Sequence record: SRR20825010_1474
Length of the DNA: 52,948 nt
Reading direction: 5' to 3' (one strand)
Shown: positions 1 through 52,948 of the stretch, in pieces
Layout: every line of letters starts with the position of its first letter
How positions within the stretch are numbered: position 1 is the stretch's first letter
Notes under the pieces: generated by a model
The model's database searches: none
What the model was told of the DNA's origin: nothing
Seen by the model: the letters and a program-made list of their open reading frames with translations, nothing else
Translations under genes and position numbers: made by a program

Positions 1-40
1 GGCAAGCCTGTCTACCGACAAAGGCAGGCCTGTCTACCGA
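1..40. repeat. Two tandem copies of a short intergenic repeat (22-bp period)
   Basis: GGCAAGCCTGTCTACCGA (1-18) and GGCAGGCCTGTCTACCGA (23-40); may continue beyond the window edge. Confidence 0.7.
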
Positions 41-72
41 TGGGCAGATTTAAATCTCGATTATCGAGTAAA

Positions 73-1644
73 TTATTCCTTTTTGCCATCACCGGTAAGT
101 GTGTTGACGATCCCGTCCATTACATTGAGCCATAAATAATTAAAAAATGATTTGGTATTATCCCTCTCTGCATATATTTCCCCATACCTGTAGCCCTGTT
201 TGTCCGTTTTGGAGCCGTCGTTGGTGAAAATATTACCAACGAAGGTGAGCAGTTTATTTACTCCCGTTCTATCCTTTTTAAGAACGGTAAATCGAAAATC
301 CTCATAGTTCATTTTCATATCGCCACTAGAACTAATTGCATCACCACTAACTGTAAAATACAATTCTTGTACATCCCCTTCGGCCTCTGTACGAAGATTG
401 GATCTTAGGAATTGATTGATGCTCTCGGATTTAAAATCTGTGACAACGCCAGATACATAAAATGCATCGTTCTCCTTGTTGGCATCAAAATTCCATGTTA
501 GCTCAATCGGGGCTTCACCCATGAGTTGGGCCATAACTTTAATTTGGGTCTTTTCTCCATTTTTATAAGTATTGGAGACATTTCCTATTGTAGCCCCAAG
601 ATCGGCGAATACTATCTCTCCAGGCACTGTACCCCTTTTTACCAATTCGGAATACGCAATATATCCGTCGTTTATTTTAACCTCCGAAACATTTAGATCT
701 ATGGGCAACTCCCGTAACATACGGCTGTATAGTTTTTTTTGTTCATAGTCATCCTGAACAAGCTTGTCGCGATATATTTCCATTTTTGGTTTTTGGAGAG
801 TCAACGATGAGGAGTTTAGAAAAAATCGCTCTTTATTAAATCCAAAGTCCATATTGACCATCCTAAGCTCGGGGATTTTCAAATCAATATAATCATGCTC
901 TTTGTCCAATTTTTTAGAAAGCGTTATCTTATCATACTTGGACTTCAAGTATAAATTACTAAGTTCCATTTCTTGGTTCTTGATATTTATACCGCCAAGG
1001 TTTACAGCCTCATATGGTCCAAGATCCGCATATACCAATCCCGTACTCAAATTGTAATCCCCATAGGAAAATGGTATTTCCCGTTCTATAGTTTCCTTAT
1101 CCAATTTTAGATTTTCAAGGGACAAATTCAAATTTTCCACCGAGAAAACTATAGAATCCCCGCCCTTTCCGAAAATCTTGAATTCCCCGTCCTCAATGGA
1201 CAATTTGGCTATGGACAAAGTTCTTTCCATGGGACTGTCCGTTGCTGCAATCCCATTGTTTTTAACTTGATGTTCTCCTTGATAATATTCTGTTTTTGGC
1301 TTTAACAATCTAATTTTACGGATACTTATTGTGTTTCCAAATATGGCTTGGTAAAAGCCTATACCCTTTAGGTCAATAGCCTCGAGGCTCATCCCCGCTT
1401 TTCTAAAATTGGCATCCCTTTCCAAAATATCCAACCCAACCTCAGTTAATCTTACCGAACCCCGTATCAGATTTACCTGAATTTGATCATAGGTCAAATG
1501 CATGTGATTCGGTATTTGTTGGCTCAGATAATTTTCAATATAACTCTTGGCCCTCAATTGTAGGATGGTCAACAAAAGCAGTATCAGGACTACTGAAACA
1601 GTGATGATCCAAACTATTCTTTTTTTCAGTTTGCGGTCGGCCAT
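73..1644 (-). CDS. AsmA/DUF748-like membrane-anchored protein
   Basis: ~523 aa; one N-terminal hydrophobic anchor then beta-rich repeats; ATG at 1644 preferred over TTG at 1650; family is a by-eye guess. Confidence 0.6.
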   Translation of the reverse strand: MADRKLKKRIVWIITVSVVLILLLLTILQLRAKSYIENYLSQQIPNHMHLTYDQIQVNLIRGSVRLTEVGLDILERDANFRKAGMSLEAIDLKGIGFYQAIFGNTISIRKIRLLKPKTEYYQGEHQVKNNGIAATDSPMERTLSIAKLSIEDGEFKIFGKGGDSIVFSVENLNLSLENLKLDKETIEREIPFSYGDYNLSTGLVYADLGPYEAVNLGGINIKNQEMELSNLYLKSKYDKITLSKKLDKEHDYIDLKIPELRMVNMDFGFNKERFFLNSSSLTLQKPKMEIYRDKLVQDDYEQKKLYSRMLRELPIDLNVSEVKINDGYIAYSELVKRGTVPGEIVFADLGATIGNVSNTYKNGEKTQIKVMAQLMGEAPIELTWNFDANKENDAFYVSGVVTDFKSESINQFLRSNLRTEAEGDVQELYFTVSGDAISSSGDMKMNYEDFRFTVLKKDRTGVNKLLTFVGNIFTNDGSKTDKQGYRYGEIYAERDNTKSFFNYLWLNVMDGIVNTLTGDGKKE

Positions 1645-1838
1645 AATCAAATTAAAAATAAGCTACTATCCACAAAGTACGCGCATGCAATTTTTAATTA
1701 ATGCTCCAACCACATTTAATATTGACTTTTTCCAATGAGTATGCCTGTGAAGCCAATGGAGTTATAATTTGTATTGATGGGGACAATACGGTAGCCAAAC
1801 ATTATCTATTCTTTTAAAAAATTAAAACAATCATAATC

Positions 1839-2309
1839 ATGAAGAAGATATTAAGTGTTTTAACAGTTGTAACAATGACAATTGTAGCCGCCAATGCCCA
1901 ATCCATTTCTAAAAACGCCCTAGGTTTAAGGCTTGGAGACAATGACGGATTTGGAGGGGAAGTATCCTATCAAAGGGCGGTATCGGACAATAACAGACTT
2001 GAGTTTGATCTAGGTTGGCGCGATTCCAACAATGTTGATGCTTTTAAATTGGTTGGACTCTATCAATGGGTGATGCCAATAGAAGGACTATTTAACTGGT
2101 ATGTGGGCGCAGGGGCCGGAATAGGCTCCTTCGATTCCCCTGGAGGAGATGGCGCTTTTGCCCTTGTAGCAGGTGACATAGGTATAGAGTGTAATTTTGA
2201 TTTTCCGCTTTTGTTGTCCTTGGACATACGTCCAGAACTTGGTTTTAATGATGACTACTCGGACGATCTGGATTTGGATATCGCCTTAGGTATCAGGTAT
2301 CAGTTCTAA
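1839..2309 (+). CDS. Small outer-membrane beta-barrel protein
   Basis: 156 aa, signal peptide (AANA-Q), NALGLRLG start, amphipathic strands, C-terminal GIRYQF beta-signal. Confidence 0.85.
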   Translation: MKKILSVLTVVTMTIVAANAQSISKNALGLRLGDNDGFGGEVSYQRAVSDNNRLEFDLGWRDSNNVDAFKLVGLYQWVMPIEGLFNWYVGAGAGIGSFDSPGGDGAFALVAGDIGIECNFDFPLLLSLDIRPELGFNDDYSDDLDLDIALGIRYQF

Positions 2310-2335
2310 AACTGATTAAAAATTAAAACAACATC

Positions 2336-2373
2336 TACCCTAGAATCAAGTTCTTTGATTTCTAGGGTATTTT
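2336..2373 (+). terminator. Rho-independent terminator
   Basis: TACCCTAGAATCAAG-loop-TTGATTTCTAGGGTA followed by TTTT, just after the barrel gene. Confidence 0.75.
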
Positions 2374-2547
2374 CGTTCTATAGTAGCTTAAAGTGAACCC
2401 ATAAATAATTTTAAACTTTTAATTATCCGGTTTACCACAAGCAATTCCCACTGTTGTCCCCTATGAATAATACTTGTTACTTCATTAGAGTTTGTCTTCA
2501 AAGTTTTTTAAATTACTGAATTAAAATCAGTTAAATAATTAATAAGA

Positions 2548-3291
2548 ATGAAAAAACTAGAGGGGCAGGTTGTAATCATTACCGGTGGGGCAAGAGGCAT
2601 AGGTGAAGGAATCTGTAAAGTCTTTTGTAATGAGGGGGCCACCGTAGCCCTATGGGATGTGCTGGAAGAAGGCCAAAAAACCGCGGACAGGATTGCTAAG
2701 AACGGTGGTAAAATATTCTACCAAAATGTGGATGTTTCCAGCCAAGAATCTGTTGACAAGGCTGTTGCCAAGGTCATTTCCGAATATGGAAAGATAGATG
2801 TACTCATTAACAACGCTGGAATAATTCGTGACCGATCTATTTTAAAAATGAGTCGTGAGGAATGGGACCAAGTTATGCACGTAAATGTTGATTCCCTATA
2901 CATTACCGCCAAAGCCGTAGTACCCCATATGAAGACGGCCAATTATGGCAGGATTATCTCCGCCTCCTCCGTGAATGCCTTTCAAGGCGCCTTTGGACAG
3001 ACCAACTATAGTGCCAGTAAGGCTGCTATAGTAGGCTTTACACATTCCCTGTGCAGGGAAGTTGGCAAATACAATATTACTGTTAATGCCATTGCCCCAG
3101 GATTTATTAAAACTGAAATGACGGATTCCATGCCTCAAGATGTCATACAGGCAGGAATTTCAATGATTCCTGTTGGACGCATTGGCACCCCGGAAGATAT
3201 GGGACATGCCTATCTCTTCCTGGCTTCCAAGGAAGCCGGATTTATAAGTGGGCATACCTTGCATGCCAATGGTGGTGCCATGCCAATGTAA
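2548..3291 (+). CDS. SDR oxidoreductase, FabG/3-oxoacyl reductase-like
   Basis: TGGARGIG, NNAG, YSASK, APGFIKTEMT motifs. Confidence 0.9.
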   Translation: MKKLEGQVVIITGGARGIGEGICKVFCNEGATVALWDVLEEGQKTADRIAKNGGKIFYQNVDVSSQESVDKAVAKVISEYGKIDVLINNAGIIRDRSILKMSREEWDQVMHVNVDSLYITAKAVVPHMKTANYGRIISASSVNAFQGAFGQTNYSASKAAIVGFTHSLCREVGKYNITVNAIAPGFIKTEMTDSMPQDVIQAGISMIPVGRIGTPEDMGHAYLFLASKEAGFISGHTLHANGGAMPM

Positions 3292-3355
3292 TACAAGCCC
3301 ATTGCACAACCAAGAAAATACAAAATACCAATAGTACATTATTAATACCAGTGGG

Positions 3356-4144
3356 ATGCAAACAAGTGTAAAACAAAAATTCAATTTAAAGAACAAGGTT
3401 GCCATTGTAACCGGTGCCAGTAAGGGTATTGGGGAATCTATTGCCAGAGGTCTAGCCGAATACGGAGCCAAGGTGGTCATTAGTTCCCGTAACCAAGAAG
3501 CAGTTGACCAAGTGGCAAATAATTTAAAAAAGGAAGGGTACGATGCCTTGGGGATAGCCTGCCATGTTGGTGATGAATACCAATTAAAAAAATTGGTTGA
3601 GGAAACAATGAACGCTTATGGAGGGGTGGACATCCTAGTGAACAATGCCGCCACCAATCCGTTTTATGGCCCCTTGGACACCATGGAGAACGCCCTATTC
3701 GACAAAATAATGGACATAAATGCCAAGGCCCCTTTCCATTTGGCCAATCTATGTTATCCCATTATGAAAAAAAGCGGAGGCGGGAGTATCATTAATATTG
3801 CTTCGGTAGAAGGAATTAAACCAAGTGTTGGATTGGGATTGTACAGTGTTAGTAAGGCGGCCTTGATCATGTTGACCAAATCACAGGCAGTGGAATGGGG
3901 CAAATTTGGAATCCGTTCCAATGCCATCTGCCCAGGACTCATCAAGACCAAATTTAGTTCGGCCCTATGGCAGAACGAAAAAATATTGGATCAAGTAACC
4001 CGTCATTTACCTGCAGGAAGAATGGCCGTTCCGGACGAAATGGCCGGCCTGGCCTGTTTTTTGGCTTCTGATGCTTCCAGCTATTGTACTGGATCGGTTT
4101 TTACGGCCGATGGTGGGCATATGATTGCCGGTGGATTCAATTAG
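3356..4144 (+). CDS. SDR oxidoreductase, DHRS4-like
   Basis: TGASKGIG, NNAATNPFYG, YSVSK, CPGLIKTKFS motifs. Confidence 0.9.
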   Translation: MQTSVKQKFNLKNKVAIVTGASKGIGESIARGLAEYGAKVVISSRNQEAVDQVANNLKKEGYDALGIACHVGDEYQLKKLVEETMNAYGGVDILVNNAATNPFYGPLDTMENALFDKIMDINAKAPFHLANLCYPIMKKSGGGSIINIASVEGIKPSVGLGLYSVSKAALIMLTKSQAVEWGKFGIRSNAICPGLIKTKFSSALWQNEKILDQVTRHLPAGRMAVPDEMAGLACFLASDASSYCTGSVFTADGGHMIAGGFN

Positions 4145-4201
4145 TCATTGGACAAAGCTTAGTACATCCCACACAATTTAAAAGGACATAAATCAAACCA
4201 A

Positions 4202-5536
4202 ATGGAAGAAGAAAAATCGATCAATAAGGCGTACTCCACGGAAATTTCACAACTGTCGGATCTGACCCATTATCTAGGCAAGGAATTGGGGCTATCCAAT
4301 TGGATAACTATAACCCAGGACATGATCGACACCTTTGCCAGAACAACGGACGATAATCAATGGATTCACGTGGATCCTGAAAAATCCGCCAAATATTCCC
4401 CCTATAAAAAAACGGTGGCACATGGATTCTTGGTCCTTTCCCTAGCCTCAAAATTCTGCTTTGAAACCCTCAAGATAAAAGATATTGCGATGGGGGTAAA
4501 TTATGGATTGGACAAAGTGCGGTTTATGAATGCCACCCCTGTGGGTGCCTTATTAAGGGCTCGTGTATCTTTAATGGAATTCAGCCCTTTTGAAGGCGGG
4601 GCCAAATACAAATTAAAGCTTGTATTTGAGCTTAAAGGGGAAGAAAAACCGGCTTGTGTAGCCGAGTTTATTGCCCAAGCCTATGCAAACCCAAATAGTA
4701 AAAAAACAAGTTCGGCACCTAAAAAGGTCGCTCCAGAAAAAATTGAAAGCAACAGTAATGAGAGTGTTCTTTTTGAAAAGGAAGGCGATATTGGAATTAT
4801 CACCCTAAACAGGCCGTCAAGATACAATGCGGTTACCGACGATGTTGTGAACGGAATTACTGCCGCTATCAACATAATCCGCAAGGACGATGACATTGGC
4901 GCAGTGGTTATTACGGGAGCCGGAAAAGGTTTTTGTGCCGGTGCGGATATGGCGGTCTTCGGCCAAGTTACACCCGAAGAAGGCAGGGCATATATTACCA
5001 GTACCTACCAACCATTGATGCGCACTCTTTTTACCCTTCGTAAACCCATTATCGGGGCAATTAACGGAACTGCGGCCGGAGTAGGAGCTTCCCTGGCCCT
5101 TGCCTGCGATTTTAGGGTAATGTCCAAAAGCAGTGCTTTATTGTACGCCTTTATTAATATAGGCTTAGGCCCCGACGGTGGCGGCAGTTGGCTTTTGGCA
5201 AGACAAGTGGGTTATAGCAAAGCCTTGCAAATAGCCGTGGAAGGAAAAAAAATAATGGCCTCGGAATGCCTGGATCTTGGCCTCACCAATAAATTGGTAC
5301 AGGACGATACCGATTTGCTTAAAACCGCCAAAAATTGGGCCCATGAATTGGCCAAACTGCCCACCCTAGCTGTTGGTGTTACCAAAGAGGATATGTTCTA
5401 TGCCATGGGACATGATCTATATGATACCATTGCTTATGAAGCGGAAAAACAAGTTGCCACATTTGGGAGCCGCGATTTTGCAGAAGGTGTCAATGCCTTT
5501 TTGGAAAAGCGTCCCGCTAAATTTATTGGCAAATAA
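4202..5536 (+). CDS. Fusion: MaoC-like (R)-hydratase plus crotonase-family enoyl-CoA hydratase/isomerase
   Basis: N-half has FARTTDDNQWIHVDP and AHGFL; K/S/P-rich linker; C-half has ITLNRP, FCAGAD, AFINIGLGPDGG, AFLEKRPAKF. Confidence 0.85.
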   Translation: MEEEKSINKAYSTEISQLSDLTHYLGKELGLSNWITITQDMIDTFARTTDDNQWIHVDPEKSAKYSPYKKTVAHGFLVLSLASKFCFETLKIKDIAMGVNYGLDKVRFMNATPVGALLRARVSLMEFSPFEGGAKYKLKLVFELKGEEKPACVAEFIAQAYANPNSKKTSSAPKKVAPEKIESNSNESVLFEKEGDIGIITLNRPSRYNAVTDDVVNGITAAINIIRKDDDIGAVVITGAGKGFCAGADMAVFGQVTPEEGRAYITSTYQPLMRTLFTLRKPIIGAINGTAAGVGASLALACDFRVMSKSSALLYAFINIGLGPDGGGSWLLARQVGYSKALQIAVEGKKIMASECLDLGLTNKLVQDDTDLLKTAKNWAHELAKLPTLAVGVTKEDMFYAMGHDLYDTIAYEAEKQVATFGSRDFAEGVNAFLEKRPAKFIGK

Positions 5537-5622
5537 CTCATTATTTAAGATAGAGCTACCATTTTCAAAAGATATCCTAAGCTGATTATACATGAAGAAC
5601 GGAGCTTCCAAAAACTAAACAA

Positions 5623-6801
5623 ATGAATTTCGACGATATAAAAAATAGGATAAAAGCCTTTGTTAAGGAGGAACTATTTCCTTTGGAACCCTGGATATTA
5701 AATTGTAGATGGGATGAAAAACTACCAAAGCTGAATGAACTTCGCAAAAAAGTAAAAGACGGCGGACTTTGGCTACCCCAGGTCCCAAAGGAATACGGGG
5801 GTTTAGGGCTAAGTAATACCCAGCACGGGGAAATCAGCGAAATTTTAGGTACCAGTCCTTACGGACATTATTGCTTTAATTGTCAGGCCCCTGATGCCGG
5901 CAACATGGAAATATTGATCGAGTTCGGGACCAAGGAACAGAAAGAGGCATACCTCTACCCTCTTCTAGCAGGAGATATTAGGAGCTGTTTCGCCATGACC
6001 GAACCCGATTATGCAGGCTCCAATCCTGTAAATATGGGCACAATGGCCTTTAAAAAGGATGGCCATTATATAATAAACGGTCATAAATGGTTCACCACCG
6101 GTTTTGACGGGGCCTCATTTGCCATTGTAATGTTGATAACCAATCCGGAAGCATCAGAAGCGCATAAAAAGGCAAGCCAAGTTATTGTCCCCATCAATAC
6201 CCCCGGTCTGGAATTTATTAGAAACATTCCCATAATGGGACATGCAGGTAACGGCTGGGAAAGTCATTCCGAAATTAAATTCCATAATGTAAAAGTGCCC
6301 TTGACGAATGTATTGGGCGGAGATGGCGAAGGATTTACCATTGCCCAAAAACGATTGGGACCGGGACGTATCCACCACTGTATGCGATGGATGGGCATAT
6401 GTGAACGCTCTTTTGACCTAATGTGCCAACGGGCCGTGTCCAGGGAATTGGCACATGGAAAAGCATTGGCCGATAAACAGACCATCCAAAACTGGATTGC
6501 AGAATCCAGGGCCGAAATTAATGCTGCGCGATTATTGATCCAGGATGCTGCCCATAAAATTGATACTCAGGGAGCTTATAAAACCAGAAAGGAAATATCC
6601 ATCATTAAGTTTTTTTGTGCCAACGTGCTTCAAAAAGTGGTAGACCGTGCCATACAGGTCCATGGTGCCTTAGGCCTAACGGACGACACTATCCTGGCTT
6701 TCTACTATAGGCATGAACGGGCTGCCCGAATTTATGATGGGGCCGACGAGGTGCATAAGAGCAGCTTGGCCAGACAGATTTTAAAAGAATACAGAATTTA
6801 A
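5623..6801 (+). CDS. Acyl-CoA dehydrogenase (ACAD10/11, FadE2-like)
   Basis: FNCQAPDAGNME, FAMTEP, GHKWFTTG, RLGPGRIHHCMR, RIYDGADEVH. Confidence 0.92.
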   Translation: MNFDDIKNRIKAFVKEELFPLEPWILNCRWDEKLPKLNELRKKVKDGGLWLPQVPKEYGGLGLSNTQHGEISEILGTSPYGHYCFNCQAPDAGNMEILIEFGTKEQKEAYLYPLLAGDIRSCFAMTEPDYAGSNPVNMGTMAFKKDGHYIINGHKWFTTGFDGASFAIVMLITNPEASEAHKKASQVIVPINTPGLEFIRNIPIMGHAGNGWESHSEIKFHNVKVPLTNVLGGDGEGFTIAQKRLGPGRIHHCMRWMGICERSFDLMCQRAVSRELAHGKALADKQTIQNWIAESRAEINAARLLIQDAAHKIDTQGAYKTRKEISIIKFFCANVLQKVVDRAIQVHGALGLTDDTILAFYYRHERAARIYDGADEVHKSSLARQILKEYRI

Positions 6802-6806
6802 GAATT

Positions 6807-7889
6807 ATGTTGAATCCATGGAACGATAAATCCACAACCATCCGTAAAGGGGAAGAATTGCAAATGGAGAATTTACAATCCTATTTGCAAGATTTTTTTA
6901 CCCACAAAGGCGATTTAAAAGTTACCCAATTTCCAAGTGGTTTTTCCAACCTTACCTATTTGGTACAATTGGGAAATAGGGAATATGTATTGCGAAGACC
7001 GCCCATTGGTGCCAATATAAAATCCGCTCACGATATGAAGCGTGAATACGACATATTAACGGCCTTAAAACCCAACTACGTTAAGGTCCCGGCACCAATA
7101 CTTTATTGCCAAGACGAATCCATTCTAGGCTGCCCCTTCTACTTGATGGAACGGGTGGAAGGGGTTATTTTAAGGGCAAAAATGCCAGTTGAAATGATTC
7201 CCTCCAAAGTACTGATGCAGGGCATATCGAACAGTTTTGTAAATACATTTGTTGATCTTCACCAACTGGATGTAAAGGAAATAGGTTTGGATGGATTTGG
7301 TAAACCCCAAGGATATATGCAACGTCAAATTGAAGGTTGGACCAGGCGATATTACAAATCCAAAACCGATGAAATTCCCAGAATTGAAGCTGCCGCAAAA
7401 TGGTTGGGAGAGAATATGCCCAAGGAACCAAAAGACTACTCCCTGATCCATAACGATTTTAAATACGACAATTTGGTGCTGGATTCCCAGGATTGGACCA
7501 AAGTTAATGCGGTGCTGGATTGGGAAATGGCCACTATAGGAAATCCATTGATGGATCTTGGTACCGCCTTGGGATATTGGGTCAACCCCAATGACCCTGA
7601 CTTTATGAAGGCCCTAAACCTTACCCCGACCCATCTTCCCGGTAATCTTACACGGGAGGAGGTGGTGCATCAATACAGTCTAAAAAGTGGACAAACAGTA
7701 AATCATATAATCTTTTATTATGTCTTCGGCCTGTTCAAAATAGCAGTAATCATCCAACAAATATACTTTCGCTATAAGAAAGGATTTACTCAGGACCAGC
7801 GCTTTGCAAAACTCATCGATGGAGTAAACCTGCTTGGGGAAATAACACACATGGCCATCGCCAAAAAAAGATTGGACAATCTGTTTTGA
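6807..7889 (+). CDS. APH-family phosphotransferase (ACAD10/11 kinase-like)
   Basis: GFSNLTY, LRRPP, AHDMKRE, HNDFKYDN, LDWEM motifs. Confidence 0.9.
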   Translation: MLNPWNDKSTTIRKGEELQMENLQSYLQDFFTHKGDLKVTQFPSGFSNLTYLVQLGNREYVLRRPPIGANIKSAHDMKREYDILTALKPNYVKVPAPILYCQDESILGCPFYLMERVEGVILRAKMPVEMIPSKVLMQGISNSFVNTFVDLHQLDVKEIGLDGFGKPQGYMQRQIEGWTRRYYKSKTDEIPRIEAAAKWLGENMPKEPKDYSLIHNDFKYDNLVLDSQDWTKVNAVLDWEMATIGNPLMDLGTALGYWVNPNDPDFMKALNLTPTHLPGNLTREEVVHQYSLKSGQTVNHIIFYYVFGLFKIAVIIQQIYFRYKKGFTQDQRFAKLIDGVNLLGEITHMAIAKKRLDNLF

Positions 7890-7931
7890 AGAAAAGATAA
7901 TCCTCCAAGCACAGCGGCCGTACGTAAAGGA

Positions 7932-7965
7932 CCACTGGTCTACACTTAATTTCCATTCGTCTATA
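7932..7965 (+). promoter_or_regulatory. Putative LytTR-type direct-repeat site A
   Basis: CCACTGGTCTACA (7932) and CCATTCGTCTATA (7953), 21-bp period; TACTTTG ends at 8000. Confidence 0.65.
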
Positions 7966-8024
7966 GCATCAAATTCTTTTCTGAGGTTTTCCGTACTTTG
8001 CAGTTCACTTTAATATGCCTAACA

Positions 8025-8426
8025 ATGAACATTCTATTCATAGAAGATGATGCCATAGAAACCATGAAGCTTCATAGAACTCTTGGAAAACTTGGTTTGC
8101 ACCATGATATCATTGAGGCCAAAAACGGAGAAGAAGCACTTGCCATTCTCAATTCCGATGTAAAATTGCCGGATATGATCTTTCTGGATCTAAACATGCC
8201 ACGAATGAGCGGTATAGAGTTCCTTAAAATCTTAAAGGCACATGATAGCTTTCGCTATTTACCTACAGTTGTACTTACAACTTCCCAAAACAGGGCAGAT
8301 TTATTGGAATGTTATAAGATCGGCATTGCCGGTTATGTGATAAAACCCCTTAAATACGAGGATTATGCAGAAAAGCTGCGAAAGGTGTTCGATTATTGGG
8401 AAGCCAATGAACTTGTGAAAAAATAA
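8025..8426 (+). CDS. Single-domain response regulator (Rcp1-like receiver)
   Basis: IEDD, FLDLNMP, LTTS, YVIKP; ATG at 8025 preferred over TTG at 7998. Confidence 0.9.
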   Translation: MNILFIEDDAIETMKLHRTLGKLGLHHDIIEAKNGEEALAILNSDVKLPDMIFLDLNMPRMSGIEFLKILKAHDSFRYLPTVVLTTSQNRADLLECYKIGIAGYVIKPLKYEDYAEKLRKVFDYWEANELVKK

Positions 8427-8501
8427 CACAAAACCGCACATTCACAACAATTTCTTTTATACAGGTAACTGTTTTCCTACATTTAAGCACAAATAAGTAT
8501 C

Positions 8502-9044
8502 ATGAAAGGAATTGTATTTACCGAGTTTTTAGAAATGGTAGAATCCTCCTTCGGTCTGGAGGTAGTAGATGAAATCATTGAGAAATCAAATTTAGAATCT
8601 GAAGGAATCTATACTTCCATAGGCACCTATGAATTTAATGAAATGGTAAGCTTGATAACTAATTTAAGCGATTCCGTTAAGATAGATACCAATACCCTGC
8701 TCCACACCTTTGGGCACTATCTGTTCAGTAGTTTGGGAAAGGCCCACCCAGAGGTGATTAAAAGCTACACCAATCCCCTAGGGCTTCTATACAGTATAGA
8801 AGATCACATCCACGTGCATGTTAAAAAACTATATCCAGATGCCGAATTGCCAAGTTTTAAAATCCTGGAAAAAACTGACCACTCCATTTCCATGATTTAC
8901 TCCTCGTCAAGGGGGTTGTATAGATTGGCACATGGACTAATAGAAAAATGTTTTGAACATTTCAATAGTTCGGCAAAAATATCTTATGAACTTTTGAAAG
9001 ACGATGGTACTGAAGTAAAATTCGATATAGTTCAAAATGGATAG
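8502..9044 (+). CDS. Stand-alone H-NOX (heme NO/O2-binding) protein
   Basis: MKGIVF N-terminus, proximal His region IHVHVKKLYPDAELP, YxSxR motif (YSSSR). Confidence 0.92.
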   Translation: MKGIVFTEFLEMVESSFGLEVVDEIIEKSNLESEGIYTSIGTYEFNEMVSLITNLSDSVKIDTNTLLHTFGHYLFSSLGKAHPEVIKSYTNPLGLLYSIEDHIHVHVKKLYPDAELPSFKILEKTDHSISMIYSSSRGLYRLAHGLIEKCFEHFNSSAKISYELLKDDGTEVKFDIVQNG

Positions 9045-11397
9045 TAAAGAGGTTATTCTTTTAAAAAAGGCCTTGGAGCGACAAAAGAAGGCCCGGATCC
9101 AAGCAGAAAAAATCTTGGAATCCAAATCCCATGAACTATACAATACTCTTCATCACTTAAAACAGGAAAATAGCAAGTTACAACATCTGCTAGATGAAAA
9201 AACTTCTGAATTGGACGGGGCTTTCATCAATATAATAGACCCCTATGTAGTCATGGATTTGAAGTTCAATGTTATTAACATGAACAATTCCGCCAAAGAA
9301 TTTTTGGGATATGACCATACAAAAGAAAAAATTAATTTGGCAAAATTGGTCCATAAGGATTATGTTGATTACACGGTAAAGTCCTTCAATTTTCTTATAG
9401 AAGTAGGAACATTAAAAAATTATAGGGCAAAAATTATTTTAAAGGATAAAACCGAAAAGCATGTACAGATCAACGCCAACATGATCTATGATCCAACTGG
9501 AAAACCTATTGCTGCCCAAGGTATTATAAGGGATATAAGCCAGGAAACAGAAATAAAACATTTACTTGCCGAACAGAAAAAACAACAGGACATTATTGTA
9601 GAAAATTCGCCATTGGGCATTGTGTTAAGTGTGGACGGAAAGATTATAAAGGCTAACCCGAGTTTCTCCAAACTAGTTGGATATTCAGAAAAGGAACTAA
9701 AAAAACTTAAGGTTAGTGATATCAGCGCAACTGGTACTTCTGAGGTCACTCTTGAATTAACCAATAAAATGAATGCTGGCAAATTGGATAATTTTACGAT
9801 TACCAAACAGTATATACGCAAAAACGGAAGTATTCTACACGCCAAAACCAATGTAAGTTCGGTTAAGAATTTTAAAGGGGAAGTGGAATTTCAGGTTGCT
9901 ATGATAGAGGATATTTCAAAAGAACTTGAAGCCGAGGAGCAATTGAAAGCTTCTGAAAACCGACTTTCGACTCTTATCCTAAATCTTCAGACTGGAGTTC
10001 TTTTAGAGGATGAACACAGAAAAATAGCCTTGACCAACCAACTTTTTTGTGACCTTTTCCAGATTAAAGCCTCCCCGAAGCAACTCATAGGTGCAGATTG
10101 CTCTATCTCTGCCGAACAGAGCAAAGAATATTTCAAGGATCCCAAAGCATTTATCAAAAGAATAGATGAAGTACTTAGTAATAAAAAAATGGTTGTTGGT
10201 GATGAACTAGAGATGGTAGATGGCAGGATTTTAGAGCGCGATTATATCCCTATTTTTAATAATGGCCGTTATACTGGCCACCTGTGGACCTATCAAGATG
10301 TCACTCTGCGAAGAACCTATAAAAAGACCCTAGAAGCACAACGGGAAAAGTACAGCAGCATTATCGCAAACATGAACCTGGGACTTATTGAGGTAGACAA
10401 TGATGATGTAGTGCAAATGGTCAATCAAAGTTTTTGCCAAATGAGCGGCTATACCGAGAAAGAACTTCTAGGCCAAAAAGCCGTGAACATTATAAACCCT
10501 TTGGACAGCAAAATTGTACATGAAAAAAACAAAAAAAGACTTAAAGGGCATTCTGATTCCTATGAAGTACAGATAGCCCATAAAAATGGCGAACTTCGGC
10601 ATTGGTTGATAAGTGGAGCACCCAGATATAATGAATCGGGCGCTGTTGTTGGCTCTATAGGAATACACCTAGATATAACGGAACAAAAACACCTTCAACT
10701 CCAGAAAGAGCAACTTTTAAAGGAATTGGAATCCAGTAATAGAGGATTACAGGAATATGCACATATCGTCTCCCATGACCTAAAATCACCTTTGCGCAGC
10801 ATCAGTGCTCTTGCATCATGGGTAAAGGAGGATTACCATGAAATTTTAGACATAAATGGCCAAAACCAACTGCAGATGATGCAAGAGAAAATTGAGGGCA
10901 TGGACAAACTTATCGATGGAATTCTAAATTATTCCAGTATCAATAGTCATAACCTAGAGAACGAAATGGTAGACCTCAATTTGGTTATTCATGAGATACG
11001 TGAAATAATTTTTATTCCGGAACATGTTAATGTGGTAATTATGAATACACTTCCGATATTAAATACGGATAGAACCAAAATGCACCAATTATTCCAAAAC
11101 CTAATAAGCAACGCCGTAATGCATATTCCCCCTAAAGAAGGACTGGTAAAAGTTAGCAGCAAGGAAACAAATGCACATTGGCAATTTAGTATTGAGGACA
11201 ATGGCATAGGTATACCCAAGGAATATCATGAAAAGATTTTTAAAATATTCCAGTCCATTGGGGAAGGAGAACGTTCTACAGGCATAGGACTATCCATTGT
11301 AAAAAAAATAGTAGATTTATATGAAGGTGATATCTGGTTGGAATCCGAGAAAAATAAGGGTACCACATTCTATTTCACTCTAAAGAAAAACGCATGA
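9037..11397 (+). CDS. Cytoplasmic multi-PAS sensor histidine kinase
   Basis: About four PAS/PAC repeats, SHDLKSPL H-box, QNLISNA, DNGIGI, TGIGLSIVK; no TM helix; overlaps the H-NOX stop by 8 nt. Confidence 0.93.
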   Translation: MDSKEVILLKKALERQKKARIQAEKILESKSHELYNTLHHLKQENSKLQHLLDEKTSELDGAFINIIDPYVVMDLKFNVINMNNSAKEFLGYDHTKEKINLAKLVHKDYVDYTVKSFNFLIEVGTLKNYRAKIILKDKTEKHVQINANMIYDPTGKPIAAQGIIRDISQETEIKHLLAEQKKQQDIIVENSPLGIVLSVDGKIIKANPSFSKLVGYSEKELKKLKVSDISATGTSEVTLELTNKMNAGKLDNFTITKQYIRKNGSILHAKTNVSSVKNFKGEVEFQVAMIEDISKELEAEEQLKASENRLSTLILNLQTGVLLEDEHRKIALTNQLFCDLFQIKASPKQLIGADCSISAEQSKEYFKDPKAFIKRIDEVLSNKKMVVGDELEMVDGRILERDYIPIFNNGRYTGHLWTYQDVTLRRTYKKTLEAQREKYSSIIANMNLGLIEVDNDDVVQMVNQSFCQMSGYTEKELLGQKAVNIINPLDSKIVHEKNKKRLKGHSDSYEVQIAHKNGELRHWLISGAPRYNESGAVVGSIGIHLDITEQKHLQLQKEQLLKELESSNRGLQEYAHIVSHDLKSPLRSISALASWVKEDYHEILDINGQNQLQMMQEKIEGMDKLIDGILNYSSINSHNLENEMVDLNLVIHEIREIIFIPEHVNVVIMNTLPILNTDRTKMHQLFQNLISNAVMHIPPKEGLVKVSSKETNAHWQFSIEDNGIGIPKEYHEKIFKIFQSIGEGERSTGIGLSIVKKIVDLYEGDIWLESEKNKGTTFYFTLKKNA

Positions 11398-11714
11398 TTG
11401 AAACACCCAATCTAAATTACATAAAGGAGTTGGCAGGGGAGGATATTGAGTTTGAGAAAAAATTTATCAAAATCATAAAAGAAGAGTTCCCGGAAGAGGT
11501 AGATACATATTTGGGACACATCCAAACAAAAGAGCTTTTAATGGCGGCAGAAACCGTGCATAAATTAAAGCACAAATTTAATGTGCTGGGACTTGAAAAG
11601 GCATACGGATATGCCGTAACCTATGAAGAAAATCTTAGGGAGGGCAATATTAACTTGGATACGGATTTTAGGGCAATACTGCAGAAAATAACCAAATACC
11701 TTACAACTATATAA
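11394..11714 (+). CDS. Hpt phosphotransfer protein
   Basis: 106 aa helical protein with VHKLKHKFNVLG; ATGA overlap with the kinase. Confidence 0.8.
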   Translation: MIETPNLNYIKELAGEDIEFEKKFIKIIKEEFPEEVDTYLGHIQTKELLMAAETVHKLKHKFNVLGLEKAYGYAVTYEENLREGNINLDTDFRAILQKITKYLTTI

Positions 11715-11715
11715 T

Positions 11716-12426
11716 ATGAATTGTATCATCATAGACGACGAAGCTGCAGCAAGGGCAATTGTATCCCAATTGTGTTCCAAGATTCCTGATTTGGATGTTA
11801 TTGAAGAATTTGACAATGCTATTGAAGCCATCAAATTTTTAAACCAACAGAATATTGATGTTGTATTCCTTGACATACATATGCCGGGGTTTTCAGGAGT
11901 CGATTTTGTACAGACCCTAAAAAATTCGCCTAAAATTGTACTGACTACCTCCGACACCAATTTTGCCATAGAGGCCTATGAATACGAGTCCATTGTGGAC
12001 TACTTAGTAAAGCCTATTACCTTGGACCGCTTTCAAAAATCCGTTCAAAAATTAAAGAACATATCACAACAGTCACCCAATAGCCCATCTAAGAACGAAG
12101 GAGGGTCAGCCTCAGGTGGAGATCTTTATATTAATATAGATAGGCGCCTAATTAAATTAAAGCTGGATGGTATTTTGATTATAGAGGCCAAAGGGGATTA
12201 TATTGATATCAAGACAGAAAAAGAAACATATCATGTACATACGACCCTAAAGAAAATTAAGGAGAAATTGCCGGACAAGGTTTTCATGCAAATACATAGG
12301 TCGTTCATCATTAACTTCAACAAAATTATTGATATTGAAGATAATAGTGTCTTAATAGATAAAAACGTTGTCCCTATCAGTCGCTCCAATAGACCTGAAC
12401 TTATGCGAAGGCTAAACCTATTATAG
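11716..12426 (+). CDS. LytTR-family DNA-binding response regulator
   Basis: Receiver (IIDDE, FLDIHMP, DYLVKP) plus LytTR domain (IEAKGDY, FMQIHRSFIIN, VPISR). Confidence 0.95.
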   Translation: MNCIIIDDEAAARAIVSQLCSKIPDLDVIEEFDNAIEAIKFLNQQNIDVVFLDIHMPGFSGVDFVQTLKNSPKIVLTTSDTNFAIEAYEYESIVDYLVKPITLDRFQKSVQKLKNISQQSPNSPSKNEGGSASGGDLYINIDRRLIKLKLDGILIIEAKGDYIDIKTEKETYHVHTTLKKIKEKLPDKVFMQIHRSFIINFNKIIDIEDNSVLIDKNVVPISRSNRPELMRRLNLL

Positions 12427-12474
12427 AAACATATCTATAAAATCTAGGGCTTTCAAGCTCTCGCATAAAACTTT

Positions 12475-14550
12475 TTATTTTGAATTGCTTTCACCTTCCA
12501 ATTGGGCAAAGAACAATGGTTTTTTGGTCAAGGACCATTTTAATTTAAATCCAATTTCCGTAAATTCAAATCCAGCCGCAGTGGCCGATGCTATATTGCT
12601 ATATTTGCCATAAATACTTCCACTAAGACGTTTTCCAAATTGGCGCTGCACGGCAGCTTCAGTTCTAAAAATTGCCGTTTGGGGATCGTTTTCCACTTTT
12701 TGGATTCCAGTAGCCACACTGGCCATATAGTTGGTATGTGCTGATATTGTTCCCCTAATATCCCCAAAGACTTCCCCGGCCTGATATGTTTCAGGACTAA
12801 AATATATGGAAGGTACTTGCTCCCCGAAGGTGATAAACTGGTAATTTAGACCAAACTTTAGTGCCGGTTTTTGTAGGACTGTATAGTACAAAGAGGTAAA
12901 TAAAAGGTTACGGCTATTGTTATCGTTCTGCTGGGTATGCATCAATTGAGTGTACCAGCCCAAATTAATATTGGTCCCTAGGTTGTAATTAAGTCCATAA
13001 TGATTCATAACTATTTCGCGCTCTATTAAATCCGCATTAAAATTCTGCACTTCCCTTTGGTAGCCAAGTTCTAGATTCTGCAATTTAAAAGGCTTTATTT
13101 TTAATTTGGCATCCAAAACCGGTTGTGTGTAAGCTGTTTCCATAAACCTACTGTTATTGAATCCCAATACAGTGGCCATATCTACATTAGGGACCAATTT
13201 GTATCCAAAACCAACCAACACAACATGGGATTCCGCCTTATTCTGGGTAACCGTATTCTCTGTAGTTCGGTACTGGTAGTTTAGTGTGGTTTTAAATTTG
13301 GTGGAAAAAGGTACAAAGGCATTTATTGAATTGGAAAAAGCCACGTTATTTCCATTGTCAAAGGTATAGGCAGCATGTTCTTCAATACTTGGGGTATGCA
13401 AACCATTGAGTTTTTCAATAAAACCTTGTGCATCCTTTTGATTATTAAATATCTTCAAGGTCTGAAAAGCCGCTTTATAAGCAGGCACGATCCGGTCTGA
13501 AGCAAAAAGCGCATTTGCCTTGCCCAAGTTTCCATCAAAAGAAATACTGTCTTTGGAGAGTATGGCGTCATAACTGGATAAACTTGCCTTAAAATCCCCG
13601 GTATACATTCCTAGTGTAGCATTTAATGCCTGAACCCAATTGCCATTCGGATATGCCAGGGCTAGACGGTCTATTTCCTTTCTGGCTTCGGCAAACTTCC
13701 TATTCCATATCAGGGCCTGCACATAACGGTCGAAGGTGTGCTGATTAAGCACTGGATCGCCAAATGACTCCACTTTTTCTTTAGCTTCCAAGGCCATTTT
13801 CAGAGCCATTTTTTCATTTCCGGCTATGTGTTCTGCAAGTGCAATTCCATTTATAGCGGTGATGGAATCTTTAGCGGATGTGGCATATCTTCGGTAGGTA
13901 TTTTTGGCACTATCCACCGCTTTGGTTATCAAATGTATATTGGCCAAATTCAATAATGCCTCTTTGTCCTCTGGAAAATCTTCAAAAACTTCCTGTAGCA
14001 ATTGTTGGCCCATCGCATAATTTTGAGTATTGACATACTCATTGGCGTATCCTAATTTTATATACTTCCTTGAAACCCTGGCACCTTCATTCTCTGCTTG
14101 AAGAGTAATGGCCTTATTTACCCAATACAATGCAGATTTATATTCCTTTAGATTGCTCAAGGTATTGGCATACCCCAACAAAGCCCCAAACTTATCTGGA
14201 TTTTTGGCCACCATATCCTTATATAGGGGTTTGGCCTCCTTAAATTTTCCTGCCCATAAAAGGGATTCTATATAATTTATGGCCACCTCGTAATCATTGG
14301 GGTACTTTTGTTGTAAATCTCCAAATAAAGCATTGGCCGTTATAGGCGCTCCATTTAGTCCTACTGCCCTTCCGTAACAAATCTGTGCGGTCTTGTTTTC
14401 GGAATCCGATTCCAAAAAGGCTTCAAAAAAAATCTCGGCATCTGCAAAATTACCATTCTCCAAAAGTTTAAATCCCTTTTGCATAGATTGCTGGGCCTGT
14501 ATGGAAAATGACAATAATAAGAATGTAGTAATTAATTTATAAATATTCAT
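12475..14550 (-). CDS. Exported TPR protein with probable C-terminal beta-barrel
   Basis: Signal peptide, helical TPR-like repeats to ~aa 380, then amphipathic beta-strands. Confidence 0.75.
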   Translation of the reverse strand: MNIYKLITTFLLLSFSIQAQQSMQKGFKLLENGNFADAEIFFEAFLESDSENKTAQICYGRAVGLNGAPITANALFGDLQQKYPNDYEVAINYIESLLWAGKFKEAKPLYKDMVAKNPDKFGALLGYANTLSNLKEYKSALYWVNKAITLQAENEGARVSRKYIKLGYANEYVNTQNYAMGQQLLQEVFEDFPEDKEALLNLANIHLITKAVDSAKNTYRRYATSAKDSITAINGIALAEHIAGNEKMALKMALEAKEKVESFGDPVLNQHTFDRYVQALIWNRKFAEARKEIDRLALAYPNGNWVQALNATLGMYTGDFKASLSSYDAILSKDSISFDGNLGKANALFASDRIVPAYKAAFQTLKIFNNQKDAQGFIEKLNGLHTPSIEEHAAYTFDNGNNVAFSNSINAFVPFSTKFKTTLNYQYRTTENTVTQNKAESHVVLVGFGYKLVPNVDMATVLGFNNSRFMETAYTQPVLDAKLKIKPFKLQNLELGYQREVQNFNADLIEREIVMNHYGLNYNLGTNINLGWYTQLMHTQQNDNNSRNLLFTSLYYTVLQKPALKFGLNYQFITFGEQVPSIYFSPETYQAGEVFGDIRGTISAHTNYMASVATGIQKVENDPQTAIFRTEAAVQRQFGKRLSGSIYGKYSNIASATAAGFEFTEIGFKLKWSLTKKPLFFAQLEGESNSK

Positions 14551-14659
14551 AGGTTAAGTTTTCTGGATTTTATAGGCTATTTGGTTCGCCTAAGAATCCT
14601 ATTTATTAAGCTTATGTAAAGTTACCCCATACCCTTCTTTACCGGAAGTGCAATACCTG

Positions 14660-14693
14660 CCATTCGTCTACAGCAATTGACGATCCGTCTACA
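14660..14693 (+). promoter_or_regulatory. Putative LytTR-type direct-repeat site B (divergent TPR/flippase region)
   Basis: CCATTCGTCTACA (14660) and CGATCCGTCTACA (14681); GATATTTG ends at 14729; extra copy CCATTCGCCAACA at 14762. Confidence 0.7.
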
Positions 14694-14803
14694 TCGGCCT
14701 TTTCAAAAGGCCTATCATTTAGATATTTGCTTAATAAATGCATAATTATTGACCCTAAATACCATTCGCCAACAGATCAATATAGAAAACCTTTAAAAAA
14801 AAT

Positions 14804-16042
14804 ATGATGACCATATCCAATATAGTAATCAAAAAAATTTCCCCCGCACAGTTGTTTATGGGTAGTGCGCTCCTAGTAAATGGGGGCAACTACCTGTACA
14901 ACTTAGCTTTGGGAAGAATACTGGGACCTGAGGCCTTTGCTGAAGCGGCACTGTTGATCACCCTTTTATTGGTATTATCCTTTATAGGAATGACGTTTCA
15001 ATTGGTAACCGCCAAGTTTGCCGTTTTGCTTTCAGATGAGGATTACTCCCATTTTCAAAACACTATCTATACCTATTCGCTTGCTTTTGGTATGGCCATT
15101 GGAATAATGGTAATTTATTTTGCCCCAGAGCTCCAAATTTTGTTCCAAACCCAAAATGCCTGGATGTTTACCATATTTGGTGTTGGTATCCCCATTTATT
15201 TTTTAATGAGCGTCAATCGCGGTAAATACCAAGGTTTCCAAAACTTTGGAAAACTATCCTTTACCTACCAGACGGAAATGTGGAGCAGATTGATCATCAC
15301 CGTGCTCTTGTTAATTTTACTCCCATTTGAGCCTGCCATCCTGGTGGCGCTTGGAATAGGACTTTCTTTTCTTTTTGGATTGATTCCGATGGATTTTAAA
15401 GAGGTGACAATTTTTACAAAAAATAGACTTTCCAAAACCAACACAAAAAAAGTGCTTCAATTCATAGGACTCACAGCTGGCTATGAACTAACACAGATTA
15501 TTATTAATAATAGTGATATTCTTTTGGTTAAGCATTATTTTGATGCTTTGGAAGCAGGTTTATATGCCTCTTTAGCTTTAATTGGTCGCGTTGTTTATTT
15601 TGTTGCATGGATGTTCGTAATGTTATTGTTGCCAAAAGTGGTCCAAAAACACAAGGACGGAGAGCCCACAGTTCCGGTACTTTCAAAATACATAGGATTT
15701 ATTGGCATGTTATCCCTGGGCATTGTTATGGCTTGCTATCTGTTTCCAGGAACAATAATTAATTTATTGTTCGGAGAGGCCTACCTATCCATGGCCCCTT
15801 TACTATGGCAATATGCCCTAGCTACATCGCTTTTCGCCATCTCCAATATTTTTGCCTACTATTTTCTGTCATTGGACCATTACATACCGGTAATTCTATC
15901 TGGTATTCTAGGGGTTTCCCAGGTGTTGTTGATTGTTCTGTTTCACAGTAGCCTTACTATGATAGTCCAAATTCAGATTATAGTAATGGTCGCGTTACTG
16001 GTGGCTCAGGCACTCTACTTTTTTAGCAAATCCATAAAGTAA
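14804..16042 (+). CDS. Oligosaccharide flippase / polysaccharide biosynthesis membrane protein (Wzx/MOP-like)
   Basis: ~12 TM segments; GRILGPEAF, DILLVKHYF, AGLYASLALIGR. Confidence 0.85.
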   Translation: MMTISNIVIKKISPAQLFMGSALLVNGGNYLYNLALGRILGPEAFAEAALLITLLLVLSFIGMTFQLVTAKFAVLLSDEDYSHFQNTIYTYSLAFGMAIGIMVIYFAPELQILFQTQNAWMFTIFGVGIPIYFLMSVNRGKYQGFQNFGKLSFTYQTEMWSRLIITVLLLILLPFEPAILVALGIGLSFLFGLIPMDFKEVTIFTKNRLSKTNTKKVLQFIGLTAGYELTQIIINNSDILLVKHYFDALEAGLYASLALIGRVVYFVAWMFVMLLLPKVVQKHKDGEPTVPVLSKYIGFIGMLSLGIVMACYLFPGTIINLLFGEAYLSMAPLLWQYALATSLFAISNIFAYYFLSLDHYIPVILSGILGVSQVLLIVLFHSSLTMIVQIQIIVMVALLVAQALYFFSKSIK

Positions 16043-16183
16043 TACTTTGCAATTAAAAATATAATTCTATGGCACCTCTGCCCCCAGAGCGGTTATTTTT
16101 AAGGATAAAGTCTAGACAATGGACCAAAACTAAAAAACAATTAATGGGCAATTTCCTTAAAACAATTTAACCGAACACCTTTA

Positions 16184-16217
16184 CCATTGGTCTATACAAA
16201 AGAGCCAACCACCTCTA
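16184..16217 (+). promoter_or_regulatory. Putative LytTR-type direct-repeat site C
   Basis: CCATTGGTCTATA (16184) and CCAACCACCTCTA (16205); GATATTTG ends at 16253. Confidence 0.6.
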
Positions 16218-16294
16218 ATCATCCATATTTATAATACTTATGGGTGATATTTGTCCCAGAAATTAATTCTAAATCTTAACACAAAACTTGACCT

Positions 16295-17524
16295 ATGAAA
16301 TTAGCCATTGTAACTGCCTACCCTCCCAGTAAAGTAACCCTAACGGAATACGGATATCACCTAGTGAAGCACTTTAGGTTACAAAATGAGGTCAGCGAAA
16401 TAGTTTTGATTTGCGACAGGACCTCTGAGGAAAAAGACCTGAACTTTGAGGGGGAAGGCTGTAAAATAAGCGTTAAGGAATGCTGGAATTTTAATAGCTA
16501 TACCAACCTTTTAAGCATTAGCAAAACCATTACGGAGACTAATCCGGATGCCGTATTGTTCAATCTACAGTTCTTAAAATTCGGCGATAAAAAAATCCCG
16601 GCCGCCCTAGGTCTACTTCTTCCTTTGATATGTAAACTAAAAGGTATCCCCACCATTTCCTTGTTGCATAACATTATGGAACAGGTGGACTTAAAAAATG
16701 CAGGTATCACCAAAAATATCATTTTGCAAAAGGCCTATAACCTCATAGGAACTACCCTGACCAAGTTTGTTTTGGCATCCGATGTACTTGCCGTAACTAT
16801 CAGTAAATATGTAGATATCCTAGAGAAAAAATACAAGGCCAGAAACGTTGCACTGGTTCCTCATGGAGCCTTTGAAACACCTCCAGAACCAGATTATTGC
16901 TTACCAGAAGGTCCAAAACAAATCATGGCATTTGGTAAATTCGGCACCTATAAAAAGGTAGAAATACTTATAGAGGCCGTTGAAATTATCAGAAACAGGA
17001 CAAGTATGGATTTAGAAATCGTAATTGCAGGTACAGATAGTCCCAATACTCCTGGATATTTGGAAGGAATCAAGAAAAGTTATCAACATGTACCGCAAAT
17101 GAGGTTTACAGGGTATGTTGCCGAGGAAAATGTTCCCGTGATTTTCTCGGAGAGTGCGGTTACTGTATTTCCCTACACTTCCACCACAGGTAGTTCGGGG
17201 GTATTGCACCAGGCCGGCAGTTATGGTAAGGCCGTTGCCCTTCCCGACTTGGGAGATCTGAGTATTCTGGTAAAAGAAGAAGGATATAAAGGAGAGTTTT
17301 TCAAGCCAGACAGTGCAGAATCTTTGGCCAATGCCATAGAAAATATTCTAAAAGACGATTCCTATCGTATCCAACTGGGAATGAACAATTATAAAGCTGC
17401 CTGCTCTTTGCCCATGTCTGAAATCACCAATATGTACGTGAATTATTTTAAAGCGATTCAATTGGCGAAATCCGAAGGGTTTTCTATAAAACTACCAAAA
17501 AAAGTAGCCGAGTTGGAGAAATAG
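16295..17524 (+). CDS. Glycosyltransferase family 4 (GT-B)
   Basis: VTAYPP, VPHG, FGKFGTYKKVE, FPYTSTTGSSGVL...SYGK. Confidence 0.88.
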   Translation: MKLAIVTAYPPSKVTLTEYGYHLVKHFRLQNEVSEIVLICDRTSEEKDLNFEGEGCKISVKECWNFNSYTNLLSISKTITETNPDAVLFNLQFLKFGDKKIPAALGLLLPLICKLKGIPTISLLHNIMEQVDLKNAGITKNIILQKAYNLIGTTLTKFVLASDVLAVTISKYVDILEKKYKARNVALVPHGAFETPPEPDYCLPEGPKQIMAFGKFGTYKKVEILIEAVEIIRNRTSMDLEIVIAGTDSPNTPGYLEGIKKSYQHVPQMRFTGYVAEENVPVIFSESAVTVFPYTSTTGSSGVLHQAGSYGKAVALPDLGDLSILVKEEGYKGEFFKPDSAESLANAIENILKDDSYRIQLGMNNYKAACSLPMSEITNMYVNYFKAIQLAKSEGFSIKLPKKVAELEK

Positions 17525-17547
17525 AATTAAGTTTAAGGTTAAGTGAG

Positions 17548-17589
17548 GAAAGGGGAACGGTTTGGCTAATCGTTCTCCTTTCTATTTTT
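17548..17589. terminator. Hairpin terminator between convergent GT4 and GH genes
   Basis: GAAAGGGGAACGGTT / AATCGTTCTCCTTTC stem followed by TATTTTT; overlaps the GH stop codon. Confidence 0.65.
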
Positions 17590-19119
17590 GGAAGTATTGT
17601 TTAGAAAGTAGAAAGCTTTTTTTGGTTTACCTGCCAAATCCAAGCAACCAAAATATCTTTGGGGTTCCCTTCTCCATGGCCGCTTGCCCACTACTGAAGA
17701 CGGAACCCCTTCAAAATCGTATAAGGTCCAGAAAAGAAAAGGTATTTCGGCCTTCTCTAGAATAGGTTGAAATTCCTCATAATAAGCCGCCTGTTTATCT
17801 TCCGAGTTTAGAAAAGCATTCCACACTCCACTATAGGAAGACCTCCCATATTCCTGAAGTACCGCAGTTTTATCTTTTGGAATTGCGTTTCGCAATTTTT
17901 GATAGGAAGGTATAAAACCCGAAATTTCCCTGTAATAGTGAAAAGAAACAAAATCCACTACCTCTGCCATATTTACCGCAGCCTCCGGACTGGACCATCC
18001 TATGGTGATAGGATGCACCCCGTCCCATTTTTTTATCCGTAGAGCCAGCTCATTTAACCAGGCCATTACATTTTCTTTTCCCCTAGACCCAAAGTCCAAA
18101 TCGGGTTCGTTTTTGAGGTCCCAGGCCAATAAACTAGGATGGTCCTTTAAGGTGGTTACCAACTTTTCAGCATGTGCAAATGTAGCTGTCCAATTGGCAA
18201 CACTATAATCTCCATAAAAATCAAAGAGGGTGATGACCACCTTGAGGCTTTCCTTATCCGCAGCATCCAAAAGGGTCCTGACTTTGGCAAGTCTGTCTTC
18301 ATTTACCCGTGCCTCCCCAAAGTCCGAATACGGAATAAATATACGGACAGTGTTGAGACCCATATCCCTAATAATTCTAAAATCAGACGAAATAACCTTT
18401 TCGTTAAACCGATTTCCAAAAGTATCCCACGGACTGTCCTGTGGATAATAATTGAGTCCTTTTATTTTACTTAATGCCTCCGTATTATCAACGCCAATTA
18501 CGGGCCCTTCCTTCACCTCAGGTTCGGTTATTACCCTAACAAAATGACGTACCCTCCAAAAGCCGTCCTCCAAAAGCATAATTACCTGGAATGTTGCTGT
18601 TTCCCGATATTCCAAGACGGGATTGCCATCTATAAATCCCTTCTTATAAAGTGACACATTCTTATCTAGAAAAGAGATTTGGGTTCCATCGGTGCTATAG
18701 AAATTCAATTTGGGCCAATGTTCCAAAGTGGTTTGTACAAAGGTGGTACCCTTTTCCTTGTTTATGTTGAGTATTTTAAAAAGTTTGGTCCTCGCACTTT
18801 CGGTAAAGTAGTCGGCAATGCCGTATTGATTGTTGGTAGCTAGGGAGGCATTTTTCACGTACCAACCATTAAGATAGTCCCGTTCAACTTTTTCCAAAGT
18901 TTGTGGCTCAATTGGGCGGCCTTCCACGGAAGTGGTATCCCAAACCACCTTGGGAAAATAAATTTGAGCCTTTTCTCCACCTATATGCAGAAGGGTGGAG
19001 CGCTCCGCACCGGTATTGAGATAGGACCAAACCGAACTTATCCCGAAAAGCACCAATGCATTAATGGCCAGGAATGTACCAATCAAAAGAACCCTTAAGA
19101 TGTTTTTATTCCACTTCAT
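17566..19119 (-). CDS. Membrane-anchored clan GH-A glycoside hydrolase (GH5/GH2 TIM-barrel-like)
   Basis: N-terminal TM; KGLNYYP, GLNTVRIF, WDLKNEP (acid/base), SFHYY, LQEYG (nucleophile). Confidence 0.82.
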   Translation of the reverse strand: MKWNKNILRVLLIGTFLAINALVLFGISSVWSYLNTGAERSTLLHIGGEKAQIYFPKVVWDTTSVEGRPIEPQTLEKVERDYLNGWYVKNASLATNNQYGIADYFTESARTKLFKILNINKEKGTTFVQTTLEHWPKLNFYSTDGTQISFLDKNVSLYKKGFIDGNPVLEYRETATFQVIMLLEDGFWRVRHFVRVITEPEVKEGPVIGVDNTEALSKIKGLNYYPQDSPWDTFGNRFNEKVISSDFRIIRDMGLNTVRIFIPYSDFGEARVNEDRLAKVRTLLDAADKESLKVVITLFDFYGDYSVANWTATFAHAEKLVTTLKDHPSLLAWDLKNEPDLDFGSRGKENVMAWLNELALRIKKWDGVHPITIGWSSPEAAVNMAEVVDFVSFHYYREISGFIPSYQKLRNAIPKDKTAVLQEYGRSSYSGVWNAFLNSEDKQAAYYEEFQPILEKAEIPFLFWTLYDFEGVPSSVVGKRPWRREPQRYFGCLDLAGKPKKAFYFLNNTSKNRKEND

Positions 19120-20338
19120 TTTGGGTCAATTTTAAAATCATTTCTTTTTTTACACCTGCGCATTCCACAGCTAATTGATAATCCCCAACGGCATACAGTC
19201 CACTATCAAGTTCAAAGGACCCCAAACCTGATCTGGAATTGGTTTGTTTGACTTCAATTAAATCTCCTTTGCTATCGTAAATTTTTAATTCTATAAGTAG
19301 TCCTTCCGGCACCAATTGCCCCATAAATCCAAGTATCGGCCCTACTGTGACGTTGCGATTATCGTTGGCTAATTTCACGTCAAAATCTATTATGGCACTT
19401 TTAAAATTCAGCTGAAGCTCATTGCTCTTTGCCTCACCCGTAATATACGCAGTAACCCCCCATTCTTCCTCCTCATTAGGGTGCAACATATTGGAGGTTG
19501 CAATTCCGGCCAAGGTAGCCCCCATAGATTTGAGCAATTCACCACGCTTATTTTTAACTATGAAATTAACCAAGGTTCCATCGTTAACCGTATTCCCAAA
19601 CCTATCCGTTATTAGTGAGGTTATAAATCTCACGACTTGATTACCATCCGCAAAATCATGTACGCGTTCAAATCCAATTTTGAAATCAGTACTATTGGAG
19701 GGGGATACAATGCTTGTAAGCTCTTTGGAAGTTACCCCGTTTACCGCCGCAGTAACCAACATACGTCCCGATTTTTCTTCCCCATAAAGTAGGCTATAGG
19801 CAAGACCATCTTTAAGGCGAACTTCAAATACATTGGTTTTGAAATCTATTAGTTGGCTGATAGACACTACAGTACTATCCGGAAGTGGGTTGTCATAATC
19901 GTCGGTTGGGATAATGGTAAGCATGGAATAATCTTTTCCCCCTGCCCTAATACTTCTTGGGCCAAAATAGGTTTCTATTTTGGAGAGATTCCCAATCCGC
20001 GGACCAAGATAAAATTTGTCCGACAACAGTACCTTGGAATTGGATACGAGCTTCCAGTGGTATTCCCCAGCCTCTTCCGTGAATTCTGGGGGTATATTGA
20101 ACATGGCCTTATCATTGATTATTTTAGGCTGAAAAAACAGGGGACCAAAACTATTGTCCAACAAAAGAAAAAGATTTCCCTTTCCTTGAAGTTGGAATTG
20201 GAATTCCAAGCCTTTCCCAACGGTTGAAGGCTGAGAAACAGCCACTACTTCCACCTTCAGATCGGTATTGAGTGCCTCCTCCCTCTCCTTGCAACCAAGG
20301 CCCATCAACAATACCAAAATGTAGAGCTTCCACTTCAT
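19106..20338 (-). CDS. Putative lipoprotein with Ig-like domains
   Basis: Start MKWK at 20338 gives lipobox LMGLG-C; DDYDNPLPDST and DRFGNTVNDGTLVNF resemble invasin/Big-type strands. Confidence 0.65.
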   Translation of the reverse strand: MKWKLYILVLLMGLGCKEREEALNTDLKVEVVAVSQPSTVGKGLEFQFQLQGKGNLFLLLDNSFGPLFFQPKIINDKAMFNIPPEFTEEAGEYHWKLVSNSKVLLSDKFYLGPRIGNLSKIETYFGPRSIRAGGKDYSMLTIIPTDDYDNPLPDSTVVSISQLIDFKTNVFEVRLKDGLAYSLLYGEEKSGRMLVTAAVNGVTSKELTSIVSPSNSTDFKIGFERVHDFADGNQVVRFITSLITDRFGNTVNDGTLVNFIVKNKRGELLKSMGATLAGIATSNMLHPNEEEEWGVTAYITGEAKSNELQLNFKSAIIDFDVKLANDNRNVTVGPILGFMGQLVPEGLLIELKIYDSKGDLIEVKQTNSRSGLGSFELDSGLYAVGDYQLAVECAGVKKEMILKLTQNEVE

Positions 20339-20339
20339 A

Positions 20340-23300
20340 TTATCTTGGATTTCCAATATAACTGTTCAGTTCCAACTTTATAAATTGAAACCCAGATCCC
20401 TTAAGTGGCTGTAGTTGGTCATATGAATGCTGCCGAATCCGTTCTTGAATCACTTTTCCTGCAATTTGCGCATTGGGCAGGCCATTAACAAAACAGTTTT
20501 TTAGACTGCTGTCGACAATCTCCAACCCTCCCAATTCCAAAGTATTGTAATGGAACGACTGTTTGCGCTGTACGCGGACCCCTTCACGTACAAATTTGTG
20601 GTCCACCCAAAGAAGATTTTTCTCAGTATCGTAATAAGAAATCAATAGTAAGGGAATGGTTACTTCCTGAACCCCTGAATTGTACAGTTGTCCCTTAAAC
20701 CCGTTTGGCAACAATTGTAATTCCTGTAGCACCAATCCCTTATAAAGATCGGTATTGGCCACATTTCCCGCACACTGCAAATTGAATTTGGTAGGTTGCT
20801 CCGAAAATTGAACTGGTGTAAATTCATCTGGATTGAAAGTAGGAGGAATAGTGTCTTTGGTCTGTGACCATGCAATGCCTTCAAAATTAATTTTAAAGGT
20901 GGTGGTTTCCATTGGCATTAGCTTATGCTTCATATGAAACTTGGCATTATAATTGGCCAATTCTTTATCGTCATCATTGTACAGGGTGGCCTTTAACACC
21001 ACGTCGGCAGGTACATTGTCCACATTCTGCAACTCGCCGATAACCGAGTAACTACCGTCCATTTTAACCAATTTGGCACTGAGCACCTCCAGAACAGGTT
21101 GTTTCAGTACATCCTCATGATGAGTCTGTTCTGTGGTTATTTTTCGGCGACCATGGTTATAAAAAGTAGTATTGTTGGAAGTAAACAATTGATCAGGGGG
21201 AATGTCGCTATCTAAATAGGAAGGTTCTATGTACCATTTCCCTTGACGTTTTACCAAATTATGATTGTATGTCTTTTGTATTCGTTCCAATGGGGTTACC
21301 CAAAATGTTTCTACTTCCGCCCTAGCATTTTGGTCAGTCTCATTGGATATCTTTATTTGGATTGCGTCCAATTTGGCATACGAGCTTAAGATGCCATCGG
21401 TTACAGATACTTCCTGCATATATTGGGCAATGGAAATTTCCTTTTCTATATCCAAAAATGAGTGTGCTGTCTCAAATTCCTTAAAATCCAAGGCATTATA
21501 ATAGGCCTTAACCACATTTTGTGGAGACCTTTGGGCTGTGTTGTGGATATAAAATTGGTAGATTCCAAATCCGAACAACGATAAGACCAAGAATGCCCAA
21601 AGATGATTTACACTGATAAGAAATGATGGAAATTTCCTATATTCAATAGCATACTTCATATAGTCCGGCTGTTGGATCATTCTTGAATTAAGTATTCGAA
21701 TCCAGAGCAGTTGAATATTGATAACAAAGGCTATCAATACCGTTAGAATAGGCACAATGCCCCACATTAGCTTCAGCCATTGGGCTACATCCTCTTTGGG
21801 AAGAATGGAGGGCACCGGGGGTACGTTTAATTTTTCCCAAACCATAATACCATTTTCCAACTGTTGTAGACGTTGCCATCCACAGAAATAAAGGATGGGG
21901 TCATAGAATTTATCATTACTAAAGATGTACTTTAGGTTATACTTTTCCGGAACGGTCAAAAACTGCTGAAGGGAACCAATACCCTCTACCCCCCTAAATT
22001 TCGAATTCTCCAAACGCTCAATGGCCCTGGTCGTCAATTCCGGTAATCGTCTTGCAGAATGATAATTACCATCAACAGTCATGGCTTTTGTCTGCGACGA
22101 GAGCCATGCCATTTGATCCCCGAAACCCAAGGGCAAATATCGCCACTGGTCGTGTTGGTCCTGATTTAAAAAATTGACGATGGGCAACATTTTTATTTTT
22201 TGGGGTTGGGAAGGTCGAAAATACCCCAAACTCATTGTAAAAATCACCATTAAAAGTATACTACCACCTATTAAAATACTAAGCACCCTATGATAGACAG
22301 CCCCAAATCGTTGCTGAAGTTGAAGTTTTAGATCCCCTTCGGCCAATCTATAGATGAATTCCCCAAAAATAGGTAATGCCATTATGGTAGCCCAAAGGGT
22401 GAAACGGTCCAAGGTCAGAATATTAAAAGCTGTTTCGCCCAATACCTTCAGTGGAATTGGGGTTGTACCCCCAGTGCCCAAAATAGTAAGTACCGATATG
22501 GACAAACCAAAGAACAAATATCGTTTACTGTAAAACCGGTAAAAAATATAGGGCAGAAAGAACAGCAGGATTCCCCAAGGCACAATAAAGAAAACCAGAC
22601 CTGAAGAGGTCACTTCCAAAAAATTATCCCTGGAACCATGTGGAATGGGGATTTGGGTAATAGGGTTCTTTTTGGAATTGACCCAATAGGGCAAAATACA
22701 GACCACTATTAATACCAAAGAGGAAAAACCAAATCCAACTATACGCCAAAAGAGCTGTTTAAAAGATTTGAAGAACACCTTAAAAGTTAATTCCCTATTG
22801 GTAGATACCTTATCACGGGATACATCCATAACGACCATTCCAATTAATGGAAAGACAAAAAATACCATTCCAAAAATAGGTGTAACATGATGAGAGGTAA
22901 CCGTTACGGCAATCAATGATAAGGAAGTGAGTAAATAATGCGACCTCCCCGTTTTGATCCATAGATATATCTCAGGCAGGGCATGCAAAAGAACTGAAAG
23001 TCCAATAATACTGGGTAACTGCCCAAATATATGTAAGGTTTCTATAAAGGTTGTGGAAAATACCGCCATCAAGGAAGTATAGCCTGCTACTTTTTGATTC
23101 CCCGTCATTAAAAGCCCAAAACGGTAAGTACCTGTAATAAAAAGAACAATTCCCAAAAGAGCTACCGTGAACAATCCAAATTTTAAGCCACCAACATAGG
23201 ATAAAAGGGCAATGGATTGATGAACTAAAGGTGGATAACCCTGAACTGTAAACCCCGTATACCATCTATAATCCCATGGTTCGAACCAACTATTGGCATA

Positions 23301-23426
23301 ATGATCGGCAAAAAAAAGATGGATCAAAGCATCATAGGTAGATTCCAATGTAAAAAAAATACTGGCACCGTGAAATGTAAGTCCAAAAAACAGGGCCAAG
23401 ACCAGTAAACTATTGGTGTTTTTCAT
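20340..23426 (-). CDS. Large polytopic membrane protein, GT-C-like N-half with extracytoplasmic C-terminal domains
   Basis: TYD after first TM, WYTG...GYPPL loop, >12 TM segments, then soluble domains with FxLYD-like strands (LKATLYND, LISYYD). Confidence 0.65.
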   Translation of the reverse strand: MKNTNSLLVLALFFGLTFHGASIFFTLESTYDALIHLFFADHYANSWFEPWDYRWYTGFTVQGYPPLVHQSIALLSYVGGLKFGLFTVALLGIVLFITGTYRFGLLMTGNQKVAGYTSLMAVFSTTFIETLHIFGQLPSIIGLSVLLHALPEIYLWIKTGRSHYLLTSLSLIAVTVTSHHVTPIFGMVFFVFPLIGMVVMDVSRDKVSTNRELTFKVFFKSFKQLFWRIVGFGFSSLVLIVVCILPYWVNSKKNPITQIPIPHGSRDNFLEVTSSGLVFFIVPWGILLFFLPYIFYRFYSKRYLFFGLSISVLTILGTGGTTPIPLKVLGETAFNILTLDRFTLWATIMALPIFGEFIYRLAEGDLKLQLQQRFGAVYHRVLSILIGGSILLMVIFTMSLGYFRPSQPQKIKMLPIVNFLNQDQHDQWRYLPLGFGDQMAWLSSQTKAMTVDGNYHSARRLPELTTRAIERLENSKFRGVEGIGSLQQFLTVPEKYNLKYIFSNDKFYDPILYFCGWQRLQQLENGIMVWEKLNVPPVPSILPKEDVAQWLKLMWGIVPILTVLIAFVINIQLLWIRILNSRMIQQPDYMKYAIEYRKFPSFLISVNHLWAFLVLSLFGFGIYQFYIHNTAQRSPQNVVKAYYNALDFKEFETAHSFLDIEKEISIAQYMQEVSVTDGILSSYAKLDAIQIKISNETDQNARAEVETFWVTPLERIQKTYNHNLVKRQGKWYIEPSYLDSDIPPDQLFTSNNTTFYNHGRRKITTEQTHHEDVLKQPVLEVLSAKLVKMDGSYSVIGELQNVDNVPADVVLKATLYNDDDKELANYNAKFHMKHKLMPMETTTFKINFEGIAWSQTKDTIPPTFNPDEFTPVQFSEQPTKFNLQCAGNVANTDLYKGLVLQELQLLPNGFKGQLYNSGVQEVTIPLLLISYYDTEKNLLWVDHKFVREGVRVQRKQSFHYNTLELGGLEIVDSSLKNCFVNGLPNAQIAGKVIQERIRQHSYDQLQPLKGSGFQFIKLELNSYIGNPR

Positions 23427-23509
23427 TAATGGATTGTAACAGAATTATAACAATTTAAAGGTAGCATTATTGTATAAGAGTCTATATATCAGTCATCGCA
23501 TCAAAAAAT

Positions 23510-23543
23510 CCATTCACCTACAGAAAACAGCCACTCAACTTTT
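23510..23543 (+). promoter_or_regulatory. Putative LytTR-type direct-repeat site D (divergent GT-C/REC-GT2 region)
   Basis: CCATTCACCTACA (23510) and CCACTCAACTTTT (23531); consensus -7 TACATTTG at 23573-23580. Confidence 0.6.
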
Positions 23544-23636
23544 GACCATCATTTTAAAGGGTAGCTTGTTGCTACATTTGCTCCAGAAATCACAATAAAC
23601 CAAGCGATTTAAATAAATAAACTTAAAACTTAACCT

Positions 23637-24776
23637 ATGAAAATTTTAGCCATTGACGACCAACAACTAATTCTCCTATCAGTAGAGAAAAGATTATCCG
23701 AACTCGGATATGCAGTAAAAACGGCCAACAGCGGGGCCAGCGGAATAAAGCTATTCGATAGCTACAAACCAGATCTTGTTTTGGTTGACATGAACATGCC
23801 CGATATGTCCGGGATGGAAGTGGTAAAACATATCAGATTTTTCAAAGATTCCAAAACACCTGTGCTGGTCATGTCCGGAAATACTGATGAATCTATAATT
23901 CTTAATAGTTTTATGCTTGGTATTGACGATTATATGAAAAAACCTGTGAGTTTGGATGAAATGACCGCTAGGATCAAAAGAATAGTCGGAAGTCCAAAAA
24001 TACAGGTTAATGGATTGCCAAAAGCAAGTACGCGTATGCTGCAAAAAAATTGTGTGGGTGTAGTAATTCCCTGCTATAATGAGGAGGATAGACTGTCCAG
24101 TGAGCTGTTCCGAAATTTTGCCTTCGAGAATCTTGGTTACCATCTATGTTTTGTAAACGACGGAAGTACGGACAATACTTTGGAAGTATTGGAAGAACTT
24201 AGAAAAGGAAACGAGTCCAACATAAGTATCTATAACTGTGATAAAAATGGTGGAAAAGCGGAAGCGGTCAGACAAGGAATACAGTATTTAATGCAGGACG
24301 AACAATTTGATTATGTAGGGTATCTTGATGCGGATCTTTCTACAGACTTCAGGGATTTTGACGACTTGGTCAAAACCATGGAAACCTCTAAATTTAAAAT
24401 TGTGAGTGGCTCGCGTATCAGCAGAATGGGTGCTGACATCACCAAGGAATCTGCCCGAAAAATAATTAGTAAAACCATAAATATTATTATTCAAAAGATT
24501 CTTGGCATGCCCTTTAAGGATACCCAATGCGGTGCCAAGGTAATGAACAGGGAAATTGCAGCAACTATGTTTGCAAAGAAATTCATAACCAAATGGTTAT
24601 TCGATGTTGAAATATTTATGCGCATGCGTAAGCATTACGGTAAAAAGGAGGCGACGAATATGATCTGCGAACAACCCCTAAAACGCTGGATACATGCAGA
24701 TGGGTCCAAATTATCCATGAAAGATTCCATTAAAATTGTTGGCCAATTGGCCAAGATTGCGATAGTTTACAATTAG
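23637..24776 (+). CDS. Receiver domain-GT2 fusion (polyprenyl-phosphate glycosyltransferase-like)
   Basis: REC (AIDD, LVDMNMP, MSG, YMKKP) plus GT2 (IPCYNEE, VNDGSTD, GKAEAV, DADL, DTQCGAK, WLFDVE). Confidence 0.9.
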   Translation: MKILAIDDQQLILLSVEKRLSELGYAVKTANSGASGIKLFDSYKPDLVLVDMNMPDMSGMEVVKHIRFFKDSKTPVLVMSGNTDESIILNSFMLGIDDYMKKPVSLDEMTARIKRIVGSPKIQVNGLPKASTRMLQKNCVGVVIPCYNEEDRLSSELFRNFAFENLGYHLCFVNDGSTDNTLEVLEELRKGNESNISIYNCDKNGGKAEAVRQGIQYLMQDEQFDYVGYLDADLSTDFRDFDDLVKTMETSKFKIVSGSRISRMGADITKESARKIISKTINIIIQKILGMPFKDTQCGAKVMNREIAATMFAKKFITKWLFDVEIFMRMRKHYGKKEATNMICEQPLKRWIHADGSKLSMKDSIKIVGQLAKIAIVYN

Positions 24777-24780
24777 TAGG

Positions 24781-24825
24781 AAAGGAGGTATCCATAACTT
24801 TATTTTAAATTGAGTTACCTCTTTT
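24781..24825 (+). terminator. Possible terminator hairpin
   Basis: AAAGGAGGTA ... TACCTCTTTT inverted repeat directly after the REC-GT2 stop; large loop. Confidence 0.4.
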
Positions 24826-24891
24826 GGCTTTGAAGATTTTGATATGATCATTTTTTGTTATCTTCAAATCCAAATAACAACAACCAAAATA

Positions 24892-26313
24892 ATGATGAAA
24901 CAGTGGCTTAAAACCAGCATAAATCTAAAAACTTTGCTAACCCTTCTATTAATATCCTCTTGTTTCAGCAAAGGCTGGAGCCAAGAAAACCTTAGCAAAA
25001 CCCCTAATTTCATCATCATCTTTGCAGACGATCTGGGCTATGGCGACCTAGGCACCTATGGGCACCCAACCATTAAAACACCCCATCTGGATCAAATGGC
25101 CGTGGAGGGGCAAAAGTGGACAAATTTTTACGTAGGTGCCAGTGTGTGTACGCCCAGTAGGGCGGCATTATTAACTGGAAGATTGCCAGTAAGAAGTGGT
25201 ATGGCCAGTGATAAGCACAGGGTGTTGTTCCCCGACTCCAAATACGGGCTACCCAGCTCAGAGATTACCTTGGCGGAACAATTAAAAAAAGTTGGTTATA
25301 GTACAGCCTGTGTTGGCAAGTGGCATTTGGGCCATAAGGAAGAATACCTACCTACCAATAATGGGTTTGATTACTATTTTGGTATCCCCTACTCCAATGA
25401 TATGGATTTTGTGGGGGATTATAAGGCCTTCAAAGAATCTAAAGGGAGTTTGCCCACCGAAAACTTTAATGTGCCCTTAATAAGAAATACGGAAATAATA
25501 GAACGCCCTGCCAATCAAAATACCATTACCAAAAGATATGCAGAGGAAACCATTTCTTTTATCAAAAGAAATAAGGATAATCCTTTCTTTATATACTTGG
25601 CCCACAATCTTCCCCATATTCCGTTATTCGCCTCAGAGGATTTTTTGGGTAAAAGTAAAAGGGGAATATATGGCGATGTATTGGAGGAAATTGATCATGG
25701 CATAGGACAAATAATTGCTGCCCTAAAGGAAGAGGGATTGGACAAAAACACCATCGTAATCTTTACCTCGGACAATGGCCCTTGGCTTTCCTACGGAATT
25801 AATGGCGGAAGTGCCGGTCTGTTAAAGGCCGGAAAAGGCATGACCTGGGAGGGTGGAATGCGGGAGCCTTGCATTTTCTGGTCGCCGTCCAACATTAAAC
25901 CGGCCGTGGTCAGCGAACTGGGAACCACCATGGACCTTTTCACAACCTTCAGTGCCTTGGCCGGCGTACCCTTGCCCAAGGACAGGGTTATGGACGGTTT
26001 TGACCTAAGTGGCACCCTTTTTAAGAATGCACCCAGCCCGCGAAAGGAAGTTTTCTATTATAGGGGAACACAACTATATGCTGCCCGACTAGGAGATTAT
26101 AAAGCCCATTACATTACCCAGGGATCTTATGGCCAATTTGGGGAAAAAGAAGTTCACGATATCCCAATCCTATACAATTTAAGCGAAGACCCATCAGAGA
26201 ACTTTGATATTGGAGCAAGTCATCCAGAAATTCTTGCCGATATAGACCGTATGGTCAAGGAGCACCAGTCCAAACTAATTATGGGCAAGGACCAATTGGC
26301 GGATAAGGAATAG
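24892..26313 (+). CDS. Cys-type (formylglycine) arylsulfatase-family sulfatase
   Basis: ADDLGYGD, CTPSRAALLTGR, GKWHLG, SDNG; signal peptide from MMKQW (24892). Confidence 0.93.
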   Translation: MMKQWLKTSINLKTLLTLLLISSCFSKGWSQENLSKTPNFIIIFADDLGYGDLGTYGHPTIKTPHLDQMAVEGQKWTNFYVGASVCTPSRAALLTGRLPVRSGMASDKHRVLFPDSKYGLPSSEITLAEQLKKVGYSTACVGKWHLGHKEEYLPTNNGFDYYFGIPYSNDMDFVGDYKAFKESKGSLPTENFNVPLIRNTEIIERPANQNTITKRYAEETISFIKRNKDNPFFIYLAHNLPHIPLFASEDFLGKSKRGIYGDVLEEIDHGIGQIIAALKEEGLDKNTIVIFTSDNGPWLSYGINGGSAGLLKAGKGMTWEGGMREPCIFWSPSNIKPAVVSELGTTMDLFTTFSALAGVPLPKDRVMDGFDLSGTLFKNAPSPRKEVFYYRGTQLYAARLGDYKAHYITQGSYGQFGEKEVHDIPILYNLSEDPSENFDIGASHPEILADIDRMVKEHQSKLIMGKDQLADKE

Positions 26314-26374
26314 TTGGGGCACCAAAGCTACTTGGAAGTAGTTACTATAACATTGGCCATGCATACCATAGTCA

Positions 26375-27364
26375 CTATATAGAGCCCTCACCTACCGCTT
26401 TCCGGCGTGCGAGTTTTCCCGCTATAATACTCATAATCAAAATCTGACTAGCATGGTATATCATTAGGGGCAACAAAATAATTCCAATGGATGCCATCTT
26501 CCCAAACAAAATTTTAGAAAAAACAGTACCATGTACAAGTGACTTTTTTGTCCCACAGAACTGGGCAGTAATTTGATCTTCCAGATTGAATTTTAGTTTT
26601 TTAGCCGTAATTCCAGTACTTAAAAACACCAAAAAGAATAGGGCCAATACTCCAATAAAAAGCAATACCAAATCCAAAAGGGATACCGAACCGAATATTT
26701 TTGCCTCAAATGATTCCGCAAAACTTTTGTAAATAATGAGCAATATAATCGACTTGTCAAAAAGCGACAATTGACTACTGTATTTTTGTGCCAAAACCCC
26801 CAAAAACCGTTGCAGAAGAAGCCCTAAAAAGACGGGGACCAAAATTTGCAGTAAAAGTTTTGTGTATATTTCCGTGAAGTCGAAATCTGCCTGGGTATTC
26901 TGAACAAAAAGTCCCATCCATATTGGCGTTAGCACTATCCCTATAATACCTGAAATACTCGCGTTAAAAATGGCTGCCGGGATGTTTCCCTTGGCCATGG
27001 CGACCATTACAACAGAGGAAGATACCGTGGACGGTAGGGCTGCCAAAAAAAAGAAGGCCAACCAAAGTGTCTCCTGTTCTTCATTTTGCATGAGCGGATA
27101 AAATGTTAAAACAATAAGTGGAAATATCAAAAAGGTAGATGTCTGCACCAACAAGTGCAACTTCCAGTTCTTAAGTCCGGCTTTTAACTTTTGGGGACTC
27201 AATTTTAATCCATAAAAAAAGAAGATCAATGAAATTCCTATTGCACTAATTGTATCGATAGGAACGCGACTGTCTGCCGTACCCCATTGTGGAAAAATAT
27301 AAGCTATACCAATAACAGCTATTATGGACAGAACAAACCCATCGATCTTAAATTTCATACTCAA
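26375..27364 (-). CDS. Bile acid:sodium symporter family (SBF-like) transporter
   Basis: FFFYGL, LPSTVSSSV, GNIPAAIFNAS, FCGTKKSL. Confidence 0.9.
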   Translation of the reverse strand: MSMKFKIDGFVLSIIAVIGIAYIFPQWGTADSRVPIDTISAIGISLIFFFYGLKLSPQKLKAGLKNWKLHLLVQTSTFLIFPLIVLTFYPLMQNEEQETLWLAFFFLAALPSTVSSSVVMVAMAKGNIPAAIFNASISGIIGIVLTPIWMGLFVQNTQADFDFTEIYTKLLLQILVPVFLGLLLQRFLGVLAQKYSSQLSLFDKSIILLIIYKSFAESFEAKIFGSVSLLDLVLLFIGVLALFFLVFLSTGITAKKLKFNLEDQITAQFCGTKKSLVHGTVFSKILFGKMASIGIILLPLMIYHASQILIMSIIAGKLARRKAVGEGSI

Positions 27365-27547
27365 TCCCTGTTTTACAGTTTGCCCATTAAATTAATTGAG
27401 GTAGTCCGGTGATAGATAAGTTAAAAAAAACCACTGCGAACAATAAGCTGGCAAAATTAAGATTTAATCCCAAAATATATAGAGATCTACCCGCTTAAAT
27501 CAGATTATGGAATCTGTATAAAAAAGGAAGTGGACAAAATACATTAA

Positions 27548-28576
27548 TCAGTCAATTTTCAAAACCTTAGCTCCTTTAACATGACGTTCTTTAAGTTCAA
27601 GAAGCGCCTTATTGGCCTCCTCCAAGGAAAATATTTGAACTTCTGGCCTAATGGAAGCATTAGCTGCCAAAATTAGAAAATCTTCAACATCCTTGGCCGT
27701 TAAATTGGCAACCGACTTAATTACCTTCTCCATCCATAGATGGTCTTGATAGTTTAGATTTTGTAGGTAACCTTTATCCGTCCCTTCCTTTCGAATGGCA
27801 TTGATGACCAACCTGCCTCCTTTTTTTAAATTGGCAAGAGCTTCCACCACGGGTTTCCAGGCAGGCGTGGTGTCTATAATAACATCCAATTTCTCCGGGC
27901 AGGCATTTGAGGTATCTCCGGCCCATTCCGCCCCCAATTCCTTTGCAAAAGTCCGTTCCTCCTCCTTTCTGGCAAATACGAATATTTTGGTCTTGGGGTA
28001 TGAATACTTCAATATTTTTAAGACAAGATGTGCGGAGGCTCCAAAACCGGTAAGTCCTACATTGTCACCATCCTTTAATTGTGCAAGCCGTAAAGATCGA
28101 TATCCTATTGCTCCTGCACAAAGAAGTGGAGCTGCCTCGGCATCGGAAAAAAATTCTGGGATCTTGTGGGCATATTTTTCAGGAACGGCCATGTACTCCG
28201 CATACCCTCCATTGACATCCTTTCCCGTGGCCAGAAAATGATCACAAAGATTTTCTTTTCCATCCAAACAAAACATGCACAAGCCGCAAGCGGAATAAAT
28301 CCAGGCCACCCCTACCCGATCTCCTATCTTAAATTTCGATGTCCCAGTTCCTAATTCAGTAACAATTCCTACCACCTGATGTCCGGGTACCACAGGAAAA
28401 ACTATCGGGGCTATTCTCCCCTCTATTTCATCCAGCTCCGTATGACAAACCCCACAAACCGAAATCTTTATCAATACTTCCATGTCTTTAGGTACGGGAA
28501 CGGGAATATTTACCATGGTCAAAGGATTCCTATTTTCCTTTAAATTACCTACTCCATTCAATATCATTGCCTTCAT
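27548..28576 (-). CDS. Zinc-dependent alcohol dehydrogenase family protein
   Basis: GVCHTE, PGHQVVG, CGLCMFC...C, GGYAEY, LLCAG, GFGASA. Confidence 0.92.
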   Translation of the reverse strand: MKAMILNGVGNLKENRNPLTMVNIPVPVPKDMEVLIKISVCGVCHTELDEIEGRIAPIVFPVVPGHQVVGIVTELGTGTSKFKIGDRVGVAWIYSACGLCMFCLDGKENLCDHFLATGKDVNGGYAEYMAVPEKYAHKIPEFFSDAEAAPLLCAGAIGYRSLRLAQLKDGDNVGLTGFGASAHLVLKILKYSYPKTKIFVFARKEEERTFAKELGAEWAGDTSNACPEKLDVIIDTTPAWKPVVEALANLKKGGRLVINAIRKEGTDKGYLQNLNYQDHLWMEKVIKSVANLTAKDVEDFLILAANASIRPEVQIFSLEEANKALLELKERHVKGAKVLKID

Positions 28577-28636
28577 ATGCGCTGGTCATTTTATTGTCCA
28601 AAACCTTTCCTTATCCAATCATACAATCAGTAAATA

Positions 28637-29719
28637 CTAATCAATAACGTTATAGGCAATATCAACCACCTCAAATTTTCCATAGACGAATTCCCCATCT
28701 GGGTAATGCCATGTAGCTTCTCCATAAGTGGGCAGTTGGTAGCCGTTAACATTTTTATAATTACCTGCAGGAGTTGAAAAAGGAAACGCTTTCATTTCAG
28801 AAACGGAATAGCGATCATTGGAAACAAAATTAACAAGCTGTCCCTTTTCGTTGAAGTATAAAATAGCAGATATTATAGTGCCATTGTTATTTAAGGTGGC
28901 TTTTGCGCTTAAGTTATCCAAGTTTTCCCAGCTAATTCTATCATCTATAAGAGCGGCTGGGGCAAATAGACATAGATCATTAAAAAAGGTCACCGTTTCC
29001 GTGGGATACAATTCCGGTTTTGCAAGGTCCACCACCGAAAAAAGGGACAAGAGTTTTATTTGCATGCTGGCCGCTTCATTGATGTATTTATGATAGCCAT
29101 AAGTGGGCAGACCCATTACCTGGGCCTTCATAAAGAACAATCGGGTGGGCGAAACGAAAAAATTATATTGTTCCGAAGTAAATTTGAACCAATCCTTGCC
29201 CTTGTCTCGCATTTCTCCTTTAAACACAATTTTAACATTGTTTATCTTAGGCTTTCCTACCGCACCTACATAAACCAGATACTTTTGAACGCACATTGGC
29301 AAAGGAGCCAAATCCTCTTCAGTTAGAAGGTCAGGAGTTGGGGCTTTTATGTTCATGGCAGAAGCAACATCCTCTTTAAAACCTCTTTCAAATATCAAAT
29401 TGGACATACCTACAATGGCCACCACCATTATAATAACATTCGCAATTGTCCCATATTTGGCATCTGCCCAGGTCGTAAAAATTAAACTTTGTGAAAGAAT
29501 CACAACTACAATTCCAAGTAATGGCCACCAGTCCTTTCTTAAATGCAATCCAAGTGCTGTCACTATAAAAAATAGTGCCACCAAGAACCAAAGTATTCCC
29601 ATGGGCCTGGAGATTTCCTTGGTGAATTGTTCCATCTCACCAAATTGGAAGGCTTTGGCAAAACCCAGCAGATGGATAAGGCCGTGTAGAATAATTAACA
29701 ACAGCAATACAATGCGCAT
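28637..29719 (-). CDS. Membrane protein with DUF6544-like C-terminal domain
   Basis: IHGLIHLLGF, four TM segments, then soluble domain; start MRIVLL (29719) preferred over 29749. Confidence 0.7.
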   Translation of the reverse strand: MRIVLLLLIILHGLIHLLGFAKAFQFGEMEQFTKEISRPMGILWFLVALFFIVTALGLHLRKDWWPLLGIVVVILSQSLIFTTWADAKYGTIANVIIMVVAIVGMSNLIFERGFKEDVASAMNIKAPTPDLLTEEDLAPLPMCVQKYLVYVGAVGKPKINNVKIVFKGEMRDKGKDWFKFTSEQYNFFVSPTRLFFMKAQVMGLPTYGYHKYINEAASMQIKLLSLFSVVDLAKPELYPTETVTFFNDLCLFAPAALIDDRISWENLDNLSAKATLNNNGTIISAILYFNEKGQLVNFVSNDRYSVSEMKAFPFSTPAGNYKNVNGYQLPTYGEATWHYPDGEFVYGKFEVVDIAYNVID

Positions 29720-29773
29720 ATCTACCCCTTTGAAATTAAAAATAAACAATACTTATAACTCATAGGTATTTGT

Positions 29774-30223
29774 TCAATGGTCCATCAAATTTGCAAGGGA
29801 CTCGCTATCAATTATAAATTCTGTTATGGCAAAGGCCTCCTTCCTATTGCTGCGAAACAATGTTACGAAATGTGCAACCTCCTCCTCAAGATGTTCATGC
29901 TCCCTAATTATTATGCTGGCATCGGCCTTCTTATAATCCTCCACCATTTGACCCAATTGTGTTCTATGTCTTTGAACTTTCTCCAATAAATCCTGGCATT
30001 TATTCTTTAGGTCGAATAATCCAACTTTTAGTTCTTTTACCATATCCAAATTTTCCGGCTTGGTAATCCACATAAAATATTTGTCTATTAAATGGTGTAA
30101 AAAGCGCAGGTCGTCCTTATAAAACTCCAAATCAGATTTCCAATGCTCCGTTAAAACATACAACTCGGACCATGGTCCGTCCTTTACATATTTGTGGTCC
30201 TTATTGCCTTCGGTATGTTCCAT
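29774..30223 (-). CDS. Hypothetical helical protein
   Basis: 149 aa, HWKSDLEFYKDDLRFL, His/Glu-rich; co-oriented with downstream genes. Confidence 0.75.
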   Translation of the reverse strand: MEHTEGNKDHKYVKDGPWSELYVLTEHWKSDLEFYKDDLRFLHHLIDKYFMWITKPENLDMVKELKVGLFDLKNKCQDLLEKVQRHRTQLGQMVEDYKKADASIIIREHEHLEEEVAHFVTLFRSNRKEAFAITEFIIDSESLANLMDH

Positions 30224-30279
30224 TATATTAAATTTTAAAGATTATAGCCTAAAATTAGTTTAGTCACAGGTCTTTGGAA

Positions 30280-30324
30280 ATGACATATATCAGGTGCCTA
30301 TAAGTGATGCATGACAACGGTCAT
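30280..30324. promoter_or_regulatory. Two FNR/CRP-like palindromes in a divergent promoter
   Basis: ATGAC-ATAT-ATCAG (30280-30293) and ATGAC-AACG-GTCAT (30311-30324), compared with FNR consensus TTGAT-N4-ATCAA. Confidence 0.55.
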
Positions 30325-30376
30325 TTTGAAAATGGAATTTATGCAGTAGCTTGGGAAAAGAAATCGAAATCAGCAA

Positions 30377-31222
30377 ATGATGAAAACCATTCTCTACGCC
30401 ACGGACTATTCCCAAAATTCGGTCGCTGCCTTAAAGTTGGCCCACCTAATGACGAAAAAATTTGACGCAAAATTGTTTGTAATGCACGTTTTTGATATTC
30501 CCCTAACCCTGAGTACCGTATCTATAAGCCACTTAAAAAAGGAGAAAAGATTATTGATAGAAAACAAATCCAAGCTGAAAGAGTTTTGCAAGGAACATCT
30601 GGGTGATACCTGGGAAGGTGGCGATATTAATTTTATAGTTGAAGAAAACGTTTCGGTAGTTCAAACCATCTTGAAGAAAGCAACAGAACTTGAAATTGAT
30701 CTCATTGTTTTAGGGGCCAAAGGCATAAGTGCTGTAAAGCAATTTTTTATGGGAAGTGCAACAACAGCATTGATCAAAAAGGCTCCTTGCGCTGTTTTGG
30801 CAGTACCGGTCATGTTCACCCTCGAAAATTTCCAAAGCATGGTTTATGCCACCGATTTTGAACAGGCCGACATTTTTGCCATCAATAGGCTTGTGGAAAT
30901 TGCTAAGAAATTCAACTCTAAAATAAGTATTGTTCATATATCAACCAGCGCAGAATATGCCGGTGATCAGCAGATGGAATGGTTTAAAGAAATGCTATAT
31001 CAAAAAGTGACTTATGACAAAATGGAATTTGATCTGATATTTGACGATGACATTTTTGAAGGATTAAATAGGTATTTGGAAAATGCCCATGCCAGTATAT
31101 TTGCTATGTTGGAACGAAAGGACAACTCCTTTTCCCAAAGATTCCTACAAGAAGATAAGGTAAAAAAAATGGTGTCTGCTACTACCATCCCATTAATAAG
31201 TTTCAACATTGGGGGGCTATAG
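30377..31222 (+). CDS. Universal stress protein (tandem USP domains)
   Basis: ILYATDYS, DLIVLGAKG...GS, PCAVLAVP, second YATDF. Confidence 0.93.
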   Translation: MMKTILYATDYSQNSVAALKLAHLMTKKFDAKLFVMHVFDIPLTLSTVSISHLKKEKRLLIENKSKLKEFCKEHLGDTWEGGDINFIVEENVSVVQTILKKATELEIDLIVLGAKGISAVKQFFMGSATTALIKKAPCAVLAVPVMFTLENFQSMVYATDFEQADIFAINRLVEIAKKFNSKISIVHISTSAEYAGDQQMEWFKEMLYQKVTYDKMEFDLIFDDDIFEGLNRYLENAHASIFAMLERKDNSFSQRFLQEDKVKKMVSATTIPLISFNIGGL

Positions 31223-31482
31223 GCTGTCCTGCAAAATACTGAACATATGAGATTCTCCTTTGCTGTGTCCTTTCAAAAATTACACGATAGACCTTAATCC
31301 TACAGCTAACGATTAAACCTTTTTATTAATCTTCTTTACTTTCTTTTTGGGTCTTACCTTTGGAAACCCATGTTGAATTACTCGTAAAATTATATTGAGT
31401 TGATGAATTTGACAATTTCTGTATGGATGTTATCGGTTGCCCATTCCCATAAAATAGGGCCTCAACAATTATTTTTAATTTC

Positions 31483-31565
31483 TTATTTAAAATTATTCTA
31501 AATAGTTTTGCACAAGATAAATTTCCATTCTATTTTAGCGCCTTATTTATAACCAGTCTAATTTA
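31483..31565. promoter_or_regulatory. Two AT-rich palindromic boxes, putative iron-repressor (Fur-like) sites
   Basis: TTATTTAAAAT-T-ATTCTAAATAG (31483-31505) and TTATTTATAAC-C-AGTCTAATTTA (31543-31565) upstream of a siderophore-type receptor. Confidence 0.55.
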
Positions 31566-31572
31566 AAATAAG

Positions 31573-33951
31573 ATGAGAAATTTATTTCTACTAATCAATC
31601 TGTTAATAGCCACCTCCATTTTTGCCCAAAATTATGGGACGGTTAGCGGAACTATACTTGACAGTGACAACAATCCTGTTCCTTTCGCCAATATTTTTAT
31701 AGAAAACCTAAAAAAAGGTGGAATGGCCGATGAGTTTGGAAAATATACCCTAACAGAAGTACCCTATGGGGATTGGCAAATTAAAGTTAGTTCGGTAGGG
31801 TTTCGGACTATAAAATTTCCCATAACCGTATCCTCTGCCAATATCGATAATCAAGTAATAAAGCTTAGTATGGACAACCCTTTGAGCGAAGTAGAAGTAT
31901 TTGGCAGAAGATTGTCTCATCCTGATAAAATAGAGGCCCTTACACGTCTTCCTTTGGAGCCTTACGAACAGATTCAGAGTATATCGGTCATTTCAGAGAA
32001 ACTAATAACAAATCAAGGTGCCCTTACCATTTCAGAAGCTACCAAAAACGTTCCCGGAGTATATACTTTTGCCACCTATGGCAACAAACGTGAGAGTATG
32101 TCCTCCCGAGGTTTTAGAGGCATCCCCATCCTAAAGAATGGGGTTAGGGTCCATTCTGATTTTAGGGGTGTAGGTATTTTGACCGATATGCAGGGAGTGG
32201 ACAACATACAGGTATTAAAAGGCGCAGCCTCAATTACACAAGGGGTTGCGACAGATTTGGGAAGTCCGGGAGGAGTTATCAATATTGTAACCAAGACACC
32301 GATCTACCAATTTGGGGGAGCGGTTACCCAACGCTTCGGCAGTTTTGGGCAGGTAAGGCCTACCTTCGATATTTATGGCCCTTTAGATGACAATCAGTCT
32401 GTGGCCTTCCGTATCAATGGTGCCTTGGAACGGGCAGATAGTTTTAGGTCTGGTGTAAGTTCCGAGCGCATCTATATCAATCCTTCCCTACAATGGAAAA
32501 TAGACGATAGGACGAAGATTACCCTTGAGTTTGATCATTTTGACGATAGCAGAACCCCCGATCTAGGAACCGTAAATCTGGCCTCCAACGATGTAAGTGC
32601 CATTTATGACCTCCCTACAGATCAATTTCTAGGATTTGCAAACGACCGTTCACTTACCAAAAATACCACCTATTCACTGAGGTTCGACAGGCAGTTGAAC
32701 GATAAACTTACTGTGAAGACCGCCTTTTATAAATCCCATTTAAAATTGGACGACAAAGGTGCCAGTCTTGGAAGTGTAGTTTCCATAGATGATGTGGAGC
32801 AATACAATCTGCGCACCAGAGGCTACTCTACCTCTACCCGAAACGATGATAATGGTGTTTTACAGATTGATCTAATTGGTGATGATGTTAAAACTGGAAG
32901 CATCAATCATACCTTTCAGGTGGGGTTCGACTATAGAACTTCAAAATATAGTACAACTAGTCAATCCCTTAGCGCCCTGGACACCATCAATGTTTTTGAG
33001 AGCAATTCCAATACTTTGCCCAATGTAACACTCAACAGTGGCAATCCTGATGGTGCAGAAAGCAAATCCCTGGGCCTTGTAGCACAGGACGTGGTTTCCT
33101 GGACAGAATGGTTCAAAACATTTTTGGGAATCAGATATAGTACAACGGAAACCATTACGGATACAGAAAATGATAAAAGTGACGCCTTTAGCCCACTTGG
33201 AGGCATCATAGTCAATCCCTTCAAAAATATTAACGTTTTTGCCTCCTACACCAATAGTGCCTATCCAAGAACTGCTGCACGGCTAAGTGTCAATGGCGAA
33301 GCTCTGGGTAATGAACGATATGACCAATTGGAAGCTGGTGTAAAAACGAGTTGGCTTGCCGACCGTCTGCGATTTAACCTGACCCTTTTTAAAATCAACA
33401 ATAAGAATATTAACTTACCTGTCTACGACGAGAACTGGGTAGCTACGGGCTATTACCAAAAAGGTGGCAACGACCAAAGACAGGGAGTTGAGGTGGAACT
33501 AACCGGGCGTATACTGGAAAATTTGACCGCAGTTGCCGGTTATTCCTACATTGATGCACAGTACAAGGAACACACCTCTTATGTTTATGGTTCGGCACCA
33601 CTTAACACCCCTAAACACACCGCCAATGTATATTTGGACTATAAGTTTCAAGGTCCACTGGAAGGACTTTCATTGGGAGGTGGGGTATACTATACTGGCG
33701 AAAGGCCCATCAACGATTGGTCGTCCGGGGCAGTTACCCATCAGGGTATAGTTCCCAATGAAAAACCATTCAATGTAGAAGCTTATACCTTGACCAATCT
33801 TCAGGCAGGATTTAAGTTCAACCATCATTGGGATGTTAGGCTAATGGTAAACAATGTTTTTGACCAAATTGGTTACAACGCCTATCGTACCAGCTATATT
33901 AACCAGACCGACCCTAGATCCTTTGCTGGAATATTACGATATACACTTTAA
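31573..33951 (+). CDS. TonB-dependent receptor, siderophore-receptor type
   Basis: Signal peptide, carboxypeptidase-regulatory-like N-domain, plug (NVPGV, SRGF, PGGVINIVTK), barrel with NNVFD and C-terminal LRYTL. Confidence 0.93.
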   Translation: MRNLFLLINLLIATSIFAQNYGTVSGTILDSDNNPVPFANIFIENLKKGGMADEFGKYTLTEVPYGDWQIKVSSVGFRTIKFPITVSSANIDNQVIKLSMDNPLSEVEVFGRRLSHPDKIEALTRLPLEPYEQIQSISVISEKLITNQGALTISEATKNVPGVYTFATYGNKRESMSSRGFRGIPILKNGVRVHSDFRGVGILTDMQGVDNIQVLKGAASITQGVATDLGSPGGVINIVTKTPIYQFGGAVTQRFGSFGQVRPTFDIYGPLDDNQSVAFRINGALERADSFRSGVSSERIYINPSLQWKIDDRTKITLEFDHFDDSRTPDLGTVNLASNDVSAIYDLPTDQFLGFANDRSLTKNTTYSLRFDRQLNDKLTVKTAFYKSHLKLDDKGASLGSVVSIDDVEQYNLRTRGYSTSTRNDDNGVLQIDLIGDDVKTGSINHTFQVGFDYRTSKYSTTSQSLSALDTINVFESNSNTLPNVTLNSGNPDGAESKSLGLVAQDVVSWTEWFKTFLGIRYSTTETITDTENDKSDAFSPLGGIIVNPFKNINVFASYTNSAYPRTAARLSVNGEALGNERYDQLEAGVKTSWLADRLRFNLTLFKINNKNINLPVYDENWVATGYYQKGGNDQRQGVEVELTGRILENLTAVAGYSYIDAQYKEHTSYVYGSAPLNTPKHTANVYLDYKFQGPLEGLSLGGGVYYTGERPINDWSSGAVTHQGIVPNEKPFNVEAYTLTNLQAGFKFNHHWDVRLMVNNVFDQIGYNAYRTSYINQTDPRSFAGILRYTL

Positions 33952-33972
33952 TAGCTAAAAAATAGCCCGAAC

Positions 33973-35127
33973 ATGTCCAAAAAAACTAAAAAATATACCT
34001 TCAGAAAATTTATAAACGATGCGCATCTTTGGTTGGGAATAGGCAGTGGAATTATTTTATTCCTTGTCTGTTTCAGTGGCACGGTATTAACTTTTGAGGA
34101 GGAAATAAAGACGCTCTTTGCCAAAGAATTTGTAGTTGCCGATGCAACGGGAAGCCCTCTTTCCATGAAGGAACTGTCGGAATCTTTGTCCAAGGAAGGA
34201 ATCGTAACCAATGTTACCATCCCTGCAAAAACGAAAGAAGCCTTTAAATTCAGTGTAAAAACCTCTCCAAAGGAAAGAAGGGGCACCACCTTTTTCGTTG
34301 ACCCATATTCCGGGAAATACCAAAAAGTTCAAAAATCCAATTTGGACGGATTCTTTATGACCATGTTTAAAATGCACAGGTGGTTATTGTTGGAAACCGA
34401 AGTAGGAAGACCTATCGTAGGCGTTGCCACCCTTATCTTTCTGTTCTTGGCGGTCAGTGGAATTATCCTGTGGTTTCCCAAAAGGATGAAGTGGAAGAAT
34501 TTTAAGCCAGGCTTCAAAATTAAGTTCAATGCAAACTGGAAGCGGATCAACCATGACCTACATAACACACTTGGATTTTATGCGTGTATCTTTTTGGTCG
34601 TCATGTCGCTAACCGGGCTATTTTGGTCCTTTGAATGGTATCGCGACGCTGGCAGCAAGGTATTGGGCACCAAGGTTTTCGGAAATCGCGGTGGTGGTCC
34701 ACAGTTTGAATCGGCACTAGAGCCCGGTAGCTCGCAAAAAACCTTTGAGGAGATACTACAGCTTACATCAGTCGAGTTGGCCTATGAAGGTGAGACCACT
34801 ATTACCATACCGGCTAAGGACAATGAGGTCTACACCATTACCAAAAACAATAACTCCAGATTTTCACCTGTCATAACCGACAAGCTTATATTGGATAGGG
34901 ATGGAACCCTTCTACATAAAGAACTTTTTGCCAATAAGCCATTGAACGTTCAGATAGCCTCTTTGATCAAGCCCATACATTTGGGTACTATTTACGGTAC
35001 TTTTTCTAAAATTATTTACTTTCTTGCCTGCCTAATTGCCACTAGTTTGCCCATTACAGGAACCCTTATCTGGATCAACAAACTAAAAACCAAAAAGGCA
35101 AAAAAGAAGCAGCCTGCATTTGTCTAA
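33973..35127 (+). CDS. PepSY-associated TM helix protein
   Basis: HLWLGI, VDPYSG, MHRWLL, DLHNTLG, IHLG; typical partner of siderophore receptors. Confidence 0.9.
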   Translation: MSKKTKKYTFRKFINDAHLWLGIGSGIILFLVCFSGTVLTFEEEIKTLFAKEFVVADATGSPLSMKELSESLSKEGIVTNVTIPAKTKEAFKFSVKTSPKERRGTTFFVDPYSGKYQKVQKSNLDGFFMTMFKMHRWLLLETEVGRPIVGVATLIFLFLAVSGIILWFPKRMKWKNFKPGFKIKFNANWKRINHDLHNTLGFYACIFLVVMSLTGLFWSFEWYRDAGSKVLGTKVFGNRGGGPQFESALEPGSSQKTFEEILQLTSVELAYEGETTITIPAKDNEVYTITKNNNSRFSPVITDKLILDRDGTLLHKELFANKPLNVQIASLIKPIHLGTIYGTFSKIIYFLACLIATSLPITGTLIWINKLKTKKAKKKQPAFV

Positions 35128-35173
35128 ACCCCATTGTATATGGTTACAACATCTTTAAGTTATCATAGGGCCT

Positions 35174-36481
35174 TTAGTGGCCCTTTTCTTTTCCGCCACT
35201 CCAACGCAGTATAAGATATCCGACCAAACCTGAAGCAACAGACCCAATTAAAATACCAACTTTGGCGGAATCAATAAATATTACATTGCTTGCAAACGCC
35301 AAATTGGCTATAAAAATGGACATAGTAAAACCTACTCCTGCCAAAATAGCTATTCCCGAAATCTGGAGGAAATTAATGTCCTCTGGCAATACAGCAATCT
35401 TTAATTTAATCCCTATCCAGGATAATAATGTAACACCAACCAATTTCCCCAAAAACAAGGCTATAGCGATATTCATCATCAATGAAGTATTCAATTCCAT
35501 ATTAGTTCCAAATACAACTCCTGCATTGGCCAAGGCAAAAATGGGCATAATAAAATAGGCCACCCAACCATGAAGTCGATGCTCCAATTTTTGTAGGGGC
35601 GATGTAAATTTATCGGTCAAATCCTCCAAATCGTCCATATGCCCTATTTGTTCATTGGATAATACCGGAACATTCTCGTTATTGGATTGGGCAATACCGG
35701 TCATGATTTTGGATAAATTCTCCTTAAAATACTGCATATCTATCTTTTGCCGAATTGGCACAGTAAAGGCAACAAGTACACCCGCTATAGTTGGATGTAT
35801 ACCCGACTTTAAAAAAAGCACCCAAATTATGACCCCAAGAATTACTGTCCAGTACTTGGAATAGACCCCCTTAAACCCTAGGAAAGAGAGTATTAGCAAT
35901 GGAATTAATGCATATAAAATTAATAGCCAATCAACCCCTCCGCTATAAAAAATGGCAATGACCATTACGGCTCCCAAATCGTCTACTATGGCGAATGCAG
36001 TAAGAAATATTTTAAGGCTTAGGGGAACTCTATCCCCTAATAGTTTCAAAATTGCCAAGGAAAAAGCAATATCAGTTGCCATAGGAATACCCCAGCCTTG
36101 GGCCGTTTGGGGAGAGTCATTTAAGAAAAGAAATAACAACAAAGGAAAGATCATTCCCCCGATTGCGGCGAACAAAGGAAACATTGCTTTTCGAAGTCCG
36201 TTAAGTTCCCCTATCAGAAGCTCCCGTTTAATTTCCAATCCGATCAGAAAGAAAAATAAAGCCATGAGGCCGTCGTTGATCCATAGAATAAGCGGTTTTG
36301 TAAGCTGAAAAGTTTCAGAGCCGACACCAATTTTATACTGCCATAAGGAATTGTAGGAATCACTAAACCCGGAATTTGCCCAAATCATGGCAATGAGTGT
36401 AGCACTAAATAATAGGATACCACTTAAACTCTCTATTTTTACGAATTTCTGAAAGGGTGTAAGAATAATTCTTTTGATCAT
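35174..36481 (-). CDS. nhaA: Na+/H+ antiporter NhaA
   Basis: WINDGLMALFF, GLEIKRE, GWGIPMATDIAF, AIVDD, GVGFTMSIFI; start MIKRII at 36481. Confidence 0.96.
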   Translation of the reverse strand: MIKRIILTPFQKFVKIESLSGILLFSATLIAMIWANSGFSDSYNSLWQYKIGVGSETFQLTKPLILWINDGLMALFFFLIGLEIKRELLIGELNGLRKAMFPLFAAIGGMIFPLLLFLFLNDSPQTAQGWGIPMATDIAFSLAILKLLGDRVPLSLKIFLTAFAIVDDLGAVMVIAIFYSGGVDWLLILYALIPLLILSFLGFKGVYSKYWTVILGVIIWVLFLKSGIHPTIAGVLVAFTVPIRQKIDMQYFKENLSKIMTGIAQSNNENVPVLSNEQIGHMDDLEDLTDKFTSPLQKLEHRLHGWVAYFIMPIFALANAGVVFGTNMELNTSLMMNIAIALFLGKLVGVTLLSWIGIKLKIAVLPEDINFLQISGIAILAGVGFTMSIFIANLAFASNVIFIDSAKVGILIGSVASGLVGYLILRWSGGKEKGH

Positions 36482-36711
36482 AAAATTTAAATGTAAGTGA
36501 ACAAAAAGGTCATAAATGTAAAAATACATAAATGCATTAAATAGCAATGGAAAGGCTCTTATTCATAGATTTCGATTTAAAAAGAATTTGTACTCTTTAT
36601 TACTAAGGATCAATTCCATAGGAAGCCGATAAGTATAAATTAGGCAGCTATCCATTCCCAATTTTTACAATTTAATTAACAAACAGTAACTAATAACCTT
36701 CTATGAATATT

Positions 36712-38946
36712 CTAATCAAACTCGATTTTTGAGACCAGCCTTAACATTTTTCCACTTAAGGAAAATAGCCAGTGCAATTGTTCTGTAACCAAGTGGGCTT
36801 CCTGAAGTTCGCGCTCCAATTTTATGTCTACCCTAGAGGAAAGTTCAATATTCTTGGGTACAAAGGAGGGAAGCTGTTCCTTGGCGAACTGATTGTTATG
36901 GGAATCAATGGGTGCCTGGTCGGATTTTGAATTCTCTAAGGCCTGAAGTACCTGCTCCAAATTTTCATCAATTTCAGAAATAAAATTTTTAAATTTTAAC
37001 GAAGCCTCAGTAGTAGGATTGTTCTGGATAAAAGTACTGAATGACGCCAAAGACGAAAGAAAGGTATGGTTAAGCACAACCAGTTCATATATTTTATCCA
37101 AATTTTTCTGTTTGGACACAGGTTCTTGGGCCATTCTCTGAAAGGCCGAACTAAGGTTGGAAGTTTCTACGAAAGCCTCCTTTCGGGATACCTTATAAGT
37201 GGTAGTCACCTTACCCTTTTGTTCGTAATAACGGGCAATTTGGGCAAGAAATGCTCTATTGGCCTTAACGCTATTTTTTATTTGCTCTCGGATCTCCATA
37301 AATCCCCAAGCCGGCAAAATCCATAACATGGCCACAAAAGACAGACCTGCTCCAATAAGCGTATCCAATACTCTGTACTGTATAACGGTAATCACATCTG
37401 GACGAATAATGGCGTAAACAAATACTACTGTAAGTGTTATGAATGTTGCCCCTGCCCTATAATTCTTCTGGACCATTGAAAAGGCAATAACCAATGACAC
37501 CACTCCCAAAGCTCCAAACATATAGGGGTTCTGTATTAGAAATACAAAACCGGTTGCAATAGCGCCTCCTATAAGTGTTCCAATAATTCTATCTTTTGTA
37601 CGGGATTTGGTAAGGCCATAACTGGGCCGCATTATAACGATAATGGTTAAGAGTATCCAATAAGGGTTCTGAAAATCAAAAAAGTTACCTAAGGCATACC
37701 CGATCATTACTGTCACTGACAGCCTTAACGAATGTTTAAATATGGCAGACCTAAAACTAAAGTTGCTCAGCAATAGTTTGGGATCGTAATCTTGGGCAAC
37801 TATAAAACGTTTGGCAGCAGCCTGGTCTACCAAATCCACCGAGCCCATATCAGGATTCCCTAGAAGCCATTTTATCTTTTTGAGCTTTTCAAATTGTTTT
37901 TCAAGATATTGTAAAAGGTTTTGAAGCATTAGGAATCCCTCATAATCTTCAGTGCCCGTTTCCTTCCTGAAGCTGGCTATTTCGTGTTCCACCTTACCAA
38001 AATATTGTACCAATTTGGAATTTTTGGGAAACTTGCTTTGGTCGGTTCCTGCCTCGGCGATTATCCTTAATTGACCTGCCATTTCAAATATTAGATTCTG
38101 AAAGCTATCTATAAACTCGGGGTGGTCTCCAAAAAGAGCATCCATTTTGTCATAATTGACCGGATTTGCTATAGCGGTTTCAAGCATGTCTATTAATTCA
38201 ACAAAAATCAACAGTCTTTTGGCCTGATAACTTGATCTTCCCGAACTTTTCCTTGAAAGCAGTAAAATTTCCCTTAGGGTTTCATGATGTTCAATTAACT
38301 TACTCTGAATCTCATATAATTTGGACTGCAATTCCAATCGATCCATCTTCGGACCTACCAATTTAGCCCGAGTTTCCAGAAATTCGGCGGTGAGCCTATA
38401 AGTCTCCCAAAAAAGCTCTTCGGTCTGCGCTTTGGGATTTATACGATACCAAAGTACGGCCAATAGCAAATACCATAGTCCACCCGCACCTATTAAAAGT
38501 GCGTATTCATAAATTTCCAATTCCTGCGATTCATGGGCGAAACTCAATACCAGGGCCAGCAAGCCGGAAAAACTGATTAGGGAAGCCCTAAAACCATAAA
38601 CCGAAATAAAGGCGATTGCAAAAGTTAGAAGCCCCAAAACAGGAATCAACAACCACGTTTCGAACTTGAGATAGCCCCCAATAAAACTAACCAACATTAC
38701 CAGCAGCGCAGAAAATAGGATCCCAAACTTCTTATGACGAAAATTGCCACTCACATCACTGGGCGAACTCCAAAAGGCCCCAAAGCAAAGCGCAAGTCCA
38801 ATTTCTAAATGTCCCCATCTGATGGAAAGTAAAATAGGTACCGTAACCGCAATGGCAATCAGAATGGCCTTAGAGAAATTGGTACTTTTCAAAAAGTGCA
38901 GCAGTTCCCTAAAATTATTGAAAATGATTTGGCTGTATGATTTCAA
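36712..38946 (-). CDS. FUSC family (YccS/YhfK-like) membrane protein
   Basis: Two TM clusters; FKHSLRL, YWILLTIIVIMRP, RIIGTLIGG, RVLDTLIG. Confidence 0.9.
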   Translation of the reverse strand: MKSYSQIIFNNFRELLHFLKSTNFSKAILIAIAVTVPILLSIRWGHLEIGLALCFGAFWSSPSDVSGNFRHKKFGILFSALLVMLVSFIGGYLKFETWLLIPVLGLLTFAIAFISVYGFRASLISFSGLLALVLSFAHESQELEIYEYALLIGAGGLWYLLLAVLWYRINPKAQTEELFWETYRLTAEFLETRAKLVGPKMDRLELQSKLYEIQSKLIEHHETLREILLLSRKSSGRSSYQAKRLLIFVELIDMLETAIANPVNYDKMDALFGDHPEFIDSFQNLIFEMAGQLRIIAEAGTDQSKFPKNSKLVQYFGKVEHEIASFRKETGTEDYEGFLMLQNLLQYLEKQFEKLKKIKWLLGNPDMGSVDLVDQAAAKRFIVAQDYDPKLLLSNFSFRSAIFKHSLRLSVTVMIGYALGNFFDFQNPYWILLTIIVIMRPSYGLTKSRTKDRIIGTLIGGAIATGFVFLIQNPYMFGALGVVSLVIAFSMVQKNYRAGATFITLTVVFVYAIIRPDVITVIQYRVLDTLIGAGLSFVAMLWILPAWGFMEIREQIKNSVKANRAFLAQIARYYEQKGKVTTTYKVSRKEAFVETSNLSSAFQRMAQEPVSKQKNLDKIYELVVLNHTFLSSLASFSTFIQNNPTTEASLKFKNFISEIDENLEQVLQALENSKSDQAPIDSHNNQFAKEQLPSFVPKNIELSSRVDIKLERELQEAHLVTEQLHWLFSLSGKMLRLVSKIEFD

Positions 38947-39123
38947 TACATAATTGTTCAGCCATAAAGATACGATTTGCCATGGCTAAGGCAAACATTG
39001 GAATATTCTGTTTTCGGGAAATATTGTTTAAGAAAAAAACTGGCCGAAGATGGAATCACATGAACAGACCCATAAATTAAACGTTTGTATAAACTTTGAA
39101 ATAAAATATAAAAATGATATTTT

Positions 39124-39153
39124 TGTTTAACCTTTTTTAAAAATTAATGAACA
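39124..39153. promoter_or_regulatory. Putative CarH-like operator (autoregulatory)
   Basis: TGTTTAA-N16-ATGAACA; right arm overlaps the regulator start codon. Confidence 0.5.
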
Positions 39154-40046
39154 ACGTTAAGAGTAAGTTTAGCATTAAAGACCTTGAGAATCTTTCTGGT
39201 ATTAAGGCCCATACCATTAGAATATGGGAAAAGCGATACAATCTTTTTCAGCCCAACAGAACGGACACCAACATAAGATGTTATGATTTAGAGAACCTAC
39301 AAAAACTTCTTAACGTTACCTTTCTCTACAATAACGGTTATAAGATTTCAAAGATTTCACAGCTAGGAGAAGATAATATACCTAAGGTTGTAAAAAATAT
39401 GGTTGCGGAACAGAGGGACAACGGACATGTGCTAAATTCCTTTAAAATGTCCATGATGAACTTTGATCAGGCACTATTTTTTAAAACATACAATGCACTT
39501 TTAAAGGAGAAATCATTTAGGGAAATTTTCTATGAAGATTTTATCCCTTTTTTAAACGAAGTCGGATTGCTTTGGCAGACCGATACCATTACGCCCTCCC
39601 ATGAACATTTTATCTGCGCCCTGATCAAACAAAAGATTTTGGTAAATACAGAAAAGTTGCAATTCAGTGCACCTACCAATGCCTCCAAAACCTTTGTGCT
39701 GTATCTTCCGGACAACGAAATACACGAATTGGGACTGATGTTCCTAAATTATGAAATCCTATCAAAAGGCTATCAATCCATTTTTCTTGGACAAAGCATT
39801 CCTATATTTAGTTTAAAGGATTTGGTTCCATTATATGATAATATTGTCTTCGTTTCCTATTTTACGGTACAACCGGACAAGGAAAACATTATGGCATATC
39901 TAAATGAATTTCATGAAATGTTACTTAAAGACACTGCTTCCGAGCTTTGGATATCGGGAAAAATGCTCCAAGAAATAAATAAAAGTAATTTGCCCAAAAC
40001 TATTGTTGCCTTTTCCCAGATAGATCAATTGGTGCAAAATCTTTGA
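39147..40046 (+). CDS. MerR-family B12-binding regulator, CarH/LitR-like
   Basis: RIWEKRY HTH, W-x9-EH (WQTDTITPSHEH) and ExHxxG (EIHELG) cobalamin motifs. Confidence 0.9.
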   Translation: MNNVKSKFSIKDLENLSGIKAHTIRIWEKRYNLFQPNRTDTNIRCYDLENLQKLLNVTFLYNNGYKISKISQLGEDNIPKVVKNMVAEQRDNGHVLNSFKMSMMNFDQALFFKTYNALLKEKSFREIFYEDFIPFLNEVGLLWQTDTITPSHEHFICALIKQKILVNTEKLQFSAPTNASKTFVLYLPDNEIHELGLMFLNYEILSKGYQSIFLGQSIPIFSLKDLVPLYDNIVFVSYFTVQPDKENIMAYLNEFHEMLLKDTASELWISGKMLQEINKSNLPKTIVAFSQIDQLVQNL

Positions 40047-40232
40047 CGACCCAAAATAGATATAAATTTGGAATCTTACCGCTAAGGAAGAAATCCTTGC
40101 AACCTTAATTTACCACCTAGGTTGTTAACCCGCTACCCTGGATGGCAGCCCTTTTTTTTAAGTTCTAAAAATTCTATGCAATGCCCATTAAAGGCTTTTT
40201 AAGCTTCAACACCCTAAAATCAAGTTAAATTT

Positions 40233-40275
40233 TGTTTAATATTTAATTAAAAAGATTAAACATTTTGTATCTTGT
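40233..40275 (+). promoter_or_regulatory. Putative CarH-like operator/promoter
   Basis: TGTTTAA-N16-TTAAACA then TTTTGTATCTTGT. Confidence 0.65.
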
Positions 40276-40293
40276 ACCATACAACAGAAAATC

Positions 40294-40950
40294 ATGGCAA
40301 AAAAGAAAACAATAACAGAAAACGACATTATCTCATCTTATATGGATTATGTCCTTGAACATAATGAAAACCCCAAATCGGTTTATGCCTTTGCAAAAGC
40401 CAACAACTTTGAAGAGTCTAAGTTCTATGAATTTTTTGGTTCGTTCGAAGCCATTGAAAAACATATTTTCGAAGCTTTTTTTAATAATACCATTTCTGTA
40501 CTGGAAAAAAGCGAAGATTATAAATCCTTCGATGCCCGAAATAAGCTATTAAGTTTTTACTACACCTTTTTTGAAAATTTAACGGCCAATAGAAGTTATG
40601 TAATGTACTCACTACACCGCCATAAAAACGGCCTAAAGGGACTATCGCTACTTTCAGGGCTCAAAAAGAATTTCACCTCCTACATAGAGGAATTGGACAT
40701 TGAAACCTTGGACATTAAACAGGAACAAATAGATAAAATTCAACGTAGAGCACTGCAAGAATCGGCTTGGTTACAATTTTTATTGACCATTAAATTCTGG
40801 ATGGAAGACACCTCGGCTGCCTTTGAAAAGACCGACATCTTTATAGAGAAATCGGTCAACACCAGTTTCGATGTTTTGAATATTGCGCCGCTCAAAAGTG
40901 TAATCGACTTTGGAAAATTTCTTTTCAAGGAAAAAATGCACATGAATTAA
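40294..40950 (+). CDS. TetR-family-like regulator (Bacteroidota type)
   Basis: N-terminal HTH-like SVYAFAK...FYEFFGSF; C-terminal FWMEDTS.AFEKTDIFIEKSV. Confidence 0.75.
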   Translation: MAKKKTITENDIISSYMDYVLEHNENPKSVYAFAKANNFEESKFYEFFGSFEAIEKHIFEAFFNNTISVLEKSEDYKSFDARNKLLSFYYTFFENLTANRSYVMYSLHRHKNGLKGLSLLSGLKKNFTSYIEELDIETLDIKQEQIDKIQRRALQESAWLQFLLTIKFWMEDTSAAFEKTDIFIEKSVNTSFDVLNIAPLKSVIDFGKFLFKEKMHMN

Positions 40951-40959
40951 AAACATTCT

Positions 40960-42270
40960 ATGAAAACAATAGACAATATACCTGTTTCTAAAATACATCG
41001 CGCTTCAAAACTGGTGTCCACGGGTGCCAGAGTTGGGGTAAATTATCTAAAGTATTATGGCGACAAACTAACGAAAACAGAGGTTGAGGCAAGATCACGG
41101 CTCAACGAGAACAATGCGGGAGATATTTATGACAGCCTTAAACAACTTAAAGGAAGTGCCCTTAAAGTAGCTCAAATGTTGAGCATGGAAAAAAGCATAA
41201 TGCCCCAAGCGTATGTGGAAAAGTTTTCTTTGGCCCAATTTTCAGTTCCCCCATTATCGCCACCACTGGTAATTAAAACTTTTAAAAATTATTTTGGCAA
41301 ACTGCCAAATGAATTATTTGATTCCTTCAACACAACTTCAGTCAACGCTGCCAGTATTGGACAAGTCCATGAGGCAGCAAAATATGGGAAAAAACTTGCT
41401 GTGAAAATCCAATATCCTGGAGTTGCCGAGAGTATAGCCTCCGACCTTGCACTTGTTAAACCTATTGCTATTAAAATGTTTAACATCAAGGGCAAAGATT
41501 CGGACAAGTATTTTAAGGAAGTTGAAGGAAAGTTAATAGAGGAAACAAATTATGTGTTGGAAATGGAACAGAGTAAGGAAATTGCTGATGCCTGCTCATA
41601 CATTCCCAACCTTTTGTTTCCTCAATATTATGAAGAATTATCCTCTGATCGAATTATTACCATGGATTTCATGCAAGGTGAACACCTTTCAGAGTTTACA
41701 GCCTATAATACCGATCAGGAGAAAGCCAATCAATTGGGACAGGCATTATGGGATTTTTATATGTTCCAAATACATAAGTTGAGAAAAGTACATGCAGATC
41801 CACATCCCGGAAATTTCTTGGTATCCAAGGAAGGTAAATTGATTGCCTTGGATTTTGGCTGTATGAAAATTATTCCCAATGATTTCTACGTTCCCTATTT
41901 TGAGTTGGCCAAACCAGAAAATATTAACGACCAGAAATTCTTCGTTTCCAAATTATATGAACTGGAAATTTTACGTGAAGACGATTCCCCAGAGGAAGCC
42001 GAATTCTTCACGGAGATGTTCCATGAATTGTTAAGTCTTTTCACCCAACCGTTTCAGGTGGAAACCTTCGACTTTTCAAATAATGAATTCTTCGGAAAAA
42101 TCACAGAATTGGGACAGCGTTACTCCAAGAGCACCGAACTACGCAAAATGAACGGTAACAGAGGGTCCAAACATTTTATCTATATTAATAGGACATTTTT
42201 TGGTTTGTACAACCTAATGTTCGATTTAAAAGCCGACAATATTAAGATTAACAACTTCAATGGATTTTAA
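40960..42270 (+). CDS. ABC1/UbiB/AarF family atypical kinase
   Basis: LKGSALKVAQ, AASIGQVH, AVKIQYPG, HADPHPGN, LDFG. Confidence 0.93.
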   Translation: MKTIDNIPVSKIHRASKLVSTGARVGVNYLKYYGDKLTKTEVEARSRLNENNAGDIYDSLKQLKGSALKVAQMLSMEKSIMPQAYVEKFSLAQFSVPPLSPPLVIKTFKNYFGKLPNELFDSFNTTSVNAASIGQVHEAAKYGKKLAVKIQYPGVAESIASDLALVKPIAIKMFNIKGKDSDKYFKEVEGKLIEETNYVLEMEQSKEIADACSYIPNLLFPQYYEELSSDRIITMDFMQGEHLSEFTAYNTDQEKANQLGQALWDFYMFQIHKLRKVHADPHPGNFLVSKEGKLIALDFGCMKIIPNDFYVPYFELAKPENINDQKFFVSKLYELEILREDDSPEEAEFFTEMFHELLSLFTQPFQVETFDFSNNEFFGKITELGQRYSKSTELRKMNGNRGSKHFIYINRTFFGLYNLMFDLKADNIKINNFNGF

Positions 42271-42313
42271 TGTCTGAGTGAAGCTGAACTATTTATCCCA
42301 TATAAAACAATAA

Positions 42314-43738
42314 ATGAAAATTCTCGTAACAGGCGCCACAGGATATATCGGAAAACGATTGATTCCTATTTTGACCCATGAAGGGCATACCGCAGTCTGC
42401 GCTGTTCGGGATAAGTTAAGAGCGGATAAAAACTACCTCGATGATGAAAATATCAGTATAATCGAGGCCGATTTTTTAAAACCGGAAACTCTAAAACATA
42501 TACCCAAAGATATTGATGTGGCATATTATCTTATACATTCCATGTCTAACTCTTCCAATAATTTTGAGCGCCTGGAAGCCGCTTGTGCAGCCAATTTCAA
42601 AAACTATTTTTCCACTACCAACCTTAAGCAAGTTATTTATCTAAGTGGTATTACAAACGAAGAACAACTTTCCAAACATTTACAGTCCAGAAAAAATGTA
42701 GAAGAAATTTTAGCTTCTGATTCTTACGGACTTACCGTTTTTAAGGCAGGTATCATTGTTGGATCGGGAAGCTCCTCCTTTGAGATCATTAGGGACCTGG
42801 TTGAAAAACTACCTGTAATGGTAGCGCCAAAATGGCTTAATACCAAAACCCAACCCTTGGCGATAAGGGATGTATTGGCTTTTTTATCACGGGCAAAGGG
42901 AAGGAAAGAGCTTTATAATAGCTCATATGACATTTTTGGTCCCGAAATTTTGACCTATAAGCAAATGCTCTTGGAGTTTGCAGAAACAAGGGGGCTAAAA
43001 CGCTATATTTTAACCGTGCCAGTCATGACTCCAAAACTTTCTTCTTATTGGTTGTATTTTGTAACCTCCACCTCCTACAAATTGGCAACAACATTGGTGG
43101 ACAGCATGGGCGTCCAAATTGTTGGAAAGCCCAGCAATATCAATGAACTCCTGGACGTACACCCTATAACCTATAAAGAGGCCGTGCAATTGGCCTTCGA
43201 AAAAATTGAACAAAATAGTATCGTATCCAGCTGGAAGGATTCCATGGTGAGCAGCGGCCGCTTAAAGAATAACCTGCACAAATACATCAATGTTCCCCAA
43301 TTTGGATGTTTTAAGGATTATAAAGAACGAAAAGTGCAAAATGAACAGTCCACTATCAACAAGATTTGGTCTATTGGAGGTACCACGGGTTGGTATTACG
43401 GCAATTTCCTCTGGAAAATAAGAGGGTATCTGGATAAATTGGTGGGTGGTATTGGGTTGCGTAGAGGAAGAACCCATGTTTCCGAATTGGATGCTGGGGA
43501 CGCCCTAGATTTTTGGAGAGTCATTTTTAGCGATAAAAACGAAAAAAAACTATTGTTATACGCAGAAATGAAACTTCCAGGAGAAGCTTGGTTAGAATTT
43601 AAAATTGAAAATGGACTTCTGAAACAAACCGCTACCTTTCGGCCCCGAGGGCTTGCCGGCCGTCTGTATTGGTACAGCGTGTTTCCCTTCCATGGATTAA
43701 TCTTCAATGGACTTATCAATAAATTGGTGACCAATTAG
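42314..43738 (+). CDS. NAD(P)-binding SDR with DUF2867 domain (YbjT-like)
   Basis: TGATGYIG, YYLIHSM, HLQSR, GGTTGWYY, AEMKLPGEAWL. Confidence 0.9.
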   Translation: MKILVTGATGYIGKRLIPILTHEGHTAVCAVRDKLRADKNYLDDENISIIEADFLKPETLKHIPKDIDVAYYLIHSMSNSSNNFERLEAACAANFKNYFSTTNLKQVIYLSGITNEEQLSKHLQSRKNVEEILASDSYGLTVFKAGIIVGSGSSSFEIIRDLVEKLPVMVAPKWLNTKTQPLAIRDVLAFLSRAKGRKELYNSSYDIFGPEILTYKQMLLEFAETRGLKRYILTVPVMTPKLSSYWLYFVTSTSYKLATTLVDSMGVQIVGKPSNINELLDVHPITYKEAVQLAFEKIEQNSIVSSWKDSMVSSGRLKNNLHKYINVPQFGCFKDYKERKVQNEQSTINKIWSIGGTTGWYYGNFLWKIRGYLDKLVGGIGLRRGRTHVSELDAGDALDFWRVIFSDKNEKKLLLYAEMKLPGEAWLEFKIENGLLKQTATFRPRGLAGRLYWYSVFPFHGLIFNGLINKLVTN

Positions 43739-43792
43739 AGTTCCTTTATATAGTATTAGCCTATACCACCATAAGAAAATAGAATCCAATTC

Positions 43793-43835
43793 TGTTTAAC
43801 TTATTTTCACAATACTTAAACATTTTGTAGCTTTG
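43793..43835 (+). promoter_or_regulatory. Putative CarH-like operator/promoter
   Basis: TGTTTAA-N16-TTAAACA then TTTTG and consensus -7 TAGCTTTG (43828-43835). Confidence 0.7.
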
Positions 43836-43854
43836 AGTATAGTGCAGAAGTAAT

Positions 43855-44286
43855 ATGATTTTAGAAACCTCACATAGTAACAAAGATATTTCCCTACTTA
43901 TAAATGATTTGGTTGGGAAACCTTTCAGCTTTATAAAAACTATTAAAATGAAAGGAACTGTTTCTAAAAGAATGGTTATTGAGGAATCCAGTGATAATAT
44001 GAAAGATTATCTCAACAGTACTTTTGATGCAACTTATGCCAATATAGAATTACGCCCGCTGGGAATATTGGTGAGAATAATCAAAGGTACCATCAATTTT
44101 ACATGGGTCATTCCATATTATCAATTGGTTATTTACAAAGGTGACTATAGCAGTCTATATGCCCAGGGGCGATTTGTTAGGTTCAGAAAAGATGGGGCAT
44201 TTGAACAGAGTAAACCTTTTCTACATAAATTGATGAAACAAAAAGCTAAATATGAGTCAAAATATGATTTTTTAAATTTCAAATGA
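43855..44286 (+). CDS. Hypothetical protein
   Basis: 143 aa ORF behind a clear promoter; ATGA overlap with the next gene. Confidence 0.75.
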   Translation: MILETSHSNKDISLLINDLVGKPFSFIKTIKMKGTVSKRMVIEESSDNMKDYLNSTFDATYANIELRPLGILVRIIKGTINFTWVIPYYQLVIYKGDYSSLYAQGRFVRFRKDGAFEQSKPFLHKLMKQKAKYESKYDFLNFK

Positions 44287-44555
44287 GTTTGAGCGAAAGG
44301 GATATAGACCGTATTATTGAAATGGCCTGGGAAGACAGAACTCCATTTGAAGCCATAAGCTATCAGTTCTCTATGCGTGAGCAAGAAGTAATTAAGCTTA
44401 TGCGACGGGAAATGAAACCAAGTAGTTTTAAAATGTGGCGCCAACGCGTTCAAGGGCGGGCCACCAAACATCAAAAATTAAGAACTTTTGTAGAAGGTCG
44501 TTTTAAATGTTCTAGACAAAAACAGATTACACATAACTCAATTTCAAAACGATAA
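44283..44555 (+). CDS. TIGR03643/DUF2805 family protein
   Basis: IIEMAWEDRTPFEAI...SSFKMWRQRV.GR.TKH signature. Confidence 0.88.
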   Translation: MSLSERDIDRIIEMAWEDRTPFEAISYQFSMREQEVIKLMRREMKPSSFKMWRQRVQGRATKHQKLRTFVEGRFKCSRQKQITHNSISKR

Positions 44556-44609
44556 AAGTGCTTTGACTTATGGGATGAGTACATAAGTACAGCACACTAA
44601 AAAGATATT

Positions 44610-45308
44610 ATGAATATAGATACCTTAACCCTAAACAAAAAAAACGGACATAAATTAAATGGTTTCACCCATGAGGATATCGGCGACGACCACCTCTATA
44701 CAGGTTTGGAAACCCCAATGAAACCAGATGCCTTTAAACTGTCGGACACAGAAAAAAAACAACGTATTGCTTTATTATTTCAGGAGATTATGGATGTCAT
44801 GGGATTGGATCTTACAGATGACTCCCTGAAAGGTACTCCTGAGCGAGTTGCCAAGATGTATATCGATGAGATTTTCTCTGGTTTAAATCCGGCAAACAAG
44901 CCAAAAATAGCATTATTCGATAATAAATATCAGTACAATCAAATGTTGGTGGAAAAGAACATTACTTTCTATTCCAACTGCGAACACCACTTTGTACCCA
45001 TCATTGGAAAAGCACATGTGGCCTATATCTCTTCCGGAAAAGTAATAGGCCTGTCCAAGTTGAACAGAATTGTACAGTATTATGCCAAAAGGCCACAGGT
45101 ACAGGAACGCCTTACCAATCAAATCGCAGAGGATTTGAAACGTATTTTAGGCACTGACGACGTTGCGGTAATTATAGATGCCAAACACCTTTGTGTGTCA
45201 TCAAGGGGCATTAAAGATGAAACATCCGCAACCGTAACCTCCTATTATGGAGGTAAATTTAATACTCCATCAAAAGTAGCAGAATTACAAAACTATCTTA
45301 AAAATTAA
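44610..45308 (+). CDS. folE: GTP cyclohydrolase I
   Basis: TPERVAK, SNCEHHFVP, IGLSKLNR, RPQVQER, HLCVSSRG. Confidence 0.97.
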   Translation: MNIDTLTLNKKNGHKLNGFTHEDIGDDHLYTGLETPMKPDAFKLSDTEKKQRIALLFQEIMDVMGLDLTDDSLKGTPERVAKMYIDEIFSGLNPANKPKIALFDNKYQYNQMLVEKNITFYSNCEHHFVPIIGKAHVAYISSGKVIGLSKLNRIVQYYAKRPQVQERLTNQIAEDLKRILGTDDVAVIIDAKHLCVSSRGIKDETSATVTSYYGGKFNTPSKVAELQNYLKN

Positions 45309-45312
45309 TATT

Positions 45313-45543
45313 ATGGACCTCATTAACGAAGCATTGGAATTTGAACAAAGAAAACTAAAATCGCTCTCCACAAGCGACAGAATTGAAATTTCGAGGAAAG
45401 CAAAAGCGCTAATCCTGGGACTGAATGAAATTTATAAAAGCAAGAAGGATGACAAGATTATGGATATCATGAAACGCCTGACCGCCATAAAACGTAAAGT
45501 AGAAAAAAGGCTGAAAGGCAAACATTTGGTTACCAATATTTAA
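45313..45543 (+). CDS. Small basic hypothetical protein
   Basis: 76 aa, tightly packed between folE and the SDR. Confidence 0.75.
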   Translation: MDLINEALEFEQRKLKSLSTSDRIEISRKAKALILGLNEIYKSKKDDKIMDIMKRLTAIKRKVEKRLKGKHLVTNI

Positions 45544-45553
45544 TTCAAAAAAA

Positions 45554-46237
45554 ATGAAGACAATAGTCATTGTAGGAGGCAGTAAGGGAATAGGAAAAGC
45601 TATTGTTGGTAATTTGGTAGATTCCCATAAAGTAATCAATCTTAGTAGGACGGAACCGGAATATACTCACGGAAACCTAACACATTACAATGTTGATATC
45701 CTTAAGGACGATTTGCCTGAAATTACCGCACTGGATGCCATAGTGTACTGTCCCGGAAGCATCAATCTAAAACCTATTTCGCGTTTAAGTTTGGAAGACT
45801 TTAGGGAAGATTTTGAAATAAATGTTATTGGTGCCGTCAAGGCCATTCAAAAGTATTTGGAGGTATTAAAAAAAGGGCAACACCCATCAGTGTTACTTTT
45901 TAGCACTGTGGCCTCCAAATTAGGAATGCCGTACCACGCCAGTATTGCCACAGCCAAATCCGGCGTGGAAGGTTTGGTGAAATCCCTAGGTGCCGAATTG
46001 GCGCCCACGATACGTATTAATGCCATTGCACCTACGGTTACTGATACCGAATTGGCTTCGAAACTTCTGCGCAATGAAAAGATGATCGAAAATATTAAAG
46101 AACGTCATCCTTTAAAGAAATTCCTAGATCCCAAGGAAGTAGCGGGAATGGCCGAATTTCTATTGTCTGAAAAAGCATCCTCGATCTCAGGTCAAATATT
46201 TGAAATGGACTATGGAATAGTAACATTTAAAATTTAA
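45554..46237 (+). CDS. SDR oxidoreductase (atypical active site)
   Basis: GGSKGIG, YCPGSINLKP, HASIATAK (catalytic Tyr absent), IRINAIAP. Confidence 0.88.
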   Translation: MKTIVIVGGSKGIGKAIVGNLVDSHKVINLSRTEPEYTHGNLTHYNVDILKDDLPEITALDAIVYCPGSINLKPISRLSLEDFREDFEINVIGAVKAIQKYLEVLKKGQHPSVLLFSTVASKLGMPYHASIATAKSGVEGLVKSLGAELAPTIRINAIAPTVTDTELASKLLRNEKMIENIKERHPLKKFLDPKEVAGMAEFLLSEKASSISGQIFEMDYGIVTFKI

Positions 46238-46240
46238 TGT

Positions 46241-46783
46241 ATGAACCCCTTCAAAACATTTGCTGCAACCTTATTCACAAGTTCCAAACCCAAGGAAAAG
46301 ATGGATCGGCAATCCATATATGATGTCAAAATAAACAGCCTAAGCGGTGCGCCCATAAATTTAAAAGACTTTGAGGGAAAGTATATAATTTTTGTAAATG
46401 TGGCTTCAAAATGTGGCTTTACCCCCCAATACAAGCAATTACAGGAACTCCAAGATTCCTATAAAAACAATTTAATGGTTATAGGATTGCCCTGTAATCA
46501 ATTTGGAGGCCAAGAACCAGGTAGCCCTGCAGATATTGAAACATTTTGTGAAGTAAATTATGGGGTAAAATTCTTAATGACCGAAAAGATCGATGTTAAA
46601 GGAAAAAACCAACACCCCTTATACAGATGGCTTACTAACAAAGATGTAAATGGCCATAAAAATTCTACAGTGAAATGGAATTTTCAAAAATATCTAGTGG
46701 ACGAAAAGGGGAATTTAGTCGATTATTTCTTTTCCAACACCAGTCCCATGAGTTCTAAAATAACTAAATTCTTAAAAAAATAA
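46241..46783 (+). CDS. Cys-type glutathione peroxidase
   Basis: NVASKCGFT, PCNQFG.QEP, WNFQKYL. Confidence 0.95.
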   Translation: MNPFKTFAATLFTSSKPKEKMDRQSIYDVKINSLSGAPINLKDFEGKYIIFVNVASKCGFTPQYKQLQELQDSYKNNLMVIGLPCNQFGGQEPGSPADIETFCEVNYGVKFLMTEKIDVKGKNQHPLYRWLTNKDVNGHKNSTVKWNFQKYLVDEKGNLVDYFFSNTSPMSSKITKFLKK

Positions 46784-46785
46784 TC

Positions 46786-46956
46786 ATGTTCGGAATATTC
46801 AAAAACAAATCCAAGGAAGAAAAACTTCAAGAAAAATACAATGGACTTATGAAGGAGTGGCATACACTTTCCAGCATCAACCGATCTGAAAGCGATAAAA
46901 AGTATGCAGAAGCCCAGGAAGTCTTAGAGGAACTTGTTGCACTGCAAAAGAATTGA
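46786..46956 (+). CDS. Small protein, Lacal_2735-like (absent from ORF track)
   Basis: Hand-translated 56 aa MFGIFKNKSKEEKLQEKYNGLMKEWHTLSSINRSESDKKYAEAQEVLEELVALQKN, 2 nt after the peroxidase stop. Confidence 0.85.
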   Translation: MFGIFKNKSKEEKLQEKYNGLMKEWHTLSSINRSESDKKYAEAQEVLEELVALQKN

Positions 46957-47451
46957 GCAAACTTTTAGGCCAACTATTCACTTCATGCACTTAAAGCATG
47001 GACCTCTTCCTCTAACTTGAAATAAACAAAGATATTTTCCATTTGAACTACATCCATACCCCCTTCATACTACAACAGGCCATGAACCAAAAGTCTGTTT
47101 TTACTTCTGTAGACCAATTTTAGATTACCCTATTGCTACGGTTGGCTTTTCTCCCCTAAATTGGCATTGTATCCGTTGCAGGCACAAAAAAAGAAAGTAC
47201 CATATTACCTTCTACTGCCATTAAAATTTGTTCATTTCCCAAGCCGAAAAAAAGTGTTCCACAATCCCGAAAGAACAGTTAAGATTTAACCTCCTAATTC
47301 AACTTAGTTTATACGTTAAAATAACTTTGCGTTTTCCAACATCTCTGGATGAATCCAATAGAAATCGGATTGACATGTTATAGAAATAATAGCTATAAAT
47401 AGTTTATCTTTAGTACATATAGCCCAAAACCAACCATAAAACCGGGAACAA

Positions 47452-49713
47452 ATGAAGTATTGCTTACATTTGACCTTACTTTTTTTATCTTCCATTATTT
47501 ATGCCCAAAACCTACCTGGCACAAAATTGAAGATCAAAAAGTCCCATGGCGACATCGTGCTGGACGGGGTTTTGGATGAAAATGCCTGGAAGGAAGCCGA
47601 CGTAGCTGATGATTGGTATCAAAACTTTCCGGTAGATAGTTTGCCCTCCCCTTTTCAAACAGAGGCTCGGATGACTTACAACGACGAGTTTCTATATGTA
47701 TCCTTTGTATGTTATGACGATGACACGCCAGATGTAGTGAGCACCCTTAGAAGGGATTTTAGTTACGCCATCAACGATAATGTTTCCTTTATATTTGGAC
47801 CGTACAATGACCGTTTAAACGGGTATTTCTTTAATGTAACTGCCATAGGGGCTCAGAGAGAGGGAACTGTATCCAGTGGCGGAAATGGAGAAAACGCCTT
47901 CAATATATATTGGGACAATAAGTGGTACTCCAAGGTTGTAAGATACGAGGACAAGTGGATTGCCGAATTGGCAATCCCGTTCAAAAGTTTTAAATACAAG
48001 AGTGATGTTAAGGAATGGAACGTTACTTTTGATCGTCTAGATAAAAAACGGAATATAAAGTCGGCCTGGGTACGCACCCCACGACAATTCTATACCGGTA
48101 CCTTTGCCTATGCGGGGCAGCTTGTTTGGGAGGGTCCTATTCCCAAAGCCAGTTCCAACATTTCACTTATCCCTTATATCTCTGGAGGTGCATTCGAAGA
48201 TAGGGAGGTAGACCCAACAGATTCCTCAACAGAACTACAGACTGGATTCGATGCCAAAGTAAGCATTAGCCCATCAATGAATTTAGACCTTACGGTGAAT
48301 CCCGATTTCTCCCAAATAGAAGTTGATGAACAAATACTAAATTTATCAAGGTTCGAATTTAGGTTCCCGGAACGCAGACAATTTTTCCTAGAAAATAGCG
48401 ACCTTTTTGACAATGCCGGTTTTGATTCGGCCAGACCCTTTTTCTCCAGACGTATCGGCATAATCCAGGATTCTACCGGAATTCCCCAGAAAGTACCTAT
48501 AATGTATGGGGCTAGACTTAGTGGAACTATAAACGAAAAATGGCGCTTAGGGGTCATGAATATGCATACAAAGAAAATGTTGGAATTGGGATTACCTGCC
48601 CAAAACTATACCGTGGCCACGGTTCAAAGAATGTTTCACGAACAATCCAGTTTTTCCATGACCTTTGTCAACAAAGAAAGTTTGGGGGTAACGGAAAGTG
48701 ATTCCCTGAAATATTACCACCCTAGTATTTTTGGCAGACCTACCTTGGAAGATCGCCTTAGGCCCAACACTTATAATAGGGTCCTTGATGCCGATTTAGT
48801 ACTGAGAAGTAAGGATAACAGGTGGTACCACAGTTCGTTCCTGGCACAATCCTTCGACAATAGAAACAAAGCCAAGACCATGTCCGGCTCAGCCTTCTTT
48901 CAATATTCGGACCGTAGTCTTTTGGCTAATTTGGGAGCCTTCTTTGTCGATAAAAACTTTAATGCCGAAGTTGGTTATGTACCGGGAAGTATGGTATATC
49001 CAGGACAAATGGGCTATTATTCCGAAGTAGCCTACAAAATTTACCCTGAGAACAACAGTTTACTTTATTCAGGGCCCCAAGCCAGAATAAATGACACTTA
49101 TTTACCTAATGGTAATTTGGTAGACAGGGAATTTGCCATAGGCTACGTATTCAATTTTAAAAATTCTGCAAACCTAACCTTCGATTTAGCCCATATTTTT
49201 CAACAATTGACCTTTGATTTTAATCCTGTAAACAATGTGGAATCCAGAAAATTTTTGGAAGGCGAGGAATATCGTTGGAATACTATTTCTGCTTCCTATC
49301 AAAGTAACACGGTGAAGAAAATGAATTTCCTATTAAATTCAACTTATGGCGGATTTTACAATGGCACCAATCTAAATATATCAGGGCAGCTGGATATGCG
49401 CTTTCAACCCTACGTAAATATTGCCATGCGTTTTGACTATAATAATCTTAAATTGGATGAAGATTATGGTGAAGCAGAGTTATTTCTTCTAGGACCAAAG
49501 CTGGATGTTACCTTTACGGATAAGCTTTTCTTTACGGGTTATTACCAGTACAATAATTTAACGGACAACATGAATTTGAATGCTAGGTTTCAATGGCGAT
49601 ATAAACCGGCTTCAGATTTCTATATCGTTTATACTGAAAATTATTTCCCTTCCAATTTTACGAGCAAGAATAGGGCTTTGGTATTTAAACTTACCTATTG
49701 GATAAATCTTTAA
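47452..49713 (+). CDS. CBM9-like / DUF5916 outer-membrane protein
   Basis: Signal peptide, IVLDGVLDE..W, ELAIPFKS, DLTVNPDFSQIEVD, FPERRQFFLE, C-terminal KLTYWINL. Confidence 0.82.
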   Translation: MKYCLHLTLLFLSSIIYAQNLPGTKLKIKKSHGDIVLDGVLDENAWKEADVADDWYQNFPVDSLPSPFQTEARMTYNDEFLYVSFVCYDDDTPDVVSTLRRDFSYAINDNVSFIFGPYNDRLNGYFFNVTAIGAQREGTVSSGGNGENAFNIYWDNKWYSKVVRYEDKWIAELAIPFKSFKYKSDVKEWNVTFDRLDKKRNIKSAWVRTPRQFYTGTFAYAGQLVWEGPIPKASSNISLIPYISGGAFEDREVDPTDSSTELQTGFDAKVSISPSMNLDLTVNPDFSQIEVDEQILNLSRFEFRFPERRQFFLENSDLFDNAGFDSARPFFSRRIGIIQDSTGIPQKVPIMYGARLSGTINEKWRLGVMNMHTKKMLELGLPAQNYTVATVQRMFHEQSSFSMTFVNKESLGVTESDSLKYYHPSIFGRPTLEDRLRPNTYNRVLDADLVLRSKDNRWYHSSFLAQSFDNRNKAKTMSGSAFFQYSDRSLLANLGAFFVDKNFNAEVGYVPGSMVYPGQMGYYSEVAYKIYPENNSLLYSGPQARINDTYLPNGNLVDREFAIGYVFNFKNSANLTFDLAHIFQQLTFDFNPVNNVESRKFLEGEEYRWNTISASYQSNTVKKMNFLLNSTYGGFYNGTNLNISGQLDMRFQPYVNIAMRFDYNNLKLDEDYGEAELFLLGPKLDVTFTDKLFFTGYYQYNNLTDNMNLNARFQWRYKPASDFYIVYTENYFPSNFTSKNRALVFKLTYWINL

Positions 49714-49734
49714 GCTGCCTATTTTCTTTCTCTA

Positions 49735-50754
49735 TTATTTCCTGCTAAAAATATGATGTTGGGTTGCTGTAAAATAATCACAGAAAATTTGGTTTAACTT
49801 ATTGCCTTTTGTACTTGCCTTCACTCCCAAACTTGGAAAGATTTCTATGATATTCCGAGAAATTCCTTTCACCGATTGAACTGCTACATTGTGTATTTCT
49901 TCCATATAATCCGCCTCAATTGCCCTTTTTTCATCAATCCTTTTCTCAATTTCATTGGCGTAAGAGAATATTTTTTGATCGGACTCCAAAATAGTATTTT
50001 CCAAAGCGTTCAACTTCCCTTTGCCCATATCTGAACCGGCTTCTTCCATTAAATGTTCAGCTATTCCAATATAATTTATCCATAAAGTTAAATCGGCAAA
50101 TAGGGCAAAGGGAATTTTAAAAACAGGGTGAGGCAAATAGCAATCATTATAGCTGAAACTACAGCTCTTATGAGCCAAATAACCTGCAACAGCAAAAGAG
50201 TGGGTGGCGGTAGCTTTTAGCCCCATGGTATTCCAATCTTCAATTACCTGCACTGCATCTTTAGGAATTACAAATGACTGCACCCTAGGCGACCCGTCAT
50301 TATTCCGCAATAAGATCCCGTTATCCACAATTTCCGCGTTCAATGTGAAATGTGTGAGGTAGGGAGCACCAGTGGCATAGCGCCATTTTCCCGAAATTCT
50401 GTAATAATCACCAACTATTTCAGCCGTACCAAAAACCCCTCCACTTCCCCCTAAACAAGGGGAAACCCCTGTCGTCATAAAAATTTCCTGAGCTTTAATT
50501 GGCTGTAAATTGCCTATAAAATAATTGGCCCCACTACATAGTGTGATGGTCCATCCCAAGCTGGCATCAATCTTGGCCAATTCCCTAAGCCGGGCCAATC
50601 CCGCTGTTAGGGATAGTTCCAATCCACCATAAGTTTTAGGGACCCATATGTTCCATAGGTTTTCATTTATGATCCAATCCAAAACATCTTGTGGAAATAC
50701 ATCGACTTCCCAATTTATTCTACTATGCTTGTGCAGGCTGTCTACTAATGTCAT
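49735..50754 (-). CDS. Acyl-CoA dehydrogenase-fold flavin-dependent monooxygenase-like protein
   Basis: VPKTYGG, DASLGW, ISGKWRYATGA, DWNTMGLKATATH; overlaps the pnuC-like stop. Confidence 0.8.
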   Translation of the reverse strand: MTLVDSLHKHSRINWEVDVFPQDVLDWIINENLWNIWVPKTYGGLELSLTAGLARLRELAKIDASLGWTITLCSGANYFIGNLQPIKAQEIFMTTGVSPCLGGSGGVFGTAEIVGDYYRISGKWRYATGAPYLTHFTLNAEIVDNGILLRNNDGSPRVQSFVIPKDAVQVIEDWNTMGLKATATHSFAVAGYLAHKSCSFSYNDCYLPHPVFKIPFALFADLTLWINYIGIAEHLMEEAGSDMGKGKLNALENTILESDQKIFSYANEIEKRIDEKRAIEADYMEEIHNVAVQSVKGISRNIIEIFPSLGVKASTKGNKLNQIFCDYFTATQHHIFSRK

Positions 50755-51325
50755 CTATAATTAATTTTCTCCATTTAAAATATCCCGAGGTTCCCACTAT
50801 AAACAAGAAAATGGTGAGGCCTGCATAAATGTACAGTTCTTTGTAAAAGAGCAAGGGAATTGAAATTATATTACTAATATTTAAGTAGATCCAATTCTCC
50901 ATTTTTCTTTTGGCCATGAGCCACATCCCGGCCCAGGCAAAGGCACTAACAGCCGCATCCCAGATAGGAACATCCGAATTGGTATGAAATCTTAGCCAGT
51001 AGACCATAAGTGCAAAACAGGCGATCACAATACCAACTGCCTTTATTTGTTCCGCCTTATTCGAGTAAGTGATAGGAGTTTCTTCTTTTTGTCTACCATA
51101 CTTCCAATAAAGCCAACCGTAGATACTCATAAGCAAATAGTATAGATGAAGTATAATATCCGCATACAGTTTTGTTTGGTATAGGACCCAAATACCAATT
51201 AAAATGGAAACAATTCCAAATAAATAATTATGGATATTATTATTCCTTGCCAATAGCACTTGGGCTACTCCAAGGACTGTTCCAATTGCCTGTAACCATG
51301 TAAGCTGTGTGAAAAAATTCTCCAT
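50723..51325 (-). CDS. pnuC: PnuC-family vitamin transporter, probably thiamine-specific (PnuT-like)
   Basis: NYLFG, LYAD, YGWLYW, WLMAKRKMENW; directly downstream of a TPP riboswitch. Confidence 0.9.
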   Translation of the reverse strand: MENFFTQLTWLQAIGTVLGVAQVLLARNNNIHNYLFGIVSILIGIWVLYQTKLYADIILHLYYLLMSIYGWLYWKYGRQKEETPITYSNKAEQIKAVGIVIACFALMVYWLRFHTNSDVPIWDAAVSAFAWAGMWLMAKRKMENWIYLNISNIISIPLLFYKELYIYAGLTIFLFIVGTSGYFKWRKLIIDDISRQPAQA

Positions 51326-51400
51326 CGATTCCCTAACTTTAATTTATGAAATGGGAAGATGAAGAAAGTAGTGATTTGCAATGGTGCAACATCGAACTAA

Positions 51401-51491
51401 AATCCCTACGCCGGCATTATCCGGATCAGGTTCGGAGTTAAAACTCCTGGGTATCATCTCAGCCTGCCCATATTGGCAAGCACCCCATTTC
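51401..51491 (-). ncRNA. TPP riboswitch (THI element)
   Basis: Minus strand reads GGGGTGC...GCTGAGATGATACCC...GAACCTGATCCGGATAATGCCGGCGTAGGGA. Confidence 0.96.
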
Positions 51492-51496
51492 AAAGA

Positions 51497-51504
51497 CAAA
51501 GCTA
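51497..51504 (-). promoter_or_regulatory. Bacteroidota -7 promoter element for the riboswitch leader
   Basis: TAGCTTTG on the minus strand, 5 nt before the aptamer. Confidence 0.7.
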
Positions 51505-51639
51505 AAACTAATTTGCGATTTGCACTCCGTTTTTGGATATGTATTTAAAAAAAAGATTGTTTAAAGCCGGATAGCCATACTCGAAAGTAAAAGTATAACC
51601 ATAAAATAGGTCTGTCATCCAGGTTAAGATGGTGAATAT

Positions 51640-52509
51640 CTAATCCTTCTTCACCAAAGTATTCAACACCAAGGCCGAAATGATCATAAATAGTCCAATA
51701 AAACTATAAATAGTGTAGGACTCATTGAACCATAAAACACCAATGGAAATTGTAAAAATTACCTCAATGTATTTTAAGGGAGCAACCAGGTTTGTTTTTG
51801 CAATTTGAAATGCCTTGGTCATATATATTTGCCCCATGAAACCAAATACACCTAACAATAGTAAAAACATCCATTCGTAACCTATAGGCCTAACCCAAAC
51901 AGCTATAGCCAAAAGTCCGCCAATTACGGTCCCTACGAACATAAAATAATTTACTACAACTGCAGGGTGATCGGAAACCCCTATTTTTCTAATAACCACA
52001 TAAACCATTCCACTAAAAACAGAGGCGGTTAAGATGAGGGTCAGCCCTATAGTATTAATATTGCCATCAAACCCTTTTAAAACCAGTACCCCTGCAAAGG
52101 CTGTCAGGAAGAAAAGCCATTGAATATTTTTCAACTTTTCCCTTAACAAGAAAACCGCAAAAACAGCAGCAAAAATAGGGGCTATATACCTTAATGAAAC
52201 TGCAGTACCAACATTCAAGTATTTTAAGGAAAAAAAGAACAAACTCATAGCCGTTAGGCCCAACACAGCTCTTAACAACATAAGTCTTCTCTTGATACCA
52301 AATATGGGAATCCCCTTGACCAAAATATAGGTTGTTGCCAACACCAAGGAACCAAAACATCTAAAGAATACAATTTGAAATGTTGGGATCCGGTTTAAAT
52401 ACTTCACGGATACATTCATCAACGCAAATGAAAAGGTACTGATGGTCATAAAAAGCAATGCTTTTTTAAAATCCAGTCCGGAAGATTTACTCCATTTAAT
52501 ATGTAACAA
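51640..52509 (-). CDS. DMT/EamA family transporter
   Basis: QIVFFR, LLRAVLG, APIF...LLREK, QIYMTKAF, VAPLKY; true start may be 52476 or 52449. Confidence 0.9.
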   Translation of the reverse strand: MLHIKWSKSSGLDFKKALLFMTISTFSFALMNVSVKYLNRIPTFQIVFFRCFGSLVLATTYILVKGIPIFGIKRRLMLLRAVLGLTAMSLFFFSLKYLNVGTAVSLRYIAPIFAAVFAVFLLREKLKNIQWLFFLTAFAGVLVLKGFDGNINTIGLTLILTASVFSGMVYVVIRKIGVSDHPAVVVNYFMFVGTVIGGLLAIAVWVRPIGYEWMFLLLLGVFGFMGQIYMTKAFQIAKTNLVAPLKYIEVIFTISIGVLWFNESYTIYSFIGLFMIISALVLNTLVKKD

Positions 52510-52690
52510 AATAGCGTTGTTGTTTTGCCAAGGCCAATATTTATTGGCCTAAAATCGCTAAGGTATAAAAACCTCGCCCATACTTCCTTTAAGAACAGTA
52601 TGAATTGTCCTAATTTGATGAATTTCATGATTTTTAACCGGACACAGTCGCAGAGGTTGGTGAAATTAATTAGCTGTGTTTGGTTCTTAT

Positions 52691-52906
52691 GATAATCCGA
52701 CACAGGCTGGCGCCTGTACGAATTTTTTTGTTTTCCTCAGCTTAAGTGCCTGGCGGCAAAAGGTATAAAACAAATTTAAAAACCAATAGAGGATTACCTC
52801 GCTCTGCTCGGTGATCCTTCAGGGGGGGTCGATGCTCAAGATAATCCGACACGGGCTGGCGCCTGTCCGTATTTTTTGTTTTCCTCAGCTTAAGTGCTTA
52901 GCGGCA
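52691..52906. repeat. Two ~68-bp direct repeats with internal palindromes flanking another hairpin (REP/BIME-like)
   Basis: 52691-52758 and 52840-52906: GATAATCCGACAC(A/G)GGCTGGCGCCTGT...TTTTCCTCAGCTTAAGTGC...GCGGCA; hairpin GAGGATTACC/GGTGATCCTT at 52789-52819. Confidence 0.85.
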
Positions 52907-52948
52907 CTACGCGTTGGAAAATCGGATAGGAGGAACGGGATTAATTCC

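Follow-up and report, generated by a model that had tools for sequence, protein, structure and literature searches.

A heme-sensor phosphorelay adjoining a glycan gene cluster in Flavobacteriaceae: a candidate switch for a cell-surface or secreted glycan

Results

Gene content of the locus

The window, i.e., the whole 52,948-nucleotide stretch of record SRR20825010_1474 that was analyzed, carries a 17-kb block of 12 genes in which a five-gene signaling operon adjoins seven glycan-related genes. All of them (12/12) were verified as open reading frames at the coordinates given below and received domain assignments, bearing out the two-part locus described in a sequence-only reading of this DNA. 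The approximate limits of the block (7876..24848, no strand assigned) come from the nearest genome (G001), which has a short spacer in its place: Flanks 98–99% identical to those of the window are joined there across about 30 unmatched bases. Because the domain search found no integrase or transposase among the 12 genes and comparison of the junctions saw no duplicated ends, the block does not qualify as a mobile genomic island, as recognized by an integrase or transposase, a tRNA site and terminal repeats. Its GC content is 38.8%, against 41.8% and 38.8% in the flanks. A targeted literature search found no published description of the locus.

The signaling genes all lie on the + strand, beginning with a stand-alone receiver, REC1 (8025..8426; PF00072; ATG at 8025, with a longer TTG start at 7998), whose phospho-acceptor column is Asp, and whose Lys-Pro is retained, in 60/60 orthologs. 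It is followed by an H-NOX heme gas sensor (8502..9044; HNOB, PF07700, E 1e-40, 139 bits against a cut-off of 25.5) with the proximal His104, the conserved Pro117, the heme motif Y133-x-S135-x-R137 that marks the family, and a Gly71/Gly145 hinge; the heme-binding residues are nearly invariant (His104 in 51/52, Tyr133 in 52/52). Leu142, five residues past the motif Arg, would occupy the position of the distal Tyr that marks O2-binding H-NOX proteins. The closest solved structures are 6BDE and 6BDD (E 2.5e-61), the latter labeled Kordia algicida H-NOX. By homology, the protein is predicted to bind NO and, when liganded, to inhibit its partner kinase; in the systems studied, as far as the available portions of the sources describe them, the kinase is inhibited by its NO-bound H-NOX (PMC12369376, PMC8738867).

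The kinase (9037..11397) is orthodox and soluble, with an N-terminal coiled region, three PAS domains, HisKA (His580) and HATPase, and no hydrophobic segment. An Hpt-like phosphotransfer protein (11394..11714) has a Pfam match that is weak and under the cut-off (E 0.019), and its His56 is invariant in 48/48 orthologs. The operon ends with a REC-LytTR transcription regulator (11716..12426; PF00072 and PF04397; Asp invariant in 49/49). At least 20 operon loci also include a gene for FIST, the family to which the NO sensor NosP is assigned in the available text of PMC8738867.

The first of the glycan-related genes (12475..14550, − strand; TPR Pfams) encodes a predicted TPR plus C-terminal β-barrel outer-membrane protein, resembling the PgaA/BcsC export porins: Its N-terminal portion has weak matches to PgaA and BcsC, and residues 380–691 lie nearest PgaA_barrel clusters (score 0.92, from language-model features rather than a folded model, and hence a lead only). 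Next are a Wzx/MOP-type flippase (14804..16042, + strand; PF13440, E 1.6e-12), whose Deinococcus homolog is annotated as an oligosaccharide flippase, and a GT4 glycosyltransferase (16295..17524, + strand; PF00534/PF13692), which is fused to GT2 in some distant homologous clusters (L089, L168) and in frame with a GtrA/DPMS-TM domain in one. On the opposite strand, a clan GH-A hydrolase (17566..19119; GH5/GH2/GH158-like, with an extra N-terminal domain) is predicted to be anchored by its single N-terminal hydrophobic segment, and its acid/base Glu338 and nucleophile Glu423 are both invariant (28/28). The exported Ig-like repeat protein (19106..20356, − strand; Invasin_D3/Big_1; probable ATG at 20338) is coupled to both neighboring genes and had no informative PDB match; its earlier description as a lipoprotein agrees with a lipobox-like Cys in the window copy but is not general, since even a loose lipobox pattern occurs in only 24 of 44 homologs.

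The 1,028-residue product of 20340..23426 (− strand; AlphaFold2 pLDDT 93.7) had been called GT-C-like, and its fold upholds this: Residues 1 to about 535 form a GT-C membrane glycosyltransferase module, followed by an NTF2-like domain (629–737) and β-sandwich domains. A Foldseek search (E 2e-7) and structure comparison place it nearest AglB (Z 19.2, rmsd 4.2, 440 residues aligned), then ArnT (Z 17.3), ALG12 (15.8), PglB (15.4), Pmt1 (15.2) and AftA (14.9); relatives match PMT_2/PTPS_related, and Asp32, in the first outer loop, is invariant (44/44). Finally, REC-GT2 (23637..24776, + strand; PF00072 and PF00535) joins a receiver to a soluble GT2 of polyprenyl-phosphate type, which has no hydrophobic segment, is nearest in structure to the lipid-phosphate-sugar synthases ArnC, GtrB and DPMS, and has a Deinococcus homolog annotated as a dolichyl-phosphate β-glucosyltransferase. 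As a physical link between signaling and synthesis, this receiver is partly upheld: It is intact (D7, D8, D51, S80, K102) in all 57 orthologs that bear it, but is missing from 36 of the 93 GT2 orthologs adjoining a GT-C gene. Within the locus, no initiating phosphoglycosyl transferase, Wzy, Wzz/Wzc, OPX or processive synthase was found.

A shared promoter repeat

Both halves of the block are preceded by a short repeat, read on the + strand. A LytTR-type direct-repeat pair with a 21-bp period stands upstream of the signaling operon (7932..7965), where it is a putative autoregulatory site, with a TTTG element 61 nt downstream, as read from the sequence. The porin and wzx genes diverge, and the region that separates them, upstream of wzx, contains a pair at 14660/14681 with the same period and a third copy at 14762 (together 14660..14774); single copies precede GT4 (16184..16196) and REC-GT2 (23510..23522, in the divergent GT-C/REC-GT2 intergenic region), the last with a TACATTTG element at 23573, 63 nt downstream. 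Allowing up to two mismatches, the 53-kb window has eight matches where shuffling predicts 0.84, all on the + strand within 7932–23522; seven are intergenic, and every intergenic copy is oriented towards REC1, wzx, GT4 or REC-GT2.

Because the pattern was derived from the window itself, it was retested on other genomes. It occurs upstream of REC1 in 40/58 cases, GT4 in 20/27 and GT2 in 24/47 (shuffled controls, 0 each), and before the operon-internal genes in none (0/51 H-NOX, 0/73 kinase, 0/48 LytTR). Among 113 sites, the repeat core recurs at −21 (48), +21 (73) and +42 (20), and a TTTG element begins 61–63 nt downstream at 67 of 116 sites. The available text of PMC6193735 describes LytTR sites as 9-bp repeats 12 bp apart, immediately upstream of the −35 element and serving autoactivation; direct repeats of 21–22-bp period just upstream of promoters, including that of the regulator's own operon, are what we find here. 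In 21 of 27 genomes, the repeat stands upstream of the signaling and the glycan half alike; the claim of a shared promoter element holds up well.

The pattern is not confined to the locus. A looser version is common genome-wide, block or no block (11–30 hits vs. 3–12 in controls), and genomes contain 5–12 LytTR matches each, so that the LytTR protein of the locus is only a candidate binder. One genome (G016) has no repeat in the locus despite having the cluster, and a LytTR protein 77% identical sits elsewhere in it; in Saprospiraceae/Chitinophagales clusters the repeat is nearly absent (1/16 GT2, 1/12 GT4).

Distribution and co-inheritance

Of 25 genomes of the genus, 4 have the whole block at this site, and it is cleanly absent from 10. 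Among 151 family genomes, 32 (about one in five) have the GT-C gene; 30 of these also have H-NOX, within 35 kb in 27. Conversely, the GT-C cluster is missing from 23 of 53 H-NOX genomes, 10 of which have other glycan clusters, and the link is therefore one-way. In those 10, the same relay heads two other cluster types, with the repeat before the first gene in 3/4 and 3/3.

Adjacency of the halves survives rearrangement in one genome (G082) and in two Tenacibaculum loci, extends to Kordia, where the same relay adjoins GT-C genes (L131), and reaches Saprospiraceae and an Acidimicrobiales metagenome-assembled genome (MAG). A deletion scar in another genome (G172) joins the start of REC1 to the end of REC-GT2. 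There are exceptions: One genome (G008, 90% complete) keeps the relay, cluster and repeats without an H-NOX gene, and in another (G138) the halves lie 2.3 Mb apart. The GT2-GT4-Wzx-GT-C-hydrolase core occurs in at least four phyla under a variety of regulators, e.g., in loci of Deinococcus, of Actinomycetota and of Rhodobacteraceae-like hosts; in the first two of these groups, no homolog of the porin was found. A DUF6923 type IX secretion (T9SS) protein is encoded in 17 loci examined, with the repeat upstream in 13/16, and is absent from the window and from many other loci.

All-or-none inheritance in the genus, H-NOX in nearly all GT-C genomes and the repeat before both halves together support the proposal of one co-inherited, co-regulated unit. 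Independence of the halves, which had been named as evidence to the contrary, is seen in part, in relays without the cluster and in cores under other regulators in other phyla. The domain search also confirmed that no GGDEF, EAL, HD-GYP or PilZ match lies within the locus. This absence, to which the sequence-only reading had drawn attention, is not peculiar to it: GGDEF was not found in any of the five family genomes searched.

Discussion

We think it somewhat better than an even chance that the block is a two-level phosphorelay switch for an uncharacterized cell-surface or secreted glycan, and it probably toggles a surface or slime glycan without the usual c-di-GMP signal. Phosphorylation rather than c-di-GMP, as proposed earlier, fits the data, given the conserved phospho-acceptor residues and the five GGDEF-free genomes. 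Computational tools support the parts and their folds, the intact catalytic and phospho-acceptor residues, the co-inheritance, and the conservation, period and position of the repeat; we infer that the signal is NO, in which direction it acts, in what order phosphate is transferred and which LytTR protein binds. In this scheme, the kinase would autophosphorylate and pass phosphate from His580 to REC1 and/or Hpt His56 and on to REC-LytTR, and also to the receiver of GT2 where one is fused. Phospho-LytTR would bind the direct repeats of 21-bp period that lie immediately before the promoters and activate its own operon (positive feedback) together with wzx, GT4 and REC-GT2. Since NO-bound H-NOX is expected to inhibit the kinase, NO would most likely switch off the glycan, and low NO would switch it on.

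The GT-C fold and the resemblance of GT2 to ArnC, GtrB and DPMS point to a predicted lipid-monophosphate GT2/flippase/GT-C chemistry, supplemented by a PgaA-like porin and a hydrolase; the sugar, its acceptor and the export of a polymer are put forward by inference. GT2 would transfer sugar from a nucleotide donor to undecaprenyl phosphate, GT4 would probably extend the lipid-linked sugar, and the Wzx-type flippase would bring this lipid-monophosphate sugar to the periplasmic side of the inner membrane, where GT-C would add it to a growing glycan. The Ig-like protein and the NTF2/β-sandwich domains may serve as a periplasmic scaffold, the anchored hydrolase may trim or clear the chain, and the TPR-barrel protein may export it. 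Two inverting enzymes in succession, GT2 and then GT-C, would give α links, as would a retaining GT4, whereas clan GH-A enzymes usually cleave β links, a stereochemical puzzle that counts against this mechanism. Also counting against it are the GT2 orthologs without a receiver, the orientation of every intergenic repeat copy towards REC1, wzx, GT4 or REC-GT2 rather than the divergent porin and GT-C operon, the genomes that lack H-NOX, have separated halves or lack the repeat, the near-absence of the repeat in Saprospiraceae/Chitinophagales, the loci in which no porin was found, the H-NOX genomes without the cluster, and the abundance of loose repeats and LytTR paralogs.

If the regulation is as proposed, the glycan genes could nonetheless decorate an acceptor made elsewhere (LPS/O-antigen, a capsule, another exopolysaccharide or a periplasmic glucan), with porin and hydrolase serving that acceptor, as in Gtr, Arn and Scc systems. 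GT2, flippase and GT-C are the defining trio of modification systems in the available text of PMC11754754 and PMC13390465, the locus has no initiating transferase, Wzy, Wzz/Wzc or processive synthase of its own, and decoration would account for a β-cutting hydrolase beside presumably α-forming transferases. We nevertheless consider this unlikely: The core travels complete, hydrolase included, among at least four phyla whose envelopes differ greatly, and the Bacteroidota loci have a dedicated PgaA-like porin, whereas classical modification systems have neither porin nor hydrolase. Less likely again is that GT-C glycosylates an envelope protein, candidates being the Ig-like protein and the T9SS cargo that is co-regulated in many homologous loci; this would suit the protein-modifying enzymes among its top fold matches (AglB/STT3, PglB, Pmt) and the repeat upstream of DUF6923 genes. 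Lipid- and glycan-modifying GT-Cs (ArnT, ALG12, AftA) score nearly as high, however, the T9SS gene is missing from the window and many loci, and a TPR-porin with a hydrolase better fits polymer export.

It is improbable that the unit is real but that PAS domains, O2/redox state or FIST, rather than NO, drive the kinase, or that another LytTR paralog reads the repeat. Although the length of the kinase and its number of PAS domains differ widely among loci, one locus does without H-NOX, and paralogs and loose sites abound, the heme-binding residues are nearly invariant, H-NOX is adjacent even in the Actinomycetota MAG, and strict-pattern hits concentrate in the locus (3/3, 3/5 and 1/4 of the hits in three module genomes). 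Chance adjacency of two independent operons would explain why the relay often lacks the GT-C cluster (23/53), but is very improbable and already largely refuted by the all-or-none inheritance, the deletion scar, the periodic repeat common to both halves, and the conservation seen in different genera and phyla.

A broader reading, possible though rather doubtful, starts from the polymer-export scheme: A GT2/GT4-built lipid-monophosphate unit, Wzx-type flipping, GT-C polymerization and export through a PgaA-like porin would form a novel pathway for making a secreted polysaccharide, and the NO/H-NOX-LytTR relay a general biofilm switch of Flavobacteriaceae. An oligosaccharyltransferase-like GT-C would then replace Wzy or a processive synthase; the core would be common to Bacteroidota, Deinococcus, Actinomycetota and Rhodobacteraceae-like hosts; and at least three different polysaccharide cassettes would plug into an autoactivating relay, the first enzyme serving as a second point of control. 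If GT-C does polymerize lipid-monophosphate donors, a route would be added to the four textbook exopolysaccharide mechanisms. Flavobacteriaceae dominate marine particles and algal surfaces, and GGDEF proteins were missing from all five genomes searched. How these bacteria switch their biofilm matrix on and off becomes testable here: The locus supplies a candidate sensor, H-NOX, which is frequently accompanied by a FIST/NosP-family protein, along with a regulator and an exact putative operator of defined position; the locus family offers three alternative polysaccharide outputs; and natural near-isogenic pairs exist with and without the block.

Among known systems, the Pel-like parts list recognized earlier proves to be a surface resemblance. 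Like Pel, the locus has a GT4 with a Wzx-like protein, a TPR plus β-barrel porin and a periplasmic hydrolase; the last two, the barrel being a prediction here, are also shared with PNAG (PgaABCD), cellulose (Bcs) and alginate systems. No Pel-named Pfam (E ≤ 0.05) or NCBIfam (0.01) match was obtained, from libraries that presumably include the Pel models, the hydrolase belongs to clan GH-A, and the locus has no PelD (c-di-GMP receptor) or PelE-type gene. Unlike Pel and synthase-dependent systems, it has no processive membrane GT2 and no c-di-GMP receptor, and it has a GT-C with a lipid-phosphate-sugar synthase, which those systems lack. Its soluble, ArnC/GtrB/DPMS-like GT2 sets it apart from synthase-dependent pathways; the cluster, within the locus, likewise lacks the initiating transferase, Wzy, Wzz/Wzc and OPX of a Wzx/Wzy-dependent one.

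Closer in chemistry are the transmembrane glycosylation systems GtrABC, ArnC/ArnT and Streptococcus mutans SccN/SccM/SccP/SccQ (PMC11754754, PMC13390465), which, as far as the available text describes them, likewise cluster a polyprenyl-phosphate-sugar-synthase-type GT-A, a flippase and a GT-C transferase. By sequence and fold, the locus has all three, their activities being predicted. Group A Streptococcus GacI/GacK/GacL is another such multi-component system. Beyond these, the locus adds GT4 (GT2-fused in some phyla), the anchored GH-A hydrolase, the Ig-like protein, the TPR-porin, a 400-residue periplasmic extension on GT-C and a phospho-receiver on GT2.

On the sensory side, the Kordia algicida H-NOX (6BDD/6BDE) has Ala at hinge position 71 where the window protein has Gly; Hespen et al. 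(2018) reportedly studied it with its kinase in vitro, without a link to glycan genes. Control of a polysaccharide by H-NOX without c-di-GMP has a published precedent that had been missed earlier: In Vibrio fischeri, according to the available text of PMC12369376 and PMC8738867, an H-NOX phosphorelay runs from HnoX-HahK through the SypF Hpt domain or LuxU to SypG (and SypE) and the syp polysaccharide locus. As far as that text goes, the two systems share an H-NOX co-transcribed with a soluble kinase, an Hpt relay to a DNA-binding regulator that activates polysaccharide genes, the absence of a c-di-GMP step, and an expected inhibition by NO. Gene content and repeat fit a predicted relay of this type; the components of the V. 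fischeri pathway, namely a hybrid kinase with its own receiver, a SypG-type activator and the syp genes, are replaced here by an orthodox kinase, a LytTR regulator and different glycan genes. SypG is a sigma-54 activator. Further differences from V. fischeri are that REC and Hpt are separate genes, that the genes for sensing and for the glycan are inherited together as a block, that the first enzyme bears a fused receiver, and that the glycan machinery is GT-C-based.

Results

All twelve open reading frames that the sequence-only reading had assigned to the block were recovered at their coordinates, with the domains claimed for them, by an ORF check and a domain search: REC1, H-NOX, a PAS histidine kinase, Hpt and REC-LytTR in the relay half (8025-12426), and a TPR-barrel porin, a wzx flippase, GT4, a GH-A hydrolase, an Ig-like protein, GT-C and REC-GT2 in the glycan half (12475-24776). 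The phospho-acceptors are kept in every orthologue (Asp of REC1, 60/60; His of Hpt, 48/48; Asp of LytTR, 49/49), as are both members of the hydrolase catalytic Glu pair (28/28), and H-NOX His104 occurs in 51 of 52 orthologues, with Y-x-S-x-R. The closest structures to this H-NOX are 6BDE/6BDD, identified as Kordia algicida H-NOX in bioRxiv 10.1101/2020.08.21.262071.

The two halves have been inherited as a block. In the nearest genome (G001), flanks that are 98-99% identical to those of the window are joined directly, without anything from ~7876 to 24848. Across the genus, the whole block occupies the same site in four of 25 genomes (G163, G174, G155 and, in pieces, G171), and the site is empty in ten of 25, with flanks 28-135 bases apart; the DNA search took 12 scored candidates per genome, and ten genomes matching neither block, empty site nor scar were not counted as absences. 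Because the scar in G172 (L182:3532-4200) joins REC1 codons 1-58 to REC-GT2 codons 265-379, both halves must have been lost together in one event at least once; its promoter repeats are still intact, and its REC-GT2 end is broken. The sensor half of G174 is a different allele (69-86% identity, plus an extra kinase) adjoining a glycan half that is 78-99% identical, which shows that the halves are exchangeable. The block shows neither a mobility gene nor repeats at its ends nor a shift in GC, and a self-mobile island was rejected. Remnants were seen elsewhere: in G041 (L045:10581-11484) the start of GT-C runs into a truncated H-NOX region, and in G103 (L046:7537-9467) a GT-C gene broken by stops and frameshifts lies beside relay and GT2. 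Just upstream of the block, a fatty-acid oxidation operon includes, as judged by eye, a gene in which a MaoC-like dehydratase and an enoyl-CoA hydratase are fused (4202-5536), and an ordinary-looking flavobacterial cluster at 39147-43738 encodes a MerR/B12-binding regulator, a TetR-like protein, an ABC1 kinase and an NAD-binding DUF2867 protein.

Among 151 family genomes, the GT-C protein was matched in 32, two of them as remnants, and H-NOX scored above the cut-off in 53. H-NOX is present in 30 of the 32 GT-C genomes, at most 35 kb away in 27, on other contigs of fragmented assemblies in two and at 2.3 Mb in one; the remaining two are G008, which has relay and cluster without the H-NOX gene, and G131, which is 73% complete. 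A Fisher test (p 5e-15) is inflated by kinship among the genomes and is given no weight here. The link is one-way, since 23 of the 53 H-NOX genomes have no GT-C gene. Sampling across the phylum placed the GT-C protein in 8 of 23 family genomes versus 0 of 278 others; Saprospiraceae MAGs carry it as well, and in L099, L102, L103 and L120 H-NOX lies no more than ~14 kb away.

Other glycan clusters accompany the relay in some of the 23 genomes without GT-C. In seven, a Wzy-type cluster (REC, receiver-sugar transferase, TolC, Wzc-like, Wzy) follows LytTR (L052, L053, L055, L059, L062, L065, L067), its opening genes encoding a stand-alone REC and a priming sugar transferase with a fused receiver; in three others (L063, L066, L068) a GT2/HlyD/TackOD1 cluster surrounds the relay and comprises a TackOD1 protein, a chitin-synthase-like GT2, an HlyD-like protein and a 505-aa protein without Pfam match. 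The repeat lies upstream of the first gene of these alternatives, in 3/4 of the former (a UDP-glucose-dehydrogenase-like gene, by eye) and 3/3 of the latter (the 505-aa gene).

Several further genes recur near the relay. A FIST protein, a member of the family to which the NO sensor NosP belongs (PMC8738867), is also encoded at no fewer than 20 relay operon loci. Nitrate/nitrite reductase-type genes, possibly an internal NO source, adjoin H-NOX operons in six loci (L045, L060, L065, L072, L074, L085), and in G016 the second of two REC1-LytTR-wzx-like copies (L188:2451-5524) comes after a nitrite reductase cluster. A T9SS cargo protein of ~810-950 aa with DUF6923 repeats, possibly a matrix adhesin, lies between LytTR and porin in 17 loci (L020-L080), and a distant relative adjoins the Acidimicrobiales cluster. 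One or two small STAS genes precede wzx in L018-L036 and many of L105-L167 (none in the window); their association with the cluster extends over Bacteroidota, Deinococcus and Actinomycetota, and outside Bacteroidota they come with SpoIIE/PP2C or kinase partners. Missing from the window is a short GT2-like ORF (96-173 aa) that often follows REC-GT2 (L022, L024-L026, L028, L032-L034, L036-L038).

The shared promoter repeat proposed from the window bore up across genomes: in 21 of 27 it precedes REC1 as well as one or more glycan genes. The window holds eight copies (0.84 expected), every one inside the block; intergenic copies all face REC1, wzx, GT4 and REC-GT2, and none the divergent porin and GT-C operon. 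A matrix derived from the seven intergenic window copies, scanned over 300 bases upstream in other genomes (cut-off, a score of at least 12), placed the repeat before REC1 (40/58), GT4 (20/27), GT2 (24/47), STAS (11/26), T9SS cargo (13/16) and wzx (6/27), with 0 in shuffles for each; before operon-internal genes there were none (H-NOX 0/51, HK 0/73, LytTR 0/48, Ig-like 0/30, hydrolase 0/27), and before other genes 23/449 versus 7 shuffled. In a second, named gene set, Flavobacteriales loci carried it at GT2 (27/55), GT4 (21/48) and REC1 (5/5); Saprospiraceae/Chitinophagales disagreed, with only 1/16 and 1/12, as did Actinomycetota. Core spacings among 113 sites were exactly -21 (48), +21 (73), +22 (13) and +42 (20). 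In 67 of 116 sites a TTTG element, which matches the Bacteroidota -7 box, starts 61-63 nt downstream of the repeat; any other offset has at most 4. The layout agrees with that reported for autoactivating LytTR regulators, whose 9-bp repeats are set 12 bp from each other immediately before the promoter (PMC6193735). Several observations weigh against a LytTR reading of the repeat: the orientation of the intergenic copies, a looser pattern that is common genome-wide both with and without the block, and the 5-12 LytTR matches in each genome. So does G016, whose locus has neither repeat nor LytTR although a 77%-identical LytTR lies elsewhere in that genome; it is counted as an exception rather than support. 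Of eight expression runs, the four used consisted of low-depth contigs; the best one labeled 'RNA' is probably DNA, the metatranscriptome yielded scattered short pieces, and no claim on expression is based on them.

The 1028-aa protein (20340-23426, minus strand) was rightly read as GT-C-like: its predicted fold (pLDDT 93.7 with a 124-row alignment, 35.5 from the single sequence) matches AglB (Z 19.2, rmsd 4.2, 440 aligned), STT3B (19.1), ArnT (17.3), ALG12 (15.8), PglB (15.4), Pmt1 (15.2) and AftA (14.9). Asp32 lies in the first outer loop and is conserved in all 44 sequences compared, and an NTF2-like domain follows the GT-C part (residues 629-737). GT2 is soluble, with the nearest solved enzymes (ArnC, GtrB, DPMS) loading sugar on polyprenyl phosphate, and a processive synthase was rejected on these grounds. 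The receiver on this glycosyltransferase is present in 57 of the 93 GT2 genes beside a GT-C gene, with D7, D8, D51, S80 and K102 intact in all 57; because it is missing from the other 36, enzyme-level control is optional. Profile searches against the PDB gave one uninformative match for the Ig-like protein, TPR matches only, BcsC among them, for the porin, and no indication of the GT4 donor sugar; language-model features offer the lead that the porin C-terminus resembles PgaA barrels. A predicted complex of the GT-C C-terminal part, the hydrolase N-terminal domain and the Ig-like protein scored 0.83, and its control 0.82, too close for the prediction to serve as evidence.

Full-length relatives of GT-C are present in Deinococcus megaplasmids, Acidimicrobiia, Caldilineaceae and Octadecabacter. 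In the Deinococcus loci, STAS/PP2C partner-switch genes join a flippase, a 'dolichyl-phosphate beta-glucosyltransferase', GT4, GT-C and GH5, and no H-NOX is annotated within 31 kb; on a Deinococcus aquaticus plasmid, a single region (L168:13860-24209) holds a pair of GT-C-like paralogues, with GGDEF and HD-domain genes at its flanks. Octadecabacter-like loci run GT4, GT2, GT-C, hydrolase, then ManC, one with a GGDEF-EAL gene and one where the reading frame of GT4 also encodes a GtrA-type domain. Next to the Rhodobacteraceae-like cluster, ManC is a hint of mannose; it was seen in two near-identical loci, and a homologue lies near only two further loci among those fetched. In an Acidimicrobiales MAG, the core contains a GT2-GT4 fusion and is followed directly by a hybrid kinase-REC-Hpt, H-NOX, a kinase and a response regulator. 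Such fusions suggest that GT2 and GT4 act sequentially on one lipid carrier. A distant GT-C relative (P0071, 1007 aa) has a C-terminal GT4 domain fused to it. The glycan core is older than its regulatory wiring.

Discussion

Parts, folds, co-inheritance and operator architecture come directly from the analyses. The relay and glycan genes very probably form one co-regulated unit. Most likely, phosphate would pass from the kinase through REC1 and/or Hpt to LytTR, and also to the receiver on GT2; LytTR would switch on the glycan promoters along with that of its own operon, a positive feedback that would sharpen the switch. In studied systems NO-bound H-NOX inhibits the kinase (PMC8738867); if the same applies here by analogy, NO would turn the glycan off. 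We consider control of the glycan genes by NO through H-NOX and LytTR likely, its signal and sign being putative. The GT2/GT4 product would be flipped and then transferred by GT-C in the periplasm, with a presumptive sugar and acceptor, after which the hydrolase may trim the glycan and the porin export it. We lean, if only slightly, toward this mechanism as a whole.

A possible but rather unlikely alternative is that the glycan genes modify an existing envelope polymer, a role to which ArnC- and GtrB-like GT2 chemistry could be suited and a porin less so. Protein glycosylation seems less probable still: AglB and STT3B at the head of the GT-C matches favor it, and the putative exporter in the cluster speaks against it. 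That a different signal or regulator is at work we think improbable, His104 being nearly invariant. Least credible is chance neighborhood: relays with other clusters exist, and adjacency of the halves by chance was rejected in view of shared block inheritance, the G172 scar and the common repeat.

The preferred reading, a gas-responsive glycan system, differs in part from what was first proposed. The locus had been likened to Pel; this failed, as no Pel-named family was matched and the locus has no PelD/PelE-type gene. A Wzx/Wzy system was likewise rejected, there being no initiating transferase, Wzy or co-polymerase in the locus. The lack of c-di-GMP genes in the locus stands, but it is lineage-wide rather than locus-specific (GGDEF was found in none of five family genomes searched, versus matches in 8 of 14 control genomes).

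A literature search, with subscription papers and bioRxiv supplements outside its scope, found no description of the locus, the glycan core or the REC-GT2 fusion; the system is real, conserved and apparently undescribed in print, and its glycan route, taken by itself, is probably not a new one. GT2, flippase and GT-C constitute the published definition of multi-component transmembrane glycosylation systems (PMC11754754, PMC13390465), and the chemistry of the block has the three parts of these Gtr/Arn/Scc-type systems, to which it adds export parts. In its mode of working the block resembles the Vibrio fischeri HnoX-HahK-SypF-SypG-syp pathway (PMC12369376, PMC8738867), to which it does not belong.
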